From positions 160,001 through 224,000 of IMG/VR virus record IMGVR_UViG_3300010355_000898: a stretch of DNA of 64,000 nucleotides; one strand, given 5' to 3'. A model generated the notes under the pieces. That model made no database searches. It saw only the letters and a program-made list of their open reading frames with translations, and was not told the origin of the DNA. Positions 1 to 64,000 of the stretch are shown here, one piece after another. The number at the start of each line of letters is the position of its first letter. The first letter of the stretch is position 1. Source of the stretch: a virus. Its lineage: Duplodnaviria; Caudoviricetes. The position numbers and the translations under genes were made by a program.

Positions 1-1
1 C

Positions 2-298
2 AATATCAATCCTGGACATTTAACTGTTGAAATGGCCATTGATGCATGCATTGAGAGTTGGGGTAACATCAAGCCAGTGATGCACATTTCAAATTCAAAA
101 CCTGGGATCACTGAAAACAATTCTGTTCCTGAACGTAGGGCCCACAGTGATTACATTGAACATTGTCACCCATACATAATTGAATTGTTGAAATCTGATG
201 TGATTGATCTTGAAATTGAGGCAAAAGCAAAAAATCTTGCTGTTGACAAGTTTGCAAAAACATTCAATGTCATGAGTCATCCAATGAGTGAACAGTGA
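2..298 (+). CDS. uvsE: UV-damage endonuclease UvsE/Uve1, C-terminal part (5' truncated by window)
   Basis: Frame open from base 2; C-terminal UvsE motifs P-V-M-H-I-S, RAHSDYI and D-L-E-I-EAKAKNLA. Confidence 0.8.
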   Translation, partial: NINPGHLTVEMAIDACIESWGNIKPVMHISNSKPGITENNSVPERRAHSDYIEHCHPYIIELLKSDVIDLEIEAKAKNLAVDKFAKTFNVMSHPMSEQ

Positions 299-427
299 AC
301 AATATGGTGTTAGGATTGATGCCATGCTGTTGAACACAATACTGTTGTTGATTGTACCAATTGGGATAATGATTGATATTGTTGTGTTGAAACAGTCAAT
401 TATCACAATATTTATCAGACAGTGACA

Positions 428-595
428 ATGAAATTATCTGTAAAACAACTCAGAAAGATCATTTTTGAAGCAATGAATGAAGATGCATGGATGCCAAACA
501 AATGGATGCCAACATCTGGCGAACCGGTTTCAAAAGATGATGCTGAAAAGTTGGGCGAAGGTGATGAGGACATTGACGCAAATCAGAATGATTAA
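428..595 (+). CDS. Small 55-aa protein MKLSVKQLRKIIFEAMNEDAW..., possible internal head protein (not in ORF track)
   Basis: Hand-translated ATG428-TAA595; ATATTTA motif at 408-414 upstream; N-terminus resembles that of 33945..34172. Confidence 0.7.
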   Translation: MKLSVKQLRKIIFEAMNEDAWMPNKWMPTSGEPVSKDDAEKLGEGDEDIDANQND

Positions 596-602
596 AAAGT
601 TT

Positions 603-630
603 TGTACAAAGTCAATAAACGTTGTAATGT
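603..630 (+). promoter_or_regulatory. Sigma70-type promoter TGTACA-N16-TAATGT
   Basis: Same -35-like hexamer and TAnnnT box as six other intergenic sites; lies upstream of the tRNA-like element and sigma operon. Confidence 0.5.
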
Positions 631-670
631 CATATTAATGAATTCCTGATTTCAAATAGAAATCTTGTAT

Positions 671-745
671 GCAATGATAGTTTATTGGAAAACATTCCTT
701 CACAGTGATTGGGAAGAAACAAATTCATAATTTGTTCATTGCACC
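671..745 (+). tRNA. Degenerate tRNA-like element (pseudo-tRNA, anticodon undetermined)
   Basis: Cloverleaf folded by hand: acceptor GCAATGA/TCATTGC, T8-A9, D-stem GTTT/AAAC with ATTGGA loop, stem TTCCT/GGGAA with 11-nt loop, T-stem ACAAA/TTTGT with TTCATAA loop, then A-C-C. Confidence 0.5.
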
Positions 746-760
746 GCATCCTTTGGATGC
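746..760 (+). other. GC-rich hairpin GCATCC-TTT-GGATGC directly after the tRNA-like element
   Basis: Perfect 6-bp inverted repeat; no U-tract, so a processing or stability stem is more likely than a terminator. Confidence 0.45.
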
Positions 761-780
761 CTTAACAAAAGAGAAAAATT

Positions 781-1125
781 GTGAAAAAGTCAAATAAGAA
801 GAGTGTTAAATTCAATCCTCCCACAATGATCAATGTTGATGAATTGGCAAAAATGCAGGAAGAAGATGTGATTGCACTGTATCAATCACTTGATAACGAT
901 AGAAGTCATGTTGCACAACATCATGGTGACCCAATGCCTTGGGAAACAGAATTGGCATACATTCAAAAAGAATTGCAATATCGTGCACAAAATCGTGCAG
1001 CCCACAGACAATGGGAAGAAAAGGAAAGGATTGCGCAAGATCTTGCAGAAAATAGTTATCCTGAATTTGAACACAACAATTTCAAAATTTTTGAGTTTAT
1101 CATCAAGAGTGGAAAATATAATTGA
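781..1125 (+). CDS. Hypothetical protein
   Basis: 114-aa ORF with GTG start, in line with the sigma gene. Confidence 0.7.
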   Translation: MKKSNKKSVKFNPPTMINVDELAKMQEEDVIALYQSLDNDRSHVAQHHGDPMPWETELAYIQKELQYRAQNRAAHRQWEEKERIAQDLAENSYPEFEHNNFKIFEFIIKSGKYN

Positions 1126-1133
1126 AGGAGGTG
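1125..1133 (+). promoter_or_regulatory. Full-length Shine-Dalgarno AAGGAGGTG of the sigma gene
   Basis: Perfect anti-SD complement 5 nt before ATG1139. Confidence 0.75.
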
Positions 1134-1138
1134 TCTAA

Positions 1139-2008
1139 ATGACACAAAAACAGTCAATATTTGATGATAAACAGTTCAAAAATGGTGGAACACTTTCTGC
1201 ATACATCAATGAGATGAAGAAATATCCTCAATTGAAGCATGCAGACACAATTGAACTGTTCAAACTTCTTGAGCAGGGTGGTAAAGAAGCAGAAAAAGCA
1301 AGAAAGAAGATCATAAATTCAAATTTACGTTTGGTCATTTCAATTGCAAAGCAGTACAAAAATCAGAATATTCCACTTGAAGATTTAATTCAAGAAGGAA
1401 ATATTGGATTGATGAAATCAATTGAAAGATTTGAGTGGAAGAAGGGTTTTAGATTTTCAACATATGCAACATGGTGGGTCAAACAGGCAATTGGACAACA
1501 CATGTTGAAGACAAGACGTCTCATCAGATTGCCAGCGCATGCTGTTTCATTGCAAAAGAAGCTGATATCAGCAACTGATGAATACAGAAAACATATGGGT
1601 TGTGAACCAACAATTGAAGAACTTCAGGAATTGGTCAATGCTTCAGAAGCTGTCATAAAAGCAACAATGAACAGTGGTCGTGGCGCAATATCAATGCAAC
1701 AATCAAGTTCATGTAATGAACATGATACAATAGAAAATCATCTTGAAGATCCGGATTATGAATGCAATCCATTTGACAGTGTATCAGAAATTGAATTGAT
1801 ATCAATCACAAAAAAGATATTGTCATCACTCTCTGAAAAGGAAGAAGCAATATTACGACTCAGATTTGGACTCTTTGATGATCCAACAAATCATAAAGAT
1901 TATCCAATAACAGAGGATGAATATGACAGTATTCGTAATAAAGGAATAGGATTACAAAATGTTGATATTGATGCTAACATTGATATTGATGATTCAACTG
2001 TTGAATAG
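1139..2008 (+). CDS. RpoD/sigma70-family RNA polymerase sigma factor lacking region 4.2
   Basis: Region 1.2 (LSAYINEMKKYPQL), region 2 (NLRLVISIAK, DLIQEGNIGLMK, GFRFSTYATWW), region 3 (RLIRLPAH, PTIEEL), region 4.1 (LSEKEEAILRLRFGL), then an acidic tail with no HTH. Confidence 0.92.
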   Translation: MTQKQSIFDDKQFKNGGTLSAYINEMKKYPQLKHADTIELFKLLEQGGKEAEKARKKIINSNLRLVISIAKQYKNQNIPLEDLIQEGNIGLMKSIERFEWKKGFRFSTYATWWVKQAIGQHMLKTRRLIRLPAHAVSLQKKLISATDEYRKHMGCEPTIEELQELVNASEAVIKATMNSGRGAISMQQSSSCNEHDTIENHLEDPDYECNPFDSVSEIELISITKKILSSLSEKEEAILRLRFGLFDDPTNHKDYPITEDEYDSIRNKGIGLQNVDIDANIDIDDSTVE

Positions 2009-2174
2009 TGTACTGATATTCAAACTGCATTCAACAATTAACAAAAAATTTGATGATGTTATTGAACAGATCAAAAATGTTGATATGAATGCCAATACAA
2101 CAAAAATTGGTAATACAGATTTCATTGACAAATTGTTTATGGCGCACAGAAAGAATTATGAAAAGAGAACATAA
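1959..2174 (+). CDS. Small protein with N-terminal hydrophobic anchor
   Basis: MLILMLTLILMIQLLNSVLIF hydrophobic stretch; fills the gap between sigma and the HTH gene; overlaps the sigma tail. Confidence 0.5.
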   Translation: MLILMLTLILMIQLLNSVLIFKLHSTINKKFDDVIEQIKNVDMNANTTKIGNTDFIDKLFMAHRKNYEKRT

Positions 2175-2436
2175 AGAATATTCAACAATTGGCGATATTG
2201 AAGGAGAAAATTTCAGAAATATTGCAGACATATTGTCAAAGATGGGTTACAAAATGAATCATTCATCTGTTCACAATTATGTTTCAAAGATAATGAAAAA
2301 GTTTGCGGGAGGTTTTGCTGAACACTATGGATATAAATGTTCTGAACAAAATCTATCAATGATAGCAAAATCTTCACTGTTCCAAAATGGTTTGGCTGAA
2401 ATATTGCACAAAATTGAAAATGAAAATCGAGAGTAA
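2158..2436 (+). CDS. Small helix-turn-helix protein (sigma region 4-like)
   Basis: GENFRNIADILSKMGYKMNHSSVHNYVSKIMKKF fits an HTH pattern; likely start ATG2158. Confidence 0.6.
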   Translation: MKREHKEYSTIGDIEGENFRNIADILSKMGYKMNHSSVHNYVSKIMKKFAGGFAEHYGYKCSEQNLSMIAKSSLFQNGLAEILHKIENENRE

Positions 2437-2455
2437 TTAGATTTGAGGTAATTTG

Positions 2456-2830
2456 ATGAAACTTAGAATGAACAATTCTGTACCAAAATTTGGTTTAATG
2501 AATCTTCTCAAGAGAAGGAAGAGTACACTGAAACTGTTTTTATCAGAATTTGGAATAACAACATACGCTGGATTGTGTGAAATGTGCCAAAAAATTGGAG
2601 TTGCTCCGCCAACAGAACAAATATTCAACAATTCATTATCTGTTGACAAAATGAATGTGAACAATCCGAGTGAAGGTGTCGTTGTCATTCAAATTGAACC
2701 TGAACAGATTTCAGACAATGCTGTGCAATATGATGAGCAGATTCAGCCTGAGTTTGAACAGATTACCTCATTTGATGACATCCAAAGACCCCAGAAAAAA
2801 TCAAAGAAACAAAAAGATATTGGACAATGA
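2456..2830 (+). CDS. Hypothetical protein
   Basis: ORF with GAGGT SD before ATG2456. Confidence 0.7.
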   Translation: MKLRMNNSVPKFGLMNLLKRRKSTLKLFLSEFGITTYAGLCEMCQKIGVAPPTEQIFNNSLSVDKMNVNNPSEGVVVIQIEPEQISDNAVQYDEQIQPEFEQITSFDDIQRPQKKSKKQKDIGQ

Positions 2831-2836
2831 TATCAT

Positions 2837-3205
2837 ATGGAAAATAATTCTGGGTCAATCTCGCATTCAAAACCTGTCATTCTTGATGTGATCACACAAA
2901 ATGGTGGTAATCATCATAACAAAAAGCATAAACGACACAAACAATTCAATCTGAAAAAACAGGAAATTGATCATAAAAATGTTGCAGAAGAGTACACAAA
3001 ATTTCCAATGGAATTGAAACCTCTCTTGATTGAAGCAATCAATTATGGAAAGAAAACAAATGCATTGGGTGCAATGTTGGGGGCTGTAGCTCTTTCCAAA
3101 GTGATCAGTATGATTGATGATATGAATTCACTTGATGAAATAAAACTGTATGCAAATAGTGAAATGAATAGACTGAAACAGATGATGTCTGCATATGATT
3201 TATGA
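2837..3205 (+). CDS. Hypothetical protein
   Basis: 122-aa ORF, collinear in the operon. Confidence 0.65.
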   Translation: MENNSGSISHSKPVILDVITQNGGNHHNKKHKRHKQFNLKKQEIDHKNVAEEYTKFPMELKPLLIEAINYGKKTNALGAMLGAVALSKVISMIDDMNSLDEIKLYANSEMNRLKQMMSAYDL

Positions 3206-3416
3206 TCCAGGAGATATATTGAAAGTTGAATATCCAATTCCACTTTGGGATGTACAAATTGGTTCAGTTGATCTGAAATTGATCAAATTTTTGGATGTTG
3301 ATGAATTGTGTTGTGTAATTTCTGGTGAAAATATGTCAATATATGTTTGTGCTGGTGGGACTGTTGGATATATCAGTGGTGCAGGTGTCAAATTCATTGA
3401 TAAAATGGTTCTTTGA
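3195..3416 (+). CDS. Small beta-rich hypothetical protein (SH3/KOW-like pattern)
   Basis: YDPGDILKV start and VGYIS motif; overlaps the upstream stop. Confidence 0.55.
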   Translation: MIYDPGDILKVEYPIPLWDVQIGSVDLKLIKFLDVDELCCVISGENMSIYVCAGGTVGYISGAGVKFIDKMVL

Positions 3417-3449
3417 ATAAAGTGGATGGTTTCAAATAGTTAACGTTAG

Positions 3450-4106
3450 ATGACCACAAATTTTGAAATTACCAATCAACAATTGGCGTCAAATTGTGGT
3501 CAGCAAATTTGTTGCAATACAAATATTCAACTTCCAACCAAGACACAACAATTTAATGCGCTGAGATCAGTTGGCATAAAAACAGTTCCATTTGGGATTG
3601 TAAAAAATGTTGTCAATTCATTGCAGCCATTGCAAATTGTTGTCTATACTGATGAATTGAAACATCATGGTGATGGAAAACAATTGGAATATTCTGAAAT
3701 TGCAATTGACAAATATGGTGATCTTCTGTGCTCTGCATACATTCACCCAATAAGTGATCTATCAAAATCAAGAAAGATATTGATGATTGGCGAAAAAAGT
3801 TTCACAATTGATCACTATTCTGATGATTGGCGTACAAATTGTGGATCAAAAGAAGTGATTATTCAGGGTGAAAATTTTGATTATCATGATGTTCTGTACA
3901 AACAGATGATAAATTTGATGCATATGTACAAAAGTCCAACAATTTCAGTTGATTTTGTGCATGTGTTTGCAAATATGTGGTTGGCAACAGATTTGAACAC
4001 AATTCCAAATTTATCAGACATCAATCTTAGTGATTATGTGTCAAATGCTGAGATCAGTGACAATGTCAACAGTATGAACAAGAAATTTCTTGATATCAAT
4101 TTGTGA
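3450..4106 (+). CDS. Putative ATP-grasp-fold protein (divergent RimK-like)
   Basis: DDWRTNCG, ISVDFV and TDLNTIPNL resemble C-terminal ATP-grasp motifs; ATAGTTA upstream. Confidence 0.45.
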   Translation: MTTNFEITNQQLASNCGQQICCNTNIQLPTKTQQFNALRSVGIKTVPFGIVKNVVNSLQPLQIVVYTDELKHHGDGKQLEYSEIAIDKYGDLLCSAYIHPISDLSKSRKILMIGEKSFTIDHYSDDWRTNCGSKEVIIQGENFDYHDVLYKQMINLMHMYKSPTISVDFVHVFANMWLATDLNTIPNLSDINLSDYVSNAEISDNVNSMNKKFLDINL

Positions 4107-4153
4107 ATATTTCAACAAATCATTAGTATAATCTAAACCTAATGGAGAAAATT

Positions 4154-4318
4154 ATGTTCAATTCAAAAATTGGTAAGTTTGTTGCTGTTGGAATTGCAGT
4201 TGGCGCAGGAATAGTTGCTTTCAAAATTTTGCGCAACGCATTGAAGAAATATAATCATGATCTGAAAAAAGAAACAACACAACGTGATTGTTGCAATTGC
4301 GTAGAAAATAATTCTTAA
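4154..4318 (+). CDS. Small single-pass membrane protein, 54 aa (not in ORF track)
   Basis: Hand-translated MFNSKIGKFVAVGIAVGAGIVAFKILRNALKK...CCNC; GGAG SD; TATAAT at 4127-4132. Confidence 0.65.
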   Translation: MFNSKIGKFVAVGIAVGAGIVAFKILRNALKKYNHDLKKETTQRDCCNCVENNS

Positions 4319-4330
4319 ACACATAACTTT

Positions 4331-5383
4331 ATGATCACAATACAAAAAGCATATTCATATGATGATGTTTTGCTTGTACCAAGATATTCGGATGTGAATT
4401 CAAGGGTTGATATTGATCTATCAGTTGATATGTGTGGATTGAAATTCAACACACCAATCATACCAGCAAATATGAAAGACATTGTGTCACAAAATTTTGC
4501 TGAAAAAATGTTGCAGCACCAAGGATTGGTAATATTGAACAGATTTGACAATAATCAAGTTCATATTTTTGAATATTTGAGCAAAAAATATGGTACAAAA
4601 TTTGTTGCTGAACATGTTTGTTTCAGTCTTGGTGTCAATGATATAGATTACAACCTTTTTGAAAGTTTCACAAAGATTGGTGGTAAACTGTTTTGTGTTG
4701 ATGTTGCTCATGGGCATAGCAAAAAAGTTGTCCATATGATTGAGAATATCAAAAAAAGTAATAGAGCACAGATCCTGATTGCAGGAAATGTTGCAACACC
4801 TGATGCTGCAATAAAATTATGGAGTGCCGGTGCTGATGTTGTTAAAGTTGGAATTGGTCCTGGTAAGATTTGTACAACACGATTGGAAACAGGATGTGGA
4901 TATCCTCAATTGTCTGCATTGAGTAACATCAATGATGCAAAATCATGTTATAGAGCCAGATTTGGTGATAACCAATTAATTGCTGACGGTGGAATAAAAT
5001 CGCCAGGTGATTGTGTAAAAGCATTATGTTTTGCTGATATGGTCATGGCAGGGAGTATTTTTGCTCATGCTGTTGAAGCAGCTGGTGAAATTGTTGTCAT
5101 TGATGGAATTACGTACAAAAAATATTCAGGATCTTCGACACATAAGAACTCAAGAATTGAGGGAAGAATTGTGTATGAAGAATTGAATGATTGTGTTGAT
5201 GATATTATGAAAAGATATCATGAAAGTATTCAATCAGGATTATCATATCTTGGAGTGCAAGAGTTGTCTAAGTTGAATGCGTCAAAACCTGTTTTTGTTG
5301 AAATCTCAACTTTACAAGGACAAAATGACTTTTCAAAAGAAACTTTACGTTTAACAAGAGAACAAATTCAAAAAAAGATATGA
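4331..5383 (+). CDS. IMP dehydrogenase / GMP reductase family (GuaB/GuaC), no CBS domain
   Basis: [44 protein letters not shown] (catalytic Cys), IADGGI. Confidence 0.92.
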
Positions 5384-5411
5384 TAAAGATTAGTTACGAT
5401 TTGAGGCCATA

Positions 5412-5945
5412 ATGACACTGTCTCTTTTGTACAGAACAAACAAGAGTGTATCAATATTTTTCATCATATCTGCAATCATAACAATTGCATTATCAATTGT
5501 TGACATAAGGTTGTCTTTAACTCTTTTGATTCCAATATGTTGTTCATTGTATCTTACGTCAAAATATCTTGAATTGTCAAAATTCAAGATCAATCTTTAC
5601 AATTGCGTTCAGATTAAGTACAATGGTGAAATTTTTGGTATTGAAGATTTCAGAAAAGAGATTGGAAATACAATAACATTGTATGAAAAATTTATGGATG
5701 CAAACCAATTGATCTATGACAATCTTATGTTCATAGAAATGACAAAAGGGTCATTCATTTCTTTTGGCAGAACAGTTAATGGTATATGTTCAGGAAACTA
5801 TTTGAAGGTGTCATATTGGGATGATAGACAATTGGATGCTACAGCACTTTCACATGAAATTGGACACTATTTGTTGAAAATATATCTTGGTACAAATGAT
5901 GAAAATACACATCATAAATTCATGAAAGATAATAAATTGCCATAA
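5412..5945 (+). CDS. Membrane-anchored putative zinc metallopeptidase
   Basis: Two N-terminal hydrophobic helices; HExxH motif (SHEIGH). Confidence 0.55.
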   Translation: MTLSLLYRTNKSVSIFFIISAIITIALSIVDIRLSLTLLIPICCSLYLTSKYLELSKFKINLYNCVQIKYNGEIFGIEDFRKEIGNTITLYEKFMDANQLIYDNLMFIEMTKGSFISFGRTVNGICSGNYLKVSYWDDRQLDATALSHEIGHYLLKIYLGTNDENTHHKFMKDNKLP

Positions 5946-5947
5946 CT

Positions 5948-6406
5948 ATGAAAGTTGTAATTGATCGATTTGTTGGGGAATTCAGTTTTTTATCAAATTT
6001 TTATTGTTCACCAATCATGTTTGATGGAGTAATGTTCAATTCTGTTGAACATGCATATCAGGCAGCAAAAACTGATGATGTAAATTCAAAAAATTTGATC
6101 AAAAATGCAAAAACACCTGGGATTGCAAAAAAACTTGGTCAAGCAGTTGAATTGAGATCAGATTGGGATGATATCAAATTTGACATTATGAAAAAATTGA
6201 TACATGAAAAATTTCGAAATCCATTTTTGAGAGAAGCGTTGATTGCAACATCACCTGCAGATTTGATTGAATGTAATTATTGGAATGATACGTATTGGGG
6301 CGTATGCAGGGGCACCGGTGCAAACAATTTGGGAAAAATTTTGATGTCTGAACGTCAATCATTAATCAAAGAAATGATGTATGAAAAAGAATATGATGAT
6401 GCTTGA
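5948..6406 (+). CDS. NADAR family protein (YbiA-like)
   Basis: FLSNFY, SVEHAYQAAK, AKKLG, DTYWG, GANNLGKILM. Confidence 0.92.
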   Translation: MKVVIDRFVGEFSFLSNFYCSPIMFDGVMFNSVEHAYQAAKTDDVNSKNLIKNAKTPGIAKKLGQAVELRSDWDDIKFDIMKKLIHEKFRNPFLREALIATSPADLIECNYWNDTYWGVCRGTGANNLGKILMSERQSLIKEMMYEKEYDDA

Positions 6407-6674
6407 CACAAGCATATACCATAACATTGATGGAAATATAACACAAAATTGGATCAAAATGATCAGTAAGTTGTTTGAACAAAAATTCTTATCACCTTCT
6501 GAAATTGACAATCAACTTCAGGTGATAAGCAAACAATTCAATACGGTGTTGTATGATCTGAATACAGATTTGGGCATTTACAAAAAAATAAATGCTTGGT
6601 CATATTATAAGCAGTTATATCAACAAACAAAGGAACAAACGAATGAAAACCCAACTGATTGTTCTAAAAGCTGA
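6381..6674 (+). CDS. Hypothetical protein
   Basis: 97-aa ORF overlapping its neighbours in the operon. Confidence 0.55.
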   Translation: MKKNMMMLDTSIYHNIDGNITQNWIKMISKLFEQKFLSPSEIDNQLQVISKQFNTVLYDLNTDLGIYKKINAWSYYKQLYQQTKEQTNENPTDCSKS

Positions 6675-7011
6675 TGTTGTTCGAACTAAAATTGACACAG
6701 CAAAAATTTCTGCATTAATATCAACACAATTTTTGGTGCAATGTAATGATGCAAATTCAGCAACAAATTTATCTGTTGATTTGACAATGGATGAAGCTGA
6801 ATGGTTGTTTGGCGATCAGATTCGTTTTGTATGTTTTGCAAAGTCTGCAAACAAAATTGAATATGCTGCCGATAGAGCAGAGTTGGGTTTGCAATTGAAT
6901 GTTGAAAAGTATATTGTCAATGACGAATTGATTGCAATTGCAGTTGGACCTCATGATGAGACTGTAATCAAAGAATTGATGAATGACGTTGGTTTGAAAT
7001 TGGATAATTGA
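6643..7011 (+). CDS. Divergent peptidyl-tRNA hydrolase 2 (Pth2)-like protein
   Basis: KTQLIVLKAD...AKISAL, EWLFGDQIRFVC and IAIAVGP follow the Pth2 pattern; the DAG/T segment is not evident. Confidence 0.55.
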   Translation: MKTQLIVLKADVVRTKIDTAKISALISTQFLVQCNDANSATNLSVDLTMDEAEWLFGDQIRFVCFAKSANKIEYAADRAELGLQLNVEKYIVNDELIAIAVGPHDETVIKELMNDVGLKLDN

Positions 7012-7478
7012 TGAAAATTGTTAACATCAATTCAAACAAACTGATCAGCTTTCAAATTTTTTATTCATTGGAAGCCTTGTATCTTTGGCATTATGATGAT
7101 AAGAATATCATTGATAAATCTGAATATGAATTCATAGAATTGAATTCATATGATCAAAATTTGCAAATTGATTGGTTAGGCTGTGAAACATTTGAACATG
7201 ATGGCACATGGAATAAAGCACATTTCATAAGAGCAATCAAATTGAGAACAGTTGATAATGAACTAAAATGTATGCCATATTATGGTTGGGTTTTTGATGA
7301 AGAAATTGATTTATCAATTGGGATAAAAACGAAACAAAACACTGAATATTGTGTTACGCAATGTCAAGAACCAACAATAAATTTTGATCATGTTTTCAAT
7401 ACACCAGATTTATTACAATTCAATATCGAATTCAGCATACTGAAAGTTGCAACACAAAGCAAACAGATCATTGCTTAA
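7011..7478 (+). CDS. Hypothetical protein
   Basis: ORF coupled to the upstream stop (TGATG). Confidence 0.6.
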   Translation: MKIVNINSNKLISFQIFYSLEALYLWHYDDKNIIDKSEYEFIELNSYDQNLQIDWLGCETFEHDGTWNKAHFIRAIKLRTVDNELKCMPYYGWVFDEEIDLSIGIKTKQNTEYCVTQCQEPTINFDHVFNTPDLLQFNIEFSILKVATQSKQIIA

Positions 7479-7995
7479 TCTGTTTTGCAATGATTTTTAC
7501 ATGTGGAAATTCTTTTGTGAGTGATGCGATTGAATTTACATTGAATTCATTGTCATCATAAAATTCAATGTAATTGATATCATTTGTTTCAATCTGCTCT
7601 CTTACCCAAGATTGTTTTGCCTCAGGATTTTTTGCACCAACAGCCACAACATCAACATCATCAATTCCAAATTGATTCAATAAATCATAAACTGGACCTG
7701 CTTGATCCCTTGCTGTCAAGATGTACAAATTTTGACCACCATACATTTTGTGCAAATTGATAAATTTCTTGAATGTTTTTTGAATTATTTTTGGCTCAAT
7801 CAATTGATTGAATTCACTAAAATCAAATTGATCACCCGTTTTTGGAATGTATACATTGTATTGTGCAGGTGTGAGCATAAATTCTTGATGTGAATTCTGA
7901 TTTTTTACTTTCACATGTGAACTTGTGTGAACTAATGTATCATCAAAGTCAAAAATGAACAATTTGTTCACTGACACAGATTGTTGCTCAACCAT
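7468..7995 (-). CDS. HAD-superfamily phosphatase
   Basis: Motif I FDFDDT, motif II ILTAR, motif III K, motif IV FYDD. Confidence 0.85.
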   Translation of the reverse strand: MVEQQSVSVNKLFIFDFDDTLVHTSSHVKVKNQNSHQEFMLTPAQYNVYIPKTGDQFDFSEFNQLIEPKIIQKTFKKFINLHKMYGGQNLYILTARDQAGPVYDLLNQFGIDDVDVVAVGAKNPEAKQSWVREQIETNDINYIEFYDDNEFNVNSIASLTKEFPHVKIIAKQIKQ

Positions 7996-8020
7996 ATGTG
8001 TTAACTATACAATCTGAATG

Positions 8021-8103
8021 TCAGAATGTCATAGAAATAATTTTTGACAATTTGATGGTGTTACTCCAATCAAAAAATGAAAACATTTTCTATGACATTC
8101 TGA
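8021..8103. repeat. Long intergenic inverted repeat (17-bp perfect arms plus inner stem)
   Basis: TCAGAATGTCATAGAAA (8021-8037) is the exact reverse complement of 8087-8103; inner TTTGATGG/CCAATCAAA stem. Confidence 0.8.
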
Positions 8104-8109
8104 TTGGCT

Positions 8110-8508
8110 TCAATAATCTTCCAATCTTTGCATCGCAAGCTTTTCATCAAGATCTTCTTTTGCTTGCGTATACAACAATTTTTCAATATCATTCTGTTCT
8201 GATTGTGTCAATTCAGCAATCCAATCTTTTCCAGTCTGTTCATCAATTGCTGAATAGATTTCAACATCAGAATATTCTGGACTTTCACGTGTTTCATTCT
8301 CAAAATTTGCATTGCCCTCAATTTTGAGTTCAATGGTTTCATGTTCACTGTCATCATCAATTGGTTCGATTGTCACAGATTGATCAGTATTGATCCAACG
8401 TTCAATTTCATAATACACTGTTGCGCTATTTGACCAATCTGTCCCTTCATTCAAGTTCCAAGCACTGAGATGCTGCTCTTTCAACAAATTTTTGAAATTT
8501 TTCATCAT
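8110..8508 (-). CDS. Acidic hypothetical protein, possible internal virion protein
   Basis: Likely start MMKNFKNLLKEQ after GAGG SD and the ATAGTTA motif (8520-8526). Confidence 0.65.
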   Translation of the reverse strand: MMKNFKNLLKEQHLSAWNLNEGTDWSNSATVYYEIERWINTDQSVTIEPIDDDSEHETIELKIEGNANFENETRESPEYSDVEIYSAIDEQTGKDWIAELTQSEQNDIEKLLYTQAKEDLDEKLAMQRLEDY

Positions 8509-8528
8509 TTCCTCATCAATAACTATTG

Positions 8529-11500
8529 TTATGAAAACCAACCCATTCCTCTGTCATAAACATCTGAAAACCATTTTTCATTTCTGACAGTGTTGTCTAT
8601 TCTGATGTCTGATAATTGCATATCCATCACATTTTCACTATTCTGATCTGTTGCAGGCGCAGTTGAATATCTACTATGATTTCCATAGTCAACTGTTCCA
8701 GGATCTGTCCAACCGCCAGCAAAAACGCCATCAAAATATATGTTGAATGTTGTTCCATCATATGTGAATCCAATATGATGCCAATTTGTATCTTTCACTT
8801 CAATGAGTGGTTTGTCAATGCCATTAAAATTGATCTCAGTTAATGCTCCTGAAGTTATCAATTTGTATGCAAATTTGAATGTTACACCATTGATAATTGA
8901 GAAACTGTATGCAACATATGGTGATGACCATGTTGCATCATTCTGATTGTACCATTTGGCAAAAAATAATCGATTTGTTGTATCGTCTGCAATCAATTTT
9001 TTGAACCATAATGATACAGATATGTTTGTACCATATTCACAAACAGTTGTGTATGGTGTTTTGTATGACAAATATCCACTGCCAGAACTTCCAAGTACTG
9101 CCTTGTATCCAAACAGAGTTTTTGGTGTCACTGACAAATAACCACTATTATAGCCTGTAATGTACATGTTTTCAGATTGTAAACCTAAGCTAAGAGATCG
9201 TTGTGTTCTTCCAGCGTCAGTTGATGTCATAATTCCAGAACCTGTTGTGTTCAACAACCATCTCAATTGTGTGTACTGATCATTCTGTAACAATCTGCCA
9301 CCAATCACCTCAGTACTGAACCATTTTGATAAGAATGCCCCAGATGCATATGCATCTCCACCAAATAGAGATATTTTTGCATTGTTGTCTGAATTATTCA
9401 ATCCTTGCGTTCCACTAACATAAAAATGAATATTTCTTGCTTTGAGATCAGCAGATATATTTTCTTGTCCAGATATTGATACAGAACCGGTTGTTTTCAA
9501 TTTTGCGCCAGAATCTATCCATCCATTTGCATACAAATTTTGTGTCAATGATGGTATTTCAAAAAGTAATTGTGTTCTTGCCATACCAGATGTTTCTGAT
9601 ATGTTGTATGTGCCACCACCATCAACATTTTTTGTGTATGTTATGAATGTATGTATGCCAGGATAACTTGGAACATAGAATGCATTCATTGTTGCTGATT
9701 TGTTTATTGAATTTTCATTTTCATCAGCATAGAATTGATAACCACGTGATGCTGATGAAATATTCGTACCATCAACTTTGATGTTAAAATATCCCTTTGA
9801 TTGTATGCTACTATCTCTGTTTGCATTCAAATTTGCAATCAATACAACGGGATTTTTTACATATATTACATCCTGAAATATCTGATAATCAGATGAACCT
9901 ATATTGAGTGAATTTTTTGCGTATTGAACTTTGTAATTTTGTGGTATTTCCAACACAAGAAGTGAAGGTGTGCTGAATTCATTAACATATACACCAGATG
10001 AACCATATTTTGCGGAAACTGAATATTCTTGTGTCGATACATTGATGCTGTTATCATATGTCATCATCATATTCGACACCATTGAACCAGAACCAGCAGA
10101 ACATGCTGCACTGATTTGATAACCATATGATAATGTATCGGAATTTGGTACCAATTCTGAAGCGCCTTTATAGAAAGTGAATACACCCCAAGAAGCCCCA
10201 ACTGGATGACTAGTTGCACAATTTGTTAACAACAATTTTGCAGAATTTGATGGTGCAATTGAACATGATAATTCAGTAATTTTTTGATATGAACCTTGAA
10301 GATTGTATACATCATTTGTTGTAACAGATGATGTTGCATACAATGTTCCACTTGGAAATTCAATAACTGTTATTGTTGTGGGGGCGACATTCAAACCAAT
10401 GCTACCAGTTCCGTTCAATGATTTTGCACAAATTGTGTAAGTGTATGAACCTGATTGTGGGTGTTCAAAATAGTAGAATGATGCATTATCTCCCGCTGAA
10501 TTAATGGCTGTTGTTGGAAATTTTCCAACTGCGGTTAAACCTTTATTTCCAACTGATACAATATTTCCATTCTTTTGTAATGATAATGTTGCTGCAGCAC
10601 CGGTTGTTGATGAGGAAAAGTATGCATTCACAAGCACCAACACTGGGCCACCAAAAGTTGATATTGATGCAGAATATGGACTTGCAATGAATTGTGTTGC
10701 ATCAGATATTTGCCAATTATTATAACTTGTAAAGTATGCATAATTTGGTGCAGCTGGTATTGATTGTGGAAAATTTGCGTTAATCGTTACATTACCTGAA
10801 GGACCTGCATCATCAATTGTTATATTTGTTCCTGCAGTTAATACACGTTCATTATTGAGAGATCCGGTTGCACTCAATACAACATATGTTGCATCAGGAT
10901 CTCCTCCGCCACCACCTCCTCCACCCCCACCGGTATTTTCAATCAAAATTTGACCACTACTTTGTGAAGTGATTGCTATACCACCACCTGCAACAAGATA
11001 ACTGATTCCATTTGACAACTTCTGAAGTGATCCACTTAAGCCACTCTGCGCAATTACCGGTCCACTGAACGTAGATCCACTCAGAGTGGCAATAACGCTG
11101 TCATTGATTGAAATTGTATAGTTTCCACCAGAACCTGCATCAATAGACTTCAATCCGGTACCCATCACAATTGCTCGTTCATTATTGAGCGAACTTGTCG
11201 TGTTCAACACAATGTATGATGCATCGGGATCACCACCTCCTCCACCTCCAGTTGCGGTTGAATTGATAACAATTTGTCCACTACTTTGTGAAACAATTGT
11301 TATGTTTGTTCCAGCCACAAGATAACTTGTTCCATTAGATAAATTTTGAAGTGATCCAGATAAACCTCCTGATGCTTTTACAGGACCACTGAATGTTGAA
11401 CCTGAAATTGTTGCAACAACACTATCATTTACGTTGATTGTATAATTTCCACCAACACCAGCGTCCGTTGACTTCAACCCAGTTCCCATTGTGAGAACTC

Positions 11501-11630
11501 GTTCATTTGATAATGATCCAGTTGCATTCAACACAATGTATGATGCACTAACATCTGCTTTACTTGTTGGGAAATATTGATTTCCATCAAATACCCAACT
11601 TTCATTATTTCTTGGTTTAAACATTGTCAT
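8529..11630 (-). CDS. Tail fibre / receptor-binding protein with internal repeats and C-terminal LamG (ConA-like) domain
   Basis: Repeats of about 105 aa with poly-Gly linkers; C-terminal SVSLWFK...WHHIGFTYDGTTFNIYFDG...LSDIRI. Confidence 0.8.
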   Translation of the reverse strand: MTMFKPRNNESWVFDGNQYFPTSKADVSASYIVLNATGSLSNERVLTMGTGLKSTDAGVGGNYTINVNDSVVATISGSTFSGPVKASGGLSGSLQNLSNGTSYLVAGTNITIVSQSSGQIVINSTATGGGGGGDPDASYIVLNTTSSLNNERAIVMGTGLKSIDAGSGGNYTISINDSVIATLSGSTFSGPVIAQSGLSGSLQKLSNGISYLVAGGGIAITSQSSGQILIENTGGGGGGGGGGDPDATYVVLSATGSLNNERVLTAGTNITIDDAGPSGNVTINANFPQSIPAAPNYAYFTSYNNWQISDATQFIASPYSASISTFGGPVLVLVNAYFSSSTTGAAATLSLQKNGNIVSVGNKGLTAVGKFPTTAINSAGDNASFYYFEHPQSGSYTYTICAKSLNGTGSIGLNVAPTTITVIEFPSGTLYATSSVTTNDVYNLQGSYQKITELSCSIAPSNSAKLLLTNCATSHPVGASWGVFTFYKGASELVPNSDTLSYGYQISAACSAGSGSMVSNMMMTYDNSINVSTQEYSVSAKYGSSGVYVNEFSTPSLLVLEIPQNYKVQYAKNSLNIGSSDYQIFQDVIYVKNPVVLIANLNANRDSSIQSKGYFNIKVDGTNISSASRGYQFYADENENSINKSATMNAFYVPSYPGIHTFITYTKNVDGGGTYNISETSGMARTQLLFEIPSLTQNLYANGWIDSGAKLKTTGSVSISGQENISADLKARNIHFYVSGTQGLNNSDNNAKISLFGGDAYASGAFLSKWFSTEVIGGRLLQNDQYTQLRWLLNTTGSGIMTSTDAGRTQRSLSLGLQSENMYITGYNSGYLSVTPKTLFGYKAVLGSSGSGYLSYKTPYTTVCEYGTNISVSLWFKKLIADDTTNRLFFAKWYNQNDATWSSPYVAYSFSIINGVTFKFAYKLITSGALTEINFNGIDKPLIEVKDTNWHHIGFTYDGTTFNIYFDGVFAGGWTDPGTVDYGNHSRYSTAPATDQNSENVMDMQLSDIRIDNTVRNEKWFSDVYDRGMGWFS
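10780..11555 (-). repeat. About 2.4 copies of a ~105-aa shaft module in the fibre gene (approximate ends)
   Basis: DASYIVLNATGSLxNERV...GLSGSLQxLSNGxSYLVAG...SQSSGQI...GGGGGG repeated. Confidence 0.8.
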
Positions 11631-14455
11631 ATTGTTCCCGATCTATGATATCTCCAATGAGAAAAACCTACCTGCTGCGTTTTTCCATATGTTGCATATT
11701 CATTTGTGTCAACATAATAACCTTCAAGTGTTTCATAATTCCCAGTTTGTATTTTCTGAATGTTGAGATCATTCAATGGAATTCTGATTTTTCTTCTTCC
11801 AGATCTGTACATTTTTGGTGCTGATTGAACACCACCTTGTGGATATGATGGCCAAGTTATGACATATAAACGTCCATCAGGACCTACCCAACTACAATCA
11901 AATACATTTTGAAAACCAAATGACTGAAAACTGAAAGTTGAATATTCTGGATTTGTTTTGAAAATGAGTGGCGATAGACCAAAAACTGACGTCCAATTTT
12001 TCAATTCTTCATTCTTTTTTGTGTACAAAAGACCCATCATATTTTTACCGCCATCGTATGAATATGAAAAAGTGTACAATTTATTTCCATCAAAATATTG
12101 TAATCCAGGATATTGATTAAAACTTGATCTCATCATTGTACTGAATTTATCACGTCCGGTATTTGTGTATATGTTAAAACTTGATGTTGTTACATTTGTA
12201 TAATTTCCTGACCAAACATTTCCATTACTTGCATTGAATGCAATCACATCTGTGTCAGTTGCTGCTATTGTTGCAAATTGATTTGTTTTTGATGAAAACC
12301 AAGAATAACCATTTGACTTCTCTGTTATATCAGGTGTAATTGGGCCAACTGAAGATGATGTAAATGGCGTTGTGATTTCATCACCAACAATTGTTGAATA
12401 TACAAATGTCCATTTTGATGCATCAGAAGGAAATATCAACATATTATTCAATGCCATTACATCAACTGCCGTTTGTTTGTGTGCAGTTTGTATTGTACTT
12501 GTGTAAGGATGTATTGACACAGATAAGGGTGTATACACTGATGCAGTGTAAATCATATATTTGAAATATCCCTGAAATAGATAGATTTTATTTCCCAATA
12601 TCAATGTTCTGTATGGACCTCGACCATCTCCGGAACTGCCATCATTTGATGATGGAAATGTACCGGCAAATGACCATACAGGATTTTCAGAATATGATGC
12701 TGACCAAATTTTATTTGTGTATGCTATTTGATTTGTGTTTGTACCATTTACATCACCAATTCCTGCAGCTGAACCACTCAATACACCACCATATGCATAC
12801 AATTTATCACCAATTCTTATGACATTGGTTGCTGCAAATGGTACATCAGAAATGTATTCCCAATCTCCAACGTTCAATACTTCTGGCGTCCAATAATCTG
12901 TGTATGATCCAGTACCAAATCTAATACAATTTTCAACTGTTAACGTTCCACTTACAGTTACGTCTCCACCAAAAAGTGCCCTTTTGGGATCTGAAACATC
13001 ACCAACAGTGCCGCTGACATAAAAATATACGTCAGTTTGAACATCTTCTGCAAATCTATTTTGTCCATCAATTGATATTGAACCGGTCGTTTTTTGTTGA
13101 TTTGTACCAACTGTCCAAGCACCATCAATAACTTTACCAAAAATTGTCAAATACTCTCTGCGCTCTGTCAACAAATACATACTGATCATACCAGTTTGCA
13201 TTGTTTCACCATCGAGTGTTGCAACATCCCAAGTGTACGCAGTTCCACCTTGGACTGCATATTGTAAATCAACAATATCACCAGAATTTAATGTAACAAT
13301 TCCTGATAACACTGCATTTGGCTCTCCTGGAACACCTATCCAAGATACATTTTGTAACAATGTTTCTGTTTGTCTTCTCAGCCTAAGACCAAAATATTGA
13401 CTATTTCCATATGCATTGAATTTTGAAAAGAAGATGTATTCACCATCCTGTGATACTGTCAATGATCCCGTTGTGTATGAAATTCCATTACTTATTTCAG
13501 AATTGATATAACATACATTATCAATGTTTGTCCATGTTGTTGCGCTGAATTGGTGTGATCCTGATGTTACACCCATGTATGTATTGATTGATCTTGATGC
13601 CAATGGTGTATCATCAAAACGTATATTGTATGCATTTCCAGGACCCAAATCAGTGTATGTTAATCCTGCACCAACTTGAATATAACGTTCATTATTCAAT
13701 GATGCAGTGGCATTCAGAACAAGATATGATGCATCCTTATCTGAAGCATCTGTGGCAGTTATTTCTATTTGACCATTACTTTGCGTAACAATTTGGATAT
13801 TGTTTCCAGCAACAAGATAACTTGTTCCATCTGCGAGTGTTTGCAATGAGCCACTCAATTGTTCAGAAACGATCTGCTGAGATGTAATATATGATGAAGA
13901 AATCAGTTGTGTGTAAACGTTGCCAGATGTGTATAAACTTCCGGTCAAAAATATATCACCAGTAATTGATCCACCTCCGCCACCTCCACCCGATGTCATC
14001 AATTTATGCCATTGACTATTGAACCAAAATAGAATGACAGAACCATAATTTTCTGTTATTTGTAATGTTGATGATGCATCAATGGTTCCAATGGCGGAGC
14101 TGATGTTGATATTGTAAAGTGCGCTACTGCCACTGACATCTTTCACAACAACCAATTGTCCATCCCTTGGAATTGATGGTAGAATAATGTTTATTGAACC
14201 GCCAAGTGGAATTCCACTGTTTGATACACAAATAATTGTGCAGTGTTCTGGAACATTGAACGTTGATAATGATTCATTTGCTGTGAATTCAATTGTTGAC
14301 AGTGAAAATTTTCCTGTCAATGTAAGTTCTTTAGGTTTTTGTAATATTCCTATCTGAACGTCACTTGTTATTGCAACTCTCAACAATTCATCTGTATTTG
14401 TGTCTTTCACAAACACAAATAGTGAATTTAGTATATCATCATTCTGAGTACGCAT
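11627..14455 (-). CDS. Second tail fibre / receptor-binding protein, paralogous shaft with kelch/beta-propeller-like tip
   Basis: Shares LSGSLQxLxxGTSYLVAG, DASYLVLNATxSLNNER and KTTGS...FYVSGT...LFGGD modules with 8529..11630; IGDKLYAYGG and LGNKIYLFQG are kelch-like blades. Confidence 0.75.
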   Translation of the reverse strand: MRTQNDDILNSLFVFVKDTNTDELLRVAITSDVQIGILQKPKELTLTGKFSLSTIEFTANESLSTFNVPEHCTIICVSNSGIPLGGSINIILPSIPRDGQLVVVKDVSGSSALYNINISSAIGTIDASSTLQITENYGSVILFWFNSQWHKLMTSGGGGGGGSITGDIFLTGSLYTSGNVYTQLISSSYITSQQIVSEQLSGSLQTLADGTSYLVAGNNIQIVTQSNGQIEITATDASDKDASYLVLNATASLNNERYIQVGAGLTYTDLGPGNAYNIRFDDTPLASRSINTYMGVTSGSHQFSATTWTNIDNVCYINSEISNGISYTTGSLTVSQDGEYIFFSKFNAYGNSQYFGLRLRRQTETLLQNVSWIGVPGEPNAVLSGIVTLNSGDIVDLQYAVQGGTAYTWDVATLDGETMQTGMISMYLLTERREYLTIFGKVIDGAWTVGTNQQKTTGSISIDGQNRFAEDVQTDVYFYVSGTVGDVSDPKRALFGGDVTVSGTLTVENCIRFGTGSYTDYWTPEVLNVGDWEYISDVPFAATNVIRIGDKLYAYGGVLSGSAAGIGDVNGTNTNQIAYTNKIWSASYSENPVWSFAGTFPSSNDGSSGDGRGPYRTLILGNKIYLFQGYFKYMIYTASVYTPLSVSIHPYTSTIQTAHKQTAVDVMALNNMLIFPSDASKWTFVYSTIVGDEITTPFTSSSVGPITPDITEKSNGYSWFSSKTNQFATIAATDTDVIAFNASNGNVWSGNYTNVTTSSFNIYTNTGRDKFSTMMRSSFNQYPGLQYFDGNKLYTFSYSYDGGKNMMGLLYTKKNEELKNWTSVFGLSPLIFKTNPEYSTFSFQSFGFQNVFDCSWVGPDGRLYVITWPSYPQGGVQSAPKMYRSGRRKIRIPLNDLNIQKIQTGNYETLEGYYVDTNEYATYGKTQQVGFSHWRYHRSGTI

Positions 14456-14476
14456 ACAAATTGGCCAATCTAATTA

Positions 14477-17400
14477 TCATATAGTCAATTGACCATACTT
14501 TGTTGATGAAACATTGACTGTGCCAATGTTCATTATGTTAACATTGATGTCATTTCTATTCCTTGCTATTCCATCAAAAAATGGTAATGAACTGGTTGCA
14601 TACATGCTGAGATTACTTGACCATGTATTTTCTGCCAGTGTTTCTTTCCCGTTTGTGTCAAAAAATTTGATCTGTATTGGAGAATTTTGACTTGAATTTT
14701 TTTTGTTTGGATTTATGTAAGAAACGCTATTTTGAAATTCAAGAAGATCTCTAAATTGTCCAAATTTTCCTCTTCTAAAATGAACTCTTGAATATGTTGG
14801 TAGCGCACTGATGAGACCATATTTCCATCCTCTGATTATTGGTGATAAGCCTGCATAAGAAATTGCATTTCCACCTTCACTACTGTATGAATAGAATTTT
14901 TCAAGTCGTTGAAAATTTGGAAAATGTGTTGTTGTTGAATATTTTGCGCTGTGCAATTGCATATCACCATATCCATACAGACATTTGAGTGTATCTGTTT
15001 CTGTTGCAGATGCTGACATAATTGTTTGAATACCAGACAATTCAGCATCAGATTTATCAATTGGAACAATTGTGATTGAATCATCATAATTTTGTATGCC
15101 ATTGACCGAATTCACATATTCATCAATTTTTACTGCACCATATGTTGTATTGAATGGATTTGTACCTGTGAACCATACGTACAATTTTTGAACATTTATT
15201 GGCTGAATTTCTGCATTCAGATTAAAATCCCAAGATGCAATCAGATTTTGTTTGATTGACAACATTCTTCCAAAAGATGAATATCTATCAAAAATGAATG
15301 ATTTGGTGAATTGATTGTCACTTGCTGATGTAATGTCAAAAAATATGTGTGCTGAATATTTCTTATCATTGTCATCAATGTAACTATTAAATGGTGACCA
15401 ACCAGAATGTACTCCAATTTTTGCACCATCAAATTTTGCAATCTGTGATATTGATGGATAACATGAATCATACAATCTTTCATCATAATTGTAAGACATG
15501 ACAGTATTACGACAATTTCTTGCTCTTTGCCAATTTGGTTGTGCTCTGTATGCTGGGCTGTATGATGCATCTCTTGCATTCATGCCGCCATAAATTTCAG
15601 GAGGTTGACCTGGTATCCAAGAATCAAATGTTGGATCAGTATCTCTGAACACCAAGCCTCTGTTCGCAGACAGTGCCATGGCTGGATCTGGATTCATCTG
15701 ATCCCTCAATTTTTCATCAATAACTGGGTGTCTTATGTAATTGTCATATCCAGAACCTACGTAAGTAAATTTGTTTATGAGTTCAAATTGATCAATAACT
15801 GGTTCATCACCAATAATTGTTGAAACATATCCATTATTTTGTGTTTGGCTTGGAATAAATGTTTGTTTATCATTACTCAAATATGTTCCAAACAGTGTTA
15901 TTGATATGTCACCTTTTCCTATTTTTATATCATGTTCTGTAATTGTGCCGCTAAACTCAGAATTGAGATCATTAATGTACCTGACAAACGTTGCGGATCC
16001 TGATAAACCGGTAACCGGTCCAGCAATTGCTGGGCGATATTTTGATATTCCGATGATCAATTTATCATTTGGATACAAAATGTATGGTGCAGCTCTGTCT
16101 GTTCCTGCATACGTTGCCATGGTGTAATAAACATTGTTGTATGCACTTGATGTGGTTGGTACACTCAAATTTATTGATGAACTGTACAAATTGTTCGTTA
16201 ATTTGTAATGTTTTATTACGTTTTCATTCAATGCAAGATCACCACCCGTCGGACTGTACAGGTTGAAATCACCCATTATTGTAGAATTTTGTGCATACTG
16301 ATTTTTGTACAATCCTATACCAGCTTTTGATCTGCCAATTGATGAATATGCATACACATTTGTAACTTTTGTTTGCTGAATTTCACCATCAAACAATTGT
16401 GTCACATTGTTTTCATTCAAATTGAATGAATCAACATTATTGATTAGAGAATTGACAGTTGAAAATTGTTTTTCTGCAGATGAATTTGTTTTAGTTGTAC
16501 TTGCAAGATTAAACATGTTTGATACAATGCAACCATTGTCAATCTTTGACGTACAAAAAAGATTTACAGAACCTGTAAATTGATTTGAACCATCGTTTTG
16601 TACAACACCTTCAGGATCAATTCCAAATGATTTGAGACCAGTTGCAGATATTGTTGCATAACCCGGTTGGGCTTCACTACCACTCTGCTCAAGTATTATT
16701 GCATTTTTATTGATATCATTACTGTGTGTGAACGTACCTTTCAATATCAATTCTCTAGTTTTGAATTGATCACCAATTTGATTCATTAATGATACTGTTA
16801 CAGCTGGACCTCCTGCAAGATATTGGTGTTGATTTGAACTCATGCCAACACTTCCTGAGTTTGTTCTACAACCAAAACATGTTCCATCAAAAAACCATTT
16901 TTTTCCTGCTTCTATTGGAACTTGTATCAACGCTTTTTCGACCAAAAATGGATGATCAAGATTTACTGTTATTTGTTCACTGTTTGTTGCATTGAATTTT
17001 TGATTTTGAAATATGCTGTTGTCATGATATTTTATCAGATTGTTGAAAATTTTTGCGCCAATTTTATTTGTTGTTGACGTTAATACAGTCACCAATTCAT
17101 TGTTGTCTGCAAAATATTGACTGCTGGAAATGTGTGATGTTCCCAAAAAGCTATAGCCCTTTGCTTCACACCTATTGTTTGTTATTGTGTTTGCATAATA
17201 TGGACTAACAATTGATGATGTCAAATCATTAATTGGCCAATTGAAAGTTTGTGTTTCTTTATTGTAGTAGTAAATGCTTGCAGTGTTTGATAAGAGACTA
17301 ATTTTTGTATTGATTGGGAATTTGAGTTCTATTTTTTCTTTTGATGATAATGGAAGAGAAAATTGTGTCGTTGTGTCAATGAATGATCCGGATCCCCATG

Positions 17401-18811
17401 AACCAACATATTTTGATCCCATATCATTGAATGGTTGAATTGTGTCATACAAATTTGACCAATCATTTATGAATTCATCAGTTGCTGCTTTTGTAACAGA
17501 ACCGGTCAATTCAAAATCGCCAGTGTACAAATTTTGATCAAGTTGTATGTTCTTTTCACCATTTCCATAAAATCTTTGAAGCGTTGTTGGGTAATTTACA
17601 ACAATGTTCTGATCATAATTCAATGTTCTCAAATCATTGAATGGTCCATGATTATTGGTCAATAACTGATCAATCAATTTAATCTGTTTTCTTGGCAATA
17701 TTTTTCTTCTATTGCATGGTGGAATGAACTTCAACACCATCCCTGATTTTGAAGTACCAGGCCAATTTGTGATGTAATCAACGTTTTTATTCCATGGAAT
17801 ATTTGTTGTTATTTGTGTCGCTGAATTTCCATCATAATAGTAATCTATACCAGTTCTGTATCCTGCATCCTGATTGTAGATTGCATTCAGTTGATCATAA
17901 ACAGTTCCACCATATTTGTATCTTTTTCTGAATTGATCAACACCAAATTCTATTGAAAAATCTCTAAATTGTGGAATGCCATTTACGTGAACAACTCTAT
18001 GATATTCATATGTAACCAACCAAACTCCGACACTGACTTGTGTTTGTGTTTCTCCAACAATTTCAGATGTTGATGTGCTATTCAAATTTGAGTTTGTTGT
18101 GTATCTGTATTCAATTATTCCATTTTCATATATTGCACATTCATATGTTATGACACCAAATCCATATCTTGGTGCATCATTTGTATATGTGTTCCATCTG
18201 ATTAGAAGCCTTTTTCCAAATGATGAATGACTATCATAACAATAGTGTACACCATGATATTCAGGATTCCAATAGTTTGGTTTTGCTATCAAACCATTGT
18301 ATATTGGTTGAATTGATTTTTTATCTTCAATGTAAATGTTATCTGCAACAATTGGTGTGCCACTAACATCAACAGTTGGATAACTACTCAATATTGTATC
18401 ATATGTGTTGATTGCGCTATTAACATCACCTGGATACCATACCATCAATGCTATATTCACCAATGTCGATGGTGATGCAATGTTTGAATATCTTGGATTT
18501 GATAATGTGTTCTTATCATTGATTAAAATTGCAACTCCAGCATTGGTTACAAGAAAATTTGAATACTTTTCGCCATTGAATTCAAACGTGAAACCAATTG
18601 GTGTTTTTTGACTGTATGTATTTCCAGTTAAAGAATATTCTCCACCACCACTAACCTGACCGAGCCAAGAACCTGCTGCTGAGTTTGTTACAAATTTTTG
18701 AAATCGATTCCATGGTACAGCACTCAGACCACCGGCATTGTATTCTTTTACAAGAATGTAATCATCAATATTTCTTGTTGGTGCTTCTCTTAAACTTGCC
18801 GGAGTTGTCAT
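14477..18811 (-). CDS. Large virion structural protein (1444 aa), N-terminal nidogen-like region
   Basis: PIGFTFEFNGEKYSNFLV and LLIRW...IYENGIIEYRY; S/T/N-rich; lies in the baseplate/fibre operon. Confidence 0.65.
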   Translation of the reverse strand: MTTPASLREAPTRNIDDYILVKEYNAGGLSAVPWNRFQKFVTNSAAGSWLGQVSGGGEYSLTGNTYSQKTPIGFTFEFNGEKYSNFLVTNAGVAILINDKNTLSNPRYSNIASPSTLVNIALMVWYPGDVNSAINTYDTILSSYPTVDVSGTPIVADNIYIEDKKSIQPIYNGLIAKPNYWNPEYHGVHYCYDSHSSFGKRLLIRWNTYTNDAPRYGFGVITYECAIYENGIIEYRYTTNSNLNSTSTSEIVGETQTQVSVGVWLVTYEYHRVVHVNGIPQFRDFSIEFGVDQFRKRYKYGGTVYDQLNAIYNQDAGYRTGIDYYYDGNSATQITTNIPWNKNVDYITNWPGTSKSGMVLKFIPPCNRRKILPRKQIKLIDQLLTNNHGPFNDLRTLNYDQNIVVNYPTTLQRFYGNGEKNIQLDQNLYTGDFELTGSVTKAATDEFINDWSNLYDTIQPFNDMGSKYVGSWGSGSFIDTTTQFSLPLSSKEKIELKFPINTKISLLSNTASIYYYNKETQTFNWPINDLTSSIVSPYYANTITNNRCEAKGYSFLGTSHISSSQYFADNNELVTVLTSTTNKIGAKIFNNLIKYHDNSIFQNQKFNATNSEQITVNLDHPFLVEKALIQVPIEAGKKWFFDGTCFGCRTNSGSVGMSSNQHQYLAGGPAVTVSLMNQIGDQFKTRELILKGTFTHSNDINKNAIILEQSGSEAQPGYATISATGLKSFGIDPEGVVQNDGSNQFTGSVNLFCTSKIDNGCIVSNMFNLASTTKTNSSAEKQFSTVNSLINNVDSFNLNENNVTQLFDGEIQQTKVTNVYAYSSIGRSKAGIGLYKNQYAQNSTIMGDFNLYSPTGGDLALNENVIKHYKLTNNLYSSSINLSVPTTSSAYNNVYYTMATYAGTDRAAPYILYPNDKLIIGISKYRPAIAGPVTGLSGSATFVRYINDLNSEFSGTITEHDIKIGKGDISITLFGTYLSNDKQTFIPSQTQNNGYVSTIIGDEPVIDQFELINKFTYVGSGYDNYIRHPVIDEKLRDQMNPDPAMALSANRGLVFRDTDPTFDSWIPGQPPEIYGGMNARDASYSPAYRAQPNWQRARNCRNTVMSYNYDERLYDSCYPSISQIAKFDGAKIGVHSGWSPFNSYIDDNDKKYSAHIFFDITSASDNQFTKSFIFDRYSSFGRMLSIKQNLIASWDFNLNAEIQPINVQKLYVWFTGTNPFNTTYGAVKIDEYVNSVNGIQNYDDSITIVPIDKSDAELSGIQTIMSASATETDTLKCLYGYGDMQLHSAKYSTTTHFPNFQRLEKFYSYSSEGGNAISYAGLSPIIRGWKYGLISALPTYSRVHFRRGKFGQFRDLLEFQNSVSYINPNKKNSSQNSPIQIKFFDTNGKETLAENTWSSNLSMYATSSLPFFDGIARNRNDINVNIMNIGTVNVSSTKYGQLTI

Positions 18812-18812
18812 A

Positions 18813-19661
18813 TCAATATCCTATTCCACCAAATGCAATGCTATCGCCAAAAGGTGCATTATCATACATAAAACCTGTTGCAGCCATTTTTTCTCCAATT
18901 GGGACAGAATTTTCGTCACCATATTTGAGTGTACACAATACATTCAACACATCATTTTCAACGTTGATGTATGGAATCATTGATATCAATTTTTCATTGC
19001 ACACATCAATATATGTTTCAACTTTTCCTCTATTTACAAAGTTTTCATACTGTTCAACATCATAAGTTGCAATTCCATTATTCACTTGAATAACATCCAA
19101 AAATGGTTCTTTGTGATTGTGTGGATTGTATGGATAACTGTTCAAAATAAATTCTGATGACCCATATGCATCCGGATTACCATCTTCAAGTACACCAATT
19201 ACCTTGTCTGTTGAACCCACTTTTCTTTGCATATAGAGCTCAATAATGCCATTGAATTGTGCTGAAATTGTTGGAGTTTGTGGATCAGGTATGTATTCAG
19301 GAAAAGTGTGCAAATTTATTGCAGATTTCATTTGTTGTGTTAAGTTTATGATCACTTCTGATTTTGGATTGTTTTCTTCATCAGAATAGTACATTCTGAA
19401 ATCAGCATTCAAATCCTGTCCATACTCACAAATGAAACACTTATGTCCTGGTTCACCTGAAGTTATGTGATATAAACCCATGTCAAAATGTTTCATTAGT
19501 GTCAATTCGACACCCTGTCTGAAACGATCTATGGCTGATGTATCAATTGAAGAACTCATCAATACATTTGGTACAGTTTTATTTTGTAATATGTTGCCAA
19601 ATGAATCATCAAAGCTTGGTGACCAATTTGCATACTTCTGATCAAAGATTTGTTCTGTCAT
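18813..19661 (-). CDS. Putative virion structural protein
   Basis: 282-aa ORF coupled within the baseplate operon. Confidence 0.55.
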   Translation of the reverse strand: MTEQIFDQKYANWSPSFDDSFGNILQNKTVPNVLMSSSIDTSAIDRFRQGVELTLMKHFDMGLYHITSGEPGHKCFICEYGQDLNADFRMYYSDEENNPKSEVIINLTQQMKSAINLHTFPEYIPDPQTPTISAQFNGIIELYMQRKVGSTDKVIGVLEDGNPDAYGSSEFILNSYPYNPHNHKEPFLDVIQVNNGIATYDVEQYENFVNRGKVETYIDVCNEKLISMIPYINVENDVLNVLCTLKYGDENSVPIGEKMAATGFMYDNAPFGDSIAFGGIGY

Positions 19662-22600
19662 AATGTATCATTTCCAATTTCAATGACTTGAATTGCAGAT
19701 TTTATGTCTGACCTTTCATTTTCACTCAAATACATTTCATTTGATGTGTATGCAATTCTATTCCTCTCAAGCATATGTGATTCGACAACAAATCTTATCC
19801 CATTGTACGTTGTCTTTTTGGGTATCAATTGATTTATGAAATTTCCAACAGTTTCATCAAACCATTTGTAGAATTCAAAAAACTCTTTAAACTTCAACCT
19901 ATCTTTTATTCTGTTGAAATATATATCTCTCAAATTTTCAATCATTGGATATTCAGAATTGTACAAATTTTCTGGTGCTCCTAGAGCGTTATCAAAATAA
20001 TCCAATGATGAGAAAATGTTGATGATATCGCGATTTAGACTGTCAATAAGAGAAAAATCTATTGACAATCTTGGATCATCTTTTATGGCTTCATTCAAAG
20101 CAGTTTCATAAATTGGGGCTGGAAGTGCCCATGGTTCATTGATATTCTCTTCAATTGTTCCCATTATTCTTATTCTTGAACCATTTATTGCCTCATCAAA
20201 ACTTGGTGACACAATGTTCTGATACATGATATCAGCGATCAATACATCATTCATATCAGAAAAACCAATACCATAAGATGGTCCAGCTGTCTCTGAAAAA
20301 TCTAAAAATGTAATATTTCCACCAATAGAATTCTTCACATCCTGATTGCATAAAGTATTCAATCTCAACTTTTGAAATGATCCACTTGACGTTGTGTTGT
20401 AATTCCAATTTATGTTTGGATCATTTACGCCAAAAGATAGTGGATTTCTTATGTGTTCAATGAATTCATTATCATCAACAGTCTTTGACCAAAATCTTAT
20501 ATTTCCTTGTCTACCTATAAATTCTGATGTTCTCACGTCTTGTGACAAATTTGCGTCATTCAAATTAGTCCCACCAGACATTTCAACAATGTATTCATTA
20601 CCAATCCTAATGTGTATACCATCAGCATTCTTTTCACTATCAAGTTTTCTGAATGATGATGAGATGTATTGTGTGTCATCATATGGATATTCATCAAAAC
20701 TCGATGATATCAACAGGAGATGTTCAATATCACCGCCAGATTGATTTCCAAGTTTCAAATACACAGATGAAGATTGAATTGGTAAATTTGCTTCATCACT
20801 TCTCACTAATCCAAAAGCATAATTCCAAATTTTTCCGTCATTAAACGTTTCACCAACAGGTGCTGACAATGTCAATGTTAACATATCCGCATTTTGTGAA
20901 TATGCTGATTTTATGTACAGATTGATTGTATCATCATTAACGTTATACACAAGATTTGAATGCAAAATTTCAACATTTGATGATCCACTTGACTGCAATC
21001 TTACTATTGATTGATTATTTTCAACAGAATTTATTGAAAATAGACCTTCTAAACACCATGAACCAGATGTATACATACCATTTGATGTCAAATTTTCTGC
21101 TATTTGTGTATCATAAGGCCAACCTGGTTCGACTTTTTTCCCAATTAGAGATGGTCCCATCATTAATGATCCAGAAATGAAATCAGTCATTGCAACTTGA
21201 ACTGTTTTAAGTTCTCTTGATCTTGAAATTTCTCCACTTGTTTCTCCACCATACTCTTTTATTCTGAGAGTATTGTCTGGATCAATGCCAATTGATCTTA
21301 AGAATGTTTTTATGCAATATTGGGTGCCCTTTGATCTCACAATTGATGGAAGATTTGTCAAAATTCTGCGCATCAATTCATTCTGAATTGATTTTATTGA
21401 CTGTTCATAATTTCCATAATCTTCATCAACGTTTTCAGAAAATAGAAATTGATCAGTTGTTGAATTGTTGAAAATTGAAGGTAAAGTTATGCCAGATGAA
21501 TTTGCATACCATTGCAAAAAATTTGATGGTATCGAACTATTTTTGTCATAATCAACAAAATTGAGTGAATTGAATTTGTCAGCAAACAATTTCAATTCGT
21601 CAAAATACTTTGCCCAAATGTACAAAAATGATAACATTATTTGAACACTTGACATTTTTCCTTGACCGGGAATTCCTTCACCTGAATAGAGATCACCATT
21701 TCCATCGAGTGCATCACTCTTTCCTGATTTGTATGCACCCTCAAGAAGATAATGTTGTGGAACCAATTTTGATATCATGTTTGGATTTGCATCATCATAC
21801 AATGATGCGCTGGTCATCAGCTCAATATTCAAATTTGATACATCTTGATTGTATGGGAACAGTATAACGTTTGACAAATATCTTTCATTGGTAACATTAC
21901 TGTGTTGATCCAATGATGAATTTTGTCTCAATAAACTTTCAGATATTATACCTGACTGATATATTGCATTATCATTTGAAAAAAAGTTTTGAATGGTTGA
22001 ATGTAAAGAATTTCCAGAACTATCAAGTACTATAGCATTTACACTATCATTTCCTGGACCTATTGGCGGTTGAGGTTCATTGAATTTATAGTACAGTTTC
22101 AAATCATCTGTTGCAAAGATATTCTTTTTTTCATAATTTTTCAGTTGTGTAACTGATCTCAAACTGTGAAATATTCTGAATTCATCCAAGGTTGCGTACA
22201 ACGTATCCAATGGTGTTATCACATCAGTTTCTGTTGTGAATGTTGATCCTGATCCAATCAGGAAATCATCAATATCAATATTCAGTTTTCCAAATGTATT
22301 TATCGTCTTGCTATCATACAATTCACAATTGTTCCACAATTCAATTGCATTGTAATTTTGTAATTCTTTATTGATTGCAATGTAAATGTGATTGAATTCA
22401 TTTTTCACAATGGGACATTGCACAGAAAATCTGTATGAACCAGAGTATATTGAAAATTCTGCATTTGTTGTATCAGAAATGTATGAAGATGATCTGATAT
22501 GAAATGTATAACCTTCATTGAGATTTGTGTTCTGTTTCTGAAAAACAATCTGATTGTGCAATGATCCAGTTGATATAAACAGTTGCATTTCAAATGAAAT

Positions 22601-23074
22601 GGATGTATTTGCATTCTGTGGATTAATCACAGATTGTCCAGATTTATCTTTTGAAAACTCAGGATACATTGCGCCTGCGTAATCTTTTACTTGTATGTAA
22701 GAGCCACTCTGAAATAACAGTTGTCCAGAATATTTTGGAAATTGTTCCAATACGTATTTATCATATCCTGTCAAACCATCAATGAATTTTTCAAATTCTT
22801 CCCTCGTTCCATCAAATGGATAATGATTACAGATCTGTTCAAATGCAAGATTTACTTTTGCTTGTGCAGACATAAAGAATGTATGATTTTCAAACTTTGA
22901 CCAATCCAAATCAAGTTGTTGTGTTGATTTTAATGGTGAATTTTGATGTTCATACAAAAATGATGTTGACAAAAAATTGTCAGTATCAGTGATTTGACTT
23001 AGTGACAATTCCAGTGGTTTTGAATTTGCAAATGCAAATTTGATGAAATCAGGGATATATTTTTGAACAGCCAT
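19658..23074 (-). CDS. Baseplate wedge protein (gp7-like) with LamG-like domains
   Basis: LPSIVRSKGTQYCIKTFLRSIG resembles the gp7/P2-I wedge motif; LDEFRIFH...LKLYYKFNE and GNIRFWS are LamG-type strands. Confidence 0.65.
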   Translation of the reverse strand: MAVQKYIPDFIKFAFANSKPLELSLSQITDTDNFLSTSFLYEHQNSPLKSTQQLDLDWSKFENHTFFMSAQAKVNLAFEQICNHYPFDGTREEFEKFIDGLTGYDKYVLEQFPKYSGQLLFQSGSYIQVKDYAGAMYPEFSKDKSGQSVINPQNANTSISFEMQLFISTGSLHNQIVFQKQNTNLNEGYTFHIRSSSYISDTTNAEFSIYSGSYRFSVQCPIVKNEFNHIYIAINKELQNYNAIELWNNCELYDSKTINTFGKLNIDIDDFLIGSGSTFTTETDVITPLDTLYATLDEFRIFHSLRSVTQLKNYEKKNIFATDDLKLYYKFNEPQPPIGPGNDSVNAIVLDSSGNSLHSTIQNFFSNDNAIYQSGIISESLLRQNSSLDQHSNVTNERYLSNVILFPYNQDVSNLNIELMTSASLYDDANPNMISKLVPQHYLLEGAYKSGKSDALDGNGDLYSGEGIPGQGKMSSVQIMLSFLYIWAKYFDELKLFADKFNSLNFVDYDKNSSIPSNFLQWYANSSGITLPSIFNNSTTDQFLFSENVDEDYGNYEQSIKSIQNELMRRILTNLPSIVRSKGTQYCIKTFLRSIGIDPDNTLRIKEYGGETSGEISRSRELKTVQVAMTDFISGSLMMGPSLIGKKVEPGWPYDTQIAENLTSNGMYTSGSWCLEGLFSINSVENNQSIVRLQSSGSSNVEILHSNLVYNVNDDTINLYIKSAYSQNADMLTLTLSAPVGETFNDGKIWNYAFGLVRSDEANLPIQSSSVYLKLGNQSGGDIEHLLLISSSFDEYPYDDTQYISSSFRKLDSEKNADGIHIRIGNEYIVEMSGGTNLNDANLSQDVRTSEFIGRQGNIRFWSKTVDDNEFIEHIRNPLSFGVNDPNINWNYNTTSSGSFQKLRLNTLCNQDVKNSIGGNITFLDFSETAGPSYGIGFSDMNDVLIADIMYQNIVSPSFDEAINGSRIRIMGTIEENINEPWALPAPIYETALNEAIKDDPRLSIDFSLIDSLNRDIINIFSSLDYFDNALGAPENLYNSEYPMIENLRDIYFNRIKDRLKFKEFFEFYKWFDETVGNFINQLIPKKTTYNGIRFVVESHMLERNRIAYTSNEMYLSENERSDIKSAIQVIEIGNDTL

Positions 23075-23093
23075 TCTTGGCTCTAGATATCAC

Positions 23094-24560
23094 TCAATGC
23101 TTATCAGATACCTTAAAGAATGTTGAACAATCATTGAATGTTTTTTGCATTGCACCACATAAAATTGCAACATCAATTGTGTATACATTGTCTTTAGGCA
23201 GCGATGCAGGTGAAAACATAAAATAATTTCCATTGACATCTGTGCTCATCAGTGTTGAATTATTTACAAAATCAAATGGGATGATGATATCATTTGTGTA
23301 CACATTCCTAATTCTGTAATGAGCAATTGGTGAAATTCCTGGATCATTGATGTATGTCTTCACAAGATTTGACATGATGTTCTTGTCAACAATGTGTACT
23401 CTAACTTCCACATCATCACAATCACTGTCATACTGTTCATTCAATGAATAAACACTGACAACATATTTTGACATGTCAATTTGTGAATTTGATCTCTGAT
23501 TATCATTGATCGTGACATTTGTTCCAGAAAGATATGTTATTGCTTGATCATTTGAACACCAAATTGGTAGCATTTTTATGCTGCCAGATATCTGTTGCAA
23601 TGTTTTCAATTGTTCTGTTTTTTCAATAATGAATGATGAGGTATAAATTCCAATACGTTCATTAATGCCATCATTGAATTGACTACCAGAAAACAATAAT
23701 GTATACATTCCACCAGAAATTGGCATATCAAATTTTAATGTCAAACAATTTGATCCAGTTAATGTATCATTTCCAAATGTATTTGTTAAGTTTCCATCAC
23801 CATCATAGTTGTAAAAATAGAGAGTATTGATTACATCAAATTTGACGTTATTGATATCATTTCTGACTGCATCATTCCATTGAATATACAATTTTGGATG
23901 TAAATCACCATTATAGGCAGTGCGTGATGCAAATCTTTTTACAAAATAGTTGTGTTGATCACTCTCTTCAATTTCACCTAATGACAATCTGAAACCAGAG
24001 TTTGGTATATCATTTGTCAAAATTCCTGAGACAATTTTTGTAACATCAATCAACAAATTTTCTTCACCAGTTGTGAAGTATTGCGTACATGAATAATCAT
24101 TAACTGCAGATGATGAAATGATATAGTCAACATTTTCATTATTTGATCCGGATGCATTACAACCAGACAATATCCAATTTTCACTCACTGAATTCTGAAC
24201 AAAATTTGCTGCATCATAATCACCATAAAAAACAATATCTCTTCCAAGTCCTTCATCAAATGATCTTGATAGTGGATATACTGTGGTCGTAAAATTTCTT
24301 GGACAAGTTTGACCACCATAAACATCATACAATTTCAAATAACTTTTGAAGTTATTGTTGATATTGAATTGCGTTGTGTCAACATTTGTCAAATCAAAAT
24401 GTAGCAATAATCTTGATAATTCATATCCATTCTTTTCTGAATACAATTTGAACAGATCGAGTGTACCTGCAGATCCAACATTTGATCCTGATTTGATAAC
24501 ATTTCCAATGACTCTATTGGTTATGTATGTATCCTTATCTGCATTGAATATTTTGATCAT
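23094..24560 (-). CDS. Virion protein with DNRLRE-like N-terminal domain
   Basis: ADKDTYI...SRLLLHFDL...YLKLY...PKLYIQW pattern. Confidence 0.6.
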   Translation of the reverse strand: MIKIFNADKDTYITNRVIGNVIKSGSNVGSAGTLDLFKLYSEKNGYELSRLLLHFDLTNVDTTQFNINNNFKSYLKLYDVYGGQTCPRNFTTTVYPLSRSFDEGLGRDIVFYGDYDAANFVQNSVSENWILSGCNASGSNNENVDYIISSSAVNDYSCTQYFTTGEENLLIDVTKIVSGILTNDIPNSGFRLSLGEIEESDQHNYFVKRFASRTAYNGDLHPKLYIQWNDAVRNDINNVKFDVINTLYFYNYDGDGNLTNTFGNDTLTGSNCLTLKFDMPISGGMYTLLFSGSQFNDGINERIGIYTSSFIIEKTEQLKTLQQISGSIKMLPIWCSNDQAITYLSGTNVTINDNQRSNSQIDMSKYVVSVYSLNEQYDSDCDDVEVRVHIVDKNIMSNLVKTYINDPGISPIAHYRIRNVYTNDIIIPFDFVNNSTLMSTDVNGNYFMFSPASLPKDNVYTIDVAILCGAMQKTFNDCSTFFKVSDKH

Positions 24561-26392
24561 TATGTGACAACCTTTCCAATGATGTCATAATTTGGATATT
24601 TGATTTCAAATATTGATCCAATTGGAGGAACAATTACATTATTGATTGTGTTCATTGGAATATTGAATGATACGTTACTGTATGTTCTGCTCCCAACATT
24701 TGTCACAATATTGTTGATGATCAAACTGTTTATGCTCATAATTCCTTGAACATTTGATATCAAACTCAAGATATCATCTCTAATGATTGGTTGATCAATT
24801 GTGAAATTTTTGATGTTGAAATAATCTTTCAATCTAATCAACACTTGTTGCAACACAAGACTTTTATTCAACAATGGATCAATCATAACTTCAAAATTGC
24901 ATCCAATGTTGATTATTTTTGCATCCAATATATTGAACGTATCTGACAGTTGTCTATAGGGTGTTAGATAGTTTTTCAGATTCTCTTTCAATGTATCAGG
25001 AGATATGACCAATTGTTGAGAATCATTTCTTGATATAACATATATGTTGCTTGCTTGTCTATTATTTGGATCTGGATGTACAGAAGTTCTGAATATTCTA
25101 CCAAATGTTGTTGGTAAAGAATAGATGCGAGCAATAACATCGGGTGCTGTCACCATTCTTTCTTGAGAATTTTTCATTAATGGTATCAATTGTTTCAATT
25201 CATCAATTGTCATCGCATCTTCACCACCAGATGCATCATCAAGATTTGTAACCTCAGTTGAACCTCTAATCGCTGATGCTGTAGCTGATGAAACATCTCC
25301 AGGAAATGTCATATTCAACAACTTAATTGATTTGATTGAATCATTTTTTACAGAATGATTGAGACCTCCACCATATCTGTATGTCACTGTCATTGTTGTG
25401 TTGGTGTTGTAAACACCCAATGTTTTGCTGTTTAACATACTTGATGGATTGATTGCAATTTTTGAAAATGTTTTTGTATATGGTAATGAAATTGCAAAAC
25501 TTGTTGGATCTGGTAATGCATCATCTTCAAAACTTTCTGCATTTCCACCACCTAAGATTATTGTTGTTTGTCTTGTTGCCAATGTTGTGTCTGTAACATA
25601 ACGATATGGTACAAGTTTAGGCTTAATTCTATTCTTTACAAATGCAGCATCAGATTTTGTGTTCAGAACACTCAAATAGATTGTGTCATCTGTCAAATTG
25701 CTTACTTCATAATAGTCATTTCCCAAATCATCCTTCATTGAAATGATTTCAGAAACATTTGGTTGTTCAAGAGATAAACGTTTAAATGGTACAAATTCAT
25801 TACCAATTGTAAACGTTTCTATTTTTTCTTTTCCAGAAATTGCTTCACCCTCTGCAGAAAGAATGTATGATTGTGGAACATTATTGACTGTTTTGTCAAT
25901 AATATATTTTGCTTTTAATGTTCCATCTTGATTTGTATCATTGAAATTGATATCATCTTTCAATATGAATTCAACACCATTATCTGCAGAACAAATTGTA
26001 TTTGCTTGAATTATTGGTAATGAATTCATGTCTGGACCATTACCATTCTGATTTGCTGGGACTCTTACATAAAATGTCAATGGAACAATTGCGGGGGCTG
26101 CTCCCTGAATTTTTACGCCTGCAGTCTTGAGTAAATTTTCAATATTTCCATATTCAACTGCAGTGTCATAACTCAATTCACCAAATTGATGATCAAGATA
26201 GAATGAAAATGTATCACCAACATATGAAGCAAAATCCAACAATAAACCACCAAGTGATGCTTCTGAAAAATCCTTGATCTTGTCTGGATAATAGAGTTTA
26301 GCATATTCCAGAAGCTGTTCTCTGAATGCGTTGAAATCTTTTGCAAGATACTTTCTTTGACGCACTTGAGTTAATCCAGTTTTTGTTGCCAT
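24560..26392 (-). CDS. Baseplate wedge subunit (T4 gp6 / baseplate J-like)
   Basis: YLAKDFNAFREQLLEYAK, SYVGDTFSFYLD, VTYRYGGG, ASGGED, QERMVTAPD. Confidence 0.88.
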   Translation of the reverse strand: MATKTGLTQVRQRKYLAKDFNAFREQLLEYAKLYYPDKIKDFSEASLGGLLLDFASYVGDTFSFYLDHQFGELSYDTAVEYGNIENLLKTAGVKIQGAAPAIVPLTFYVRVPANQNGNGPDMNSLPIIQANTICSADNGVEFILKDDINFNDTNQDGTLKAKYIIDKTVNNVPQSYILSAEGEAISGKEKIETFTIGNEFVPFKRLSLEQPNVSEIISMKDDLGNDYYEVSNLTDDTIYLSVLNTKSDAAFVKNRIKPKLVPYRYVTDTTLATRQTTIILGGGNAESFEDDALPDPTSFAISLPYTKTFSKIAINPSSMLNSKTLGVYNTNTTMTVTYRYGGGLNHSVKNDSIKSIKLLNMTFPGDVSSATASAIRGSTEVTNLDDASGGEDAMTIDELKQLIPLMKNSQERMVTAPDVIARIYSLPTTFGRIFRTSVHPDPNNRQASNIYVISRNDSQQLVISPDTLKENLKNYLTPYRQLSDTFNILDAKIINIGCNFEVMIDPLLNKSLVLQQVLIRLKDYFNIKNFTIDQPIIRDDILSLISNVQGIMSINSLIINNIVTNVGSRTYSNVSFNIPMNTINNVIVPPIGSIFEIKYPNYDIIGKVVT

Positions 26393-26428
26393 TTAAGATC
26401 CTCAAATGTAACTATATTCTCTGTGCAA

Positions 26429-26899
26429 TCAAACAACTTTCAATGTTACCTCAATCATTTGATTTGAAGCATTCAACGTTGGCACACTGTAAGTTATAAT
26501 CAATTTTATGTTTGCTGTATTTCCATCATTAAATTGTCTATCAATTGAAGAAACATAATCCTCAAGATTGATATATGGCATCCATTTTGTGACAGCATTC
26601 TTTATTCTAACAACTGCTTCATTATCAAAATTGTCAAGTGAAGTGAATTCAAAAAGTAATTGACGTAAATTTGCGCCAAATGTAAATTGTCCCAATCTTT
26701 CACCCCAATTTGTTAAGATAAGATTTCTGAAATTGTCTCTAACCTGATCTTTCAATGAATAGTTCATCAAAAATAGATCATCAGTTGTGCTCAATTGCAA
26801 AGGGGTCTTTATCCCAATTGGTATTGCAGTTTTTTGAACATCATGTTCAATCTTTTGTTTAATGGTTGTACCAACACTTTTGAAATCAATTGTTGCCAT
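26429..26899 (-). CDS. Baseplate wedge protein gp25-like (GPW/gp25)
   Basis: QVRDNFRNLILTNWGER...FGANLRQLLFE...WMPYI. Confidence 0.88.
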   Translation of the reverse strand: MATIDFKSVGTTIKQKIEHDVQKTAIPIGIKTPLQLSTTDDLFLMNYSLKDQVRDNFRNLILTNWGERLGQFTFGANLRQLLFEFTSLDNFDNEAVVRIKNAVTKWMPYINLEDYVSSIDRQFNDGNTANIKLIITYSVPTLNASNQMIEVTLKVV

Positions 26900-26900
26900 T

Positions 26901-27161
26901 TTACAATTTACGTACCAAAACATTTATCTGACTTTTGATCAGATCATAGATTTCATCATTCAAAGTTTTTTTCAATTCTTCAAGATCATCAAGCCTATCT
27001 TCTCTATCCTGAAAACTTTTTGATGTTGAAAGAATGTGTGTCTGTACACTCTGCGTTAAACTCTTGATGAGAGTTTGTATTGCCATTCTGATTTTGTAAT
27101 CTGGCAAATATGTCATCAATTCTTCAGTCAGAATAAATTCTTTTAACTCATTCTTATTCAT
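26901..27161 (-). CDS. Hypothetical protein
   Basis: MNKNELKEFILTEE start, overlapping the upstream stop. Confidence 0.6.
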   Translation of the reverse strand: MNKNELKEFILTEELMTYLPDYKIRMAIQTLIKSLTQSVQTHILSTSKSFQDREDRLDDLEELKKTLNDEIYDLIKSQINVLVRKL

Positions 27162-27480
27162 TATCAATATCTCTCAAAACTGGTTTTTTGTATGCTGCAG
27201 ATGCATAATCACCATTCAACAACTTTTCAAACATTTCTTCATACAACGTGTTAACTTTTTCACTAAACTCATTCAGCGCAGTAATTATCTGGTCTTCCCA
27301 ATATTCACGACCATAACGTATCATTGTTGGATCTGAATCATCAAATTGATCTTCAAGATTTATTTTCATTGCATGACGTAAATTGTCATATTCATCAAAA
27401 TCTTCAAGAGTTGATGCCATTTCTTTCAAGATTTTTTTTGCTTCAATGATAACCTTTTTCTTGTGCTGTACGTTTTTCAT
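27154..27480 (-). CDS. Hypothetical protein, possible internal virion protein
   Basis: Likely start ATG27480, 5 nt after ATACTTA; KKILKEMA motif. Confidence 0.6.
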   Translation of the reverse strand: MKNVQHKKKVIIEAKKILKEMASTLEDFDEYDNLRHAMKINLEDQFDDSDPTMIRYGREYWEDQIITALNEFSEKVNTLYEEMFEKLLNGDYASAAYKKPVLRDIDNE

Positions 27481-27496
27481 GTATTTAAGTATTTCA

Positions 27497-27664
27497 TCAT
27501 TTTTTTGATAGGTTAACACTTGAAAACGCAAAATGCAATTGTCTAATCAACTCTTCTGCTTTCAATCTGATCTGTTCTTTTTCTTCATCATTCACTGCTC
27601 GTTTAATTGCAGAAATGTATAGTGGATCATTATGCAATATTTTGATCAATTCTTCTGGAGTCAT
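27497..27664 (-). CDS. Small hypothetical protein
   Basis: MTPEELIKILHNDPLY..., fills an operon gap. Confidence 0.5.
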   Translation of the reverse strand: MTPEELIKILHNDPLYISAIKRAVNDEEKEQIRLKAEELIRQLHFAFSSVNLSKK

Positions 27665-27674
27665 ATCGTGCCCT

Positions 27675-28616
27675 TTACACAAGAAATAACATTGTTGCTG
27701 CAGTCTGAGCTATAACACCTGGTCCAAGAATGCTTCCAATCAGATCAACTATCATCATGCCAATGATATCTTGCATAAATACAATCATTGTTGCAGATAA
27801 CAATTTTGGCATGATCAGCAGTAAACCAACCTTTTTGAATACATCAAGAAATAGGTTCAAAATGAGATCAATAAACTTTCCAATCAAACCTTTCAAATCA
27901 AGTGTCATGAGTGACGCTGCAAGTGATGGATCAAATATTCCCAAAAATATGTTTGGTAATGATACCAACAATTGTTTCAAAAGATCACCAATAATGATAA
28001 AATCAAAATTTGGTGTTGGAATTTGTGGAATTGTGAATTGAGGAATTGGTGGTAGTGATGGTAATCCTGTTATGAATGATTTCAATAGATCAAGATTGAT
28101 GTCATATTTTTGTGCAAATTTTGGTAACAGAGGAATTGATGGGTAAGCAACACCAAAATCTATCAAAAATTGTGGAATATCACCAATTTGAATGTTGATG
28201 GCAAAATTTGCAGTTGGATCAAAAAATAGTGGTTTTGCAGGTTGACCACCATTTATGTCAAGAAACTTGACAACTGGCTCATATATGTTTTTTATGAAGA
28301 TTTTTACATAATCTCTATCAGCATCTTTCAAATAAGGTAATGACAATGATGCAAATGGTGATGGACTGAACCAAAAAAGTTGACTCATGGCAAATGGATC
28401 TCCTGACAAAAGAATTTTATCAGGGTCAGATAGGAGTGGCCCACCAATTGGTGGAAATTTTGTGACAATACTTGACCACTTTGCTCCACCACCATTTTCA
28501 TTTCCAGATGTCATCAACAGTGCAACCTGTTCTGCAAATGCATTGATTGCAGATTGTGTCAGTTGATCATTTTGCAACATGCCAATTGTTGTCAATATTT
28601 TATCATTTGCACCCAT
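27675..28616 (-). CDS. Hydrophobic, Pro-rich hypothetical protein next to the baseplate spike gene
   Basis: LPSLPPIPQFTIPQIPTP and a long hydrophobic C-terminus. Confidence 0.6.
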   Translation of the reverse strand: MGANDKILTTIGMLQNDQLTQSAINAFAEQVALLMTSGNENGGGAKWSSIVTKFPPIGGPLLSDPDKILLSGDPFAMSQLFWFSPSPFASLSLPYLKDADRDYVKIFIKNIYEPVVKFLDINGGQPAKPLFFDPTANFAINIQIGDIPQFLIDFGVAYPSIPLLPKFAQKYDINLDLLKSFITGLPSLPPIPQFTIPQIPTPNFDFIIIGDLLKQLLVSLPNIFLGIFDPSLAASLMTLDLKGLIGKFIDLILNLFLDVFKKVGLLLIMPKLLSATMIVFMQDIIGMMIVDLIGSILGPGVIAQTAATMLFLV

Positions 28617-30097
28617 TATTTGATCAGAACCTTTTTTGAAAATTGTCCATTTTGACCTGCAATACCAATCTGAGCACCCATTGTGTCAACTATTGGTTGT
28701 GCAGAAATATTACCTGAATTTGCTTCTACACCAACCGGTTGACATAATACAGCAAGATTTGCATCATCACCACCAAGTTTCAAATATCCCAAATTTGATG
28801 GTTTAAGAACTATGTCACCATTTGTTTTCATTGCAATAACGCCATAATTTTCAACGTTATCTGATCTGATTTTGTTCTGTTTGTCATCCTTTTCATCCCA
28901 ACCGGTTACAACAAACTCAATATCAGATCTCACTATTATTCTGACTTTATCAGTCATCAATGCAATTGCAGGATCACCCGTTACTTCATCAACAATTTTT
29001 GCCAATTCAATTCTGTCGCCACCTTGAAATTGTCCATTAGAAAGTATACTATTCAATTTTTCAAGATCAAATTTCTTATCAATAGAACATTTTTGTGATG
29101 TCAAAATTCTTGATGCATCATTAATGTAATCCGGATCACCTTCATGTTCATTGATCTGTTCTACGCTCTTATCCAATTCCTCCATACCAATAGAATTTTT
29201 TACAGTTTTTCCGGATGTTGTGGATGTTCTTCCGGCACCAGTTACAATGTCTACTGTTCCTGAATCTTTATTGAATTCATCATCTGGAAAAGAATTGACG
29301 GTCTTTTCACCATCAATGTCATCATATTTTGCAATTGGACCACTTCTGTCCTTTCCAATTACAATTCTTGCATTTCCAGTTCCTTCAATGAGATATTCGC
29401 CAGGGCGCTTTCTGTATCTTGGAATACTTTCAATTGGTGACAATTTTCCTGCATCAGTTTCTGTAATGATCTTTTCAAATATGTTTTCATCCTCTGATGA
29501 TATGACTGCAGAGTTTGCATCAGTATATCTTTCACCATTGTCAACGAATGTTCTGCCATTTCTGAATTCATATTTTGGTTCGTCTGTTCCCTGAAATTTT
29601 TTCTTCAGACTTGGTGAAAATGATTCATCATACATTCTTGGATGATGTGTATGATTTGCATCATCAACATGATGAGGGGCTGTTATTTTGCAAAACCAAT
29701 ATCCAATATCAATTTGTTTCAACCCAAATGCTTCAAACATTACCCAAATTTGTTCACCTGGAAGGGCTGGCATTGATAATTGTGCAGGAAAGAATGGATA
29801 CAGCACCATTGGCAATTCAATTGCTGATGCATTTCCATCCAATGCCCGTGCAGCAATCAATGAATTTCTTGGTGCGCTGTAAAGATATTGTGGATTTGAA
29901 ACGCTATATTTTTCAATTAGAGAAGCTATTTTTTTTTCAGATAATATTGTTGGATCAAACAACGTTTCAAGAATTACAAATCTATAAAAACTTGGTGGTA
30001 CAACATTTGTACCAGCATTCTGTCTATTTTTTGCATCAATGACTTGGGCTGCGTTACCCTCAACAAGATGTTTTGTTAGATCATATTTGTTATTCAT
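28616..30097 (-). CDS. Baseplate hub/spike protein (gp5-like OB-fold N-terminus)
   Basis: MPALPGEQIWVMF...GYWF and PGEYLIEGTGNARIVIG resemble gp5/Vgr-type motifs; lies just upstream of gp25 and gp6. Confidence 0.6.
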   Translation of the reverse strand: MNNKYDLTKHLVEGNAAQVIDAKNRQNAGTNVVPPSFYRFVILETLFDPTILSEKKIASLIEKYSVSNPQYLYSAPRNSLIAARALDGNASAIELPMVLYPFFPAQLSMPALPGEQIWVMFEAFGLKQIDIGYWFCKITAPHHVDDANHTHHPRMYDESFSPSLKKKFQGTDEPKYEFRNGRTFVDNGERYTDANSAVISSEDENIFEKIITETDAGKLSPIESIPRYRKRPGEYLIEGTGNARIVIGKDRSGPIAKYDDIDGEKTVNSFPDDEFNKDSGTVDIVTGAGRTSTTSGKTVKNSIGMEELDKSVEQINEHEGDPDYINDASRILTSQKCSIDKKFDLEKLNSILSNGQFQGGDRIELAKIVDEVTGDPAIALMTDKVRIIVRSDIEFVVTGWDEKDDKQNKIRSDNVENYGVIAMKTNGDIVLKPSNLGYLKLGGDDANLAVLCQPVGVEANSGNISAQPIVDTMGAQIGIAGQNGQFSKKVLIK

Positions 30098-30437
30098 TTA
30101 CTTTTGAGTAAATATCGTCAGGATCAATTTCATTTTCCTTTTCTTGAACCTTAGTAATCAGTTCAGCAAGTTTCAATAATTGATCATTTGCTTTACTCAT
30201 TCTTTCAATGTATGTTGCCAATGTTTTTCCATGTACAGCATGCTCTGTTGACTGATCTTTCACTATTGACATCAAAATTATGAACAAATTGTGTGCATTC
30301 TGCCTGTCCCTAATTGCATTGATGTATATTTCTTTCCACAGACTTTTTTTCTTATCTTCAAGCGTTGATATATCATCCAACAATTTTGAAAAATCATGTA
30401 TTTTTTGTTCTATTTCAGAATTTGTTGCATCACTCAT
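30090..30437 (-). CDS. Helical hypothetical protein
   Basis: 115-aa coiled ORF with GAGGT SD. Confidence 0.65.
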   Translation of the reverse strand: MSDATNSEIEQKIHDFSKLLDDISTLEDKKKSLWKEIYINAIRDRQNAHNLFIILMSIVKDQSTEHAVHGKTLATYIERMSKANDQLLKLAELITKVQEKENEIDPDDIYSKVNE

Positions 30438-30445
30438 GTGTTACC

Positions 30446-31234
30446 TCAAAATATTCCAAATTGACTATCAATCTTTAAGCGTCTATATGATTTTTTCAAA
30501 TTTTGCAATGTAGTTGTCAACTGCTTTGGTGTTAATCCAGATAGATCTCTCAAATATAACAACAATGCACTCTTATTCAACAGATCAATATTGTCAATGT
30601 TTTCAAATATTGTTATGATTGAATTGATGCAAACCAATTCATTTTCTGTTTTGGATTGATTTCTAACTTCATACATCATTTCAATAATGTTTGATGCAGT
30701 ATTTTTGCTCTCAACTATTACATCCTGAGAAGGAATTATTGAATAGTTTTCAATTGCACGTTGATCTGATAATGATAATGATTCACTGTCATCAATACTA
30801 ACGTTCTTTTTGACTTTTTGAGCACGTTGTTTTGTCTTTATGATCAGCCAATTTTTTGCAACAACGTTAAAATATGAAAATGCATTTGTTCCTCTTGTCG
30901 CATCAAATTTATTCAAAGTTTCAAAAAGAAAATTGACACAATCATCTCTCAAATCATTATATGTGTCATGAAGTGATGTGAATTTATGAATATTGATCAA
31001 ATTTTCAACCAACTTTACAAAAGCTGGCATAACATCTGTTACATAGATTGCATTCTTATCATTTATAGATTGTGTGCCCTGATATTTTACTATTGCAGCT
31101 TGTGTATCCTGATTAAAATACATTCTTGCTTGTCTTGCTTTTTCATCGCCATCTTTTCTTCTGCGACGTTTTTTTATTGGCTTCTGCTCAACATTAGTCA
31201 TTTGTTGTGTCGTTTTGATTTTCATCATTTTCAT
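30446..31234 (-). CDS. Phage late-transcription sigma factor (T4 gp55-like, region 2 only)
   Basis: YF...AIVKY, KLVENLI, DLRDDCVNFLFETLNKFDATRGTNAFSYFNVVAKN are sigma region-2 motifs. Confidence 0.7.
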   Translation of the reverse strand: MKMMKIKTTQQMTNVEQKPIKKRRRRKDGDEKARQARMYFNQDTQAAIVKYQGTQSINDKNAIYVTDVMPAFVKLVENLINIHKFTSLHDTYNDLRDDCVNFLFETLNKFDATRGTNAFSYFNVVAKNWLIIKTKQRAQKVKKNVSIDDSESLSLSDQRAIENYSIIPSQDVIVESKNTASNIIEMMYEVRNQSKTENELVCINSIITIFENIDNIDLLNKSALLLYLRDLSGLTPKQLTTTLQNLKKSYRRLKIDSQFGIF

Positions 31235-31520
31235 CACTTTCAACCATTAAATTTGCAACAAGCAATAGGGCATTTATTGATTGTTTCATTTCAAATATGA
31301 ATTTTTTCACAATTGGATCATCTATTAACACAGGTATTTGTGCCATTTCTGACAATATTCTGTATCTATCATTCAAAATATCAAGTGATTTTTCAGTCTG
31401 TTCTGTTACTTCTTCAAGTTTATCAAACAACATTTCAGATTTATGAAAAAACACATATGCAATCAATGATGCAGTGATTAACAAAATTGTTAACAGAATA
31501 ACAACATATATCATAACCAT
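31194..31520 (-). CDS. Small membrane protein (N-terminal TM plus coiled coil)
   Basis: IYVVILLTILLITASLIAYVFF hydrophobic helix. Confidence 0.7.
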   Translation of the reverse strand: MVMIYVVILLTILLITASLIAYVFFHKSEMLFDKLEEVTEQTEKSLDILNDRYRILSEMAQIPVLIDDPIVKKFIFEMKQSINALLLVANLMVESDENDENQNDTTND

Positions 31521-32653
31521 TTACTCAACTTTTCAGAATATTGTGTTTTGATTGCATCAATATTGTACTGCTCTCTAATTTTTTCACCCAATTGCATTGC
31601 CCATTCTTTGGGTATTTGTGGAGATTGTACAAACTTTTTTATTCTCTTTTTGAAATCTTCTTCAGATGCTTGGGCCCATTTAGCATTTGGCATAAACAAT
31701 TTTCCATCAATTCTTGTTTGGTGAATTTGTTGCAATTTGTAATCAATTTGAATGAACTTTCCAATGTTCAAAAATTCAGTATGGGCAGACCAATTTGTTG
31801 CAATTATTGGTAGATCGCATGCAGCGGCTTCCAATAGTGGTAATCCAAATCCTTCACCTCTTGTTAATGATACAAGTGCTTTAATTTTGGGATGTCGATA
31901 CAGGGCTCCAATTTCTTTCTCCGTAGTTGTTCCATGCAAAAGATGAATTTTTGGATATGGACCTTTTCTGACTTCTTTCAAGAGATTTTTGAATATGTTT
32001 GTTGTGATATTTTTGTCAATTTTTGTATTTCTTGATATGTTTGTTTTTATGACAATACCAACATTTGGATCATCACTGAATGTTTCACACATCCATTTTA
32101 ATGTATAGAAAATATTCTTTCTATCATTTTCTGGATTGTTTCCAGTTATTTGGCCAAACAACAAAAAATTGAACTCAGTGTCAATATTGAGATCAATTTT
32201 TGCATCATTATTCAAAATTTCATTTGGAAATGCTTCAGGAACTATTGAGCAATTTTCAACATTTCCAATGCTATTCATTGCATGCTTTGATGGAAAGATC
32301 ACATGATCCATTCTTTTACAATGATTTAACCAATCTGGATTTGAGATGTCTGTTTCAATTGCTGCCGTCAGTCCAATGTTTGTTGTTGCGATTGAATTAT
32401 CCCATTCATTTGGTAGTTGTAATTGTAATGAAACGTCAAATCCTTTCAAATTTGTTGATGATGCATCAAATATTTTTCCAATCATACCATCATACTGATT
32501 ACGATTTAAGATCCATGGTGTATCTCCCCATGGCATTATTTGAAATTTCACATCATATTTTTTTTCATCCAATAACCACTTTGCCACTTGACGACAATGT
32601 ACGCCATAACCAGACTGTGTCAATATTGGGCCACGTAAAAGTACACTTTTCAT
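31511..32653 (-). CDS. Glycosyltransferase, GT4-like (GT-B)
   Basis: SGYG N-terminal motif; RKN; TRGEGFGLPLLEAAACDLPII. Confidence 0.9.
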   Translation of the reverse strand: MKSVLLRGPILTQSGYGVHCRQVAKWLLDEKKYDVKFQIMPWGDTPWILNRNQYDGMIGKIFDASSTNLKGFDVSLQLQLPNEWDNSIATTNIGLTAAIETDISNPDWLNHCKRMDHVIFPSKHAMNSIGNVENCSIVPEAFPNEILNNDAKIDLNIDTEFNFLLFGQITGNNPENDRKNIFYTLKWMCETFSDDPNVGIVIKTNISRNTKIDKNITTNIFKNLLKEVRKGPYPKIHLLHGTTTEKEIGALYRHPKIKALVSLTRGEGFGLPLLEAAACDLPIIATNWSAHTEFLNIGKFIQIDYKLQQIHQTRIDGKLFMPNAKWAQASEEDFKKRIKKFVQSPQIPKEWAMQLGEKIREQYNIDAIKTQYSEKLSKWL

Positions 32654-33897
32654 ATTGAATTAACATTCCACCTTTTGATGTCAGAATTTTTCCAATCATT
32701 GATCAATTTTGTTAATGACATATCCCAATCATTGATTGTGTTTTTCATATTGAACTTTGTTTGTGCATTAATTTGTGCCAAATTACCAATTCTTTCTCGC
32801 TCACTCTGTGGTAATTTATACATTTTCATGATTGCGTCTGTTACTTTTTTATGTGAAACATAATCTTCATAAATGTATGGTATCATTTGATTTCCAACAA
32901 GTGATTTCACATCCGGTTCGAGTGCACAACCAAATTCTGTGCCTGTTTCATCATCAAATACTTGTTCTATCATTCCACCAGTTTTCACAGCAATCAATGG
33001 TTTTGCTGCCATTTTTGCTTCCAACAGTGACAATCCAAATCCTTCATTGAGTGAAACATTTATCACAACGTCACTCAAATTGTATATGACATTCATCTTT
33101 TGAAAATCAAGTCTTTCATTTGAAAAGACAACATTTTCATTCAATTTCAACTGATCAATTACTCTGTGTAAATTTGGACCTTCCTGATCAAAGGGATCAG
33201 TATGCATCAACAATGTTGCTTTTGAATGACCTTCAGAAATTTGCAATTGATCTATAAATTGACGCCATGAAACAAGCAAATCATTTGCTCTCTTTCTTCT
33301 TGCATTTCTTGACACAAACAGCACAATAAAATGATCAGCTCTATTTTGTCCCAAAAGCTGAATTTTATTCTGTCTATTCTGTTCTTGCGTTAATTGAAAA
33401 TAGAGTTCATTTGGAACAGCATGAGGTATATAACCAACATTGTGTGTTGGCATATTTTCTTTCAACATATTGAAAGTCTGTTTGTTGATGCAATTGATCA
33501 GATCACAACTTTCATACAACACTCTGTTGAATTCTGGCCAGGGTGGATTGTCCCAAAGATGGTTGTATGCTATTGGACACACAGAATGTATTTCATCTTC
33601 CATTTCAAAAATGTGGATAAAAAATCTTGGGTCCGTGAACAATAGAACACAATCTGGCTGTTCTGTAGCAATTGCGTGGCGAATAAGATCTCTGGTACCA
33701 AAACCATCGATTGGTTTTATGATGAAATCATCATTCACTGTGACAATATCATAATTGTCATGTTTAACAGCTGCACCAAAACATTTGAAATTGTACCTAC
33801 CAGTTTCAATCAACCCATTGATCAACCATCTTGCTTGTGTACCAACACCTGAGCTTGATAATGGGTGATCAGAAAACAATAGTATTTTGTTTTTCAT
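32650..33897 (-). CDS. Glycosyltransferase, GT4-like (GT-B)
   Basis: SRNARRK; SLNEGFGLSLLEAKMAAKPLI. Confidence 0.9.
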   Translation of the reverse strand: MKNKILLFSDHPLSSSGVGTQARWLINGLIETGRYNFKCFGAAVKHDNYDIVTVNDDFIIKPIDGFGTRDLIRHAIATEQPDCVLLFTDPRFFIHIFEMEDEIHSVCPIAYNHLWDNPPWPEFNRVLYESCDLINCINKQTFNMLKENMPTHNVGYIPHAVPNELYFQLTQEQNRQNKIQLLGQNRADHFIVLFVSRNARRKRANDLLVSWRQFIDQLQISEGHSKATLLMHTDPFDQEGPNLHRVIDQLKLNENVVFSNERLDFQKMNVIYNLSDVVINVSLNEGFGLSLLEAKMAAKPLIAVKTGGMIEQVFDDETGTEFGCALEPDVKSLVGNQMIPYIYEDYVSHKKVTDAIMKMYKLPQSERERIGNLAQINAQTKFNMKNTINDWDMSLTKLINDWKNSDIKRWNVNSI

Positions 33898-33944
33898 CAA
33901 AAATATAGTAACACAATCATATGTCTTGGTTAATAGTTAATGAT

Positions 33945-34172
33945 ATGAAACTTACTGAAGATGTGCTGCGTAAACTTATAAAAGAAGCATATGAAGATGA
34001 AGGAATTGATTTGACTGAAAAACTTCAAGGTGCAATTCTTGAAATTGAAGAAGATTTGTATGGTTATGGTGATCTTTTCAAAAGATATTCAGATGAAAAT
34101 GGATTACGTTTATATCAAGCATACCAATTACTTCTAAAACAATTTGAAGCTGTAAAATCTTGGGTTAAGTAA
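33945..34172 (+). CDS. Small protein MKLTEDVLRKLIKEAYEDE..., possible internal head protein
   Basis: ATAGTTA (33933-33939) 5 nt before ATG33945; opposite orientation to the cluster. Confidence 0.65.
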   Translation: MKLTEDVLRKLIKEAYEDEGIDLTEKLQGAILEIEEDLYGYGDLFKRYSDENGLRLYQAYQLLLKQFEAVKSWVK

Positions 34173-34177
34173 CAGTT

Positions 34178-34981
34178 TCATTTACACCATTCAGTATTTT
34201 TGAATTCACACCATTTACAGGCATTGCGATTTTTTAGAGCAATGCCTTTTTTTACGGCACTGATCATATTGTTGACAACTTTTATTGAACGTTCTGTTGT
34301 CAGATCACCAACAGATACTTTGATGAATTCACAACGTTTTCCCTGTTTTGCTACCTTTTTCAAGAGAAGAAATCCACATTGAATATCTTTTGGATCAATA
34401 TTCAATTTTTTTGAATAGAAATTTTTGTACAGGACCAATTGTGATTGGATCATTTTATCAGAACGTTTTTCAGCATTCCAACCCCAATTTGTTGTTTTGA
34501 AATCAATAATCCAATATTTCCACTTTTTTCCACTTTTTGTTGGAACCTTGATTATGCAATCAATAAAACCTTTGAATGCATGTTGTGGAAATTTTTCCAA
34601 TTGCTCATACAATTGGTGTTCTGCATCAACAGGTTGCCAATCAGGAAATGTTTCATTCAAATATTGAGGTAATTCCAACAATATTGCTTCAATATTTTCT
34701 AGGGCACTTGTGAGTGTTTCATGAGGATGAGCATGCTCGAGCCACAATTGCTTGAGCATATTTTGTGCAATGGTTACATCCATTGTTCCGGAATTCAAGA
34801 AATTTTCACACCCAGCATGTGCTGATGTACCAAAATCAAGAATTTCACTCGGTTTTTGATTGTCAATTTTTTCAATGTGATGCAATTTATGACGCCAACT
34901 GCATTCAGACCATTCTTTAACTTCTGAAAAACTTACATGAGGTTTTCCAGTTATTAGATTTTCAAATTGCAATTCAGACAT
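34178..34981 (-). CDS. PD-(D/E)XK nuclease, Cas4/AddB-like with 4-Cys cluster
   Basis: SFSE...C, GTSAH, KGFID, IIDFKT, QLVLY, C-terminal CKWC-x6-C. Confidence 0.85.
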   Translation of the reverse strand: MSELQFENLITGKPHVSFSEVKEWSECSWRHKLHHIEKIDNQKPSEILDFGTSAHAGCENFLNSGTMDVTIAQNMLKQLWLEHAHPHETLTSALENIEAILLELPQYLNETFPDWQPVDAEHQLYEQLEKFPQHAFKGFIDCIIKVPTKSGKKWKYWIIDFKTTNWGWNAEKRSDKMIQSQLVLYKNFYSKKLNIDPKDIQCGFLLLKKVAKQGKRCEFIKVSVGDLTTERSIKVVNNMISAVKKGIALKNRNACKWCEFKNTEWCK

Positions 34982-35994
34982 TAGCTTTTCTTTTCTGGCA
35001 CAATGAAATCAAATTGAAGTTGCTCACCAACGTTTTTGTTGTCTTCAATTTGACTAACCGCACGACCCTTCAGTTTTTCCCAATCTCTTTCAGGACGAAC
35101 TTCAAGATTTTTTTGCCATGCTGCGGACAACACTTTTGGATCAACACCAAGTTGTTTTGACAAAAAGATTAATGAATTCAAATCCTTAACAAAACATGAG
35201 CCAGCGAAACCAGGCAATAATCTACCGGTTCCATCATCTGCCGGCATTGGTCCTGGGACTTTCCAATGTGAATTACCCAATCGCTTATCAAGCGTTGCAA
35301 GCTCAACTATTCTATCATAGTCAATATCTTGACCGGTTTCAAGCAACTTTTCACAAACTTGATATATTTCATTTGCAAATGAAACCTTAACAGCTAAGAA
35401 ATTGTTGATCATATATTTCACCATCTCTGCATTAACTGCTGATGTTTTATGAATTGGAACTTGAGGAAATGCCAACATAAACAATTCTTTAACCTTATTG
35501 ATCCAAGGTCGTGGACCACCAAGAATGATCCTATCCTGATTTCTCATATCATTGAGTGCATTTGCTTCTGTAAGAAATTCAGGACAAAAAACTACATATA
35601 ATCCTTTGTCAACAAATTTTTTGTTCCAATTGTCAACACTTCCAGGTGTGACAGTTGATTTGATCACGGCAATACGTTCACCAGAAACTGATGCCAATTC
35701 TTCCAATGCACCATCGACAATTGACAAATCACAACTTCCATCCATTTTCATTGGCGTTGGAAGACATACAAAATAGATACCAGAAAAATTTGTTTCTCTA
35801 TTTTCAACAGTTTCGCACCTATCAATTAGGTTTGATATTGATGTTACATCACCTTTGTAATCAATTGGGATAGAACTACCTTCAACTCGCTTACCAGTTT
35901 TATCATATGTATAAACTGTTAAACCTCGTTCAGAAAGAACTGTCGTTAAAGATCCGCCAACAAAGCCTTGCCCAATTACTGCTACACTTGTCAT
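34981..35994 (-). CDS. UDP-glucose/GDP-mannose 6-dehydrogenase family, short form without C-terminal domain
   Basis: GQGFVG, VCLPTP, IKSTVTPG, PEFLTE, AEMVKY..N, GFAGSCFVKD (catalytic Cys). Confidence 0.9.
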   Translation of the reverse strand: MTSVAVIGQGFVGGSLTTVLSERGLTVYTYDKTGKRVEGSSIPIDYKGDVTSISNLIDRCETVENRETNFSGIYFVCLPTPMKMDGSCDLSIVDGALEELASVSGERIAVIKSTVTPGSVDNWNKKFVDKGLYVVFCPEFLTEANALNDMRNQDRIILGGPRPWINKVKELFMLAFPQVPIHKTSAVNAEMVKYMINNFLAVKVSFANEIYQVCEKLLETGQDIDYDRIVELATLDKRLGNSHWKVPGPMPADDGTGRLLPGFAGSCFVKDLNSLIFLSKQLGVDPKVLSAAWQKNLEVRPERDWEKLKGRAVSQIEDNKNVGEQLQFDFIVPEKKS

Positions 35995-36032
35995 ATTGAC
36001 ATATTTCAACAAAATTTATGATTGTTCAAAAA

Positions 36033-36770
36033 TCATAATCCAAACTTTGTCAAAAGAACCTGACCATAATCAACTTGTTCATCAGAATATGATCTGTCAT
36101 CTATGAACATTCTTCTATCCATTTTTATCAATTCTTTTTCTGAACAATTGAATTCAATTTCATTAATCTGATCAATCAATACATTGCATTCAATATCACT
36201 CTTATCAAGCGTTTTTGTTGGAAGATGATAATCATCAAACAGCATCAATTTATTGAAATGATGTTGTGTCAGTTCCCAATCAGTTTTTGTACCATTGTAT
36301 GTATGATCACCATCAATGTATATTAGATCATAATTGTCACAATTTTTCAAAGCATTGATTGAAATATCAGGGATGAACTCAATATTGAACCATTGACTTG
36401 GAAAAATTGTTTTGAGTGCATTGAGATGCTGCACAGTTTCTTGTGTTCCAAGATTTGGATCAACAGTTGTTATTCTGTAATCAACACCAAGATCATTGAA
36501 TGTTTTTGCAGCACAAAAAGTTGAATACCCTCTTCCAAAACCAATTTCAAGCATTGATTTGCAATTGTATTTTTTGATCAAATTGCTGATCAGAATACCT
36601 CTTTCATAATTTGATCTGTAGAACATCCCAGTTGTTTTGTATAATGGGTGTGTATTTGTTCTGTGCCTTTTTGCTGTAAATTCACCTATGAAATCAAAAT
36701 CACCCATATTGATTTCATCAATATTTACGCCAATATTTTTCAATTTTGTTTTGATATCAACAATCTTCAT
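36033..36770 (-). CDS. Class I SAM-dependent methyltransferase (Methyltransf_24-like)
   Basis: LEIGFGRGYS, YDLIYIDGDHTY, LFDDY. Confidence 0.85.
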   Translation of the reverse strand: MKIVDIKTKLKNIGVNIDEINMGDFDFIGEFTAKRHRTNTHPLYKTTGMFYRSNYERGILISNLIKKYNCKSMLEIGFGRGYSTFCAAKTFNDLGVDYRITTVDPNLGTQETVQHLNALKTIFPSQWFNIEFIPDISINALKNCDNYDLIYIDGDHTYNGTKTDWELTQHHFNKLMLFDDYHLPTKTLDKSDIECNVLIDQINEIEFNCSEKELIKMDRRMFIDDRSYSDEQVDYGQVLLTKFGL

Positions 36771-37678
36771 AATTCATCAATCAACTTTCTAAATTCATTA
36801 TAGCCCTGTGGTAATTTCAAAAAATCTACATTTGGAATGTGTGGTTTTGCCAATGTAACATCATCATTTATTGCCTCTTGTGGTAAAACTATGTCTGCAA
36901 TTCCAACGTTTCTTGAAACAACTGGAACATCAAGAAGTCCGCATTCAATTAGGGCTTGAGGTCCACCTTCAACTCTTGATGTTATTGGATACAAATTCAA
37001 CATCTGATACAGATCATTTATGACATTTTGTTCAGGACGTTCAAAATAGTGATATTCTATTCCAAGATCATCCAATTTTTTCATAACATATTGTCTTCTC
37101 CAACCTGCCAAAATTACTTCCAATTTGAATTCATTTTTTCCCAATTTCTGCAATTTATCACATGCTTTAATGAACAAATCTGGACCTTTTTCAAGTTTTG
37201 GAGAGGTCAAATCATTGCCCTCTGTATCTCTCTGAAATGAGCCAATCAAAAATACATCATTTGGTACATTGTACTTTTTTCGTAAATTGATAATGTCATC
37301 AGTTTTGTACCAAATTTTTTGATTTGCCCAAAATGGAATTGTAACAATCCTTTTTGTTGTCAATTTGCTGATGAATTCAGCAGTGTGGTGATTTGCAGCA
37401 TGATATACATCTGTTATGTCATCTCTCATCTGAAAATCATAACGTTCATTTGGGCCAAATTTTTCTGGGACGATGTGATGAATTGATGTTATCACTCTTT
37501 TCTGTTTCAGAAATTGATATGGCAATTCTTTCCAACGCCAATCTGATAATAACCATATAACATTAGCACTCATTGGATCTTTGACTGTTATGTCCTGATT
37601 ATCAATTGACCATTCATTAACAAATCTATCACAAATCCAATTTTCATTTGCTGGCAATAACCAAACTCTATTGTGCAT
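36767..37678 (-). CDS. Glycosyltransferase, GT4-like
   Basis: EKGPD; TSRVEGGPQALIECG. Confidence 0.85.
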   Translation of the reverse strand: MHNRVWLLPANENWICDRFVNEWSIDNQDITVKDPMSANVIWLLSDWRWKELPYQFLKQKRVITSIHHIVPEKFGPNERYDFQMRDDITDVYHAANHHTAEFISKLTTKRIVTIPFWANQKIWYKTDDIINLRKKYNVPNDVFLIGSFQRDTEGNDLTSPKLEKGPDLFIKACDKLQKLGKNEFKLEVILAGWRRQYVMKKLDDLGIEYHYFERPEQNVINDLYQMLNLYPITSRVEGGPQALIECGLLDVPVVSRNVGIADIVLPQEAINDDVTLAKPHIPNVDFLKLPQGYNEFRKLIDEL

Positions 37679-38603
37679 TCAGAACCTCATCAAAAAGTTT
37701 GATATACTGATCACAAACTCTATCCATTGAAATGTCATGATGTTTTCCCAAAGAATTTCTTTTTGGTAAATAACTCAATTGTTTTACATCAATTTGTGGT
37801 GGATTATCATAATCATACAATTCAAAATTGTATTTGACGCTATCATTAATGATCATACCATATTCATTCACCAATTCTTTTGTTCCACCAGTGTTTGAAC
37901 AGATGACTGGTAAATCCATACCCAGGGCCTCCACAATTACATTAGGACAATGGTCTGCCCAAGCTAAATGGATCATCCAATCTGATTGTGAATAAATGTT
38001 TAAGCAGTCTTGGTGAGGAATTGTACCAGTGTAATATACATGTGGATCATGTGCATTCACATATGGATTTGAACCCAAGATTATAAGACAACTGTTTTGA
38101 TATCCCAAATCATTTTTGATGTGCTGATAGCAATCAATATTTGCTTCAAGTCTTTTCTGACTGTGCCAATTTGATGAAGAAACAAATACAGTATCGTACT
38201 GTTTTCGTAATGATAGTTGTCCAAATTTGATATTTTCATCAGAAAGATCAATTCCATTGAGAATTGTTGAACACAATTTGTGTTTACCAAACCACTTTTC
38301 TGTCATCTGTTTATCAAAATCTGATTGAAATACACATGCATCAGTTGCATTGTATGTTTCAACAATGTTTCTATTCTTTAGATTGAATTCTTCAGGTTTA
38401 AACCAAATTCCATCAAGTCTTATTATGGACTTTTTTGCCAACCTATTTCCTGATTTTTCTATGAACACAAGAGACACATCTGCATTGTCTGAACTTTGCA
38501 ACACATGATGTCCCCTTTTGAAGAATGCTTTTGCTAAACGTAAAGCAAAACTGTTGGGCCCAGTTCTGCTGTTGAAATCAACATTGTCAAAATGAATATT
38601 CAT
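37668..38603 (-). CDS. Glycosyltransferase, GT4-like
   Basis: ILNGID; QKRL; DHCPNVIVEALGMDLPVICSNTGG. Confidence 0.85.
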   Translation of the reverse strand: MNIHFDNVDFNSRTGPNSFALRLAKAFFKRGHHVLQSSDNADVSLVFIEKSGNRLAKKSIIRLDGIWFKPEEFNLKNRNIVETYNATDACVFQSDFDKQMTEKWFGKHKLCSTILNGIDLSDENIKFGQLSLRKQYDTVFVSSSNWHSQKRLEANIDCYQHIKNDLGYQNSCLIILGSNPYVNAHDPHVYYTGTIPHQDCLNIYSQSDWMIHLAWADHCPNVIVEALGMDLPVICSNTGGTKELVNEYGMIINDSVKYNFELYDYDNPPQIDVKQLSYLPKRNSLGKHHDISMDRVCDQYIKLFDEVLNAQ

Positions 38604-38962
38604 GAACGTCTTTTAATTTCAATGATGAATTGTTCAGCAAATGGCGTACCATTAAAAATGGTTGCAAGCATTGCCAATTCTTTTGTTTCAATGTTTTTTG
38701 GATCAGCATATGCATCAAATATGTTTTCATCCAACAGATCACTATTATTGTTGATTTCTATACTCAAATAGAACATTTGAGAAATGAGGTTCATGGCTTC
38801 ATTTGTCAGTTCAATATTTGATCCTTTCATTACATCAACCATGGTATTGAAAATTTCACTGTATATTTGAATGCATAATGTTCTTGTTATTGGCTGTTCT
38901 GCTGTAATTTTTTTCAATTTTTCTGTCAACAATGTTGAAATTGATTTGAATACATTGTTCAT
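38600..38962 (-). CDS. Hypothetical protein, paralog of 38959..39333
   Basis: Collinear similarity along the whole length (see findings). Confidence 0.7.
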   Translation of the reverse strand: MNNVFKSISTLLTEKLKKITAEQPITRTLCIQIYSEIFNTMVDVMKGSNIELTNEAMNLISQMFYLSIEINNNSDLLDENIFDAYADPKNIETKELAMLATIFNGTPFAEQFIIEIKRRS

Positions 38963-39333
38963 GATAACATCTTTCTGCTGTTCAATTCTTCACTCAGATC
39001 ATCATACAACAATGTATTATTCAACAATTTTATCAATTGTTCAAGATCTTGTGTTTTCAGATCTTTTGTTGAATATTCATTCATCATAATCAATTCTGAA
39101 ATTTTCATTTCATTTATTTGCAAATTTTTGAAATACTTCATTGTTAACCACTTTATTGCAATGTCAGAAATGTACGTTTGATTGTTGATCAATGTGGCAG
39201 TTATTTCATTCTTGATTTCATTAAAGATTTTGTGCAGTGCAACATCTGGTTGCAAATTTTGTGTTGCAAGTTTTGAAACCTCTTGCTGCACAATGATTGG
39301 CAATGTTTTTTCGAGTGTTTGATTGAAAGTCAT
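38959..39333 (-). CDS. Hypothetical protein, paralog of 38600..38962
   Basis: Collinear similarity; own TGTACC-N17-TATAAA promoter. Confidence 0.7.
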   Translation of the reverse strand: MTFNQTLEKTLPIIVQQEVSKLATQNLQPDVALHKIFNEIKNEITATLINNQTYISDIAIKWLTMKYFKNLQINEMKISELIMMNEYSTKDLKTQDLEQLIKLLNNTLLYDDLSEELNSRKMLS

Positions 39334-39352
39334 ATCTAGATTTTATAGCATA

Positions 39353-40144
39353 ATGATTTACATTGGTACAACAATATCATCGACATTGGAAAGTAATAGT
39401 CAAGACTTTTTCAAATCTGTTGAAAAGAATGATCAACATCAACATTTTTGTTGTGCAATAAACATGAAAAATTTGAAAACATTCATCAATGATCACAAAT
39501 CATTCAATTTCATAAATCTTGACATCAAAAATGTTTCATCAAAATATTATGATGGTTGGCCTGAAAATAGACAAAATTTTGTTTCACTACAAACAGGTGA
39601 ATTTGTTGAATATATTGAATGCGATGATGATGACGTTGTCATTTTTTGTGATTATGATATCACAATGCAAAAGCCATTGACAAACGCACACATCGAAATG
39701 TTCTCATCAATTGATGAGAATACATTCCTTTTAGAATATGATCATTTTCCACCAATCATGTGTTTACATGATTATTGTTTGATGTTTAAACCAATCTGTG
39801 GTGATCAAAAAATATTTGAACTGTTTCCAGAAAATATGAAATCATTGCATGTATACAATGCAGGTGTCATTGTTGCAAAATTTGGTGCATGGAAAAAATT
39901 GTGGAAAAATGTTTCAAATGTTTATTGCAACATATCAAATTTTAGACATCATGGCGCAATCCAATTTTTATTGAACCATTGTATGCAAATTGATGGTTTA
40001 AGAATACAAAACTTACCATTTGATATTCATAATGCTTTTTGGTTCAATGGCACAAAAAGCTATGAAAAGAATAGAAAATTGCATATTGATGGAATACCTG
40101 TTGTGTTTTCACATCACAAATTTATGAAAACATATTCATTCTGA
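39353..40144 (+). CDS. GT-A fold nucleotide-sugar transferase (GT8/GT34-like), inverted in the cluster
   Basis: VIFCDYD (DxD), YNAGV, C-terminal HHK. Confidence 0.7.
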   Translation: MIYIGTTISSTLESNSQDFFKSVEKNDQHQHFCCAINMKNLKTFINDHKSFNFINLDIKNVSSKYYDGWPENRQNFVSLQTGEFVEYIECDDDDVVIFCDYDITMQKPLTNAHIEMFSSIDENTFLLEYDHFPPIMCLHDYCLMFKPICGDQKIFELFPENMKSLHVYNAGVIVAKFGAWKKLWKNVSNVYCNISNFRHHGAIQFLLNHCMQIDGLRIQNLPFDIHNAFWFNGTKSYEKNRKLHIDGIPVVFSHHKFMKTYSF

Positions 40145-41096
40145 CTTGAGATGATATCCAATCATATGTTTTTTCTAAACCATCATACAATTTCATGCTT
40201 GGTGACCAATTCAATTCTTTCATAATCAATCTGTTGTCTGATGATCTTCCTCTAACACCTTGTGGACCATCAATGTGTTTTATTTTGAGAGTTTTTCCAG
40301 AAATTTTTATGATCATTTCGGCAAGCTGATTGATTGATACCATTTCATCAGATCCAATATTGATTGGGTTTTTGAAATTTGATGCCATCAATCTTTCAAT
40401 ACCTTCAAGACATTCATCAATGTATAAAAATGTTCTTGTTTGATTTCCATCTCCCCAAATTTCAATTTCATCACCACTGTTTGCCATGGCTACTTTTCTA
40501 CAAAGAGCAGCGGGAGCTTTTTCTCTACCACCATTCCACGTACCAAGTGGACCAAAAATATTGTGAAATCTTGCTATTCTTATATCAATGTTTTTTGTCC
40601 TATTGTAGGTTGAATATAATCGTTCACTGAACAATTTTTCCCAACCATATTCACTGTCAGGATTTGCTGGATACGCTGAGCTCTCTTCACAATTTGGGTT
40701 ATTTGGATCCATTTGATTATATTCAGGATAAGCACATGCCGAGGATGAGTAGAATATTTTTACCTGTTTATGCAATCTGCTGACTGCATTCAATATGTTC
40801 AAATTTATCATTGCAGAATTGTGCATAATTTCAGCATCATTTTTGCCAGTGAACACAAATCCAGCACCACCCATATCAGCTGCCAACTGATAAATTGTGT
40901 CAGGTTTTGAAAGAAGTATCATTTCATTAACTTCAAGTTGATTTCTCAAATCAACAATGTTGAACTCTTTACATTTCATTCCATATTCATGATGTTTGAT
41001 GTCAACACCATAGACATCATGACCTTGCATTGTCAACTTTGTTGACAAGTGACCACCAATAAAACCACCTGCTCCAAGCACCAAAACCTTACTCAT
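40122..41096 (-). CDS. NAD-dependent epimerase, GDP-mannose 3,5-epimerase-like
   Basis: GAGGFIG, QLAADMGGAGF, YSSSACAYP, YGWEK, REKAPAALCRK, GVRGRSSDN. Confidence 0.9.
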   Translation of the reverse strand: MSKVLVLGAGGFIGGHLSTKLTMQGHDVYGVDIKHHEYGMKCKEFNIVDLRNQLEVNEMILLSKPDTIYQLAADMGGAGFVFTGKNDAEIMHNSAMINLNILNAVSRLHKQVKIFYSSSACAYPEYNQMDPNNPNCEESSAYPANPDSEYGWEKLFSERLYSTYNRTKNIDIRIARFHNIFGPLGTWNGGREKAPAALCRKVAMANSGDEIEIWGDGNQTRTFLYIDECLEGIERLMASNFKNPINIGSDEMVSINQLAEMIIKISGKTLKIKHIDGPQGVRGRSSDNRLIMKELNWSPSMKLYDGLEKTYDWISSQVRMNMFS

Positions 41097-41111
41097 AAAA
41101 CAAATAGTACT

Positions 41112-41915
41112 CTACTTTTTCAGATATTTGGCAGCCATTACACAACTCAATTTTGTTTTTTCATAACAATGATGTTCAAACCATTGTGTTGTGTCAATAA
41201 TTGGTATTCTGTGTTTTGAACAAAAATAGTTGTATGCTGTCTGTTCACTGCAAGACCAAATTTTTACTCTAATGTTTTCACCTTCTGAGAACTTAACAAT
41301 TGATGAAATGTCAACGTCAATAAGTTTTTGTGTCAAAATTTTCAATTCATCTTTGTGAGTATGAAATTTTTGTGGTAGTGCAAAAATACCCATATTGTGA
41401 ATATCAAAATTGCTGGTGTTGAATGCTTTTTCAGCTGCATACTTTTCACCCCAATGCAATTTTCCATCTGAACATTTACGTTCAAATTTCCACATCAGTG
41501 CATTATCATCAATCAAATTGAACAGATCATCACAGTTTTTTAAGCATGTCAAATCATTATCAAGTTTGATAACATTTTCATGTTCACAAAATTCTTGTGA
41601 ATAGTATTCAACTATGGGCCAAAAACAATATTCATGTTGTGACCACTTTTTTATCAATTCAGAATTTTCAACAACATTCAAATTGTTACAGTTGACATCA
41701 TATTGTGAAATTTTTGACAATAACAATTCTCTATTGTCAGTTAAGACATCATATTGCGTTTTTTTATTGTGATTTAGTACTGTTGCTATTGATGCTGCAG
41801 CATACTCAAAAATGTTATCCCTATTTTTGTAACCTTCTTTTGCCCAAACTCTACCACTGGAATACATTTTCAAAAAATCATAATCAAACACAAGACTGAT
41901 GAATTTGTTATTCAC
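41112..41915 (-). CDS. Putative GT-A fold glycosyltransferase
   Basis: VLTDN, IKLDND (DxD), HNMGIF, SEQ; GTG start coupled to the FkbM stop. Confidence 0.6.
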   Translation of the reverse strand: MNNKFISLVFDYDFLKMYSSGRVWAKEGYKNRDNIFEYAAASIATVLNHNKKTQYDVLTDNRELLLSKISQYDVNCNNLNVVENSELIKKWSQHEYCFWPIVEYYSQEFCEHENVIKLDNDLTCLKNCDDLFNLIDDNALMWKFERKCSDGKLHWGEKYAAEKAFNTSNFDIHNMGIFALPQKFHTHKDELKILTQKLIDVDISSIVKFSEGENIRVKIWSCSEQTAYNYFCSKHRIPIIDTTQWFEHHCYEKTKLSCVMAAKYLKK

Positions 41916-42559
41916 AACAACTCTTTCTTGACAAAGATTGCATCTCCCCAATCAAATTTTGTCATATTTGTTTCCATTCTTTTGTATCCAAATTGATTGA
42001 GATATTCTTCCAATTCTGGTAGAAGACAACAATTTTCATACAGTGTGTCTGTGTTGACTTCACTATAAATGAAATCAAATTTTGTTATGAGATTTCCAAT
42101 ACCTTTCAGAACTTTCAATTCGGCACCTTGAACATCCATATTCAAGAAATTGAACATGTTCAGATCAATATTCAAATTCTCATATATCTGATCAAAACGT
42201 TGTGTTTGCAATTTCAATACCTTATCAACTGTTATGTTTGGATAGTGCACAAGATGTTTATCAAGTTTCAGCATTGATGATGATGCCGATCTGAAATTGG
42301 TTGTTACATAAAAATCAACATGTTCTTCAGTGTCAGATAACAGAATATTGTATGCAACATTGTGATCATAAGTTTCAATATTCTGCTTCAGAATATTGAA
42401 TGTTTCAGGATTTGCCTCAAACCAGACAACATTTTTTACATCACAATTTGCATATGCTTCTCTCTCTTCACCAGTGCATGCACCAACATGAATTATGCCT
42501 TTGATCTGCTTTTTGGGATTGTATTTTTCAAACAGATCTTCAAATTTTATGTACATCAT
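41912..42559 (-). CDS. FkbM-family methyltransferase
   Basis: IHVGACTGEE, WFEANP, SSSML, LNMDVQGAELKVLKG, YSEVN, WGDA. Confidence 0.9.
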   Translation of the reverse strand: MMYIKFEDLFEKYNPKKQIKGIIHVGACTGEEREAYANCDVKNVVWFEANPETFNILKQNIETYDHNVAYNILLSDTEEHVDFYVTTNFRSASSSMLKLDKHLVHYPNITVDKVLKLQTQRFDQIYENLNIDLNMFNFLNMDVQGAELKVLKGIGNLITKFDFIYSEVNTDTLYENCCLLPELEEYLNQFGYKRMETNMTKFDWGDAIFVKKELL

Positions 42560-43266
42560 TTTATGATCCCCCGAATGTTTGGATTTATGTTGTATTCTTT
42601 ATGAAGATTTTTCAATTCATTTTCATACAATCTGTAATTCCATTTACCTTTTGATATTGCAGTACAAATATGTGGATATGCTTTACATTCATAATGATAT
42701 TTTCCAATCTTTTTTTCATCATTATGGTATGTAAAAAGACCTCTAATGTTTAGGCTTGTGCAAGCCTCTGTCCAATGTTTTCCTTCAAACCACAATTTTG
42801 ATTTTGCACGTTCATACAACTTTATGAAATCATGCCTTTTCCAGATTGTAATTTGCATTTGAAATATGTCTTGTACAAACTGTGGTGCTTCATAATAGTG
42901 TTCAACAATCAATTTCATATCATCATTGAATCCACACCTAAATGGTCTGATGTATGAATATTCTTTATGATTTGATAGAAAATCTGTGTGCATACTGAAT
43001 GCATTCATATCAATTTTTCCAATTGCTGTATGATCATCTTGTGAATATATGATGTAATCATAATCAATCTGATTGAGTGCATTTACCCAATGTTTATAGT
43101 AATCATCATCATTCTGATATTTCAAAAATGTATGATTTTGTACTCTTGGATCAACATCTGAAATCACATAGCTGTCAACATTGACGTATTTTGTCAACTG
43201 ACCAAAATGCATTGGCCAAATATCACAATATTTGTTGTTTGTGTATGTTACAATTGCAATTGACAT
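42556..43266 (-). CDS. Putative glycosyltransferase (GT2-like)
   Basis: YDYIIYSQDD acidic motif, QITIWK, AISKGKW; cluster context. Confidence 0.65.
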   Translation of the reverse strand: MSIAIVTYTNNKYCDIWPMHFGQLTKYVNVDSYVISDVDPRVQNHTFLKYQNDDDYYKHWVNALNQIDYDYIIYSQDDHTAIGKIDMNAFSMHTDFLSNHKEYSYIRPFRCGFNDDMKLIVEHYYEAPQFVQDIFQMQITIWKRHDFIKLYERAKSKLWFEGKHWTEACTSLNIRGLFTYHNDEKKIGKYHYECKAYPHICTAISKGKWNYRLYENELKNLHKEYNINPNIRGIIK

Positions 43267-44093
43267 GCGTTGTATTCATTATACAACTTTTCAATTGAAA
43301 TTTTGATTGATAATTCTGTTTGATGATCAATCTCATTTGTTCTTGCACTATCAATTGCAGGTGTCGTTTTCATAATTCCACCATCAATGATCGACGTAAG
43401 CATATTCATTTGTTCAAATTTTGTTGAAGCATACTTTTCAAATCCTTGCAATACAGGTACTTGCATAATGTCACACAATTTTTCAAATATATCTGTTCTC
43501 CAAATTGTAGGTCTGGATGTATAATGCCAATTTGTTTTCAAAAACTTGTATGAGTTTACATCATTACATTGTTCCCAAATCAATTTTTGATTTGAAACTG
43601 TATTGTAAAATCTGATTGCATCAGGATTTTTTGATTTATTTGTTATGTCACAATTGTACTGATTGAAATTGTTGAATTCAATAATCGGCACTCTAACGCA
43701 AGCAACATCTGCATTATTTTTATCATCCAAATGTTTGATGCATGCAATCAATTTTTCATTTGCATCTTGATGCATTATGAAATCATCATAACAATACATC
43801 AAATAGTCAGAATTGTTACGTTTTGCTTCCCATAGTGTTACAAAAAACACTGCAATATCAAAAAAGTTTTCATTGAAATGAACATACTTTTTGAATGGTT
43901 TGTTTTGTAATGTTTGCTTTACGCATTCAATTGAACAGTTATCAACTGAAACACAATTGAATTTTTCAATGTATTTGAATGTATTGATGCTATCATTGAA
44001 GTGTTTTTGACGATAACTTTTGTTGGCTTCATTAACATACGTTAAATAACCAATTGTCAATTTATTGTGCAAATTTGTTGAAAAATTGTTCAT
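43248..44093 (-). CDS. Putative glycosyltransferase (GT2-like)
   Basis: VDNCS, YLMYCYDDF, RPTIWR. Confidence 0.65.
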   Translation of the reverse strand: MNNFSTNLHNKLTIGYLTYVNEANKSYRQKHFNDSINTFKYIEKFNCVSVDNCSIECVKQTLQNKPFKKYVHFNENFFDIAVFFVTLWEAKRNNSDYLMYCYDDFIMHQDANEKLIACIKHLDDKNNADVACVRVPIIEFNNFNQYNCDITNKSKNPDAIRFYNTVSNQKLIWEQCNDVNSYKFLKTNWHYTSRPTIWRTDIFEKLCDIMQVPVLQGFEKYASTKFEQMNMLTSIIDGGIMKTTPAIDSARTNEIDHQTELSIKISIEKLYNEYNACQLQL

Positions 44094-44955
44094 AAAGTTT
44101 TGCAATATTGTTTATGTGAAATTGTTTTGCCCACTCATATGATCTGTTTGAAATATCCATTCTCAATTTATGATCACAAATCAACATTTCAAGTTTTTCA
44201 ATGAATTCATTTTTTGATGTTATTGATAACCATGCATCTCCACCAAATTCTTCAAAACTTTTATATCCACTTGAAACAGTTGGAATTCCATATGATTGAA
44301 AATTTGTCAATTTTGCATTTGGTTTGAATTGATGTACATATGATTTATAACCACAATTTTCAACAAAAATTGCTCCAATATCAATTGTTTTCATCAATTC
44401 ATGACATTCAATTCTTGTATTTGGATGTTTATGAACAAAATTGATATCATACTTTTTGCACAATTTTTCAACATCATCATATGCATCAAATTGATTCTGA
44501 ATTCCAATGAAACCTAAAGTTTCAACATTCTGTTTCACATCAATTCTATGTTTTTCAAAATTGACAGCATGATGTGGTATCACTGATATACGTTCATCAT
44601 CAATGAATTTTTTCATTTTCAATAATGCTGATGAATTGTTGACAATTATTCCATCAACGTTGTTAACATAATGCGACCAATCAATTTCATTTTCACCATT
44701 TGGATACTGTTTATGCTGATCAGCAACAGGTCTATCAAGAAGATCATAAACTATTTTGCAATTTTGGTGTTTCAATCTTTTTGCCAAATCAACATCAATT
44801 TGACGAATGAATATAACAATGGCATTATTCAATTTCAAGATTTCCTGTCTGTTCAAATTGATGTCAAAAAATCTTGAATCATTTATTACACCTGAAATTT
44901 GTATGCCTCTTATCAACCCAGATGTGCGTTCTTTCATTCCAATGAAAGCAATCAT
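44062..44955 (-). CDS. Putative glycosyltransferase (GT-B)
   Basis: IVYDLLD, VIPHH, KPNAKLTNFQSYGIPTV. Confidence 0.7.
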   Translation of the reverse strand: MIAFIGMKERTSGLIRGIQISGVINDSRFFDINLNRQEILKLNNAIVIFIRQIDVDLAKRLKHQNCKIVYDLLDRPVADQHKQYPNGENEIDWSHYVNNVDGIIVNNSSALLKMKKFIDDERISVIPHHAVNFEKHRIDVKQNVETLGFIGIQNQFDAYDDVEKLCKKYDINFVHKHPNTRIECHELMKTIDIGAIFVENCGYKSYVHQFKPNAKLTNFQSYGIPTVSSGYKSFEEFGGDAWLSITSKNEFIEKLEMLICDHKLRMDISNRSYEWAKQFHINNIAKLYEQFFNKFAQ

Positions 44956-45875
44956 TTCATAACCTCAAACATATATTGTACTCTTGCTTGTGCTGTATGA
45001 TATAGTTCAGCATGTTTCCAACAATCTGTCTGAATTGTTTTGAAAAGTTCATAATCTGATAAAACAGTTCTCAATTTCATATTCAATTCATCAATAGTGT
45101 CAAATTTGATACAATTTTTCATATCTTCAAAATCATGTGGCATTATAATATGCCATCTTTGGTATGCTGGAATTGCACCCTGACCTATAATTTCCCACAA
45201 TCTTGCATTGCAATCACCACCACCCCATGCATCAATTCCAATCTTTGATTGTTTCAGATTGTTGATATATTCATCAAATTTGATGCCCGATTTTTTGAAA
45301 ACTTTGTAATCTTTAAATTCACAATTATAGATTTGAGATCTCAAACCAGTTTGCAATTGACCAAAACATGTAAACAGATCATAATGACGATTATGATCAT
45401 CAAAATGTGTGTTCTGCACAATACCAAATGGTAATGGCACTATTCCTTTATCAATGTCATCAGGATAACATTCTCTTTTAAAGTACCATTTACACCTTCT
45501 GAAAAAATGATCATTAATCCAGGGTTCTCCTCGCCTTCTTAATGCATTATTCATTGATAACAAAACTTGATTTGGTAATGGGTATGCAGTTGCAGTCCAT
45601 TCACTACCATCAATGTATGCTACCTTTTCCCATGCATTTATATTGTTCAAAAGATTGTATTTTGGTGGTGAATTATCTCGAACTTTTCCAAAAAAAGCAA
45701 AAATGTAATCACAATCTTTTGCATATTGAATAAATTCATAATCATTCAAATTCTGTACACAACCATTACCAGAATTTGAAACCTCAAATTGTATATTAGC
45801 ACTCTTTAAGCCAGACAATACAGTTGAAACAAGATAATCATGTTTCCTATCTGGCGTTATGCAAGCTATTCTCAT
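44952..45875 (-). CDS. Putative glycosyltransferase (GT-B, Glyco_trans_1_2-like)
   Basis: YIDGSE, YFKRE, PLPFG, GGGDCNARLWEI. Confidence 0.7.
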   Translation of the reverse strand: MRIACITPDRKHDYLVSTVLSGLKSANIQFEVSNSGNGCVQNLNDYEFIQYAKDCDYIFAFFGKVRDNSPPKYNLLNNINAWEKVAYIDGSEWTATAYPLPNQVLLSMNNALRRRGEPWINDHFFRRCKWYFKRECYPDDIDKGIVPLPFGIVQNTHFDDHNRHYDLFTCFGQLQTGLRSQIYNCEFKDYKVFKKSGIKFDEYINNLKQSKIGIDAWGGGDCNARLWEIIGQGAIPAYQRWHIIMPHDFEDMKNCIKFDTIDELNMKLRTVLSDYELFKTIQTDCWKHAELYHTAQARVQYMFEVMK

Positions 45876-46792
45876 AATGCATCAATTATATTCATGAATT
45901 CATTACAACATTTTTCAATGTCAAGATTTCTGTAAATGATCTTTTTTCTGTATTTGTCAATATCATTTGACATGATCTTCAGTTTTTGAATGAAATCATC
46001 AAAATCTTGATACATTTCACCATGATGTTTACATACGTCTACGATTGCACCACCATCTCTGTGATAGAGAACTGGTAATCCACAACTTGCACCCTCTATA
46101 TGATGCATTCCACAAGGCTCATATCTTGATGCTGTCACATATATGTCACATTTTTGCAATTCTTTTCCAAGATTTTCACCATAAAGTGGCTCAATTAACT
46201 TTGTTGATTTTGGACGATATTGAGAATTATATCTTCCAATGTATGTGAATTCAAACTGATTGTTATCAGTAACAAATTGATCAATCTGATTATAGATGTC
46301 AAATCCTTTCATCCAATTGTCAGACCAATGATGTGTAACCAATCTAATCTTTTCATTATTGTGTTCAATTGGTTTGAATATTGACTGATCACAACCATTA
46401 TAGATGACATGTGATTTCTTGTTGTATCCAAGTTTTATGAAATATTGTTGTAACCATTCACTGATGAAAACAACTTCATCAGATACATTCATTGATTTCA
46501 TAACAACATTGTCAATATCGTTGGTGCCTTTTCTTGCGTCACATTCATTGACTCTGTACAATATTTTTGTTCTTGGATTTTTTAGTTTGTAATCATAAAT
46601 TTCATTGATTGATAATGAACCATCACCATCATATCTTGGATCAATCATAAAGATAACATCAATGTCATTTTCAAAATGATGCACAACTTTGTGACCATGT
46701 TGAATCAAAAAATCAACCATCGCAGTCAAAAATTGTGATCCACCACCCCAAGGTGTTTTGCGAACATTTCTGTTGAAATATATCTTTTTCAT
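45872..46792 (-). CDS. Glycosyltransferase, GT4-like
   Basis: WGGG, IYNGCD, MKGFD, ASRYEPCGMHHIEGASCGLPV. Confidence 0.88.
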   Translation of the reverse strand: MKKIYFNRNVRKTPWGGGSQFLTAMVDFLIQHGHKVVHHFENDIDVIFMIDPRYDGDGSLSINEIYDYKLKNPRTKILYRVNECDARKGTNDIDNVVMKSMNVSDEVVFISEWLQQYFIKLGYNKKSHVIYNGCDQSIFKPIEHNNEKIRLVTHHWSDNWMKGFDIYNQIDQFVTDNNQFEFTYIGRYNSQYRPKSTKLIEPLYGENLGKELQKCDIYVTASRYEPCGMHHIEGASCGLPVLYHRDGGAIVDVCKHHGEMYQDFDDFIQKLKIMSNDIDKYRKKIIYRNLDIEKCCNEFMNIIDAL

Positions 46793-47535
46793 ACAAAATT
46801 TTCCCATGGAGCACCATTTGCAACATAACCACGATTTCTTATGAAATCGGCTTCCATTTTTTGGAATTTTGCATCATCAGTTTGAAACGTTTCTGGTTTC
46901 ACGTCAATTGTGTAATGATACATTACCCTTGGTATGAAAACATTTTTTCTTGATTGATGAAGAACCGGAAGATAGAGGGCCTGATCTCCACAACGTTTTA
47001 CTGGATCACCGTTGTGATTTGAGAAATTTTCCCATGGAATATTTGTAAGCAATTGTTTTCTGAATGTTTTGAGATGACTTGTTACCCATGGTTGAACATA
47101 TACACTAATTCCCTCTTTTAGAGGAGCAGATATGTTGAAATCTGACATGTCCCAACGATGTTTTGACCAAGCACAATCACATCCAGTTTGTTCATAACAT
47201 GCATTAAATTGATACAATGCATCCAAATCACAAAGATAATCATCAGCATCAATTCTGCAAATGATATCATCATCATTACACTGTTTAATACCATTCAGAA
47301 CATTAACAGTTTCCCATTTCTTTTTGTCATTCCAAACTGTTATGATTTTGTGTTCATAACAGTTGAACTGTTTCAAAATTTCAATACATTTTTGTTTATG
47401 TTCTGCATCAGAAACATCATCAATCAGTACTAACTGCCAATTTTCATATGATTGACCAGCTAAACTGTGTAACATTCTTGCAAGTGTTTTGCTTGCATTA
47501 TACATTGGTGCAATGAAAACAAATCGATTATTCAT
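46789..47535 (-). CDS. Glycosyltransferase, GT2
   Basis: APMYNA, LIDDVS, RIDADD. Confidence 0.9.
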   Translation of the reverse strand: MNNRFVFIAPMYNASKTLARMLHSLAGQSYENWQLVLIDDVSDAEHKQKCIEILKQFNCYEHKIITVWNDKKKWETVNVLNGIKQCNDDDIICRIDADDYLCDLDALYQFNACYEQTGCDCAWSKHRWDMSDFNISAPLKEGISVYVQPWVTSHLKTFRKQLLTNIPWENFSNHNGDPVKRCGDQALYLPVLHQSRKNVFIPRVMYHYTIDVKPETFQTDDAKFQKMEADFIRNRGYVANGAPWENFV

Positions 47536-49453
47536 GATTAGTCCAAGAATTCATAATTTTGGGTTCAGATTCACTGATTGTAATCCAAGGAGTTGGACGA
47601 TTAAAATCAATCCTTGTGTGAAAAATCCAACCACCAAGATCATTTTTCATTCTTGTGGCCAATTTTTCAATTTCATCATCTGTAACTTCTGACCAAGATT
47701 TTTCGAAAAACATATTATTTTCTGGTATGTCAGTTTGAACTTTGTTGAAGAGTGACATCCAATGTTTTGACCAATAATTTTTGTATGTGTGTATTTTTCG
47801 CTCAATATTGAACCATGAATAATGATAAATGCTTGGAACATTTTTGATCAAATTTTTTGCCCAATTTTCATATATTTTCAATGCTGATGCATTTCCATTC
47901 AATGCATCAAGACGAATTTTTTCAACATCTTGATGATAGAATGTTGCAAATGGAACGCTTTCAAATGTGTCACAGAAAATGTAATCACATCCATCAGATC
48001 CCAAAGAATAGAGCTCGCCATTTTCATCATATGCTCTGTGATTTTTTGGTATGCCATGTGTAATATTTGACACATTTCTTGACAATCTCCATTTCCATGG
48101 ATTTACATCAACTCTAACCTTTTCATGACCACCCCAATATTCAATCACTGGCAATGCAATGAGATCACATTGTTCTGGGAAGTTTTTTGCAATATTTCTG
48201 ATCTTTTCATAATCATGTTCATTAACAACTTCATCAATATCCTGCTGCCAACAATATTTCCCTTTACACTGTTCTCTTGCATACGCTTTCTGTTGACCAT
48301 CAAACAATGCAAATCTTTTATCATTCCAATCCCTTTTTAGTTGTTTCAATATCAATTTTGGTTCTTCAACTGACCATTTTTGCAATTCTTCCCATGTACC
48401 ATCAGTTGAACCACCATCAATGACAACAACTTCATCACAAAATCCCAATAGTGAAATTATTGATTGTCGCCAAGGATATTTTTGTTCAATACAATTTCTT
48501 GTTTGAGTATATCCTGACAAAAGAATGTCATTTTTTGCATCATTAACAGAATTCCAAAACACATTTTTTGCATTTGTAAGATGTTCAATCATGTCATGAT
48601 TTTCACCATTGAACCATTGTTCATTTTTATGTTGAACATGATCATTGATGATCAGTTTACAATTGAGCATTTTTGCTTCAATTACCATTCTTGGACATGT
48701 GTCACCACCATTTGGCAAATAAACAAATCCTTCTGCTGATGCAATTTTTTTCAATGTTTCATCATATGAAAGACCCCAAATTATTTCTGGATTTATGTTT
48801 TTTGATCTGCACCAATTGAGTGCATTTTCATATCCTTTGACCCAAGATTGTGATCCAAGTACAATCCACCCAGATTTTTTTTCATTCTGTAATTCAAGTT
48901 TCAGTTTACTGATTGAATTCAGAGTATCATCTGAAAATACACTTGACAGAATGATGTTTTTTGTATTTGAAAGATATGAAAATCTTGTATGATATATGTT
49001 CTTTTGTGTTTCAGACATCCAAAACAGAATCTTTGCACCCTTATACAGTGATGCAATCATTTTTCCATGTTCTGAATTGTGACAATTGCATGGAACATGC
49101 TCTAAAAACATATGCTTTTCAATTGATCTGTGTACACAAAACTTGTAATCATATTCAATGACACAATAGTTGAGCATGCTGATAATGCTGGGGATTAGGT
49201 TATTGTTCATTGTTGAACAATTGCAGAAGATCCAAAATTTGTCCCTATTCTGCTCTATGATCTTTTTTGTGAGATTTTTTGCTTTCAATCTTGTGACTGA
49301 ACTTGAACTTTTGGCGCTCTGTATGAGCGCCTCTGTGGTCAATTCTGCACCACCAGAATATTCATCTGCAAAAAGATCAGCAACAAAAATATATTCAGCT
49401 TCCTGTGGAATCTGTTCCATGACATCAAATAATGATTTTGAAAAATCAAACAT
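47528..49453 (-). CDS. Bifunctional glycosyltransferase: N-terminal GT-B (GT4-like) fused to C-terminal GT2
   Basis: GGAE, WVKG, DTCPRMVIEAKM, then CDEVVVIDGGSTDGT and QQDIDE. Confidence 0.85.
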   Translation of the reverse strand: MFDFSKSLFDVMEQIPQEAEYIFVADLFADEYSGGAELTTEALIQSAKSSSSVTRLKAKNLTKKIIEQNRDKFWIFCNCSTMNNNLIPSIISMLNYCVIEYDYKFCVHRSIEKHMFLEHVPCNCHNSEHGKMIASLYKGAKILFWMSETQKNIYHTRFSYLSNTKNIILSSVFSDDTLNSISKLKLELQNEKKSGWIVLGSQSWVKGYENALNWCRSKNINPEIIWGLSYDETLKKIASAEGFVYLPNGGDTCPRMVIEAKMLNCKLIINDHVQHKNEQWFNGENHDMIEHLTNAKNVFWNSVNDAKNDILLSGYTQTRNCIEQKYPWRQSIISLLGFCDEVVVIDGGSTDGTWEELQKWSVEEPKLILKQLKRDWNDKRFALFDGQQKAYAREQCKGKYCWQQDIDEVVNEHDYEKIRNIAKNFPEQCDLIALPVIEYWGGHEKVRVDVNPWKWRLSRNVSNITHGIPKNHRAYDENGELYSLGSDGCDYIFCDTFESVPFATFYHQDVEKIRLDALNGNASALKIYENWAKNLIKNVPSIYHYSWFNIERKIHTYKNYWSKHWMSLFNKVQTDIPENNMFFEKSWSEVTDDEIEKLATRMKNDLGGWIFHTRIDFNRPTPWITISESEPKIMNSWTNHE

Positions 49454-49459
49454 AGTATC

Positions 49460-49489
49460 ATTGTACGATCAAATGATCAACTATGTACA
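49460..49489 (-). promoter_or_regulatory. Sigma70-type promoter TGTACA-N18-TACAAT heading the glycan locus; leaderless geometry
   Basis: -10 box ends 6 nt before ATG49453. Confidence 0.65.
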
Positions 49490-49550
49490 AAATAAATCAC
49501 TAATGAAAAAAAGTTCCTTTACAAGTCATTTTGGGTTTGTAGATATCTAT

Positions 49551-49610
49551 TCAGTGGTCAGTGGTCAGTGGTCAGTGGTCAGTGGTCAGTGGTCAGTGGT
49601 CAGTGGTCAG
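49551..49610. repeat. Perfect heptamer array (TCAGTGG)x8 plus TCAG
   Basis: Read directly from the sequence. Confidence 0.97.
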
Positions 49611-49764
49611 AGATACTAGATCTAAAGATTACTAGAGATACTAGATCTAAAGATTACTAGAGATACTAGATCTAAAGATTACTAGAGATACTAGATCTAA
49701 AGATTACTAGAGATACTAGATCTAAAGATTACTAGAGATACTAGATCTAAAGATTACTAGAGAT
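49609..49764. repeat. Perfect 25-bp tandem array (AGAGATACTAGATCTAAAGATTACT)x6 plus AGAGAT
   Basis: Period 25 read directly; no spacers; each unit holds the palindrome TAGATCTA. Confidence 0.97.
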
Positions 49765-50429
49765 CAGTCTCTATTGGATTTTACTGAGTACATGGTACCT
49801 GAGCCTGAATTTTTCTGTTCAGAACTTTTTAAAAGATCTTTGTCTAATATCTCAACAATCCCCAGATATCCCATTAGGGATGATTTTCTGTTCTTGATTG
49901 AGAAAGATCTCAATCGAACGTTTACGTATCCAATTTCAGAATTGCCCATTTTGCATTTTGTTTCAAAATCTCTGTGCTGCTCAATGGCTTCTTTCCACTC
50001 AGCATATACACGATCTCTGTCTCTGTCTGAGATTCCCATTACCCATCCATTACCATTCGCTTCATAGGGCATTAATCCTGTTAATTCACACATTTTTTTT
50101 GAAGCCCATGTTATTTCACCATCAACATTTGCTTCAAAATATCCAATGTTCAGGTGTGCAATTATTGCACCCATTTTGCTGTCATTCAATGTTGCCTGAG
50201 CTTCAATACGTTCTATGAGATCTCTCAAAGAATTACCACCATTGGGTCGGAATTCTTTTGACATCATATCAAGAGTTCCAGCATATTCATCAAATTTTGC
50301 AACAAATAGCATCATTTTTTTTGCAAATTTGATTGCAGGTCTTATCATATACTTCCATAAACCAGCAACTACAGTTCCTGCAGAAATCGCTATTGACAAA
50401 TATAGAAGTATCAAATCCATTTGTTGCAT
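49764..50429 (-). CDS. Membrane-anchored PAS-domain protein with no output domain
   Basis: TM helix (LILLYLSIAISAGTVVAGLW), FRPNGGNSLRD linker, then PAS pattern YFEANVDGEITWAS..CELTG....NGNGW...DRDRV...W...GYLG. Confidence 0.8.
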   Translation of the reverse strand: MQQMDLILLYLSIAISAGTVVAGLWKYMIRPAIKFAKKMMLFVAKFDEYAGTLDMMSKEFRPNGGNSLRDLIERIEAQATLNDSKMGAIIAHLNIGYFEANVDGEITWASKKMCELTGLMPYEANGNGWVMGISDRDRDRVYAEWKEAIEQHRDFETKCKMGNSEIGYVNVRLRSFSIKNRKSSLMGYLGIVEILDKDLLKSSEQKNSGSGTMYSVKSNRD

Positions 50430-50545
50430 TATCCTGTACATAACTATCACAAATTTGTAATTTGAATTGTATGCATGCGAATGATGTCATTTTTGGTAAG
50501 GATTTGATTGATTGTGTCAAACAAGTTATTGAATACGTACATAGA

Positions 50546-51685
50546 ATGACATCAATTGATAAAAGTATATTCATTAATGAAAAATTGAATATTCAATCAT
50601 CAATCAGTACAGCTGCAAAATTTAAGCCAAATCAATCACAACAAAAGAACATATATGATATCATAATGAATGCTGCAATCAGAGCAGAGATGATATCTCC
50701 TGGATCTTTTGAAAAGACACTCAATTTAATCGTCAATTCATACAGTGGTAACCAACATTTGAATGACAAAAAGAAAATTGGGGTCAATCTGGATGGTAAG
50801 AATGATATGTTGGTGAGGCACCAATCAACCACTGATTGGGAAACTGTTGTCAATAGATTTATTGCAACGTTGGGATCTGATTTTGACATGTTTATGGATG
50901 CAATCAAACTTGCAGGATTTGCAGGAAAAATTCAGATTGAAAAATCTGTCAATGAATATGATATCATTCATAAACGTTCAGGTTTCAATTTCAGTCTTCA
51001 AACGTTTGGAAACATTAAACGTTTACTTAACACAAAAATTGTGATCATTGATGGTTTGATTGAGAACGTATCAGAAGTTCACAATATGTTGTCTGTTTGT
51101 GCTGAAACAAAATGTCCATTAACAATTGTTGCAAGAGGATACAGTGATGATGTTTTGAACACAATCAATGTTAACAATTTGAGAGGATCATTTCAGGTAT
51201 TGCCATTGGCTGCAAAATTTGATATTGCAACTGCAAACACATTGGTTGACATTGCAGTCATTTCAAAAAGTGATATCATTTCATCATTGAAAGGTGAGTT
51301 GATTTCAACTGTCAAATTTGATACGCTGAAATATGTTGATGAGATCAATGTGAATGGTGACATTGTTACAATGAAAAATTGTGTTGACGTCACAACACAT
51401 ATCAAACAATTGCAAAAAAAGAGGGAAGAAGTTGATGAAAGTGTTCAATATGTGTATGATGACAGAATAAAATCATTGTCACAAAATCTTGTCATATTGA
51501 AATTGAAAAATGACATCAACTTTGTGAATAGAGCACAAAAATTTGACGTTGCAATCAGAACACTGCAATCATACATAAAATTTGGAATTTATGAAGATGA
51601 ATTGGCTGCAACCCAATATGCTTCTGAAGTGTATTCAAGATCATGTTTAAGGATGATTAACAGTTTGGGTGCAATCATTTCATAA
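50546..51685 (+). CDS. Divergent, shortened GroEL-like chaperonin
   Basis: Apical domain IVIIDGLIENVSEV...PLTIVARGYSDDVLNTINVNNLRG, DIAV, DRIKSL; GDGTTT absent. Confidence 0.75.
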   Translation: MTSIDKSIFINEKLNIQSSISTAAKFKPNQSQQKNIYDIIMNAAIRAEMISPGSFEKTLNLIVNSYSGNQHLNDKKKIGVNLDGKNDMLVRHQSTTDWETVVNRFIATLGSDFDMFMDAIKLAGFAGKIQIEKSVNEYDIIHKRSGFNFSLQTFGNIKRLLNTKIVIIDGLIENVSEVHNMLSVCAETKCPLTIVARGYSDDVLNTINVNNLRGSFQVLPLAAKFDIATANTLVDIAVISKSDIISSLKGELISTVKFDTLKYVDEINVNGDIVTMKNCVDVTTHIKQLQKKREEVDESVQYVYDDRIKSLSQNLVILKLKNDINFVNRAQKFDVAIRTLQSYIKFGIYEDELAATQYASEVYSRSCLRMINSLGAIIS

Positions 51686-52598
51686 CTGATTTTAAGTCTT
51701 CTGGCGTTATTTTACCATTTGCAATCATTTGCACTAATGATTTTGCACTTCTTGGCATTTTTTCAATATTTGCCATCAATTTACCCTTGTCAACATCAGA
51801 CAATTTTGATGTATTCTGTTGAATTGTGCCATTTGTTTGTGCTGTTTGTTGCCTTTTTTGCAAAATTTCTTGGCTATTTTTGAATGTATTGACAACTGAA
51901 TACAAATCTTCAATTGGTTTTCCCATTAATTCTTTCACATGCGCATCAAGTTTTTGTTCATCAAATATGCCCTTGAATACGCTGAGAATATTTTTGAGAT
52001 CAGCACTGAAAGCTTTTTTCAATAGTAACGCAACCCTTTGACTATTTTTTCCACAAGCAACTGCAATTGGTAACTGTTTTGCAATAACTTTACTCATGTT
52101 TGGATTTTGTATGTTATATTTGATGATCTTGAAATCATTTGCAATCTTCAATATATGTTTTTTGTCAAGTTTTCCAGATTTGATCATATTTTGTAAACTT
52201 TCAGCATCATATTGACTAAAATTTTCAACAACTTTTACTGACTGTTTATATCCTCTTTCAAGAAATAGACCAAAATTTACAACACTGTCACTTACAGATT
52301 TTCCAATCATTTGTCTTGCAAAACTTTTCAAAACATTTGAGTCTGCAACATGTGATATGACATCATCAATTGCTGTTGCAACAACTTCTGTACACCCAGG
52401 CTGTTTTTTTACAACATCAAGAATTCTTTTTGCTGAATTGATTTTATCAAGATCGTTCTGATTCAATTGAAATCTGAATGCGTCCTTTACCCTATCACCA
52501 ATTCCAGCTTCATTCAATATCACATTTGAAGCTTCAGTTATTCTTTCAAGTGCTTCAGGATGTTTTTTGATTGTGTACAGTGTTTTTAGAGAACTCAT
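51675..52598 (-). CDS. Hypothetical protein, possible internal virion protein
   Basis: ATATTTA 5 nt before ATG; ITEA and ILNEA motifs near the N-terminus. Confidence 0.65.
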   Translation of the reverse strand: MSSLKTLYTIKKHPEALERITEASNVILNEAGIGDRVKDAFRFQLNQNDLDKINSAKRILDVVKKQPGCTEVVATAIDDVISHVADSNVLKSFARQMIGKSVSDSVVNFGLFLERGYKQSVKVVENFSQYDAESLQNMIKSGKLDKKHILKIANDFKIIKYNIQNPNMSKVIAKQLPIAVACGKNSQRVALLLKKAFSADLKNILSVFKGIFDEQKLDAHVKELMGKPIEDLYSVVNTFKNSQEILQKRQQTAQTNGTIQQNTSKLSDVDKGKLMANIEKMPRSAKSLVQMIANGKITPEDLKSVMK

Positions 52599-52620
52599 AA
52601 CGTTAAATATTCATTTACAA

Positions 52621-52649
52621 TTTACATAAGAACATTTCAGTTCTATAAT
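52621..52649 (+). promoter_or_regulatory. Sigma70-type promoter TTTACA-N17-TATAAT; leaderless geometry
   Basis: -10 box ends 7 nt before ATG52657. Confidence 0.7.
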
Positions 52650-52656
52650 CATCAAT

Positions 52657-52866
52657 ATGAATAAGAATGAAAAAATTAAGGAATTGTGGAATGTTTTTCT
52701 TTTCACAAAGGAATTGACGTCAAAAAATTTGACTGAAGCTGTTTCAACCGGTAAACTGAAAGTTGATCCACAAACTCTTCAAACAATTATTGGTCTTGTT
52801 TCTTCAACTATCGATCAAGGATACAATAAAACATACCAGAAGACAGTCAAACTCTTTGATGAATAA
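52657..52866 (+). CDS. Small hypothetical protein
   Basis: 69-aa ORF after a strong promoter. Confidence 0.65.
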   Translation: MNKNEKIKELWNVFLFTKELTSKNLTEAVSTGKLKVDPQTLQTIIGLVSSTIDQGYNKTYQKTVKLFDE

Positions 52867-52874
52867 ATTGTTGT

Positions 52875-53336
52875 ATGTTGACAGCACAAAAACATCTGAT
52901 AAAATGTAAGTGTATACTTCCACAATTTAGAAAACAAAAAAATCCACCAAATCATCAATTTACTGTTATGTCAATATTGGAAGATGATGTTGTTAAACAA
53001 AAATTTGTGCAGTGTACAAATTGTGGTGTTATTCACAAAATTGTTGACATTTGTAAATCAGAAATTATGAATGGTGTTGAGAATACGTCACTGATATCAA
53101 TTGATGACATCAAAATGTCAATATCAGAAAAGTATTCAAAAATACTTGAAGCAAATTTTGCAGATCTTCCAACCTGGGAAATGGTTCAATTTATACTTGA
53201 GAATGAACAGTGGGGAAATTATGTGATCATTCAATCTGAAAAAATTGATGATCAGAAACAGGGTAAATTATTGCGCATATTGGGTGAAAATCTTTGTAAG
53301 ATTGAACCTTTTACAACTGGAGATGTTATCAAATGA
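52875..53336 (+). CDS. Zinc-ribbon-containing hypothetical protein
   Basis: CKC...H...CTNCG. Confidence 0.65.
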   Translation: MLTAQKHLIKCKCILPQFRKQKNPPNHQFTVMSILEDDVVKQKFVQCTNCGVIHKIVDICKSEIMNGVENTSLISIDDIKMSISEKYSKILEANFADLPTWEMVQFILENEQWGNYVIIQSEKIDDQKQGKLLRILGENLCKIEPFTTGDVIK

Positions 53337-53584
53337 ATGACACGTATAATCAGTTACAGTCTGAAAAAATTGTTGAAGAGAATGAACAATGCAGATTGAT
53401 TCTGAGCGAAATAAACAATTTTGGTATCTCTGACAGACAGAGACAGTATTTGATTTATCTACTTGCACTTGAACTTGAAAATCATGATTGTTTAAGAATA
53501 ATGATTGAAGCAACAAAGGAATGCAATCAATTGATTTGTGAACAACAAGGAAAAATATTTCTATTGCCTGAAGAGGAAAAATAA
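53333..53584 (+). CDS. Hypothetical protein
   Basis: 83-aa ORF coupled on both sides. Confidence 0.65.
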   Translation: MNDTYNQLQSEKIVEENEQCRLILSEINNFGISDRQRQYLIYLLALELENHDCLRIMIEATKECNQLICEQQGKIFLLPEEEK

Positions 53585-54162
53585 TGGGAAGAATATCTGG
53601 TAATAAGTTTTCAATTGGATCATATGATGAGCCCGTAATTATGGGATCAAATGATGGTGCAAGAATTGTCATGTTGCATGGTGATGTAACAGAATATTCA
53701 ATCGCCGCAACAATAATGCAATTGATTGCATATGCAAATATGAACAATAAAAAACCAATAACATTGGTCATATCAACATACGGTGGATCTGTTGATGAAA
53801 TGTTCAGTTTATATGATGTGATAAAATTTCTACCATGCCCAGTTCATACACTTGCATTGGGTAAAGTCATGTCAGCCGGTGTTCTATTGTTGGCTTCTGG
53901 AAAAAAGGGTCACAGAACCATTGGCAGTAATGCCAGAATTATGATTCATGCAATATCTGGGGGTGTTGGTGGTAATGTATTGGAAATTCTAAATCAGAGT
54001 GATGAGATCAAGAGAATGCAAGAACAGATGACAAAAACAATTCTTGCTGAAACAAAATTCACTGAAAAAGAATTGTCTGACATCATGAATAGTAAAGGTG
54101 ATGTGTACATTACACCTGAACAAGCAGTCAAATTTGGTATTGTTGATCAAATCATAAAATGA
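53584..54162 (+). CDS. clpP: Clp protease proteolytic subunit
   Basis: ISTYGGSV, GKVMSAG (Ser), IMIH (His), GDVYITPEQAVKFGIVD (Asp). Confidence 0.92.
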   Translation: MGRISGNKFSIGSYDEPVIMGSNDGARIVMLHGDVTEYSIAATIMQLIAYANMNNKKPITLVISTYGGSVDEMFSLYDVIKFLPCPVHTLALGKVMSAGVLLLASGKKGHRTIGSNARIMIHAISGGVGGNVLEILNQSDEIKRMQEQMTKTILAETKFTEKELSDIMNSKGDVYITPEQAVKFGIVDQIIK

Positions 54163-54166
54163 TTTG

Positions 54167-54194
54167 TGTACATATGACAGATCGTATGTATGAT
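54167..54194 (+). promoter_or_regulatory. Sigma70-type promoter TGTACA-N16-TATGAT; leaderless geometry
   Basis: -10 box ends 8 nt before ATG54203. Confidence 0.6.
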
Positions 54195-54202
54195 GTTTCA
54201 TC

Positions 54203-55837
54203 ATGTATAATGTTACGTTTGATCAATGTAAGCAATATTTTCCACTGAAACAAGCAAGACATTCACAACAAACAGCAATTGAATTTGCAGTGAATGCTTT
54301 CAATAGTGGAAAAAAATTTGTAATACTTGAATTACCTGTTGGCTGTGGAAAGTCTGCTGTTGGTGTAACAATTGCAAACTATTTCAATTCAAATCCAATT
54401 GGAAATCAGTCAGGTGCTTACATTTTGACAACACAAAAAGTTTTACAGGATCAGTATGTTTCTGATTTTGGTCCCAAAAGTTTGAATATTTTGAGATCAA
54501 TAAAATCAAGTTCAAATTATCAATGTTTACATAATAGAGATCAAACTTGTGCTGAAAGCAGAAGAGTTCTATTTCAATTGAGAGAACAATTGGCAGGAAC
54601 CGAATATGCAAAAGTTTGTGGTTGTAAATGTAGTTACAAACTTGACAAAGATAAGTTTATTCAGTCTCTGATTGGTGTTACAAACTTTTCATATTTTCTT
54701 GCTGAGACAGCATATAAAGGTGATTTGACGCCAAGACAATTGTTGATAATAGATGAAGCACACAATATTGAAAGTGAATTGTCAAAAGTGATTGAAATTT
54801 CATTTTCAGAAAAGGTTGCAAAAAAATTGTTGGGATGTAAATTGATGAAAAAACAACCAACGCAAGAGAATGTTTACAAATGGTTGACAACTTCATACAT
54901 TGTAGCGCTCAAAAAATATATTGCAAATCTTCAAATCAAATTGAGTAATGCATTGAGAACTGCAAATACAGTTCTTGGGAAAGAGTATGCTCAACAATTT
55001 GAGAAACTTGATAAACATATTTGTAAGGTTAATCGTTTCATTGATGAATATAATCAGGAAAATTGGATTTTGAATGTAAGCATTGATGAAAAAACAAAAT
55101 TGAAAAAATTTGAATTCAAACCAATTGATGTGTCAACTTATGGCAATGACAAATTGTACAAATTTGGTGAAAAAGTTTTGTTAATGTCAGCGACAATAAT
55201 CAATAAAGAAGCATTTTGTGAATCAATTGGTATACCAATGAATGATGTCGAATTTTTGAGTTTACCTTCAACATTTCCAGTTGAAAATAGACTTATTCAT
55301 TTTATGCCAGTTGGAAGTATGTCAAAGTCAATTATTGATATTACATTGCCAAAAATGGCAAAAGCAATTGAATACATTCTTGACAATCATCAAGAAAAAG
55401 GAATTATTCATACTGTGAATTACAGAATTGCTCAATACATTGTTGAGAATGTAAAATCAGATAGATTACTATTACATGATGCAACAAATAGAGAAGATGT
55501 TCTAAAAAAGCATATTGAATGCAGTGAAAATACTGTATTGATTTCACCTTCAATGACAGAAGGTGTTGATCTCTATGATCAGAACAGCAGATTTCAAATT
55601 ATATGTAAGGTACCATTTCCATATTTGGGTGATGAAATGGTAAAACGCCGTATGGAAAGAAGCAAAATTTGGTACAATTTTCAGACAGCAAAAACATTGA
55701 TTCAATCATTGGGAAGATCAGTGAGGAATGAAAATGATTATGCAATATCATACATACTTGACAATGATTGGGAAAAATTCTATAAATTGAATCAATCAAT
55801 ATTTCCAAATGATTTCAAACAATTATTGAGGATGTAA
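54203..55837 (+). CDS. DinG/Rad3-family SF2 helicase with Fe-S cysteines
   Basis: LPVGCGKS, Cys cluster, IIDEAHN, MSAT, EGVD, KVPFP, QSLGRSVR. Confidence 0.9.
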   Translation: MYNVTFDQCKQYFPLKQARHSQQTAIEFAVNAFNSGKKFVILELPVGCGKSAVGVTIANYFNSNPIGNQSGAYILTTQKVLQDQYVSDFGPKSLNILRSIKSSSNYQCLHNRDQTCAESRRVLFQLREQLAGTEYAKVCGCKCSYKLDKDKFIQSLIGVTNFSYFLAETAYKGDLTPRQLLIIDEAHNIESELSKVIEISFSEKVAKKLLGCKLMKKQPTQENVYKWLTTSYIVALKKYIANLQIKLSNALRTANTVLGKEYAQQFEKLDKHICKVNRFIDEYNQENWILNVSIDEKTKLKKFEFKPIDVSTYGNDKLYKFGEKVLLMSATIINKEAFCESIGIPMNDVEFLSLPSTFPVENRLIHFMPVGSMSKSIIDITLPKMAKAIEYILDNHQEKGIIHTVNYRIAQYIVENVKSDRLLLHDATNREDVLKKHIECSENTVLISPSMTEGVDLYDQNSRFQIICKVPFPYLGDEMVKRRMERSKIWYNFQTAKTLIQSLGRSVRNENDYAISYILDNDWEKFYKLNQSIFPNDFKQLLRM

Positions 55838-56091
55838 TGCCAAGGAACAAAAAAGTTGTAAATAATGTTGGTGTTGAAAGAACGCTTGAAAAATGGGAAG
55901 AGATAAAAATCTATATTCAAGCTTGTGATTTGGATGTGCACAACAATTTATTGAAAGGTAATCTGTCTGCTGGTAGAAGGATCAGAAATGCTTTTAGAGA
56001 GATAAAAAAACTTATACATCAATTTCAGATGGAAATCATGACAATTGATAAGAATAGAATTGAGCAAAAAGAAAACAAAGCTGATAAATAA
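55837..56091 (+). CDS. Histone H1-like (Hc1-type) small DNA-binding protein
   Basis: KGNLSAGRRIRNAFREIKKL matches the GNxxAGxRxR motif. Confidence 0.6.
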   Translation: MPRNKKVVNNVGVERTLEKWEEIKIYIQACDLDVHNNLLKGNLSAGRRIRNAFREIKKLIHQFQMEIMTIDKNRIEQKENKADK

Positions 56092-56107
56092 ATTAGAGGA
56101 AAAAGTA

Positions 56108-56422
56108 ATGCCATCATCTAGAGCAATTCTTTCAGATATTTTGCATAAAGGTTTAGATCCAAAAACATCATACACATCAACTGGCAAAGATGGAAAATTG
56201 ATGCATCATATTTCTGTTGAACAAAAGATTGAGCAACCTGAACAAAAAATTGTTGAACAGGATGAAGAAATTGTTATTGAAGATATTGATGAAAATATTC
56301 AATCTGAAATTGATCAACAAAGTGTTGTTGATATCATAATTGAAGATGATGAAAATAAAAAGCCCATTTTGAATTCAAAACAGGCTGAAAAGAATGCACA
56401 AAAGAAATCAAAGAAAAAGTAA
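56108..56422 (+). CDS. Low-complexity acidic protein with basic tail
   Basis: Likely start MPSSRAIL after GAGG; E/D-rich centre, KKSKKK end. Confidence 0.6.
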   Translation: MPSSRAILSDILHKGLDPKTSYTSTGKDGKLMHHISVEQKIEQPEQKIVEQDEEIVIEDIDENIQSEIDQQSVVDIIIEDDENKKPILNSKQAEKNAQKKSKKK

Positions 56423-56662
56423 TTAGGTTTCTTTTTTGATTTTTGAGAAAACGTTTTTTTCAATTTGACATATTCTCATTCTTGTTAATGAGAACCATTT
56501 TCCTATTGTTTGAAGTGTGTGTGGACCATTTTGTGCTGCTATCATTATGCAATTATGATTGTCTTCGCAATTTAACCAATGTTTACATTGTGTTCTTTGA
56601 CAATGAACATTGTGTTTCATATGAGCGCCAAAACAAGTTATTCCTTCAACAATATTGTTCAT
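56423..56662 (-). CDS. Stand-alone sigma70 region 4.2 HTH protein with Cys/His-rich N-terminus
   Basis: HTLQTIGKWFSLTRMRICQIEKNVFSKIK aligns with RpoD [29 protein letters not shown]; five Cys and several His upstream. Confidence 0.85.
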   Translation of the reverse strand: MNNIVEGITCFGAHMKHNVHCQRTQCKHWLNCEDNHNCIMIAAQNGPHTLQTIGKWFSLTRMRICQIEKNVFSKIKKET

Positions 56663-56705
56663 AATTTAACCATCTATGATATAATGTAATTAACGCCTCT
56701 GAACA
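56656..56705. promoter_or_regulatory. Overlapping divergent promoters: + TGTTCA-N18-TATAAT (phoH) and - TGTTCA-N18-TATCAT (sigma-4 gene)
   Basis: + boxes at 56656-56661 and 56680-56685; - boxes at 56700-56705 and 56676-56681. Confidence 0.55.
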
Positions 56706-56728
56706 TGTTCATTGGCTATGGAGATACA

Positions 56729-58090
56729 GTGAGTAAAAAAACATACGTTCTTGATACAAATGTTCTTTTGAGCGATCCAAACTGTTTACATGCTTTTGAA
56801 GAGAATGATATCATAATTCCAATGGCAGTATTGGAAGAACTTGACAAACAAAAAAGTCGTCAAGATGATACAGGCAGAAATGCAAGAATTATTTCAAGAA
56901 TGTTGGATGATCTTAGAGATGGTTCAGGTATACTGAAAACAGGTGTTTCACTTGGAGAAAATTTTGGTAAGTTGAATGTTGCAACAATGCAATCTGACTA
57001 TATGAAAAACTTACCACCAGAAATGGTTGCATCAAAAGTTGATAACGTAATCATTGCATTCATGTTGCAATTGAAAAATAATAAACAGGAAGCAATATTG
57101 ATATCAAAAGACATCAATGTTAGACTTAAATGTGACAGTTTAGGTGTTAAATGTGAAGATTACAGAAAAATGAAAGTTGCTTCTGATAGGACGATGTTGT
57201 ATACTGGAGTACAAGTTGTCGACATATCAAATGAAATGATAAATGAATTCTATCAGAACAGATCATTACCAATTAAGGGTATTACTGAAACAGCACATCC
57301 AAATGAAATGTTTGTTTTGAAATGTGAAGGATCACAGAGTGCATTGGCAAAATGTGTTAATCAAAGTTTGGTTCCAATTTTGGATATCAAAAAGGTGCAT
57401 GGTTTAACACCAAAAAACAAAGAACAAAAATTTGCACTAGACCTACTATTTGATCCCAACATAAAGATGGTTTCATTGATAGGAATTCCAGGTTCTGGAA
57501 AAACAATATTGGCACTAGCTGCAGGTTTGGATCAGTTGAACTCAATAGCATCAAATGGAATGTCAAGATATGAGAGAATAATTGTTACAAAACCAGTCTT
57601 ACCAGTTGGACATGATATTGGATTTTTGCCCGGATCTCTTGAAGAGAAGATGGAACCATGGGTTGCGCCAATCAAAGATAATCTGAATTTTTTGATGTCA
57701 AATTCAGAACATGATGCAAGAAAAAAGAAGTTTGGTTTAAAGAGTGAAAGGAATGAATACATGTCAATGATGCTTGACAAGGGTCTCATAGAAATTGAGG
57801 CAATTACATTCATTAGAGGACGTTCAATTCCAAATTCTTATATCATAATAGATGAAGCACAAAATATATCATTGCATGAATTGAAGACAATCATAACTCG
57901 AGTTGGTGAAGGGACAAAAATAGTTTTGACTGGTGATATTGATCAGATAGATAATGTGCATTTGGATGCATACACAAATGGTTTAACATATGCTGCAGAA
58001 AAATTTAAGAATGTTTCAATTGCTGGACACATAAGTCTCATTAAGGGTGAAAGATCTGAGTTGGCAACACTTGCAGCCAATATTCTTTGA
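56729..58090 (+). CDS. phoH: PIN-PhoH fusion (PhoH2-type) protein
   Basis: YVLDTNVLL...VLEELD...SKDINVR (PIN); GIPGSGKT, IGFLPG, IRGRS, IIDEAQN, GDIDQID; GTG start with GGAG SD. Confidence 0.92.
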   Translation: MSKKTYVLDTNVLLSDPNCLHAFEENDIIIPMAVLEELDKQKSRQDDTGRNARIISRMLDDLRDGSGILKTGVSLGENFGKLNVATMQSDYMKNLPPEMVASKVDNVIIAFMLQLKNNKQEAILISKDINVRLKCDSLGVKCEDYRKMKVASDRTMLYTGVQVVDISNEMINEFYQNRSLPIKGITETAHPNEMFVLKCEGSQSALAKCVNQSLVPILDIKKVHGLTPKNKEQKFALDLLFDPNIKMVSLIGIPGSGKTILALAAGLDQLNSIASNGMSRYERIIVTKPVLPVGHDIGFLPGSLEEKMEPWVAPIKDNLNFLMSNSEHDARKKKFGLKSERNEYMSMMLDKGLIEIEAITFIRGRSIPNSYIIIDEAQNISLHELKTIITRVGEGTKIVLTGDIDQIDNVHLDAYTNGLTYAAEKFKNVSIAGHISLIKGERSELATLAANIL

Positions 58091-58123
58091 CATCAAGATG
58101 CCCTCAGAGAATACTTTAATGTT

Positions 58124-59092
58124 ATGAGTGGAATACTTGACAGCAAAACAAGAGTTATTGATACTGTCATTACAGATGAAGGCCGTAGGCAAATTTTGCA
58201 GGGCGGCCTTCAGGTAAAATATGTGTCATTTAATGACATTGGAATTTCTTATGAAGAAGATATTGTAAGTGGGTCAGTTGATCCTGCTGGAAAGATATAT
58301 CTTGAGGCATCAAAACTTCCTTGGGACATGATTGTTTTTGAAGCTGATGATTCTGGAAAAATAACAACTGCACTGAATGGTGTAATGTCACAGAACAGTA
58401 CACTCATAAACAATGGAAATATTGTTCAGACTGAAAACATATCCGGATCAATTGTTTCAACAATATTGTCAGGTTCTGAATTTGCATCAACTGCGGGTGA
58501 TATCATTTCCATTACAACAAATTCAGTACAGAAGATGCAGCAACTTGGATATGATGACAATCAGTATGATGATATCAATATAGATCTTATTCCAAATGCG
58601 TACAGTTTCAAAAAAGATTTGCAATTACAAAATGCATATGATCAATTGAATATTGATGTAATGGATACAATGATCACAGATGGAAAATTGAGAGGAAAAA
58701 TCAATTTTCAGTTTTTGCCACCAATCAATTCAACTGATGGAAAAGTCATTGGAAAATATACAGACGTTAGATCATATGTTTCTCAACAAAAGGCAATCCC
58801 TTTTCAGGATGGTGGAAAATATATGAAAGCAAGCCTATTTCAAGAATTGAAAAATCTTGATGATAATGGTATGAAAAAAACATTTGCAATAGAAAAAGTT
58901 TCAAGAACAAATAATATTGCATTACAAATTTATGAAATCGAGAATGATACCATAACAAAACTTGATATGATTTCATTGGTTGATGATGATAACCAATATT
59001 TTGGCGGAAGATCAGTCTATTCAATTGGCAAAGTTTTTCAAAATAGTTTGGAACAAGATGTTTTCGTGAATATATTCAATCTTGTGATATGA
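58124..59092 (+). CDS. Putative virion structural protein
   Basis: MSGILDSKTRVIDTVITDEGRRQI N-terminus typical of large-phage virion proteins; three SGS motifs. Confidence 0.6.
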   Translation: MSGILDSKTRVIDTVITDEGRRQILQGGLQVKYVSFNDIGISYEEDIVSGSVDPAGKIYLEASKLPWDMIVFEADDSGKITTALNGVMSQNSTLINNGNIVQTENISGSIVSTILSGSEFASTAGDIISITTNSVQKMQQLGYDDNQYDDINIDLIPNAYSFKKDLQLQNAYDQLNIDVMDTMITDGKLRGKINFQFLPPINSTDGKVIGKYTDVRSYVSQQKAIPFQDGGKYMKASLFQELKNLDDNGMKKTFAIEKVSRTNNIALQIYEIENDTITKLDMISLVDDDNQYFGGRSVYSIGKVFQNSLEQDVFVNIFNLVI

Positions 59093-59111
59093 ATAGATGG
59101 AGTAATAGAAC

Positions 59112-61406
59112 ATGTTTGTAAATTTGACAGATCTGAAACAAACAAATTTGCTCACTGTCGGTGATGGAAATTCATTTGCAGATTTGATCAATATTGCTGA
59201 TATGAATGCTGAATTCAATCTATTTTGTAGCATAAACAAAGAATTGGCAAAACAGGTTAATGCAACAAAAATAACTGTTTCGATCAAAAAGAACACAAAT
59301 CCAGTACCAGGTACAATTGCAGCAAGTATTGAAGGTGGTGTTATCAATTCACAAAAATTGATTGATAATGCTGTGATGCAATACAAAAAATCTGTTGATG
59401 AAATGGATAAAGCAAATGTTAATGTTGCAATACAATCAGTAGCTGTCAGTCAAGTTGTGAATGCGAATACAGTTTCAAAAAAGTTATCATTTGAACAGAA
59501 CAGTGCCATATCACTTGAAACTATGAAACAATTGTATGATGTTGCGCCATCAAAACAGGCATTCATTGATCTGATCAATGACGGCATTGATCCATCAACA
59601 ATTGTGCAAATGAATCATTACAGTTCAACAGCACAACACAATATTTCTGGTCTTACAACTACAATAAAGAGTTCAAATTTGAACAAAAAACAGACAGATT
59701 TGTTGAATATGATGTTGAATGGTGTGTTTACAAATTCAAATACATTTCTAAATCAAACATTTGATATAGTGAATGATATTGATGGTGAATTTGAATTCAA
59801 TGTTTTGCTGCCAACCTATTTGGGAAATTGTACAGTTGTTTTCACTGTGTATGATAATAGGTCAACACAATTGAAAAAAGTTGAGAGACAACTGAACATT
59901 TCATCATTTATTGAAAACTATTTGGTTCCAAAAACTGCACCAATTGTGAAGAAAAAATCAGTATCAAATGGTACATTTCTCAACATAAAACAGACATCAA
60001 ATGTTGCAACCGGTGTACTAATTTTTAGAAAAAATGTAACATCACTTGAAAATTATGAATTGATTGACAATATCAAATTGACAGCATTGAATGACATCAA
60101 TTATAAGATTGATGAAATCAGATCAAATACCATGATCTATAGGGTTGTGTCATATGGTCCTGATGAACGATATATTTCATCAACATATACAAATGTTGTT
60201 GCATTGAAAAATCTTCAAAAGAATTATCTTTCTAGTATACTATCATTCAATATTTTCCAATCAGACAATAGTGTTAAGTTTTCATTATCAGGTTTGAGCA
60301 AAAGCAAATATCAGATTGCCGGAATTCAATTGTTTAGAAGAAATCTAACATTCAAAGAGACTGAATATACATCGATAACAGAAATTGAACCAATAGATGG
60401 AGATCTTTATGAAAAGATATCATTGGTAGAAAAATATGGATATGTGTATGAATACTATCCGCGAATATTTTTTAAGAATGGAACAAAGTATGACTTTATT
60501 ACGAAAGTCATTGATCTAATCGAACCAAATCCAGATAAAATTGACACAAAAATTTCAAACTTTGTAATCATTGATCAGGGTGATCTTGAATTGAATGTTC
60601 AATTTGATGTCATTTCAAATTATGTTGACAATTCAATTCAAAACTTGAAAAATTTGTTAACTGATAATGGTGTGTATGATCTGTATGCAACACTTTTTGA
60701 TGAACAGAAAATTCAATTATCAGATGTGATTGCACATCATATTCAAAGAGTTAACAACACAACGGGAGATGTTGAATATCTTGGAATTATTGATAATGGA
60801 AAATTTGATGATATTGCACAATCAAAAAAATCATCTGCAAAATCATTGAATTCAGAACATTCATATACATATGAAATTTTTACGTTATTGAAATCTGCTG
60901 AAACGTTATTTGAGACAAATATAAAATTGCAAACAGATACAATATCAAATAAGAAATTCATCTTTAATGTTCCAAAATATAGAAATAGTGAAACATTGAA
61001 ATCTGGATGTGTTTATACTTTGCAAGGATTAGATTTGAAAATTGGAAAAGATCATTTCAATTATGGAATAATTGGTGAACCAATTGTACAAACTGTTGAT
61101 TTCAAAAGAACAACTGCAACAATAACTCAACAATCTGTTGTGAGAGCAGAAACTGATTTGAATATCATTACATGGGAAGTTGTTGGTGATATCAAAACAA
61201 TTGATCATTTCATAATCATGAAATGTAATGACGTAACAAAAACAATAATTGATGTAGTTCATTCTGGCTTTATTGGAAATTCTTGTTTTTATCAACACAA
61301 ATTGCATCCAAAATATGACACAGGAGAATTTCAATATTTCATAAGACCAGTATTCAATACATATGATATTGGCGCACCAACCTATACAGATAAGGTGACC
61401 ATATAA
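59112..61406 (+). CDS. Large hypothetical protein, probable virion protein with beta-sandwich repeats
   Basis: 764 aa; recurring IFR...Y.Y strands (YRVVSY, YEYYP, YTYEI, FQYFI). Confidence 0.6.
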   Translation: MFVNLTDLKQTNLLTVGDGNSFADLINIADMNAEFNLFCSINKELAKQVNATKITVSIKKNTNPVPGTIAASIEGGVINSQKLIDNAVMQYKKSVDEMDKANVNVAIQSVAVSQVVNANTVSKKLSFEQNSAISLETMKQLYDVAPSKQAFIDLINDGIDPSTIVQMNHYSSTAQHNISGLTTTIKSSNLNKKQTDLLNMMLNGVFTNSNTFLNQTFDIVNDIDGEFEFNVLLPTYLGNCTVVFTVYDNRSTQLKKVERQLNISSFIENYLVPKTAPIVKKKSVSNGTFLNIKQTSNVATGVLIFRKNVTSLENYELIDNIKLTALNDINYKIDEIRSNTMIYRVVSYGPDERYISSTYTNVVALKNLQKNYLSSILSFNIFQSDNSVKFSLSGLSKSKYQIAGIQLFRRNLTFKETEYTSITEIEPIDGDLYEKISLVEKYGYVYEYYPRIFFKNGTKYDFITKVIDLIEPNPDKIDTKISNFVIIDQGDLELNVQFDVISNYVDNSIQNLKNLLTDNGVYDLYATLFDEQKIQLSDVIAHHIQRVNNTTGDVEYLGIIDNGKFDDIAQSKKSSAKSLNSEHSYTYEIFTLLKSAETLFETNIKLQTDTISNKKFIFNVPKYRNSETLKSGCVYTLQGLDLKIGKDHFNYGIIGEPIVQTVDFKRTTATITQQSVVRAETDLNIITWEVVGDIKTIDHFIIMKCNDVTKTIIDVVHSGFIGNSCFYQHKLHPKYDTGEFQYFIRPVFNTYDIGAPTYTDKVTI

Positions 61407-64000
61407 TGCCAAATGTTAACACAATTGTTTACAATTCAACATCACAAATAGCTTCTGCAATCAATACAAAACAGTATGAAGTTGTCGGTATTAACACAGA
61501 TACGCCAACAGTGATATTGTTGTCTGAGTTCAAACCATTGTATGATTATAAGGACGGCGGCTATTCATTAACAAATGAAGGACAATTTCTTCAAAAACAG
61601 TTGTCAACACAAAATGTGTTGAATACATCAATCAGAAAATTGTTGAAAAATTTGAAAACAAATACATCAACTTCAAAAATGACAATTCAAACAGTAATAG
61701 ATCAAACATTGTCATTATTACAAAGTGCGCAATTGGTTGAACCATTTTTTGACATAAAATCATTGAAAACAAATGCAATCGTATATGCAAAGTCTCAAAC
61801 TGCATACAACAATCAATTGGAAATTGAATCAATATATTTGAACAGAATTCCTGCAATCATACCATCAGAGATCACAATTTCAGATCTGTTGAAAACGTTT
61901 GGTTATACTCAAATTGAAAAATGGTCACCAATGAAATTGTATCAACAATTGTTGGTCGAATTGAGACATTTAATTGTGTCACAATCACCAGTTTTTAGTT
62001 TTGAAACTAATTCAAGAACAACATCAATATCATTAACAAATCATCAAAATGGAATATTCATTCCAAATGATATTGTTCTGATACCACCATGGCCTGTTAG
62101 TGATGTGCAGAGATTATTGTATAGCAATCTTGTTGTTGGTACAACAGATTATTCATCAAATGATCTAATCAATTATGCAAAAGGTGTTGTCAATTCATTA
62201 ATGCCCTATAAATCAAAATTTCAAGGTGATAAATGTATTTGTCAACTTGCAATGATGTTATCAAAAGAATTCAATATTTCAACAGCACTAAATTCAAAAG
62301 AAGTTTTGAGTGCATTGGCTGGTAAATGGATGCCTCCACCACTTGAGAATGTTGAAAATGATTATGCTGTAATTGATGCAATAATTGGAAAATTTATCAC
62401 TGATGTAAATCAACCACACAATACGTTGGATAATTCACTCATAAATTCAGCATATACAATTGATTTTGATGGAAACTATGTAACAAACATTTCTGGTGGT
62501 TCTGATTGTGTACTCAAATCACCACAACAACATTATATTGATGAAACATTTTCAAACGTAACAAAAGACAATAATGGTAACACGAAGTTTGTAACAACAA
62601 ATTGTGATGCAAGAATTAAACAATTGGATGATAATTTGAATACATTACAAACATTTGCGAAGTATTCAAATTTGTATGGCGCAAAAACAAAATTGAAATA
62701 TAAGCTATCAACTGGTGGTAGTCTTGTTGACGTTCAAACAAATTTAACAAATCATACAAAATTGTTTGAAGACATTTTCAATATGATGTATCAATTGAGT
62801 TCAACACAAAATGTTGATGGCACAAAAACATACTATGTTGATGAAATTGACAAATTGACAGCAGTGTATGTTGACAACAAGATTGAAAAAGTATCAAAAT
62901 CATTATCATTCAAGCTGTTATGTTCAGCAGCATTGGCAGATGTGACAACAATGACAAGATTGATGGCACTCATTTTGTGGAAAATGAACATAAATCCAGC
63001 AAATACATTTGCAAATAACAGAATGAAAGATATTGTAACTCAACTTGTTAGTTCTGTTTTTGTTTCTCAAGGTACATATAAGCTCAGCAATAAACAACAA
63101 TTTATGTATGCAAGTGCAAATTATGCATCTACATACAAGATGAAATCATTTGTTGAATCAACAACAAAAGTACTCATGTATGGTGCAGACACACAAGGAA
63201 TTGATGTTTTTGAAAACGTTGTGTCATATATAAAAGCAATGTTAAGTCTGTATGAAAATAATGCATGCAGATCAACAACCACTGGTTTCAAAACGAGCAG
63301 ATTTGGTGGTTATTCAATGTTATTGATTGCATTGTTGATGACAAATTTGGTGATAAGAATTACAGCACAATTTTCACCATATTCATTGCAAGCTTCTGTT
63401 GCAACAACAGATACTCTTGGTAATGGTTTAGTTGTACAGATTGACAGTCAAAAAACACTTTATGGAACAAAGTATCAAAATATTGAGAATATTCTTGAAA
63501 AAGAATATGGGTACATGACACAAGCTCTGTTTTCAATTGAAGATATGATCCAAAAAACAAGATCTCAACTGTCAGGATTTATATCTTCAATAAATGGAAT
63601 TTCTGTTGAAAAGAATGAATTTAGAAATTTGTTATCAACAATTGGTGGTGATTTGATCAAATTTGCATCACCAATATCACGATCACATTTTAACATAGTC
63701 AAGGATACACAACTATCATTACCTAAAAATTTTGATCCAATGAAATCACAATCTGTTGATGAATTGTTGGATTTGATTGATACAACCGATTATGGTACTG
63801 ATTTTTACAATCTATTGTTGTCACATTTTAAGCAACAGGATTATTCAATTTCTAACAAATCATTCAATAAAAAAATCATATCAGTTGGAATTCCAAATGG
63901 TATGGCAGAGAAATTGAGAAAAGCTTCATATTATGAAAATGATACGTATGAAAATGATATCATATCAATTATGATAACAAAGATTGACAATTTTCAAAAA
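61406..64000 (+). CDS. Large hypothetical protein (at least 865 aa), 3' truncated by window (not in ORF track)
   Basis: ATG61406 coupled to the upstream TAA; MPNVNTIVYNST...; the parts translated by hand are open and the frame reaches the window end. Confidence 0.8.
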   Translation, partial: MPNVNTIVYNSTSQIASAINTKQYEVVGINTDTPTVILLSEFKPLYDYKDGGYSLTNEGQFLQKQLSTQNVLNTSIRKLLKNLKTNTSTSKMTIQTVIDQTLSLLQSAQLVEPFFDIKSLKTNAIVYAKSQTAYNNQLEIESIYLNRIPAIIPSEITISDLLKTFGYTQIEKWSPMKLYQQLLVELRHLIVSQSPVFSFETNSRTTSISLTNHQNGIFIPNDIVLIPPWPVSDVQRLLYSNLVVGTTDYSSNDLINYAKGVVNSLMPYKSKFQGDKCICQLAMMLSKEFNISTALNSKEVLSALAGKWMPPPLENVENDYAVIDAIIGKFITDVNQPHNTLDNSLINSAYTIDFDGNYVTNISGGSDCVLKSPQQHYIDETFSNVTKDNNGNTKFVTTNCDARIKQLDDNLNTLQTFAKYSNLYGAKTKLKYKLSTGGSLVDVQTNLTNHTKLFEDIFNMMYQLSSTQNVDGTKTYYVDEIDKLTAVYVDNKIEKVSKSLSFKLLCSAALADVTTMTRLMALILWKMNINPANTFANNRMKDIVTQLVSSVFVSQGTYKLSNKQQFMYASANYASTYKMKSFVESTTKVLMYGADTQGIDVFENVVSYIKAMLSLYENNACRSTTTGFKTSRFGGYSMLLIALLMTNLVIRITAQFSPYSLQASVATTDTLGNGLVVQIDSQKTLYGTKYQNIENILEKEYGYMTQALFSIEDMIQKTRSQLSGFISSINGISVEKNEFRNLLSTIGGDLIKFASPISRSHFNIVKDTQLSLPKNFDPMKSQSVDELLDLIDTTDYGTDFYNLLLSHFKQQDYSISNKSFNKKIISVGIPNGMAEKLRKASYYENDTYENDIISIMITKIDNFQK

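What the first reader, a model, noticed from the sequence alone, without database searches (positions are those of the whole stretch)
31511..49453. 18-kb phage glycan locus with about 12 glycosyltransferase genes and no export or polymerase genes
Seen: about 13 GT domains (GT-B and GT-A, one fusion), a nucleotide-sugar dehydrogenase, an epimerase and two methyltransferases, mostly coupled by overlapping stop/start codons. The GTs show no clear TM segments, and I recognised no flippase, polymerase, ABC exporter or undecaprenyl-phosphate priming transferase. The locus runs directly into baseplate and fibre genes. Known: O-antigen and capsule loci need such membrane components; some actinophages and giant viruses glycosylate their own virions with encoded GTs; T-even phages glucosylate DNA with only one or two GTs. 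Inference: a soluble pathway building a complex methylated glycan on a cytoplasmic acceptor, most likely the virion.
Basis: partly seen in the sequence, partly recalled or inferred. Interest (0 to 1): 0.82.

Follow-up and report, generated by a model that had tools for sequence, protein, structure and literature searches.

The report
Jumbo-phage glycan island with swappable cassette
An uncultured 270-kb phage carries an 18-kb block of soluble sugar-linking enzymes: a few are conserved across hundreds of related phages as strongly as tail proteins, the rest are swapped like a cassette, and the sugars most likely go onto the phage particle, not its DNA, though this is untested.

Summary
Window 31511-49453 holds 20 genes. 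Twelve glycosyltransferase (GT) domains are well supported, one is weak and one protein is unresolved.

No locus protein has a transmembrane segment. Neither this 269.5-kb record nor two complete relatives encodes a Wzx-, Wzy-, ABC- or WecA-like polytopic protein.

The locus has a conserved frame: a phage-specific GT-B/GT-A fusion, the nuclease, an obligate GT4 pair, a small membrane protein and a gp55-like sigma. A hypervariable cassette of 0 to 26 kb sits inside this frame.

The frame GTs rank 7th, 8th and 17th among 53 core orthologs, level with the tail sheath.

DNA is very unlikely as the acceptor:
- A separate hydroxymethylcytosine module lies 130 kb away.
- Two near-complete relatives have the frame but no base-hydroxymethylation genes.
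- A cultured relative, Flavobacterium phage immuto, has published LC-MS data that report no sugar-bearing nucleoside.

The choice between virion and host envelope remains open; I favour the virion at about 45%. This scan had already found the same frame-plus-cassette island on related DNA. Comparable islands are published for cyanomyophages, pelagimyophages and moraphages.

The parts
47528..49453 (-). Frame gene 1: a 641-aa GT-B (residues 17-310) / GT-A (305-620) fusion with a conserved Cys/His cluster. It heads the operon.
   Evidence: Pfam GT2. AF2 model pLDDT 89.6. GT-B half Z 20.4; GT-A half nearest SunS, RmlT and TarS. More than 2000 homologs at 52-58% identity. Found in 412 viral contigs. 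Absent from 185k bacterial genomes except 2 short MAG contigs.
46789..47535 (-). GT2, semi-conserved first cassette gene
   Evidence: Pfam PF00535, E 5e-15. Present in 64 of 80 related loci.
45872..46807 (-). Cassette GT4
   Evidence: Pfam. Present in 28 of 80 loci.
44952..45875 (-). Cassette GT-B (Glyco_trans_1_2), unique to this genome
   Evidence: Pfam E 2.8e-7. No ortholog in 80 loci.
44062..44955 (-). Probable GT-B, weakly supported
   Evidence: phrog_7162 E 2e-4. PF13524 E 0.07. 5i45 E 0.35.
43248..44105 (-). Cassette GT-A (GT2-like)
   Evidence: Atlas features 0.97-0.98 and TM 0.62-0.67 to GT2 clusters.
42556..43266 (-). 236-aa protein of a 9-member orphan family; fold unresolved
41912..42559 (-). 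FkbM-type methyltransferase
   Evidence: PF05050, E 3e-17.
41112..41951 (-). GT8-like retaining GT-A of an unannotated family; the DXD motif KLDNDL is invariant
   Evidence: 23 homologs without Pfam. Alignment A4. Model pLDDT 93. Foldseek hits to LARGE1, XXYLT1 and LgtC.
40122..41096 (-). NAD-dependent SDR epimerase/reductase, nearest GDP-fucose synthase
   Evidence: PF01370, E 2e-39. NF047922, E 1e-32 but below cut-off.
39323..40144 (+). GT-A (GT8/Nucleotid_trans-like) on the opposite strand; the likely start is near 39353
   Evidence: It fills the only gap on the minus strand. Atlas pTM 0.81, with GT-A relatives.
38600..39333 (-). Tandem pair of about 120-aa helical paralogs of unknown function
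   Evidence: Mutual E 2e-4. 38600-like proteins occur in 11 loci. No Pfam match.
36767..38603 (-). Two cassette GT4 genes (37668-38603 and 36767-37678)
   Evidence: Pfam. Present in 42 and 27 of 80 loci.
36033..36770 (-). Methyltransf_24 / O-methyltransferase
   Evidence: Pfam E 5e-12.
34981..36012 (-). Nucleotide-sugar dehydrogenase with N-terminal and central domains only; the C-terminal UDP-binding domain is not matched
   Evidence: Pfam. TIGR03026 covers positions 2-306 of 413.
34178..34981 (-). Frame gene: PD-(D/E)XK (Cas4/RecB-like) nuclease. It marks the fixed end of the cassette.
   Evidence: PF12705, E 4e-17. phrog_69. Conserved in position in relatives and in phage immuto.
32650..33900 (-). 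Frame GT4a, with an intact EX7E motif
   Evidence: Pfam. Alignment A2. Best PDB relative over the full length is chlorovirus B736L, 3oy2, E 2e-14. Seventh most conserved of 53 core orthologs.
31511..32653 (-). Frame GT4b, always adjacent to GT4a, with an intact EX7E motif
   Evidence: Pfam. Alignment A3. PDB search. The pair is kept even in relatives at 33% identity.
31194..31520 (-). 108-aa protein with one N-terminal TM helix, translationally coupled to GT4b and overlapping the sigma gene. It may be a GT anchor or a sigma regulator.
   Evidence: KD 2.86. An N-terminal hydrophobic helix (KD-19 >= 1.6) in 14 of the 15 close relatives, the 15th scoring 1.42.
30446..31243 (-). gp55-like late sigma factor (weak match), at the end of the coupled gene run
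   Evidence: phrog_234, E 1e-4. Position conserved.
49484..49490 (-). ATAGTTG, one base off the promoter-like motif ATAGTTA, 26 nt before the operon's ATG
   Evidence: 14 of 25 ATAGTTA sites lie within 60 nt upstream of a same-strand start, against 4% expected.

Best explanation
The locus is a phage-autonomous, fully soluble glycan-assembly system with two layers.

Layer 1 is the frame, which is fixed across the lineage. It consists of the phage-specific GT-B/GT-A fusion and the obligate GT4a/GT4b pair, four catalytic domains in all. Inference: the frame puts a conserved inner core of a few sugars on a conserved acceptor that is not DNA.

Layer 2 is a swappable cassette, 12.5 kb here. It holds about nine further GTs, two methyltransferases, an SDR epimerase and a dehydrogenase. 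Inference: the cassette supplies special donors, then extends and O-methylates the glycan, giving each phage strain its own outer structure.

Shown:
- Enzyme identities, solubility, and the lack of any membrane export or priming protein in this genome and in two complete relatives.
- The frame-plus-cassette anatomy and fast cassette turnover.
- Core-gene conservation of the frame GTs.
- Separation from the genome's hydroxymethylcytosine module.

Inferred: the acceptor is one or more virion proteins (capsid, sheath or fibres), glycosylated in the cytoplasm before or during assembly. This would resemble chloroviruses, mimiviruses and some mycobacteriophages.

The operon ends in the late-sigma gene. 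The enzymes would therefore be made just before or together with the late virion proteins.
For: Enzyme set and fold assignments.

No TM segments in the locus and no polytopic proteins in G000, G004 or G005. Only 9 of 768 cassette proteins from 72 relatives have a strongly hydrophobic segment.

Frame and cassette:
- The fusion-to-nuclease distance runs from 24 nt (no genes) to beyond 9.5 kb in 60 of 72 loci. There are 265 cassette families, 170 of them singletons.
- The cassette is 19 kb in G004 and 26 kb in G005.
- Cassettes are identical at >= 95% anchor identity but almost wholly different in some pairs at 80-91%.

Core status:
- GT4a averages 51%, the fusion 50% and GT4b 45% identity to orthologs in two complete relatives; the 53 shared orthologs average about 39%.
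- They rank 7th, 8th and 17th of 53, beside the tail sheath and above baseplate, helicase and PhoH.

Phage-specific: more than 2000 homologs in metagenomes and 412 viral contigs, but no real bacterial copy in 185,579 species genomes.

Structural context: baseplate and fibre genes lie downstream here, and tail-fibre homologs lie directly upstream in 10 relatives.

Not DNA:
- A MilA-like cytosine hydroxymethylase, an epimerase, a kinase-like protein and a 430-aa unnamed protein sit 130 kb away.
- G003 (93% complete) and G004 (100%) have the frame but no ThyA family, Tet_JBP or C5-MTase.
- Flavobacterium phage immuto_2-6A carries nuclease-GT4a-GT4b plus a 10-gene sugar cassette. Its virion DNA gave only dA, dC, dT and fdPreQ1 by LC-UV-MS/MS (PMC10516641).

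Weak pointers to a protein acceptor:
- The GT-A half is nearest the peptide glycosyltransferase SunS.
- GT4a is nearest chlorovirus B736L.
Against: - There is no direct evidence for any acceptor.
- No virion protein has a conspicuous Ser/Thr-rich tract; the maximum is 50% over 30 residues.
- In phage immuto and the 33%-identity group, the GT4 pair is not next to structural genes.
- A conserved single-pass membrane protein follows GT4b in close relatives. It could tether the enzymes to the inner membrane.
- The top Foldseek hits of the GT-A half include RmlT, TarS and TarP, which decorate lipid-linked teichoic acid.
- Published readings of similar islands favour host-surface remodelling (PMC7029224, PMC7824862).
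- The promoter assignment is weak, because the motif is one base off consensus.
- That the frame and cassette enzymes work on the same molecule is an inference from position only.
Confidence: 0.45

Rival explanations
1. Host-envelope remodelling. The soluble GTs act at the cytoplasmic face of the inner membrane on host lipid-linked intermediates (Und-PP-sugars, lipid A-core). They use the host's own priming transferase, flippase or ABC exporter, and ligase. The infected cell's O-antigen or capsule changes, which would block superinfection or stop progeny re-adsorbing to debris.
For: - Bacterial O-antigen and capsule GTs are also TM-less, so the lack of TM segments does not argue against this (general knowledge).
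- A conserved N-terminal-TM protein is coupled to GT4b in close relatives.
- The GT-A half resembles RmlT, TarS and prophage TarP, which decorate lipid-linked polymers.
- A hypervariable cassette is what diversifying selection on a surface antigen would give.
- This is the published reading for pelagimyophage, cyanophage and jumbo-phage islands (PMC7029224; PMC7824862).
Against: - The frame GTs are lineage-core genes, as conserved as the tail sheath, across phages at about 39% mean identity. Accessory conversion genes are usually sporadic.
- The fusion GT has no bacterial counterpart.
- No complete relative encodes a primer, flippase, polymerase, exporter or ligase. Host Wzx and Wzy are usually specific for their own repeat unit, which fits poorly with 265 cassette families.
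- The TM protein may instead serve the adjacent sigma gene.
Confidence: 0.3
2. DNA hypermodification. The GTs build mono- to oligosaccharides on hydroxymethylcytosine in the phage DNA, as in T-even phages, RB69 and the pathways of Pyle et al.
For: - The genome encodes a MilA-like cytosine hydroxymethylase, with Asp at the position of the thymidylate-synthase Asn.
- GT4- and GT2-like enzymes are known to glycosylate 5hmC, up to trisaccharides (10.1101/2023.12.21.572611).
- A nuclease sits inside the locus.
- The locus dehydrogenase could feed UDP-glucuronate to the UXS-like enzyme near the polymerase.
Against: - The hydroxymethylase is 130 kb away, in its own module with an epimerase, a kinase-like protein and a candidate transferase. 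Such pathways are normally clustered.
- Relatives G003 and G004 keep the frame without any ThyA, TET or C5-MTase gene.
- Phage immuto has the nuclease-GT4a-GT4b set plus a cassette, and no glycosylated nucleoside was reported in its DNA.
- Twelve to thirteen GT domains far exceed any known DNA glycan.
Confidence: 0.05
3. Another cytoplasmic or released product. The enzymes make a free oligosaccharide, glycolipid or glycosylated small molecule, or they glycosylate host proteins. The product would serve host take-over or be released at lysis.
For: - No acceptor is identified.
- GT4 relatives include BshA, sucrose-phosphate synthase and trehalose synthases, which act on small molecules.
- No export genes would be needed if the product is released by lysis.
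Against: - Thirteen GT domains with hypervariable content fit a surface-exposed polymer better than a metabolite.
- Placement in the tail module.
- No carrier or scaffold gene was recognised.
Confidence: 0.15
4. Artefact: a bacterial polysaccharide locus misassembled into a phage contig.
For: None beyond the bacterial look of the enzyme families.
Against: - GC of 30-35% is continuous with the flanks.
- The same frame, in the same order, occurs in 412 viral contigs and in a 293-kb genome with terminal repeats.
- The genes are translationally coupled to the sigma and baseplate genes.
Confidence: 0.01

Closest known systems
'LPS / cell-wall' glycosyltransferase islands of large myophages: the cyanomyophages P-SSM2, S-SCSM1 and S-SCSM2R (PMC12801897), the pelagimyophage 'host recognition cluster' (PMC7029224), and the 'capsular polysaccharide modification systems' of jumbo phages (PMC7824862)
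   Same: - A hypervariable island of soluble GTs, NDP-sugar enzymes and methyltransferases inside or beside the tail module of a large myophage.
- The acceptor is untested.
- S-SCSM2R's 13 GTs are called the highest number in a marine phage. This locus alone has 12-13 domains.
   Different: - Here the island is framed by lineage-core GTs (a fusion plus a GT4 pair), conserved like structural proteins and absent from bacteria.
- Sequence homology to the cyanophage and pelagiphage genes was not tested.
Moraphages, a lineage of large aquatic phages with four core glycosyltransferase orthogroups (PMC12619734)
   Same: - An aquatic, low-GC, large T4-like myophage with a sigma factor, PhoH, gp6/gp25 baseplate proteins and a prohead protease.
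- Four conserved GT genes: the fusion, GT4a, GT4b and, mostly, the GT2.
- Variable genomic islands are noted.
- Bacteroidota hosts are predicted, and the cultured relative here infects Flavobacterium.
   Different: - The paper does not describe the locus architecture, the fusion or the acceptor.
- Membership could not be tested by sequence.
- DnaK and glutamine synthetase are absent from this record but present in some relatives.
[quoted passage not shown]
   Same: - PD-(D/E)XK nuclease, GT4a and GT4b in the same order, at 24%, 35% and 31% identity.
- They are followed by a GT2, aminotransferases, a methyltransferase, an epimerase and further GTs.
- The phage is cultured, so the system is testable.
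   Different: - A 160-kb phage with no fusion GT found.
- The cassette lies after the pair, not before it.
- The locus is not next to baseplate genes.
- Its DNA carries fdPreQ1, not hmC.
Virus-autonomous capsid glycosylation of chloroviruses (GT4 protein A546L/B736L, PDB 3oy2) and of Megavirinae fibrils
   Same: - Cytoplasmic, virus-encoded GTs and methyltransferases build a conserved-core, variable-outer glycan on virion proteins, without host ER/Golgi or membrane export.
- GT4a's best solved relative over its full length is B736L.
   Different: - The hosts are eukaryotes.
- B736L's own function is unknown (PMC5408694).
- Similarity is remote, at E 2e-14 for a profile.
Mycobacteriophage virion O-glycosylation (Che8, Corndog, Myrna; Freeman et al. 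2023, as cited in PMC12619734)
   Same: Phage-encoded soluble GTs glycosylate the phage's own capsid and tail-tube subunits.
   Different: - Those are small siphophages of Gram-positive hosts with only a few GT genes.
- No homology was tested.
- The paper itself was not held in the library.
Phage DNA sugar hypermodification: T4 alpha/beta-GT, RB69 arabinosyl-hmC, and the BGCs of Pyle et al. (10.1101/2023.12.21.572611)
   Same: - GT-A and GT-B enzymes related to LPS and teichoic-acid GTs.
- This genome also makes a hydroxymethylase.
   Different: - The locus is not clustered with the hydroxymethylase.
- The frame persists without one in relatives.
- No glycosylated nucleoside was reported in the cultured relative.

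Membership tests
Wzx/Wzy- or ABC-transporter-dependent O-antigen/capsule locus | An initiating polyprenyl-phosphate glycosyl-phosphate transferase (WbaP/WecA type, polytopic) | tested here: not met
   No protein with more than 5 hydrophobic segments in G000. None with 6 or more in complete G004 and G005, except one 1585-aa protein. This is a hydropathy scan, not a family HMM.
Wzx/Wzy- or ABC-transporter-dependent O-antigen/capsule locus | Flippase plus polymerase, or an ABC exporter | tested here: not met
   Same scans. Only 9 of 768 cassette proteins in 72 relatives have a strong hydrophobic segment.
Wzx/Wzy- or ABC-transporter-dependent O-antigen/capsule locus | Several soluble GTs with nucleotide-sugar synthesis and tailoring enzymes | tested here: met
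Phage DNA sugar-hypermodification pathway (T4 / RB69 / Pyle et al.) | GT genes clustered with a ThyA-type hydroxymethylase or a 5mYOX/TET enzyme | tested here: not met
   The hydroxymethylase is at genome position 60.3-61.3 kb, 130 kb from the locus, in its own module. No Tet_JBP was found, although that control search rang nowhere.
Phage DNA sugar-hypermodification pathway (T4 / RB69 / Pyle et al.) | Co-occurrence of the GTs with base-hydroxymethylation genes across relatives | tested here: not met
   G003 (93% complete) and G004 (100%) have the frame but no ThyA family, Tet_JBP or C5-MTase.
Phage DNA sugar-hypermodification pathway (T4 / RB69 / Pyle et al.) | Sugar-bearing nucleosides in virion DNA | not testable with these tools
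   Not testable for this phage. For the cultured relative immuto, published LC-UV-MS/MS shows dA, dC, dT and fdPreQ1 only (PMC10516641).
Virion glycosylation systems (mycobacteriophage Che8 type; chlorovirus/mimivirus type) | Virus-encoded soluble GTs without membrane export genes | tested here: met
Virion glycosylation systems (mycobacteriophage Che8 type; chlorovirus/mimivirus type) | GT genes associated with virion structural genes | tested here: inconclusive
   Adjacent to baseplate and fibre genes here and in close relatives. Not adjacent in phage immuto or the 33%-identity group.
Virion glycosylation systems (mycobacteriophage Che8 type; chlorovirus/mimivirus type) | Glycan covalently bound to capsid or tail proteins | not testable with these tools
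   This needs purified virions. No Ser/Thr-rich acceptor tract was seen.
Hypervariable GT island of large myophages (cyanomyophage LPS cluster / pelagimyophage HRC) | A non-syntenic island of GTs and sugar enzymes within the structural region, differing between related phages | tested here: met
   265 families among 768 cassette proteins. Jaccard median is 0.12 for pairs under 65% anchor identity.
Hypervariable GT island of large myophages (cyanomyophage LPS cluster / pelagimyophage HRC) | Homology of the island genes to those of cyanophages or pelagiphages | not tested
   GT4a hits in GenBank phages were Flavobacterium, Microcystis and Rhodothermus phages and one huge phage.
Moraphage lineage (PMC12619734) | Four core GT orthogroups plus T4-like structural core, sigma and PhoH | tested here: met
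Moraphage lineage (PMC12619734) | DnaK/DnaJ chaperones and glutamine synthetase; phylogenetic placement with the published genomes | tested here: inconclusive
   HSP70 is found in G001 and G005 only, and glutamine synthetase in G001 only. This record is 74% complete. The published genomes were not available for comparison.
CAZy GT4 (retaining GT-B) for GT4a and GT4b | GT-B fold with a C-terminal EX7E motif | tested here: met
   Pfam PF00534. Invariant E286/E294 in A2 and E267/E275 in A3. Full-length PDB relatives.
CAZy GT8-like retaining GT-A for 41112-41951 | GT-A fold with a DXD motif, nearest to GT8 structures | tested here: met
   Model pLDDT 93. Hits to LARGE1, XXYLT1 and LgtC at E 4e-8 to 1e-6, TM up to 0.57. 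Invariant D119-N-D121. No sequence-level family match.

The most novel reading that the evidence does not exclude
A whole lineage of jumbo phages of Bacteroidota (hundreds of genomes) runs its own cytoplasmic protein-glycosylation system. A phage-only GT-B/GT-A fusion and a GT4 pair lay a conserved core glycan on virion proteins. A rapidly exchanged cassette then writes a strain-specific, methylated outer glycan. This would be a bacterial-virus counterpart of chlorovirus and mimivirus capsid glycosylation, and the first case in which a phage's 'serotype' is encoded by a swappable locus.
Probability: 0.35. Interest if true: 0.8.

Novelty: new variant of a known kind. Interest (0 to 1): 0.55.

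Why it matters
Large phages of many lineages carry big glycosyltransferase islands, and no one has shown what they glycosylate. Here the question is narrower.

- DNA is largely excluded, by gene phyletics and by published nucleoside data on a cultured relative.
- The system is shown to be a core trait, conserved like tail proteins and absent from bacteria.
- A cultivable test system is named: Flavobacterium phage immuto on Flavobacterium sp. LMO8.

If the virion is the acceptor, phage particles would carry variable glycan coats. That has consequences for adsorption, for avoiding re-adsorption to debris, for grazing and for particle stability. If the host envelope is the acceptor, a core phage function would rewrite the cell surface within one lytic cycle.

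The locus also yields unannotated GT families, including the GT8-like 41112 family and the phage-only fusion.

Tried and rejected
Searches that found nothing useful:
- Megablast of the locus, and tblastn of the fusion, against 50,697 GenBank phages gave no match.
- Single-sequence PDB searches of the unknown ORFs were uninformative.
- hhalign of the unknown ORFs, or their small alignments, against GT-B (A2) or GT-A (A6) profiles gave no signal. Only structure prediction resolved 41112.
- The 42556 family stays unassigned.
- Pfam at E <= 10 added only a weak hit for 44062.

Ideas tested and rejected:
- A T4-type late promoter, TATAAATA: 0 sites.
- Unbiased 8-mer enrichment upstream of genes found nothing. 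The motif ATAGTTA was found by eye and then tested.
- GtfA/GtfB-like 'active plus dead' pairing of GT4a and GT4b: rejected, because both keep EX7E.
- Ser/Thr-rich acceptor tracts in virion proteins: none convincing.
- An all-against-all comparison of locus proteins shows no recent paralogy among the GTs.

No context from large metagenome contigs and no read or expression evidence could be obtained. Freeman et al. 2023 was not held in the library.

Full report
CONTEXT

The window is bases 160001-224000 of a 269,547-bp IMG/VR virus record. The record is linear and CheckV rates it 74% complete.

It is a jumbo T4-like myophage:
- gp6-like and gp25/53-like baseplate wedge proteins, a fibre protein and a gp55-like sigma lie on the minus strand.
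- A helicase, PhoH, a ClpP-like protease and an RpoD-like sigma lie on the plus strand.
- Elsewhere in the genome are a major head protein, tail tube, two sheath paralogs, a prohead protease, DnaB and UvsX.

The nearest cultured phages share only about 30-34% identity on the helicase: Tunturi_5, Bacillus phage G and the 'huge phages'.

OBSERVATION

The run 31511-49453 holds 20 genes. Nineteen are on the minus strand, and most overlap by 1-19 nt.

Pfam confirms:
- six GT-B/GT4 proteins and two GT2 domains;
- a nucleotide-sugar dehydrogenase (N-terminal and central domains only);
- an SDR epimerase;
- a Methyltransf_24 and an FkbM methyltransferase;

The 641-aa first gene is a true fusion. Its AlphaFold model (pLDDT 89.6) has a GT-B half, residues 17-310, with Z 20.4 to sucrose-phosphate synthase, BshA, PglA, PimA and WaaG. 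It also has a GT-A half, residues 305-620, whose best match is the peptide S-glycosyltransferase SunS (Z 14.9). Foldseek additionally lists RmlT, TarS and TarP.

Three Pfam-less genes are also GTs:
- The only plus-strand gene, 39323-40144, fills the single gap on the minus strand. It is GT-A by the Atlas model and its neighbours.
- 43248-44105 is GT-A.
- 41112-41951 belongs to a 23-member unannotated family. It folds at pLDDT 93 into a GT8-like retaining GT-A, nearest LARGE1, XXYLT1 and LgtC, with an invariant KLDNDL motif.

44062-44955 is weakly GT-B. 42556-43266 remains unassigned. The total is 12 firm GT domains plus one weak one, in line with 'about 13'.

Membrane proteins:
- A Kyte-Doolittle scan finds no TM segment in any locus protein, and no protein with more than five hydrophobic segments in the whole record.
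- I repeated the scan on two complete relatives (284 kb; 293 kb with terminal repeats). Again there is no polytopic protein of the Wzx, Wzy, ABC or WecA kind.

ANATOMY FROM RELATIVES

The fusion has more than 2000 homologs at 52-58% identity over its full length in metagenomes. It occurs in 412 IMG/VR contigs.

Gene-by-gene comparison of 99 related loci shows a fixed frame, in this order:
1. fusion GT
2. [cassette]
3. PD-(D/E)XK nuclease
4. GT4a (32650)
5. GT4b (31511)
6. an approximately 100-aa protein with one N-terminal TM helix
7. gp55-like sigma
8. baseplate genes

The cassette between the fusion and the nuclease varies widely:
- It holds no genes in three loci (24-32 nt between the two). 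It exceeds 9.5 kb in 60 of 72 loci.
- It is 19 kb and 26 kb in the two complete genomes, and 12.5 kb here.
- Its 768 proteins fall into 265 families, 170 of them singletons.
- Seven of this window's cassette genes have no ortholog in any related locus.
- Cassettes are identical when the anchor is >= 95% identical. They are already almost entirely different in some pairs at 80-91%.

GT4a and GT4b are always adjacent, even in a distant group at 33% identity. Both keep the EX7E catalytic motif.

HOW CONSERVED IS THE FRAME?

Fifty-three orthologs are shared with the two complete relatives. They average about 39% identity to G000; the median over all reciprocal best hits is 37% for G004 and 40% for G005. 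GT4a (51%) ranks 7th, the fusion (50%) 8th and GT4b (45%) 17th.

They rank behind the prohead protease, tail tube, major head protein, DnaB, UvsX and one unannotated 402-aa protein. They sit level with the tail sheath and above baseplate, helicase, PhoH and sigma.

The fusion has no true counterpart in one genome from each of 185,579 bacterial and archaeal species. It appears only on two short MAG contigs that look like phage fragments. The frame is therefore a core, phage-specific trait and not a recently captured host gene.

IS THE ACCEPTOR DNA?

This rival had to be taken seriously. The same genome encodes a ThyA-family protein whose best solved relatives are the CMP hydroxymethylase MilA (E 3e-42), against 5e-22 for true thymidylate synthases. 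It has Asp where thymidylate synthase has Asn. Phage GT4- and GT2-like enzymes are known to put up to three sugars on 5hmC.

Three tests speak against DNA for this locus:
1. The hydroxymethylase lies 130 kb away, in its own module next to the polymerase. That module has an epimerase, a kinase-like AAA_28 protein and a 430-aa protein without any family. An earlier follow-up of this scan read that 430-aa protein as the DNA sugar transferase; I could not confirm the assignment.
2. Relatives G003 (93% complete) and G004 (100%) have the frame but no ThyA-family, Tet_JBP or C5-methyltransferase gene. The Tet_JBP search rang nowhere, including in the control genomes, so that negative is weak.
3. [quoted passage not shown] Published LC-UV-MS/MS of its virion DNA shows only dA, dC and dT, plus fdPreQ1 replacing dG (PMC10516641).

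A possible metabolic link remains. The locus dehydrogenase could feed UDP-glucuronate to the UXS-like enzyme near the polymerase.

VIRION OR HOST ENVELOPE?

No tool can settle this.

For the virion:
- Core-gene status, phage specificity and the absence of any export or priming function in complete genomes.
- Placement ahead of baseplate genes, with tail-fibre homologs directly upstream in ten relatives.
- Weaker: the SunS-like GT-A half, and the fact that GT4a's best solved full-length relative is chlorovirus NY-2A B736L (E 2e-14). B736L belongs to a virus group that glycosylates its own capsid, but its own function is unknown.

For the envelope:
- Bacterial O-antigen GTs also lack TM segments.
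- A conserved single-pass membrane protein is translationally coupled to GT4b in close relatives. It also overlaps the sigma gene and may serve that gene instead.
- RmlT, TarS and TarP are among the top fold neighbours.
- Published readings of comparable islands favour surface remodelling.
- No virion protein shows a striking Ser/Thr tract.
- In phage immuto the pair is not beside structural genes.

TIMING

The motif ATAGTTA is strongly promoter-like. Fourteen of 25 sites lie within 60 nt upstream of a same-strand start, against 4% expected. One of these sites precedes the gp6-like gene.

The operon's own upstream region has ATAGTTG, one base off; this variant is not enriched in front of genes. 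The operon is translationally chained to the gp55-like sigma gene, so the frame GTs are probably made no later than that factor. This fits all rivals except a strictly late role.

WHAT IS KNOWN

Large GT islands in phages are published:
- Cyanomyophage 'LPS' or cell-wall clusters. S-SCSM2R has 13 GTs, called the highest number in a marine phage.
- The pelagimyophage host-recognition cluster.
- Jumbo-phage 'capsular polysaccharide modification systems'.
- The moraphage lineage, with four core GT orthogroups and predicted Bacteroidota hosts. This phage resembles that lineage but could not be placed in it.

This scan has also met the same frame-plus-cassette island on related DNA before.

- The case against DNA as acceptor.
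- The core-gene ranking.
- The phage-only status of the fusion.
- Three newly assigned GT folds.
- A cultured test system.

VERDICT

The locus is real and ordinary in kind. It is notable for its size and its frame-plus-cassette design, and its acceptor is still unknown. My estimates are:

| Acceptor | Probability |
|---|---|
| Virion proteins | 0.45 |
| Host envelope | 0.30 |
| Other product | 0.15 |
| DNA | 0.05 |

Noticed in passing
G000 genome 54.8-61.3 kb (L090:14839-19344), outside the window: A separate hydroxymethylcytosine module. It holds an AAA_28 kinase-like protein, a 430-aa protein with no Pfam or PDB relative, a TviC/GalE-like epimerase and a 356-aa MilA-like cytosine hydroxymethylase with Asp at the thymidylate-synthase Asn position. 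An ArnA/UXS-like SDR and a GNAT lie at 44.9-46.4 kb.
   Followed up: partly
window 34981-36012: The nucleotide-sugar dehydrogenase matches only the N-terminal and central domains (343 aa here, about 288 aa in relatives). The C-terminal UDP-binding domain seems to be missing, so its activity or partner is unclear.
   Followed up: no
window 39323-40144 (+) against 38959-39333 (-) and 40122-41096 (-): A single GT-A gene is inverted inside the minus-strand operon. It has only about 20 nt to the divergent neighbour and a 23-nt convergent overlap, so its promoter must lie inside neighbouring coding sequence.
   Followed up: partly
whole genome; e.g. window 26409-26415, 8002-8008, 3430-3436: The motif ATAGTTA behaves like a promoter -10 element. 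Fourteen of 25 sites lie within 60 nt upstream of a same-strand start, mostly before large structural genes. No T4-type TATAAATA is present.
   Followed up: partly
window 33901-34177: A 277-nt gap between the nuclease and GT4a holds an 83-aa plus-strand ORF (33921-34172). In relatives this gap is 10-60 nt.
   Followed up: no
window 27675-28616: A 313-aa protein with four C-terminal hydrophobic segments sits inside the baseplate module. It has no family match.
   Followed up: no
L090:5161-14396 (genome 47.2-56.4 kb): The DNA polymerase III alpha gene is split into several ORFs, with Hint/intein-splicing matches and a C2H2 zinc-finger ORF between the pieces. It is probably an intein-interrupted polymerase.
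   Followed up: no
genome 247815-249737 (L149); 9-2387 and 2442-5441 (L153, L155): The major head protein is 640 aa, with the capsid domain only in residues 351-622. There are two tail-sheath paralogs of 792 and 999 aa; the 792-aa one has the most Ser/Thr-rich stretch of the proteome, near residue 60.
   Followed up: no
window 49551-49764: Six perfect 25-bp repeats and a (TCAGTGG)8 array lie between the PAS-membrane gene and the operon promoter, as earlier notes say. I saw them in the sequence but did not study them.
   Followed up: no
L116 (NC_055915 37208-62446): In phage immuto the nuclease-GT4a-GT4b set lies just after the lysis cassette (endolysin, holin).
   Followed up: no

What the first reader, a model, noticed from the sequence alone, without database searches (positions are those of the whole stretch)
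49764..50429. Late-promoter membrane protein joining a PNGG-S-L-R-D linker to a lone PAS sensor domain
Seen: one TM helix, a short coiled segment ending FRPNGGNSLRDLIERIE, then a complete PAS-like domain with no kinase, cyclase or DNA-binding output, preceded by ATAGTTA and an AGGA SD. From recall, not verified here: TM proteins with a PNGGSSLRD-type motif occur near lysis genes in tailed phages. Inference: a holin-like or lysis-timing protein gated by a small-molecule, redox or energy signal, or a decoy that poisons host PAS kinases by heterodimerising.
Basis: partly seen in the sequence, partly recalled or inferred. Interest (0 to 1): 0.7.

Follow-up and report, generated by a model that had tools for sequence, protein, structure and literature searches.

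The report
PAS sensor fused to lysis-cassette membrane anchor
A jumbo-phage gene joins a small membrane module, which in many other phages sits right next to the cell-wall-degrading enzyme, to a cytoplasmic PAS sensor domain, so this phage family may time host lysis by sensing the host's internal state.

Summary
Window 49764-50429 (minus strand) encodes a 221-aa protein with three parts:
- one N-terminal TM helix;
- a helical hairpin whose turn is the near-invariant PNGGxSLRD motif;
- a PAS domain. It passes the Pfam cut-offs, the AF2 model has pLDDT 92, and Foldseek gives probability 1.0 to solved PAS/LOV structures.

There is no output domain.

The gene is under purifying selection: against a sister contig, 15 codons differ synonymously and none non-synonymously.

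It belongs to a family of at least 119 clusters at 50% identity. The family was found only in uncultured phages and has no name beyond "PAS domain".

The N-terminal module also exists alone, as 64-185-aa proteins (phrog_9869; phrog_15431 "holin"). These lie within 600 nt of an endolysin in 9 of 14 distinct loci, including three cultured actinophages. PAS-fused forms lie within 1.4 kb of an endolysin in 5 loci.

In architecture, topology and position the module mirrors the genetically characterised LysF1b/LysA2b lysis regulators. Homology to them is only suggestive (hhalign 65-75%), and it does not match PF10874.

In this jumbo phage the gene is not beside a recognisable lysis gene.

Best reading: a PAS-gated lysis-timing protein. 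This is inferred, not shown. The label "late promoter" is not established.

The parts
49764..50429 (-). Coding sequence of the 221-aa protein (P0001), including the stop codon at 49764-49766. Alternative upstream in-frame starts at 50441 (ATG) and 50450 (GTG) are less likely.
   Evidence: The sister-contig gene call starts at the same Met. Codons 1-200 show 15 synonymous and 0 non-synonymous differences.
50346..50414 (-). Single N-terminal transmembrane helix (residues 6-28). Predicted orientation is N-out/C-in.
   Evidence: Kyte-Doolittle 2.21. There are 5 K/R in the 15 residues after the helix and 0 before it. Family-wide, the C-flank is more positive in 115 of 119 members.
50202..50255 (-). 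Conserved juxtamembrane motif EFRPNGGNSLRDLIERIE (residues 59-76). It forms the turn of a helix-loop-helix hairpin.
   Evidence: N63, G64, G65, S67 and D70 are at least 92% conserved in 119 members. AF2 places a loop at 61-67 between helices 2-60 and 68-93. Residues 52-82 match phrog_9869 at E 6.6e-5.
49848..50171 (-). PAS domain (residues 87-194), including the end of its N-cap helix.
   Evidence: Pfam PAS_3 and PAS score above their cut-offs. 118 of 119 family members hit PAS_3. AF2 predicts five strands. Foldseek gives probability 1.0 to LOV/PAS structures.
49767..49847 (-). C-terminal tail (residues 195-221). It is unconserved and is not an output domain.
   Evidence: pLDDT is 63-67. All amino-acid differences from the sister contig, and one indel, fall here. 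No Pfam hit.
50441..50447 (-). ATAGTTA box 11 nt upstream of the ATG. It is a recurrent start-proximal motif of this phage; its timing class is unknown.
   Evidence: It is identical in the sister contig.

Best explanation
The gene encodes a bitopic inner-membrane protein, with its N-terminus outside and the bulk of the protein in the cytoplasm.

Its N-terminal 85 or so residues are a TM helix, a basic juxtamembrane helix, a PNGGxSLRD turn and a second helix. This is a module that many phages encode as a free-standing small protein inside their lysis cassettes. It is analogous, and possibly distantly related, to the one-TMD N-out/C-in lysis regulators LysF1b and LysA2b of mycobacteriophages.

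In this protein the second helix of the hairpin runs straight into a cytoplasmic PAS domain as its N-cap helix.

Proposed mechanism (inferred): the PAS domain senses a cytoplasmic cue, such as a metabolite, redox state or energy state. Through its N-cap helix it changes the packing or oligomerisation of the hairpin and TM helix. That advances or delays the membrane event that releases or activates the endolysin. The protein could act by itself or through a partner holin.

Shown here: architecture, predicted topology, PAS fold, conservation, and the family's association with endolysin genes. Inferred: any lysis activity of this particular protein, PAS ligand sensing, and the direction of regulation.
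For: Architecture and fold:
- Domain layout and PAS fold.
- Topology by the positive-inside rule holds in 115 of 119 members.

Family:
- 119 of the top 150 representatives are 170-300-aa full-length relatives, all without an output domain.
- The N-terminal part of the PAS forms is homologous to the short forms: hhalign 99.2%, E 7.5e-20.
- 89 of 119 members hit phrog_9869.

Short forms next to peptidoglycan hydrolases:
- L024: CHAP endolysin, overlapping genes.
- L031: NlpC/P60.
- L040: endolysin 543 nt away.
- L027, L038 and L059: endolysins 269, 37 and 416 nt away.
- Thermobifida phage P1312: overlaps the amidase gene.
- Streptomyces phage TurkishDelight: order is endolysin, holin, then this gene.
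- Arthrobacter phage Sonali: overlaps lysin A.

PAS forms near endolysins:
- L023 at 60 nt, L021 at 318 nt, L010/L012 at 855/340 nt.
- L008 at 1323 nt and L055 at 668 nt.
- In flanks of up to 8 kb, every endolysin found but one lies within 1.4 kb.

Other context:
- Small TM proteins are enriched within two genes of PAS forms: 13 of 63 against 23 of 273, Fisher p 0.007.
- Actinophage short forms hit phrog_15431 'holin' at 1e-10 and 5e-9.

Link to LysF1b/LysA2b:
- hhalign to the LysF1b/LysA2b alignment gives 74.6%, P 2.6e-5, with the motifs in register. Reversed and 30 column-shuffled controls reach at most 0.7%.
- LysF1b and LysA2b are shown genetically to control lysis and to respond to energy poisons. 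LysA2b is encoded away from the lysins (PMC13056207; bioRxiv 10.64898/2026.08.27.747656).
Against: - In this genome the gene lies between a glycosyltransferase cluster and a GroEL-like gene. No TM partner or hydrolase is nearby.
- Eight common endolysin Pfam families give no hit anywhere in the 270-kb record, which is 74% complete.
- Most PAS forms in large phage contigs sit among nucleotide-metabolism or other genes.
- The module does not match PF10874/DUF2746, although the D29 gp30 control does.
- Its cytoplasmic helix is 28% charged, against more than 50% reported for D29 LysA2b and Girr LysF1b, and 30-50% across LysF1b-like phams.
- The 'holin' label of phrog_15431 is an annotation, not a tested function.
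- No PAS cofactor signature was recognised.
Confidence: 0.45

Rival explanations
1. The protein is a lysis-cassette-type membrane protein, but the PAS domain is not a sensor. It serves as a constitutive dimerisation or scaffold domain that sets the oligomeric state of the anchor or recruits a partner. Timing would then be fixed by expression level, as in ordinary holins.
For: All the lysis-context evidence applies. No cofactor motif was recognised, and the conserved PAS residues (G104, G128, W129, W145, R153, G190) look structural. Many PAS domains act mainly as dimerisation modules (established knowledge).
Against: The PAS core is kept across at least 119 divergent clusters with a closed five-strand fold. 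Some members carry two PAS units in tandem, which is more typical of sensory arrays.
Confidence: 0.2
2. The protein is a membrane-anchored PAS protein with a role other than lysis in large phages. It could control another envelope or membrane process, for example superinfection exclusion, membrane-associated assembly or the neighbouring glycan system. In this reading the anchor module is a generic membrane tether borrowed from lysis cassettes.
For: In this genome and in other large-phage contigs the gene is not near lysis genes. In the window it ends an 18-kb run of leftward glycosyltransferase genes, and in L002 it follows sugar-modifying genes.
Against: The extreme conservation of the PNGGxSLRD hairpin argues that the module has a function of its own rather than acting as a tether. 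PAS forms do sit in lysis cassettes in five mid-sized phage loci. Large phages commonly scatter their lysis genes; D29 LysA2b is a tested example.
Confidence: 0.2
3. The protein is a decoy that heterodimerises with the PAS domains of host sensor kinases at the membrane and blocks or hijacks host signalling.
For: The best hits outside the family are multi-PAS sensor kinases, at 23-30% identity to individual PAS units. There is no output domain.
Against: The similarity is generic PAS_3 similarity. Hosts of the family span Bacteroidota, Actinomycetota, Planctomycetota and Proteobacteria, so no common kinase target is evident. The reading does not explain the conserved anchor module or its lysis-cassette position.
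Confidence: 0.1

Closest known systems
LysF1b / LysA2b one-TMD lysis regulators of mycobacteriophages (Pfam PF10874, DUF2746)
   Same: - Single N-terminal TMD with N-out/C-in topology and basic residues after the TMD.
- Extended helical cytoplasmic part.
- Located in or near lysis cassettes, but sometimes elsewhere in the genome (D29 gp30).
- A conserved N-x-x-x-[ST/N]-[LM]-R-D motif aligns in register with PNGGxSLRD.
   Different: - There is no HMMER match to PF10874, and the profile-profile probability is only 65-75%.
- The cytoplasmic helix is less charged.
- The window protein adds a 110-aa PAS domain that none of them have.
- Hosts include Gram-negative lineages.
phrog_9869 (unknown function) and phrog_15431 (annotated holin): small phage membrane proteins
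   Same: They share the N-terminal module. P0001 residues 52-82 match phrog_9869 at E 6.6e-5, and 89 of 119 family members match it. Free-standing actinophage forms match both PHROGs over their full length.
   Different: Those proteins are 64-185 aa and have no PAS domain. P0001 itself matches phrog_15431 only at E 0.07-0.26. The 'holin' label is positional annotation, not a tested function.
T4 holin T with antiholins RI and RIII (signal-responsive lysis timing)
   Same: The concept is shared: a one-TMD lysis protein whose timing is set by a sensory input (established knowledge).
   Different: T has the opposite topology (N-in/C-out) and senses through a periplasmic domain and separate antiholin proteins. 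No sequence or fold relation was found.
PAS domains that regulate membrane proteins in cis (KCNH/hERG/EAG channel PAS, LOV sensors)
   Same: The fold is shared. Foldseek hits include hERG, ELK and EAG PAS domains and LOV domains with flanking helices. In both, the PAS domain is coupled through a helix to a membrane-embedded element.
   Different: Sequence identity is 11-17%. There is no LOV cysteine motif. This is an analogy only.

Membership tests
PAS domain superfamily (Pfam PAS_3 / PAS) | Score above the curated Pfam gathering cut-off | tested here: met
   PAS_3 scores 27.4 against 25.6, and PAS scores 25.0 against 22.6. 118 of 119 relatives hit PAS_3.
PAS domain superfamily (Pfam PAS_3 / PAS) | Five-stranded antiparallel sheet flanked by helices, with structural similarity to solved PAS domains | tested here: met
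   AF2 predicts strands at 96-100, 106-109, 155-163, 167-179 and 185-194 with pLDDT around 98. Foldseek gives probability 1.0 and TMt up to 0.77.
PAS domain superfamily (Pfam PAS_3 / PAS) | Binding of a cofactor or ligand | not testable with these tools
   No LOV or heme signature was recognised by eye. Biochemistry is needed.
Sensor histidine kinase, cyclase or other PAS-output protein | Presence of a HisKA/HATPase, GGDEF/EAL, cyclase or DNA-binding output domain | tested here: not met
   Only PAS families are found in P0001 and in 119 relatives. Longer relatives merely add a second PAS domain.
LysF1b/LysA2b (PF10874, DUF2746) | Single N-terminal TMD with N-out/C-in topology and basic residues after the TMD | tested here: met
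   compared with the descriptions in PMC13056207 and the D29 preprint.
LysF1b/LysA2b (PF10874, DUF2746) | Sequence match to PF10874 | tested here: not met
   No hit in the window's genome at E up to 10, and none in four actinophage records that carry the short form. The D29 gp30 control scores 24.8 bits.
LysF1b/LysA2b (PF10874, DUF2746) | Remote homology by profile-profile comparison | tested here: inconclusive
   hhalign gives 74.6% (P 2.6e-5) for all module sequences, 65% for PAS-form N-termini only and 38% for short forms only. Controls reach at most 0.7%.
LysF1b/LysA2b (PF10874, DUF2746) | Highly charged (30-50% or more KRHDE) cytoplasmic helical tail | tested here: not met
   28% in P0001 and as the family mean.
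LysF1b/LysA2b (PF10874, DUF2746) | Lysis-defect phenotype on deletion; triggering by energy poisons | not testable with these tools
   Requires genetics in a cultivable phage.
Canonical holins (classes I-III) | Small membrane protein encoded beside the endolysin | tested here: not met
   For the window gene there is no hydrolase or TM partner nearby, and none was found in the record. For relatives the feature is met in 14 loci.
Canonical holins (classes I-III) | Lethal, PMF-sensitive hole formation in the cytoplasmic membrane | not testable with these tools
   Needs expression and lysis assays.
phrog_9869 module family | Significant profile match covering the PNGGxSLRD hairpin | tested here: met
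   E 6.6e-5 for the full protein and 1e-5 for residues 1-95. hhalign to the short forms gives 99.2%.

The most novel reading that the evidence does not exclude
The family is a ligand-, redox- or energy-gated lysis trigger. A cytoplasmic PAS sensor would be wired directly, through one continuous helix, to a holin-like membrane hairpin, so that the phage reads the host's metabolic state to decide when to lyse. This would be the first sensor-domain-coupled lysis clock. It appears widespread in uncultured aquatic and soil phages, from 25-kb siphophages to jumbo phages.
Probability: 0.3. Interest if true: 0.8.

Novelty: new variant of a known kind. Interest (0 to 1): 0.62.

Why it matters
Lysis timing sets burst size and phage fitness. 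Known lysis clocks run on holin concentration and membrane potential, or on separate antiholins. A cytoplasmic PAS sensor fused to a lysis-cassette membrane module would show that phages can link lysis to a sensed intracellular cue.

Three practical points follow:
- It would give a compact, testable system, and possibly an engineerable lysis switch.
- It defines a large family that databases label only as 'PAS domain'.
- It extends the recently described one-TMD N-out/C-in class of lysis regulators beyond actinophages.

Tried and rejected
- **Homodimer prediction** (two copies, alignment A1): no verdict, scores 0.12 and 0.16 against a mark of 0.42. It is not used as evidence either way.
- **tblastn of PAS forms against GenBank phages:** P0001 and three diverse PAS forms gave no match in 50,697 records. 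Megablast of the 12-kb neighbourhood also gave none.
- **PDB sequence search:** nothing meaningful.
- **Literature:** searches for the motif strings and for PAS plus holin found no description.
- **Locus search with the full alignment:** The search for related loci failed with the 119-sequence alignment because no stretch was conserved enough. An 18-sequence subset worked.
- **Endolysin in this genome:** PF00959, PF01510, PF01464, PF05838, PF05257, PF13539, PF01551 and PF08291 gave no hit. The PF05838 control also rang nowhere, so that search says nothing.
- **phmmer with four known hydrolases** found no extra neighbours. An enlarged set did.
- **Sigma-70 promoter scan:** no promoter upstream of the gene, and counts at shuffle level.
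- **Spanin reading rejected:** the predicted topology is the opposite of an i-spanin, and the module occurs in phages of Gram-positive hosts.
- **LOV photoreceptor reading rejected:** there is no flavin-binding cysteine motif, and the LOV hits reflect the flanking helices.
- **Second copy:** the motif occurs only once in the six-frame translation of the genome.

Full report
**What is there**

The finding's coordinates hold an ORF on the minus strand, 49764-50429, encoding 221 aa. The window is bases 160001-224000 of a 269.5-kb IMG/VR virus record. The record has 37% G+C and is estimated 74% complete, so this is a jumbo phage.

Neighbours are an 18-kb leftward glycosyltransferase cluster ending at 49453, a divergent GroEL-like gene, an unknown 307-aa gene, ClpP, a helicase and PhoH.

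A 98%-identical copy on an independent 7.7-kb contig keeps the same gene order. It differs in codons 1-200 by 15 synonymous and 0 non-synonymous changes. All amino-acid changes fall in the last 21 residues. The gene is therefore real and under strong purifying selection, apart from its tail.

**Anatomy**

- Residues 6-28 form the only hydrophobic segment.
- An AlphaFold2 model built on 119 relatives has mean pLDDT 92.4. It shows one long helix (2-60), a loop (61-67, PNGGNS), a second helix (68-93), then a five-strand PAS core (96-194) and a low-confidence tail.
- Pfam PAS_3 and PAS pass their curated cut-offs.
- Foldseek matches solved LOV, HIF/ARNT and KCNH PAS domains at probability 1.0.
- No kinase, cyclase or DNA-binding domain is present in this protein or in any of 119 relatives. 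Longer relatives only add a second PAS unit.
- The 15 residues after the TM helix carry 5 K/R, against none before it. Across the family the C-flank is more positive in 115 of 119 members. By the positive-inside rule the motif and the PAS domain are cytoplasmic. This is an inference.

**Family**

- phmmer against 1.84 billion representatives gave 6078 hits at E up to 0.001. Among the best 150, 119 are proteins of 170-300 aa that match over their full length. The rest are long multi-PAS proteins that match only the PAS part.
- In the alignment, N63, G64, G65, S67, D70, G104, G128, W129, W145, R153 and G190 are at least 90% conserved.
- Four diverse PAS forms have no tblastn match in 50,697 GenBank phage records. 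BFVD lists the best structural matches only as 'PAS domain [uncultured Caudovirales phage]'. The PAS-fused family is thus known only from metagenomes and is unnamed.
- MAG contigs carrying it are assigned to Sediminibacterium, Propionibacteriaceae, Phycisphaerales, Gammaproteobacteria and Chitinophagales. A short form lies in a Streptomyces genome.

**The N-terminal module stands alone elsewhere, in lysis cassettes**

- 89 of 119 members match phrog_9869, a 98-position family of unknown function, through the motif region.
- A scan of viral contigs returned both PAS forms and 64-162-aa proteins that consist only of the TM helix, the motif and a short helix.
- The N-termini of the PAS forms and these short forms are clearly homologous: hhalign 99.2%, E 7.5e-20.

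Short forms lie beside peptidoglycan hydrolases as follows:

| Locus or phage | Position relative to the hydrolase |
|---|---|
| L024 | overlaps the start of a CHAP endolysin |
| L031 | follows an NlpC/P60 protein |
| L040 | 543 nt from an endolysin |
| L027, L038, L059 | 269, 37 and 416 nt |
| Thermobifida phage P1312 gene 040 (misnamed 'CreC') | overlaps the amidase gene |
| Arthrobacter phage Sonali gp22 | overlaps lysin A |
| Streptomyces phage TurkishDelight gp37 | follows endolysin and holin |

All of these carry the motif. That is 9 of 14 distinct short-form loci.

- In L024, in L033 and its siblings, and in the PAS-form locus L023, it is the only TM protein near the neighbouring gene. 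That neighbour is an identified hydrolase in L024 and L023. In L033 it is an unannotated 156-aa protein (phrog_32486, unknown function).
- Actinophage short forms also match phrog_15431, annotated 'holin', at E 1e-10 and 5e-9.

**PAS forms are also found in lysis cassettes**

- Endolysin genes lie 60 nt (L023), 318 nt (L021), 340/855 nt (L012/L010), 668 nt (L055) and 1323 nt (L008) from the PAS-form gene.
- L014 follows a minor tail protein and precedes three small TM proteins.
- In flanks of up to 8 kb, all endolysins detected but one (L004, 6.7 kb) are within 1.4 kb.
- Small TM proteins are enriched within two genes of PAS forms: 13 of 63 against 23 of 273 elsewhere, p 0.007.
- In large phage contigs the context is instead nucleotide metabolism, sugar genes or chaperonin.
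- In the window there is neither a TM partner nor a hydrolase nearby. Eight common endolysin Pfam families hit nothing in the record.

**Closest experimentally studied proteins**

Pollenz et al. (PMC13056207) describe LysF1b. It is 124 aa, has one N-terminal TMD with N-out/C-in topology, and has a helical cytoplasmic tail. Its deletion causes severe lysis defects, and phages carrying only lysF1b are triggered early by energy poisons. The authors report that it hits PF10874.

A 2026 preprint shows that D29 gp30 (LysA2b, 88 aa) is a homolog and the principal lysis regulator. It is encoded among tail genes, far from the lysins.

This family has a conserved V-x-N-[ST]-H-x-[TE]-N-[LM]-R-x-D motif. 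Comparison with the module studied here gave mixed results:
- hhalign of the module profile against six LysF1b/LysA2b sequences gives 74.6% probability (P 2.6e-5), with PNGGsSLRD aligned to NsHtTNlRD.
- Reversed and 30 column-shuffled controls reach at most 0.7%.
- With PAS-form N-termini alone the probability is 65%.
- PF10874 does not match the window's genome or four short-form actinophage records, although it does match D29 gp30.
- The cytoplasmic helix here is only 28% charged.

I therefore treat LysF1b/LysA2b as the closest working analogue and a possible distant relative, not as the family of this protein.

**Mechanism proposed**

The conserved hairpin is the effector part, because it is self-sufficient in short forms. 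The PAS domain is an added cytoplasmic input. Its N-cap helix is the second arm of the hairpin, so a change in PAS state could be passed directly to the TM helix and alter self-association or pairing with a partner holin. Every step beyond the architecture is inference.

**Promoter claim**

- ATAGTTA is not enriched as a word in the window.
- Genome-wide, 16 of its 25 copies, plus this gene's own site, lie within 30 nt upstream of an ATG, often only 5-7 nt away. This suggests a -10-like box with very short leaders.
- It precedes the tail sheath and baseplate wedge genes, but also the RNR and polynucleotide kinase genes. 'Late' is therefore unproven.
- No sigma-70-type promoter is seen upstream of the gene.

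**Verdict**

The lysis-related reading is the best supported, at about 0.65 for any lysis role and 0.45 for PAS-gated timing. The protein is a new variant: a sensor-fused member of a lysis-cassette membrane module family.

Noticed in passing
window 49551-49764: Two perfect tandem arrays abut the gene's stop codon: a 7-bp unit (TCAGTGG) repeated 8.6 times at 49551-49610, and a 25-bp unit repeated 6.2 times at 49609-49764. The sister contig ends inside the same repeat, so the array is conserved and breaks assemblies.
   Followed up: partly
whole genome (G000); window 3436, 8008, 8526, 26415, 33933, 50447: ATAGTTA lies within 30 nt upstream of an ATG in 16 of its 25 genome-wide occurrences, plus the PAS gene's own site, often only 5-7 nt before the ATG. 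This suggests near-leaderless transcripts. The genes it precedes include tail sheath, baseplate wedge, RNR large subunit and polynucleotide kinase.
   Followed up: partly
window 50462-51685 (+); L054:1-1308: A GroEL-like gene is transcribed divergently from the PAS gene. In an unrelated contig a Cpn60 gene lies 3.7 kb upstream of another PAS form. This is probably coincidence.
   Followed up: no
L041:6701-7144 (Thermobifida phage P1312 gene 040): This gene is annotated 'sensory protein kinase CreC' but is a 147-aa one-TMD protein with the motif and no kinase or PAS domain. It overlaps the amidase gene, so the name looks like a misannotation.
   Followed up: yes
proteins P0035 (385 aa) and P0086 (363 aa): These family members carry two PAS units. 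The linker before the second PAS repeats a degenerate form of the motif (for example KNGKSLVEIINSIE). This suggests duplication of the motif-helix-PAS unit.
   Followed up: no
genome 66126-67366 (outside the window): Three consecutive small genes on the same strand encode TM proteins of 131, 167 and 101 aa. They are a candidate membrane or lysis module of this phage. No endolysin was recognised anywhere in the record.
   Followed up: no
L062:3456-4010, L063:3504-3911, L041:6701-7144: Actinophage short forms share a proline-rich repeat (PxRPGVPxRPGV) between the TM helix and the motif. The aquatic forms lack it.
   Followed up: no

Follow-up and report, generated by a model that had tools for sequence, protein, structure and literature searches.

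A free region 4.2-like protein and a truncated RpoD-like sigma factor as a candidate two-piece sigma factor in uncultured jumbo phages

A clade of uncultured phages with genomes of about 300-370 kb keeps a primary-type sigma factor that lacks only the helix reading the -35 promoter element. Alongside it, these phages encode a free region 4.2 module, in which a changed helix corresponds to a changed -35 box. The free module is a protein of 79 residues encoded at 56423-56662 on the minus strand of the window, the stretch of 64,000 nucleotides analysed here, and the sigma factor is a protein of 289 residues encoded at 1139-2008 on the plus strand. We propose, with moderate confidence, that the small protein is the detached -35-reading module of the truncated sigma. 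Since the former possesses, of a sigma factor, only the helix-turn-helix (HTH) that reads the -35 element and the latter ends just before the recognition helix, the two probably act as a two-piece sigma factor. The HTH would bind a non-canonical element, (c)TTG(T/A)ACA, and the truncated sigma, having lost its own recognition helix, would supply core binding, -10 recognition and region 4.1. Assembled on the host core RNA polymerase, they would form a sigma factor for an early/middle promoter class of the form TGWACA-N17-TAnAAT.

The window corresponds to bases 160001-224000 of a 269,547-base IMG/VR record (37% G+C, about 74% complete) that comes from an uncultured jumbo phage. Contigs of its relatives reach 369 kb, and fragment sizes combined with CheckV estimates point to the genome size range given above for the clade. 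Among deposited phages, neither a tblastn search of 50,697 records with the 79-residue protein nor a megablast search with 14 kb of sequence returned a match, and the nearest relatives of the sigma factor are merely 31-38% identical. One of the best of these deposited relatives, in a record named 'Acinetobacter phage MD-2021a' (CAKLQH020000002.1, 228029-231784), lies in an rpoD-ybeD-lipB arrangement that resembles a bacterial chromosome and not a phage.

The 79-residue protein and its family

The open reading frame at 56423-56662 encodes 79 residues and contains both sequence strings singled out in the first-pass annotation. Its conservation across viral sequences confirms that it is a real gene and no chance reading frame. 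A word-indexed search recovered 61 homologues of the protein, and relatives were found on 203 viral contigs. A full profile search of 1.84 billion proteins, run with no limit on length, gave 414 cluster representatives at E<=1e-3, the best 150 of which measure 41-198 residues with a single exception of 1262 residues that matches by its HTH only. As these representatives are short and the long exception shares nothing but the HTH, the best 150 of the 414 give no sign of a fusion between the four-cysteine and HTH modules and a sigma body. Entries for the family in the ESM Atlas fall solely in viral clusters labelled 'Sigma-70 region 4'. Most relatives carry a basic N-terminal extension of about 15 residues (MQ..KK.L.VI) that is missing from the window's protein.

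The AlphaFold2 model, built from 117 sequences, has a mean pLDDT of 93.3 and contains four helices (residues 10-17, 39-44, 50-56 and 61-78). The C-terminal half is a region 4.2-like HTH (residues 42-77; 56432-56539, minus strand). It matches the Pfam family Sigma70_r4 (PF04545) at 27.5 bits, above the cut-off of 24.1 (27.8 bits in a six-frame search of the genome), and does so only over profile positions 15-50. The NCBIfam and PHROG matches likewise all fall at the extreme C-terminus of sigma models. Profile matches to SigA region 4 in the PDB reach 2.6e-6, and Foldseek superposes 30-38 residues of the HTH on region 4 of SigA/RpoD with an rmsd of 0.3-1.8 A and 38-50% identity, at E values above 0.5 because the aligned stretch is short. 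The HTH is thus homologous to region 4.2 of group 1 sigma-70 factors (RpoD/SigA), from which the protein differs in possessing neither regions 1-3 nor a recognisable region 4.1, in carrying four cysteines before the HTH and in being encoded separately. Region 2 is absent, the sole PF04542 match of the whole 269.5 kb record being the 289-residue sigma; alone, the small protein does not qualify as a bona fide sigma-70 family sigma factor.

A profile built from 29 homologues can be aligned to residues 568-600 of E. coli RpoD with no gap and places the recognition helix TRMRICQIE (56459-56485, minus strand) opposite RpoD 583-591. The alignment bears out the substitutions first read from the single sequence: R584 is kept as R61, E585 is replaced by M62 and R588 by C65. 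Also retained are R586 (R63), Q589 (Q66) and E591. The original description of a stand-alone region 4.2 HTH changed at the positions of RpoD 585 and 588 therefore holds, given the Pfam match above cut-off and the profile alignment. These positions matter for promoter reading, as we take E585 and R588 of RpoD to be tied to position -33 of the -35 box and R584 to position -31, following classical suppressor genetics. The sequence TRMRICQIEK is invariant in the 29 close homologues. In distant family members the helix reads TRERVRQIE, the canonical form, or differs again, as in VRVKQIED, and the presence of the canonical helix indicates that the family descends from an ordinary region 4.2.

The N-terminal half had been described as a Cys/His scaffold, a description that the family alignment amends. 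Four cysteines are conserved among the 117 sequences (C10-x10-C21-x4-C26-x11-C38; 56549-56635, minus strand), of which C10, C21 and C26 never vary and C38, in the pair N37-C38, hardly does; neither the histidines nor C32 are conserved, which leaves a Cys4 module. In the model, these cysteines lie at the start of helix 10-17, in a loop and before helix 39-44. The module is a probable metal site. It would probably bind zinc and hold the small domain together, and may offer a docking surface. Searches with Foldseek against the PDB, VIA-align wide and BFVD found no fold that covers the Cys4 module, only the HTH being aligned, at Z values of 3 or less throughout; nor did these fold searches superpose the N-terminal module on region 4.1, which it had been suggested to replace. 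The motif of zinc-binding anti-sigma (ZAS) domains, H-x3-C-x2-C, is absent, and no CxxC pair occurs anywhere in the family alignment.

The genes surrounding the 79-residue gene include a ClpP-like prohead protease (53584-54162; phrog_94, 1.6e-31), a GroEL-like protein (50462-51685; phrog_5725, 4.1e-16) and a DNA helicase. An 84-residue protein resembling Hc1, the chlamydial histone H1-like protein, is encoded on the plus strand at 55837-56091 (PF07432, 31.1 bits against a cut-off of 23.5), and such a gene is found near the small gene in 39 of 80 loci. A gene for a PhoH-like ATPase is the divergent neighbour of the small gene in 79 of 80.

An RpoD-like sigma factor without a recognition helix

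The 289-residue protein is the only RpoD-like sigma factor of the record. It comprises regions 1.2, 2, 3 and 4.1 followed by the first helix of the HTH, and lacks the -35 recognition helix. Pfam reports regions 2 and 3 only, and the alignment to E. coli RpoD (residues 363-572, about 1e-44) stops after LRLRFGL in region 4.1. A region 4.1 remnant is detected in the genome search at 1820-1882 on the plus strand (PF04545 positions 2-19, 14.5 bits). Together with positions 15-50 in the 79-residue protein, this makes two PF04545 matches in the entire 269.5 kb, along with one region 2.

The truncation is shared by the relatives of this sigma. The best 120 homologues (258-299 residues) all contain regions 2 and 3, and none has a PF04545 region 4. 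In an alignment of 28 orthologues, region 4.1 is invariant (KEAAILRLRFGL) and 27 of the 28 proteins stop at one and the same point (...AILRLRFGLVED..YPITEEE..VM.GKGLT-stop), so that the tail holds region 4.1, the first HTH helix and the turn, with nothing at the place of the recognition helix. The window's own sigma adds 17 C-terminal residues, an acidic tail that has no counterpart in its relatives (1958-2008). Six-frame translations of a 369 kb relative with terminal repeats (G001) and of a relative that is 91% complete (G003), with stop codons read through, gave only two complementary PF04545 matches each. In these genomes and in the window's own record (G000), the sigma covers profile positions 2-19 (2-31 in G003) and the small protein positions 15/18-50, with no other match, which argues that no frameshifted or read-through region 4.2 is hidden after the sigma. 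Judged from these alignments, the truncation is a conserved state and not decay. The division between the two proteins is not clean, since the first HTH helix remains on the sigma (YPITEEE...GLT) and the HTH of the small protein is complete in itself.

The two genes occur together in the most complete genomes. Ten large contigs carry the small gene and eight of them encode one truncated sigma each, including the contigs that are 100, 99, 91 and 84% complete (and hence all three that reach at least 90%). The small gene is found on none of five sigma-bearing fragments (26-63% complete), and both genes lie on 2 of 47 fragments that are 3-40% complete. Such low counts arise because the genes are at least 55 kb apart, which makes the tests on fragments uninformative. 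Here, the genes are separated by 55 kb and lie on opposite strands; in the linear G001 record the distance is about 270 kb. As all instances of co-occurrence belong to one clade, shared ancestry alone could produce it.

The gene that strictly accompanies the sigma is another one. It lies downstream on the same strand (2158-2436, plus strand), in synteny at 88 of 88 loci, and encodes a conserved helical protein of 92 residues. Its distribution follows that of the sigma, as it is present in G001 and G003 and absent from phages of 185 kb. The protein has a helical model (pLDDT 82) and invariant MNHSS and NYREIAD motifs; 13 of 32 members show a weak match to DUF6471, and the searches found no known family or fold for it. 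The idea that it could be a second sigma region 4 HTH was dropped for want of support in Pfam, PHROGs and a PDB profile search, with an hhalign probability of 3% and no sigma region 4 in the Foldseek top 50. The protein may instead act as the true partner of the sigma, as an anti-sigma or as a third component.

A second, separate sigma factor is encoded at 30446-31243 on the minus strand. It resembles the late sigma gp55 (phrog_234, 'late sigma transcription factor', E 9.9e-5), and a search of five complete relatives detected one in each, the 185 kb phages without an RpoD-like sigma among them. A distant Cys4-HTH member coexists with a gp55-like sigma, in the absence of an RpoD-like one, in three complete phages (184-191 kb), and the module can therefore work without the truncated sigma and is older or more general than it. 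As to history, it is likelier that an RpoD-like sigma entered a lineage in which the module was already present, and that its recognition helix was then lost, than that a gene underwent fission.

These genomes also lend themselves to another reading, in which the small protein would be an autonomous mimic of sigma region 4 that acts on the host RNA polymerase with no need of the truncated sigma. By occupying the beta flap, -35-like DNA or both, it would either displace region 4 of the host sigma-70, for shut-off or appropriation, or be the -35/flap module of the gp55-like sigma, in the way that T4 gp33 serves gp55. Consistent with this reading are the phages whose only sigma-like gene is gp55-like, the small and stand-alone character of the family among the best 150 of 414 representatives and the closeness of the HTH to region 4 of primary sigmas. 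Stand-alone Sigma70_r4 proteins are moreover common in uncultured phages, as unstudied annotations, and a 'minimal' single-HTH sigma is described, alongside RpoD-like sigmas, in group 2 jumbo phages by Iyer et al. 2021 (PMC7824862). We nonetheless find a mimic possible but doubtful, as it leaves unexplained both the conserved loss of just the recognition helix in the clade's RpoD-like sigma and the pairing of an invariant altered helix with a conserved, changed -35 box that lies 16-18 bp away from a -10 element of the sigma-70 type. PHROG, Pfam and fold searches returned no gp33 or AsiA match either, a class of small helical proteins that is easily missed.

A further reading would let both incomplete phage sigmas, the RpoD-like one and the gp55-like one, draw on one free region 4.2 module. 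The Cys4 would then be a sensing or docking device, possibly an Fe-S or redox metal site as in WhiB, making -35 reading detachable and conditional, and promoter choice would depend on which sigma core is joined and on the metal or redox conditions inside the infected cell. We consider this scheme very unlikely. The WhiB features are missing from the family, in which the cysteines are spaced C-x10-C-x4-C-x11-C, no GxWGG turn occurs and no Whib Pfam match appears at E<=10.

The promoter class and its candidate readers

Two related phages, one of 37% and one of 56% G+C, have a promoter class of the form TGWACA-N16-18-nAnnnT that is enriched before genes, which TTGACA is not. In the window's phage, there are 64 copies of TG[TA]ACA-N16-18-TAnnnT, and 16 of these precede the start of a gene on the same strand by no more than 80 nt (3.8 expected); the TTGACA version occurs 30 times, with 2 before genes (1.8 expected), and control hexamers gave no enrichment before genes in this phage. 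The relative with 56% G+C (G001) has 18 sites of the TGWACA class, 9 of which precede genes against 1.0 expected, and 10 of the TTGACA kind, none of which does. The claim that promoters of the window carry a changed -35 box is supported by these promoter-like sites, and extends to this relative: the box is TGWACA rather than TTGACA, with ACA kept. A home-made EM refinement of the promoter motif was dropped, having drifted into coding sequence in G000. Many TGAACA-N17-TAnnnT sites in G001 end 0-9 nt before a start codon (for example at 312158, 337045 and 233921), which suggests that the mRNAs started from them are leaderless or nearly so.

The small gene is itself preceded by such a site. TGTTCA-N18-TATCAT (56676-56705, minus strand), first reported from the sequence alone, lies 13 nt before the ATG, its two boxes being the reverse complements of 56700-56705 and 56676-56681. 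Across 68 distinct loci, the class is present upstream of the gene in 39, with about 2.2 expected, and the consensus is cTTGTACAc-N17-TACAtT; TTGACA is found in 4. The first gene of the sigma operon has the class upstream in 22 of 53 loci (2.6 expected), and the region immediately upstream of the sigma gene itself contains none. Since the class covers both component genes, a positive loop is possible. Autoregulation had been suggested from the upstream region of the 79-residue gene; the gene's own promoter type in this position, here and in 39 of 68 relatives, fits the suggestion and does not by itself demonstrate it.

The element keeps ACA at positions -32 to -30 and departs from the canonical box at -34 and -33, and can alternatively be read as TTG-N-ACA. 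The residues changed in the recognition helix (585 and 588) are those tied to -33, and R584, tied to -31, is kept. The main argument that the 79-residue protein would read this box is the joint presence of an invariant altered helix and a conserved altered box across very different base compositions. In the distant subfamily, the gene abuts the upstream gene and has no promoter of its own with which the helix could co-vary, and the alignment is too variable for a scan of loci. In the phages of about 185 kb, the conserved upstream gene ends in ...IENIFD.IEKEHPDL, and the Cys4-HTH gene that abuts it is probably translationally coupled to it.

A simpler explanation would have the TGWACA promoters read by the primary sigma of each host, the 79-residue protein taking no part. 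The TTGTACA form retains both the TTG and the ACA of the canonical box, and the sigma operon and the small gene, which both carry the class, need the host enzyme first. With the class before both component genes, either basal transcription is started by a host sigma or the host simply reads the class itself. We regard the latter as quite unlikely, because one unusual box recurs in two phages, of 37% and 56% G+C, whose hosts are probably different, and because TTGACA is not enriched before genes in either.

The layout around the small gene raises a further alternative. The divergent PhoH-like gene has its own promoter-like site, TGTTCA-N18-TATAAT (56656-56685, plus strand), the -35 box of which lies within the first codons of the 79-residue gene. 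The two sites are interlocked between 56656 and 56705, each -35 box being in or at the start codon region of the other gene, and TGTTCA at 56656-56661 forms an inverted repeat with TGAACA at 56700-56705. A conserved divergent pair with overlapping promoter-like sites is a layout common for autoregulated regulators, and TGTACA is palindromic. The 79-residue protein could accordingly be an ordinary sequence-specific repressor or activator with an HTH derived from sigma region 4 and with no closer contact to RNA polymerase than other regulators have, in which case the sigma would work without -35 recognition or with the 92-residue protein, whose synteny in all 88 loci and shared distribution would suit a partner. 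This account seems unlikely to us, as the element keeps a fixed distance of 16-18 bp to a -10-like hexamer and stands near gene starts, like a -35 box, and as the non-palindromic TGAACA is used equally; the 92-residue protein, in addition, shows no likeness to sigma region 4 and no clear likeness to an HTH.

A candidate split sigma among known systems

To return to the two-piece sigma factor, G000, G001 and G003 encode region 2 on one protein and the HTH for the -35 element on another, and have no complete sigma of that type, as is the case in split sigmas. The proposal predicts that the small protein contacts the sigma or the beta flap. A complex prediction for sigma residues 205-289 with the 79-residue protein scored 0.52, against 0.01 for the best of three controls; this is in the weak range of the test. 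In its calibration, 58 of 80 solved complexes and 2 of 110 mismatched pairs attained the mark, and those that did so with a score of at most 0.60 were 7 of the 80 and the two passing mismatches. At least 88% of contacts were shared between runs, and the partner had a pLDDT of at least 75. The modelled contact is a small push towards the proposal and no proof.

Textbook sigma factors are single polypeptides. If the proposal is correct, a sigma that is normal in other respects can obtain its -35 reading in trans, which would bear on the folding of domain 4 and its docking on the beta flap. The proposal would further account for how early/middle promoters are recognised in T4-like phages that have no MotA/AsiA, and would provide synthetic biology with a compact orthogonal pair of promoter and sigma.

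The phages described by Iyer et al. (PMC7824862) resemble those studied here in having a gp55-like late sigma, no RNA polymerase of their own, sigma genes and a one-HTH sigma-like protein. The Cys4 module, the truncated RpoD-like partner and the promoter link are not given in the sections available of that account. In a literature search of incomplete coverage, we found no publication that describes a primary-type sigma missing just the recognition helix, a phage sigma without region 4, or a Cys4-region 4.2 or cysteine-containing Sigma70_r4 protein.

WhiB-like (Wbl) proteins are small four-cysteine Fe-S proteins that bind region 4 of SigA, with the motif C-Xn-C-X2-C-X5-C and a G[VI]WGG turn, and they appeared as partners in the best structural matches of the 79-residue model. 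Unlike in Wbl proteins, this spacing and turn are absent here and the four cysteines are fused to the region 4-like HTH itself.

To our knowledge, all known split sigmas divide between domains 2 and 4. In T4, genes 33 and 55 lie apart, and gp33 does not bind DNA. Two-subunit sigma factors include T4 gp55 with gp33, SPO1 gp33 with gp34, B. subtilis SigO-RsoA and Tn916 Sig7-Sig8 (bioRxiv 10.64898/2026.10.01.756105). The pair proposed here resembles them in the spread of functions over two polypeptides, with region 2 on one and a region 4-like part on the other, and in the setting of a phage or mobile element. Its genes are far apart, unlike the adjacent or co-transcribed genes of SigO-RsoA and Sig7-Sig8. 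The division also differs in falling inside domain 4, where a near-full sigma is left without its last recognition helix only. If the two proteins act together, the pair would be a variation on the two-subunit sigma theme.
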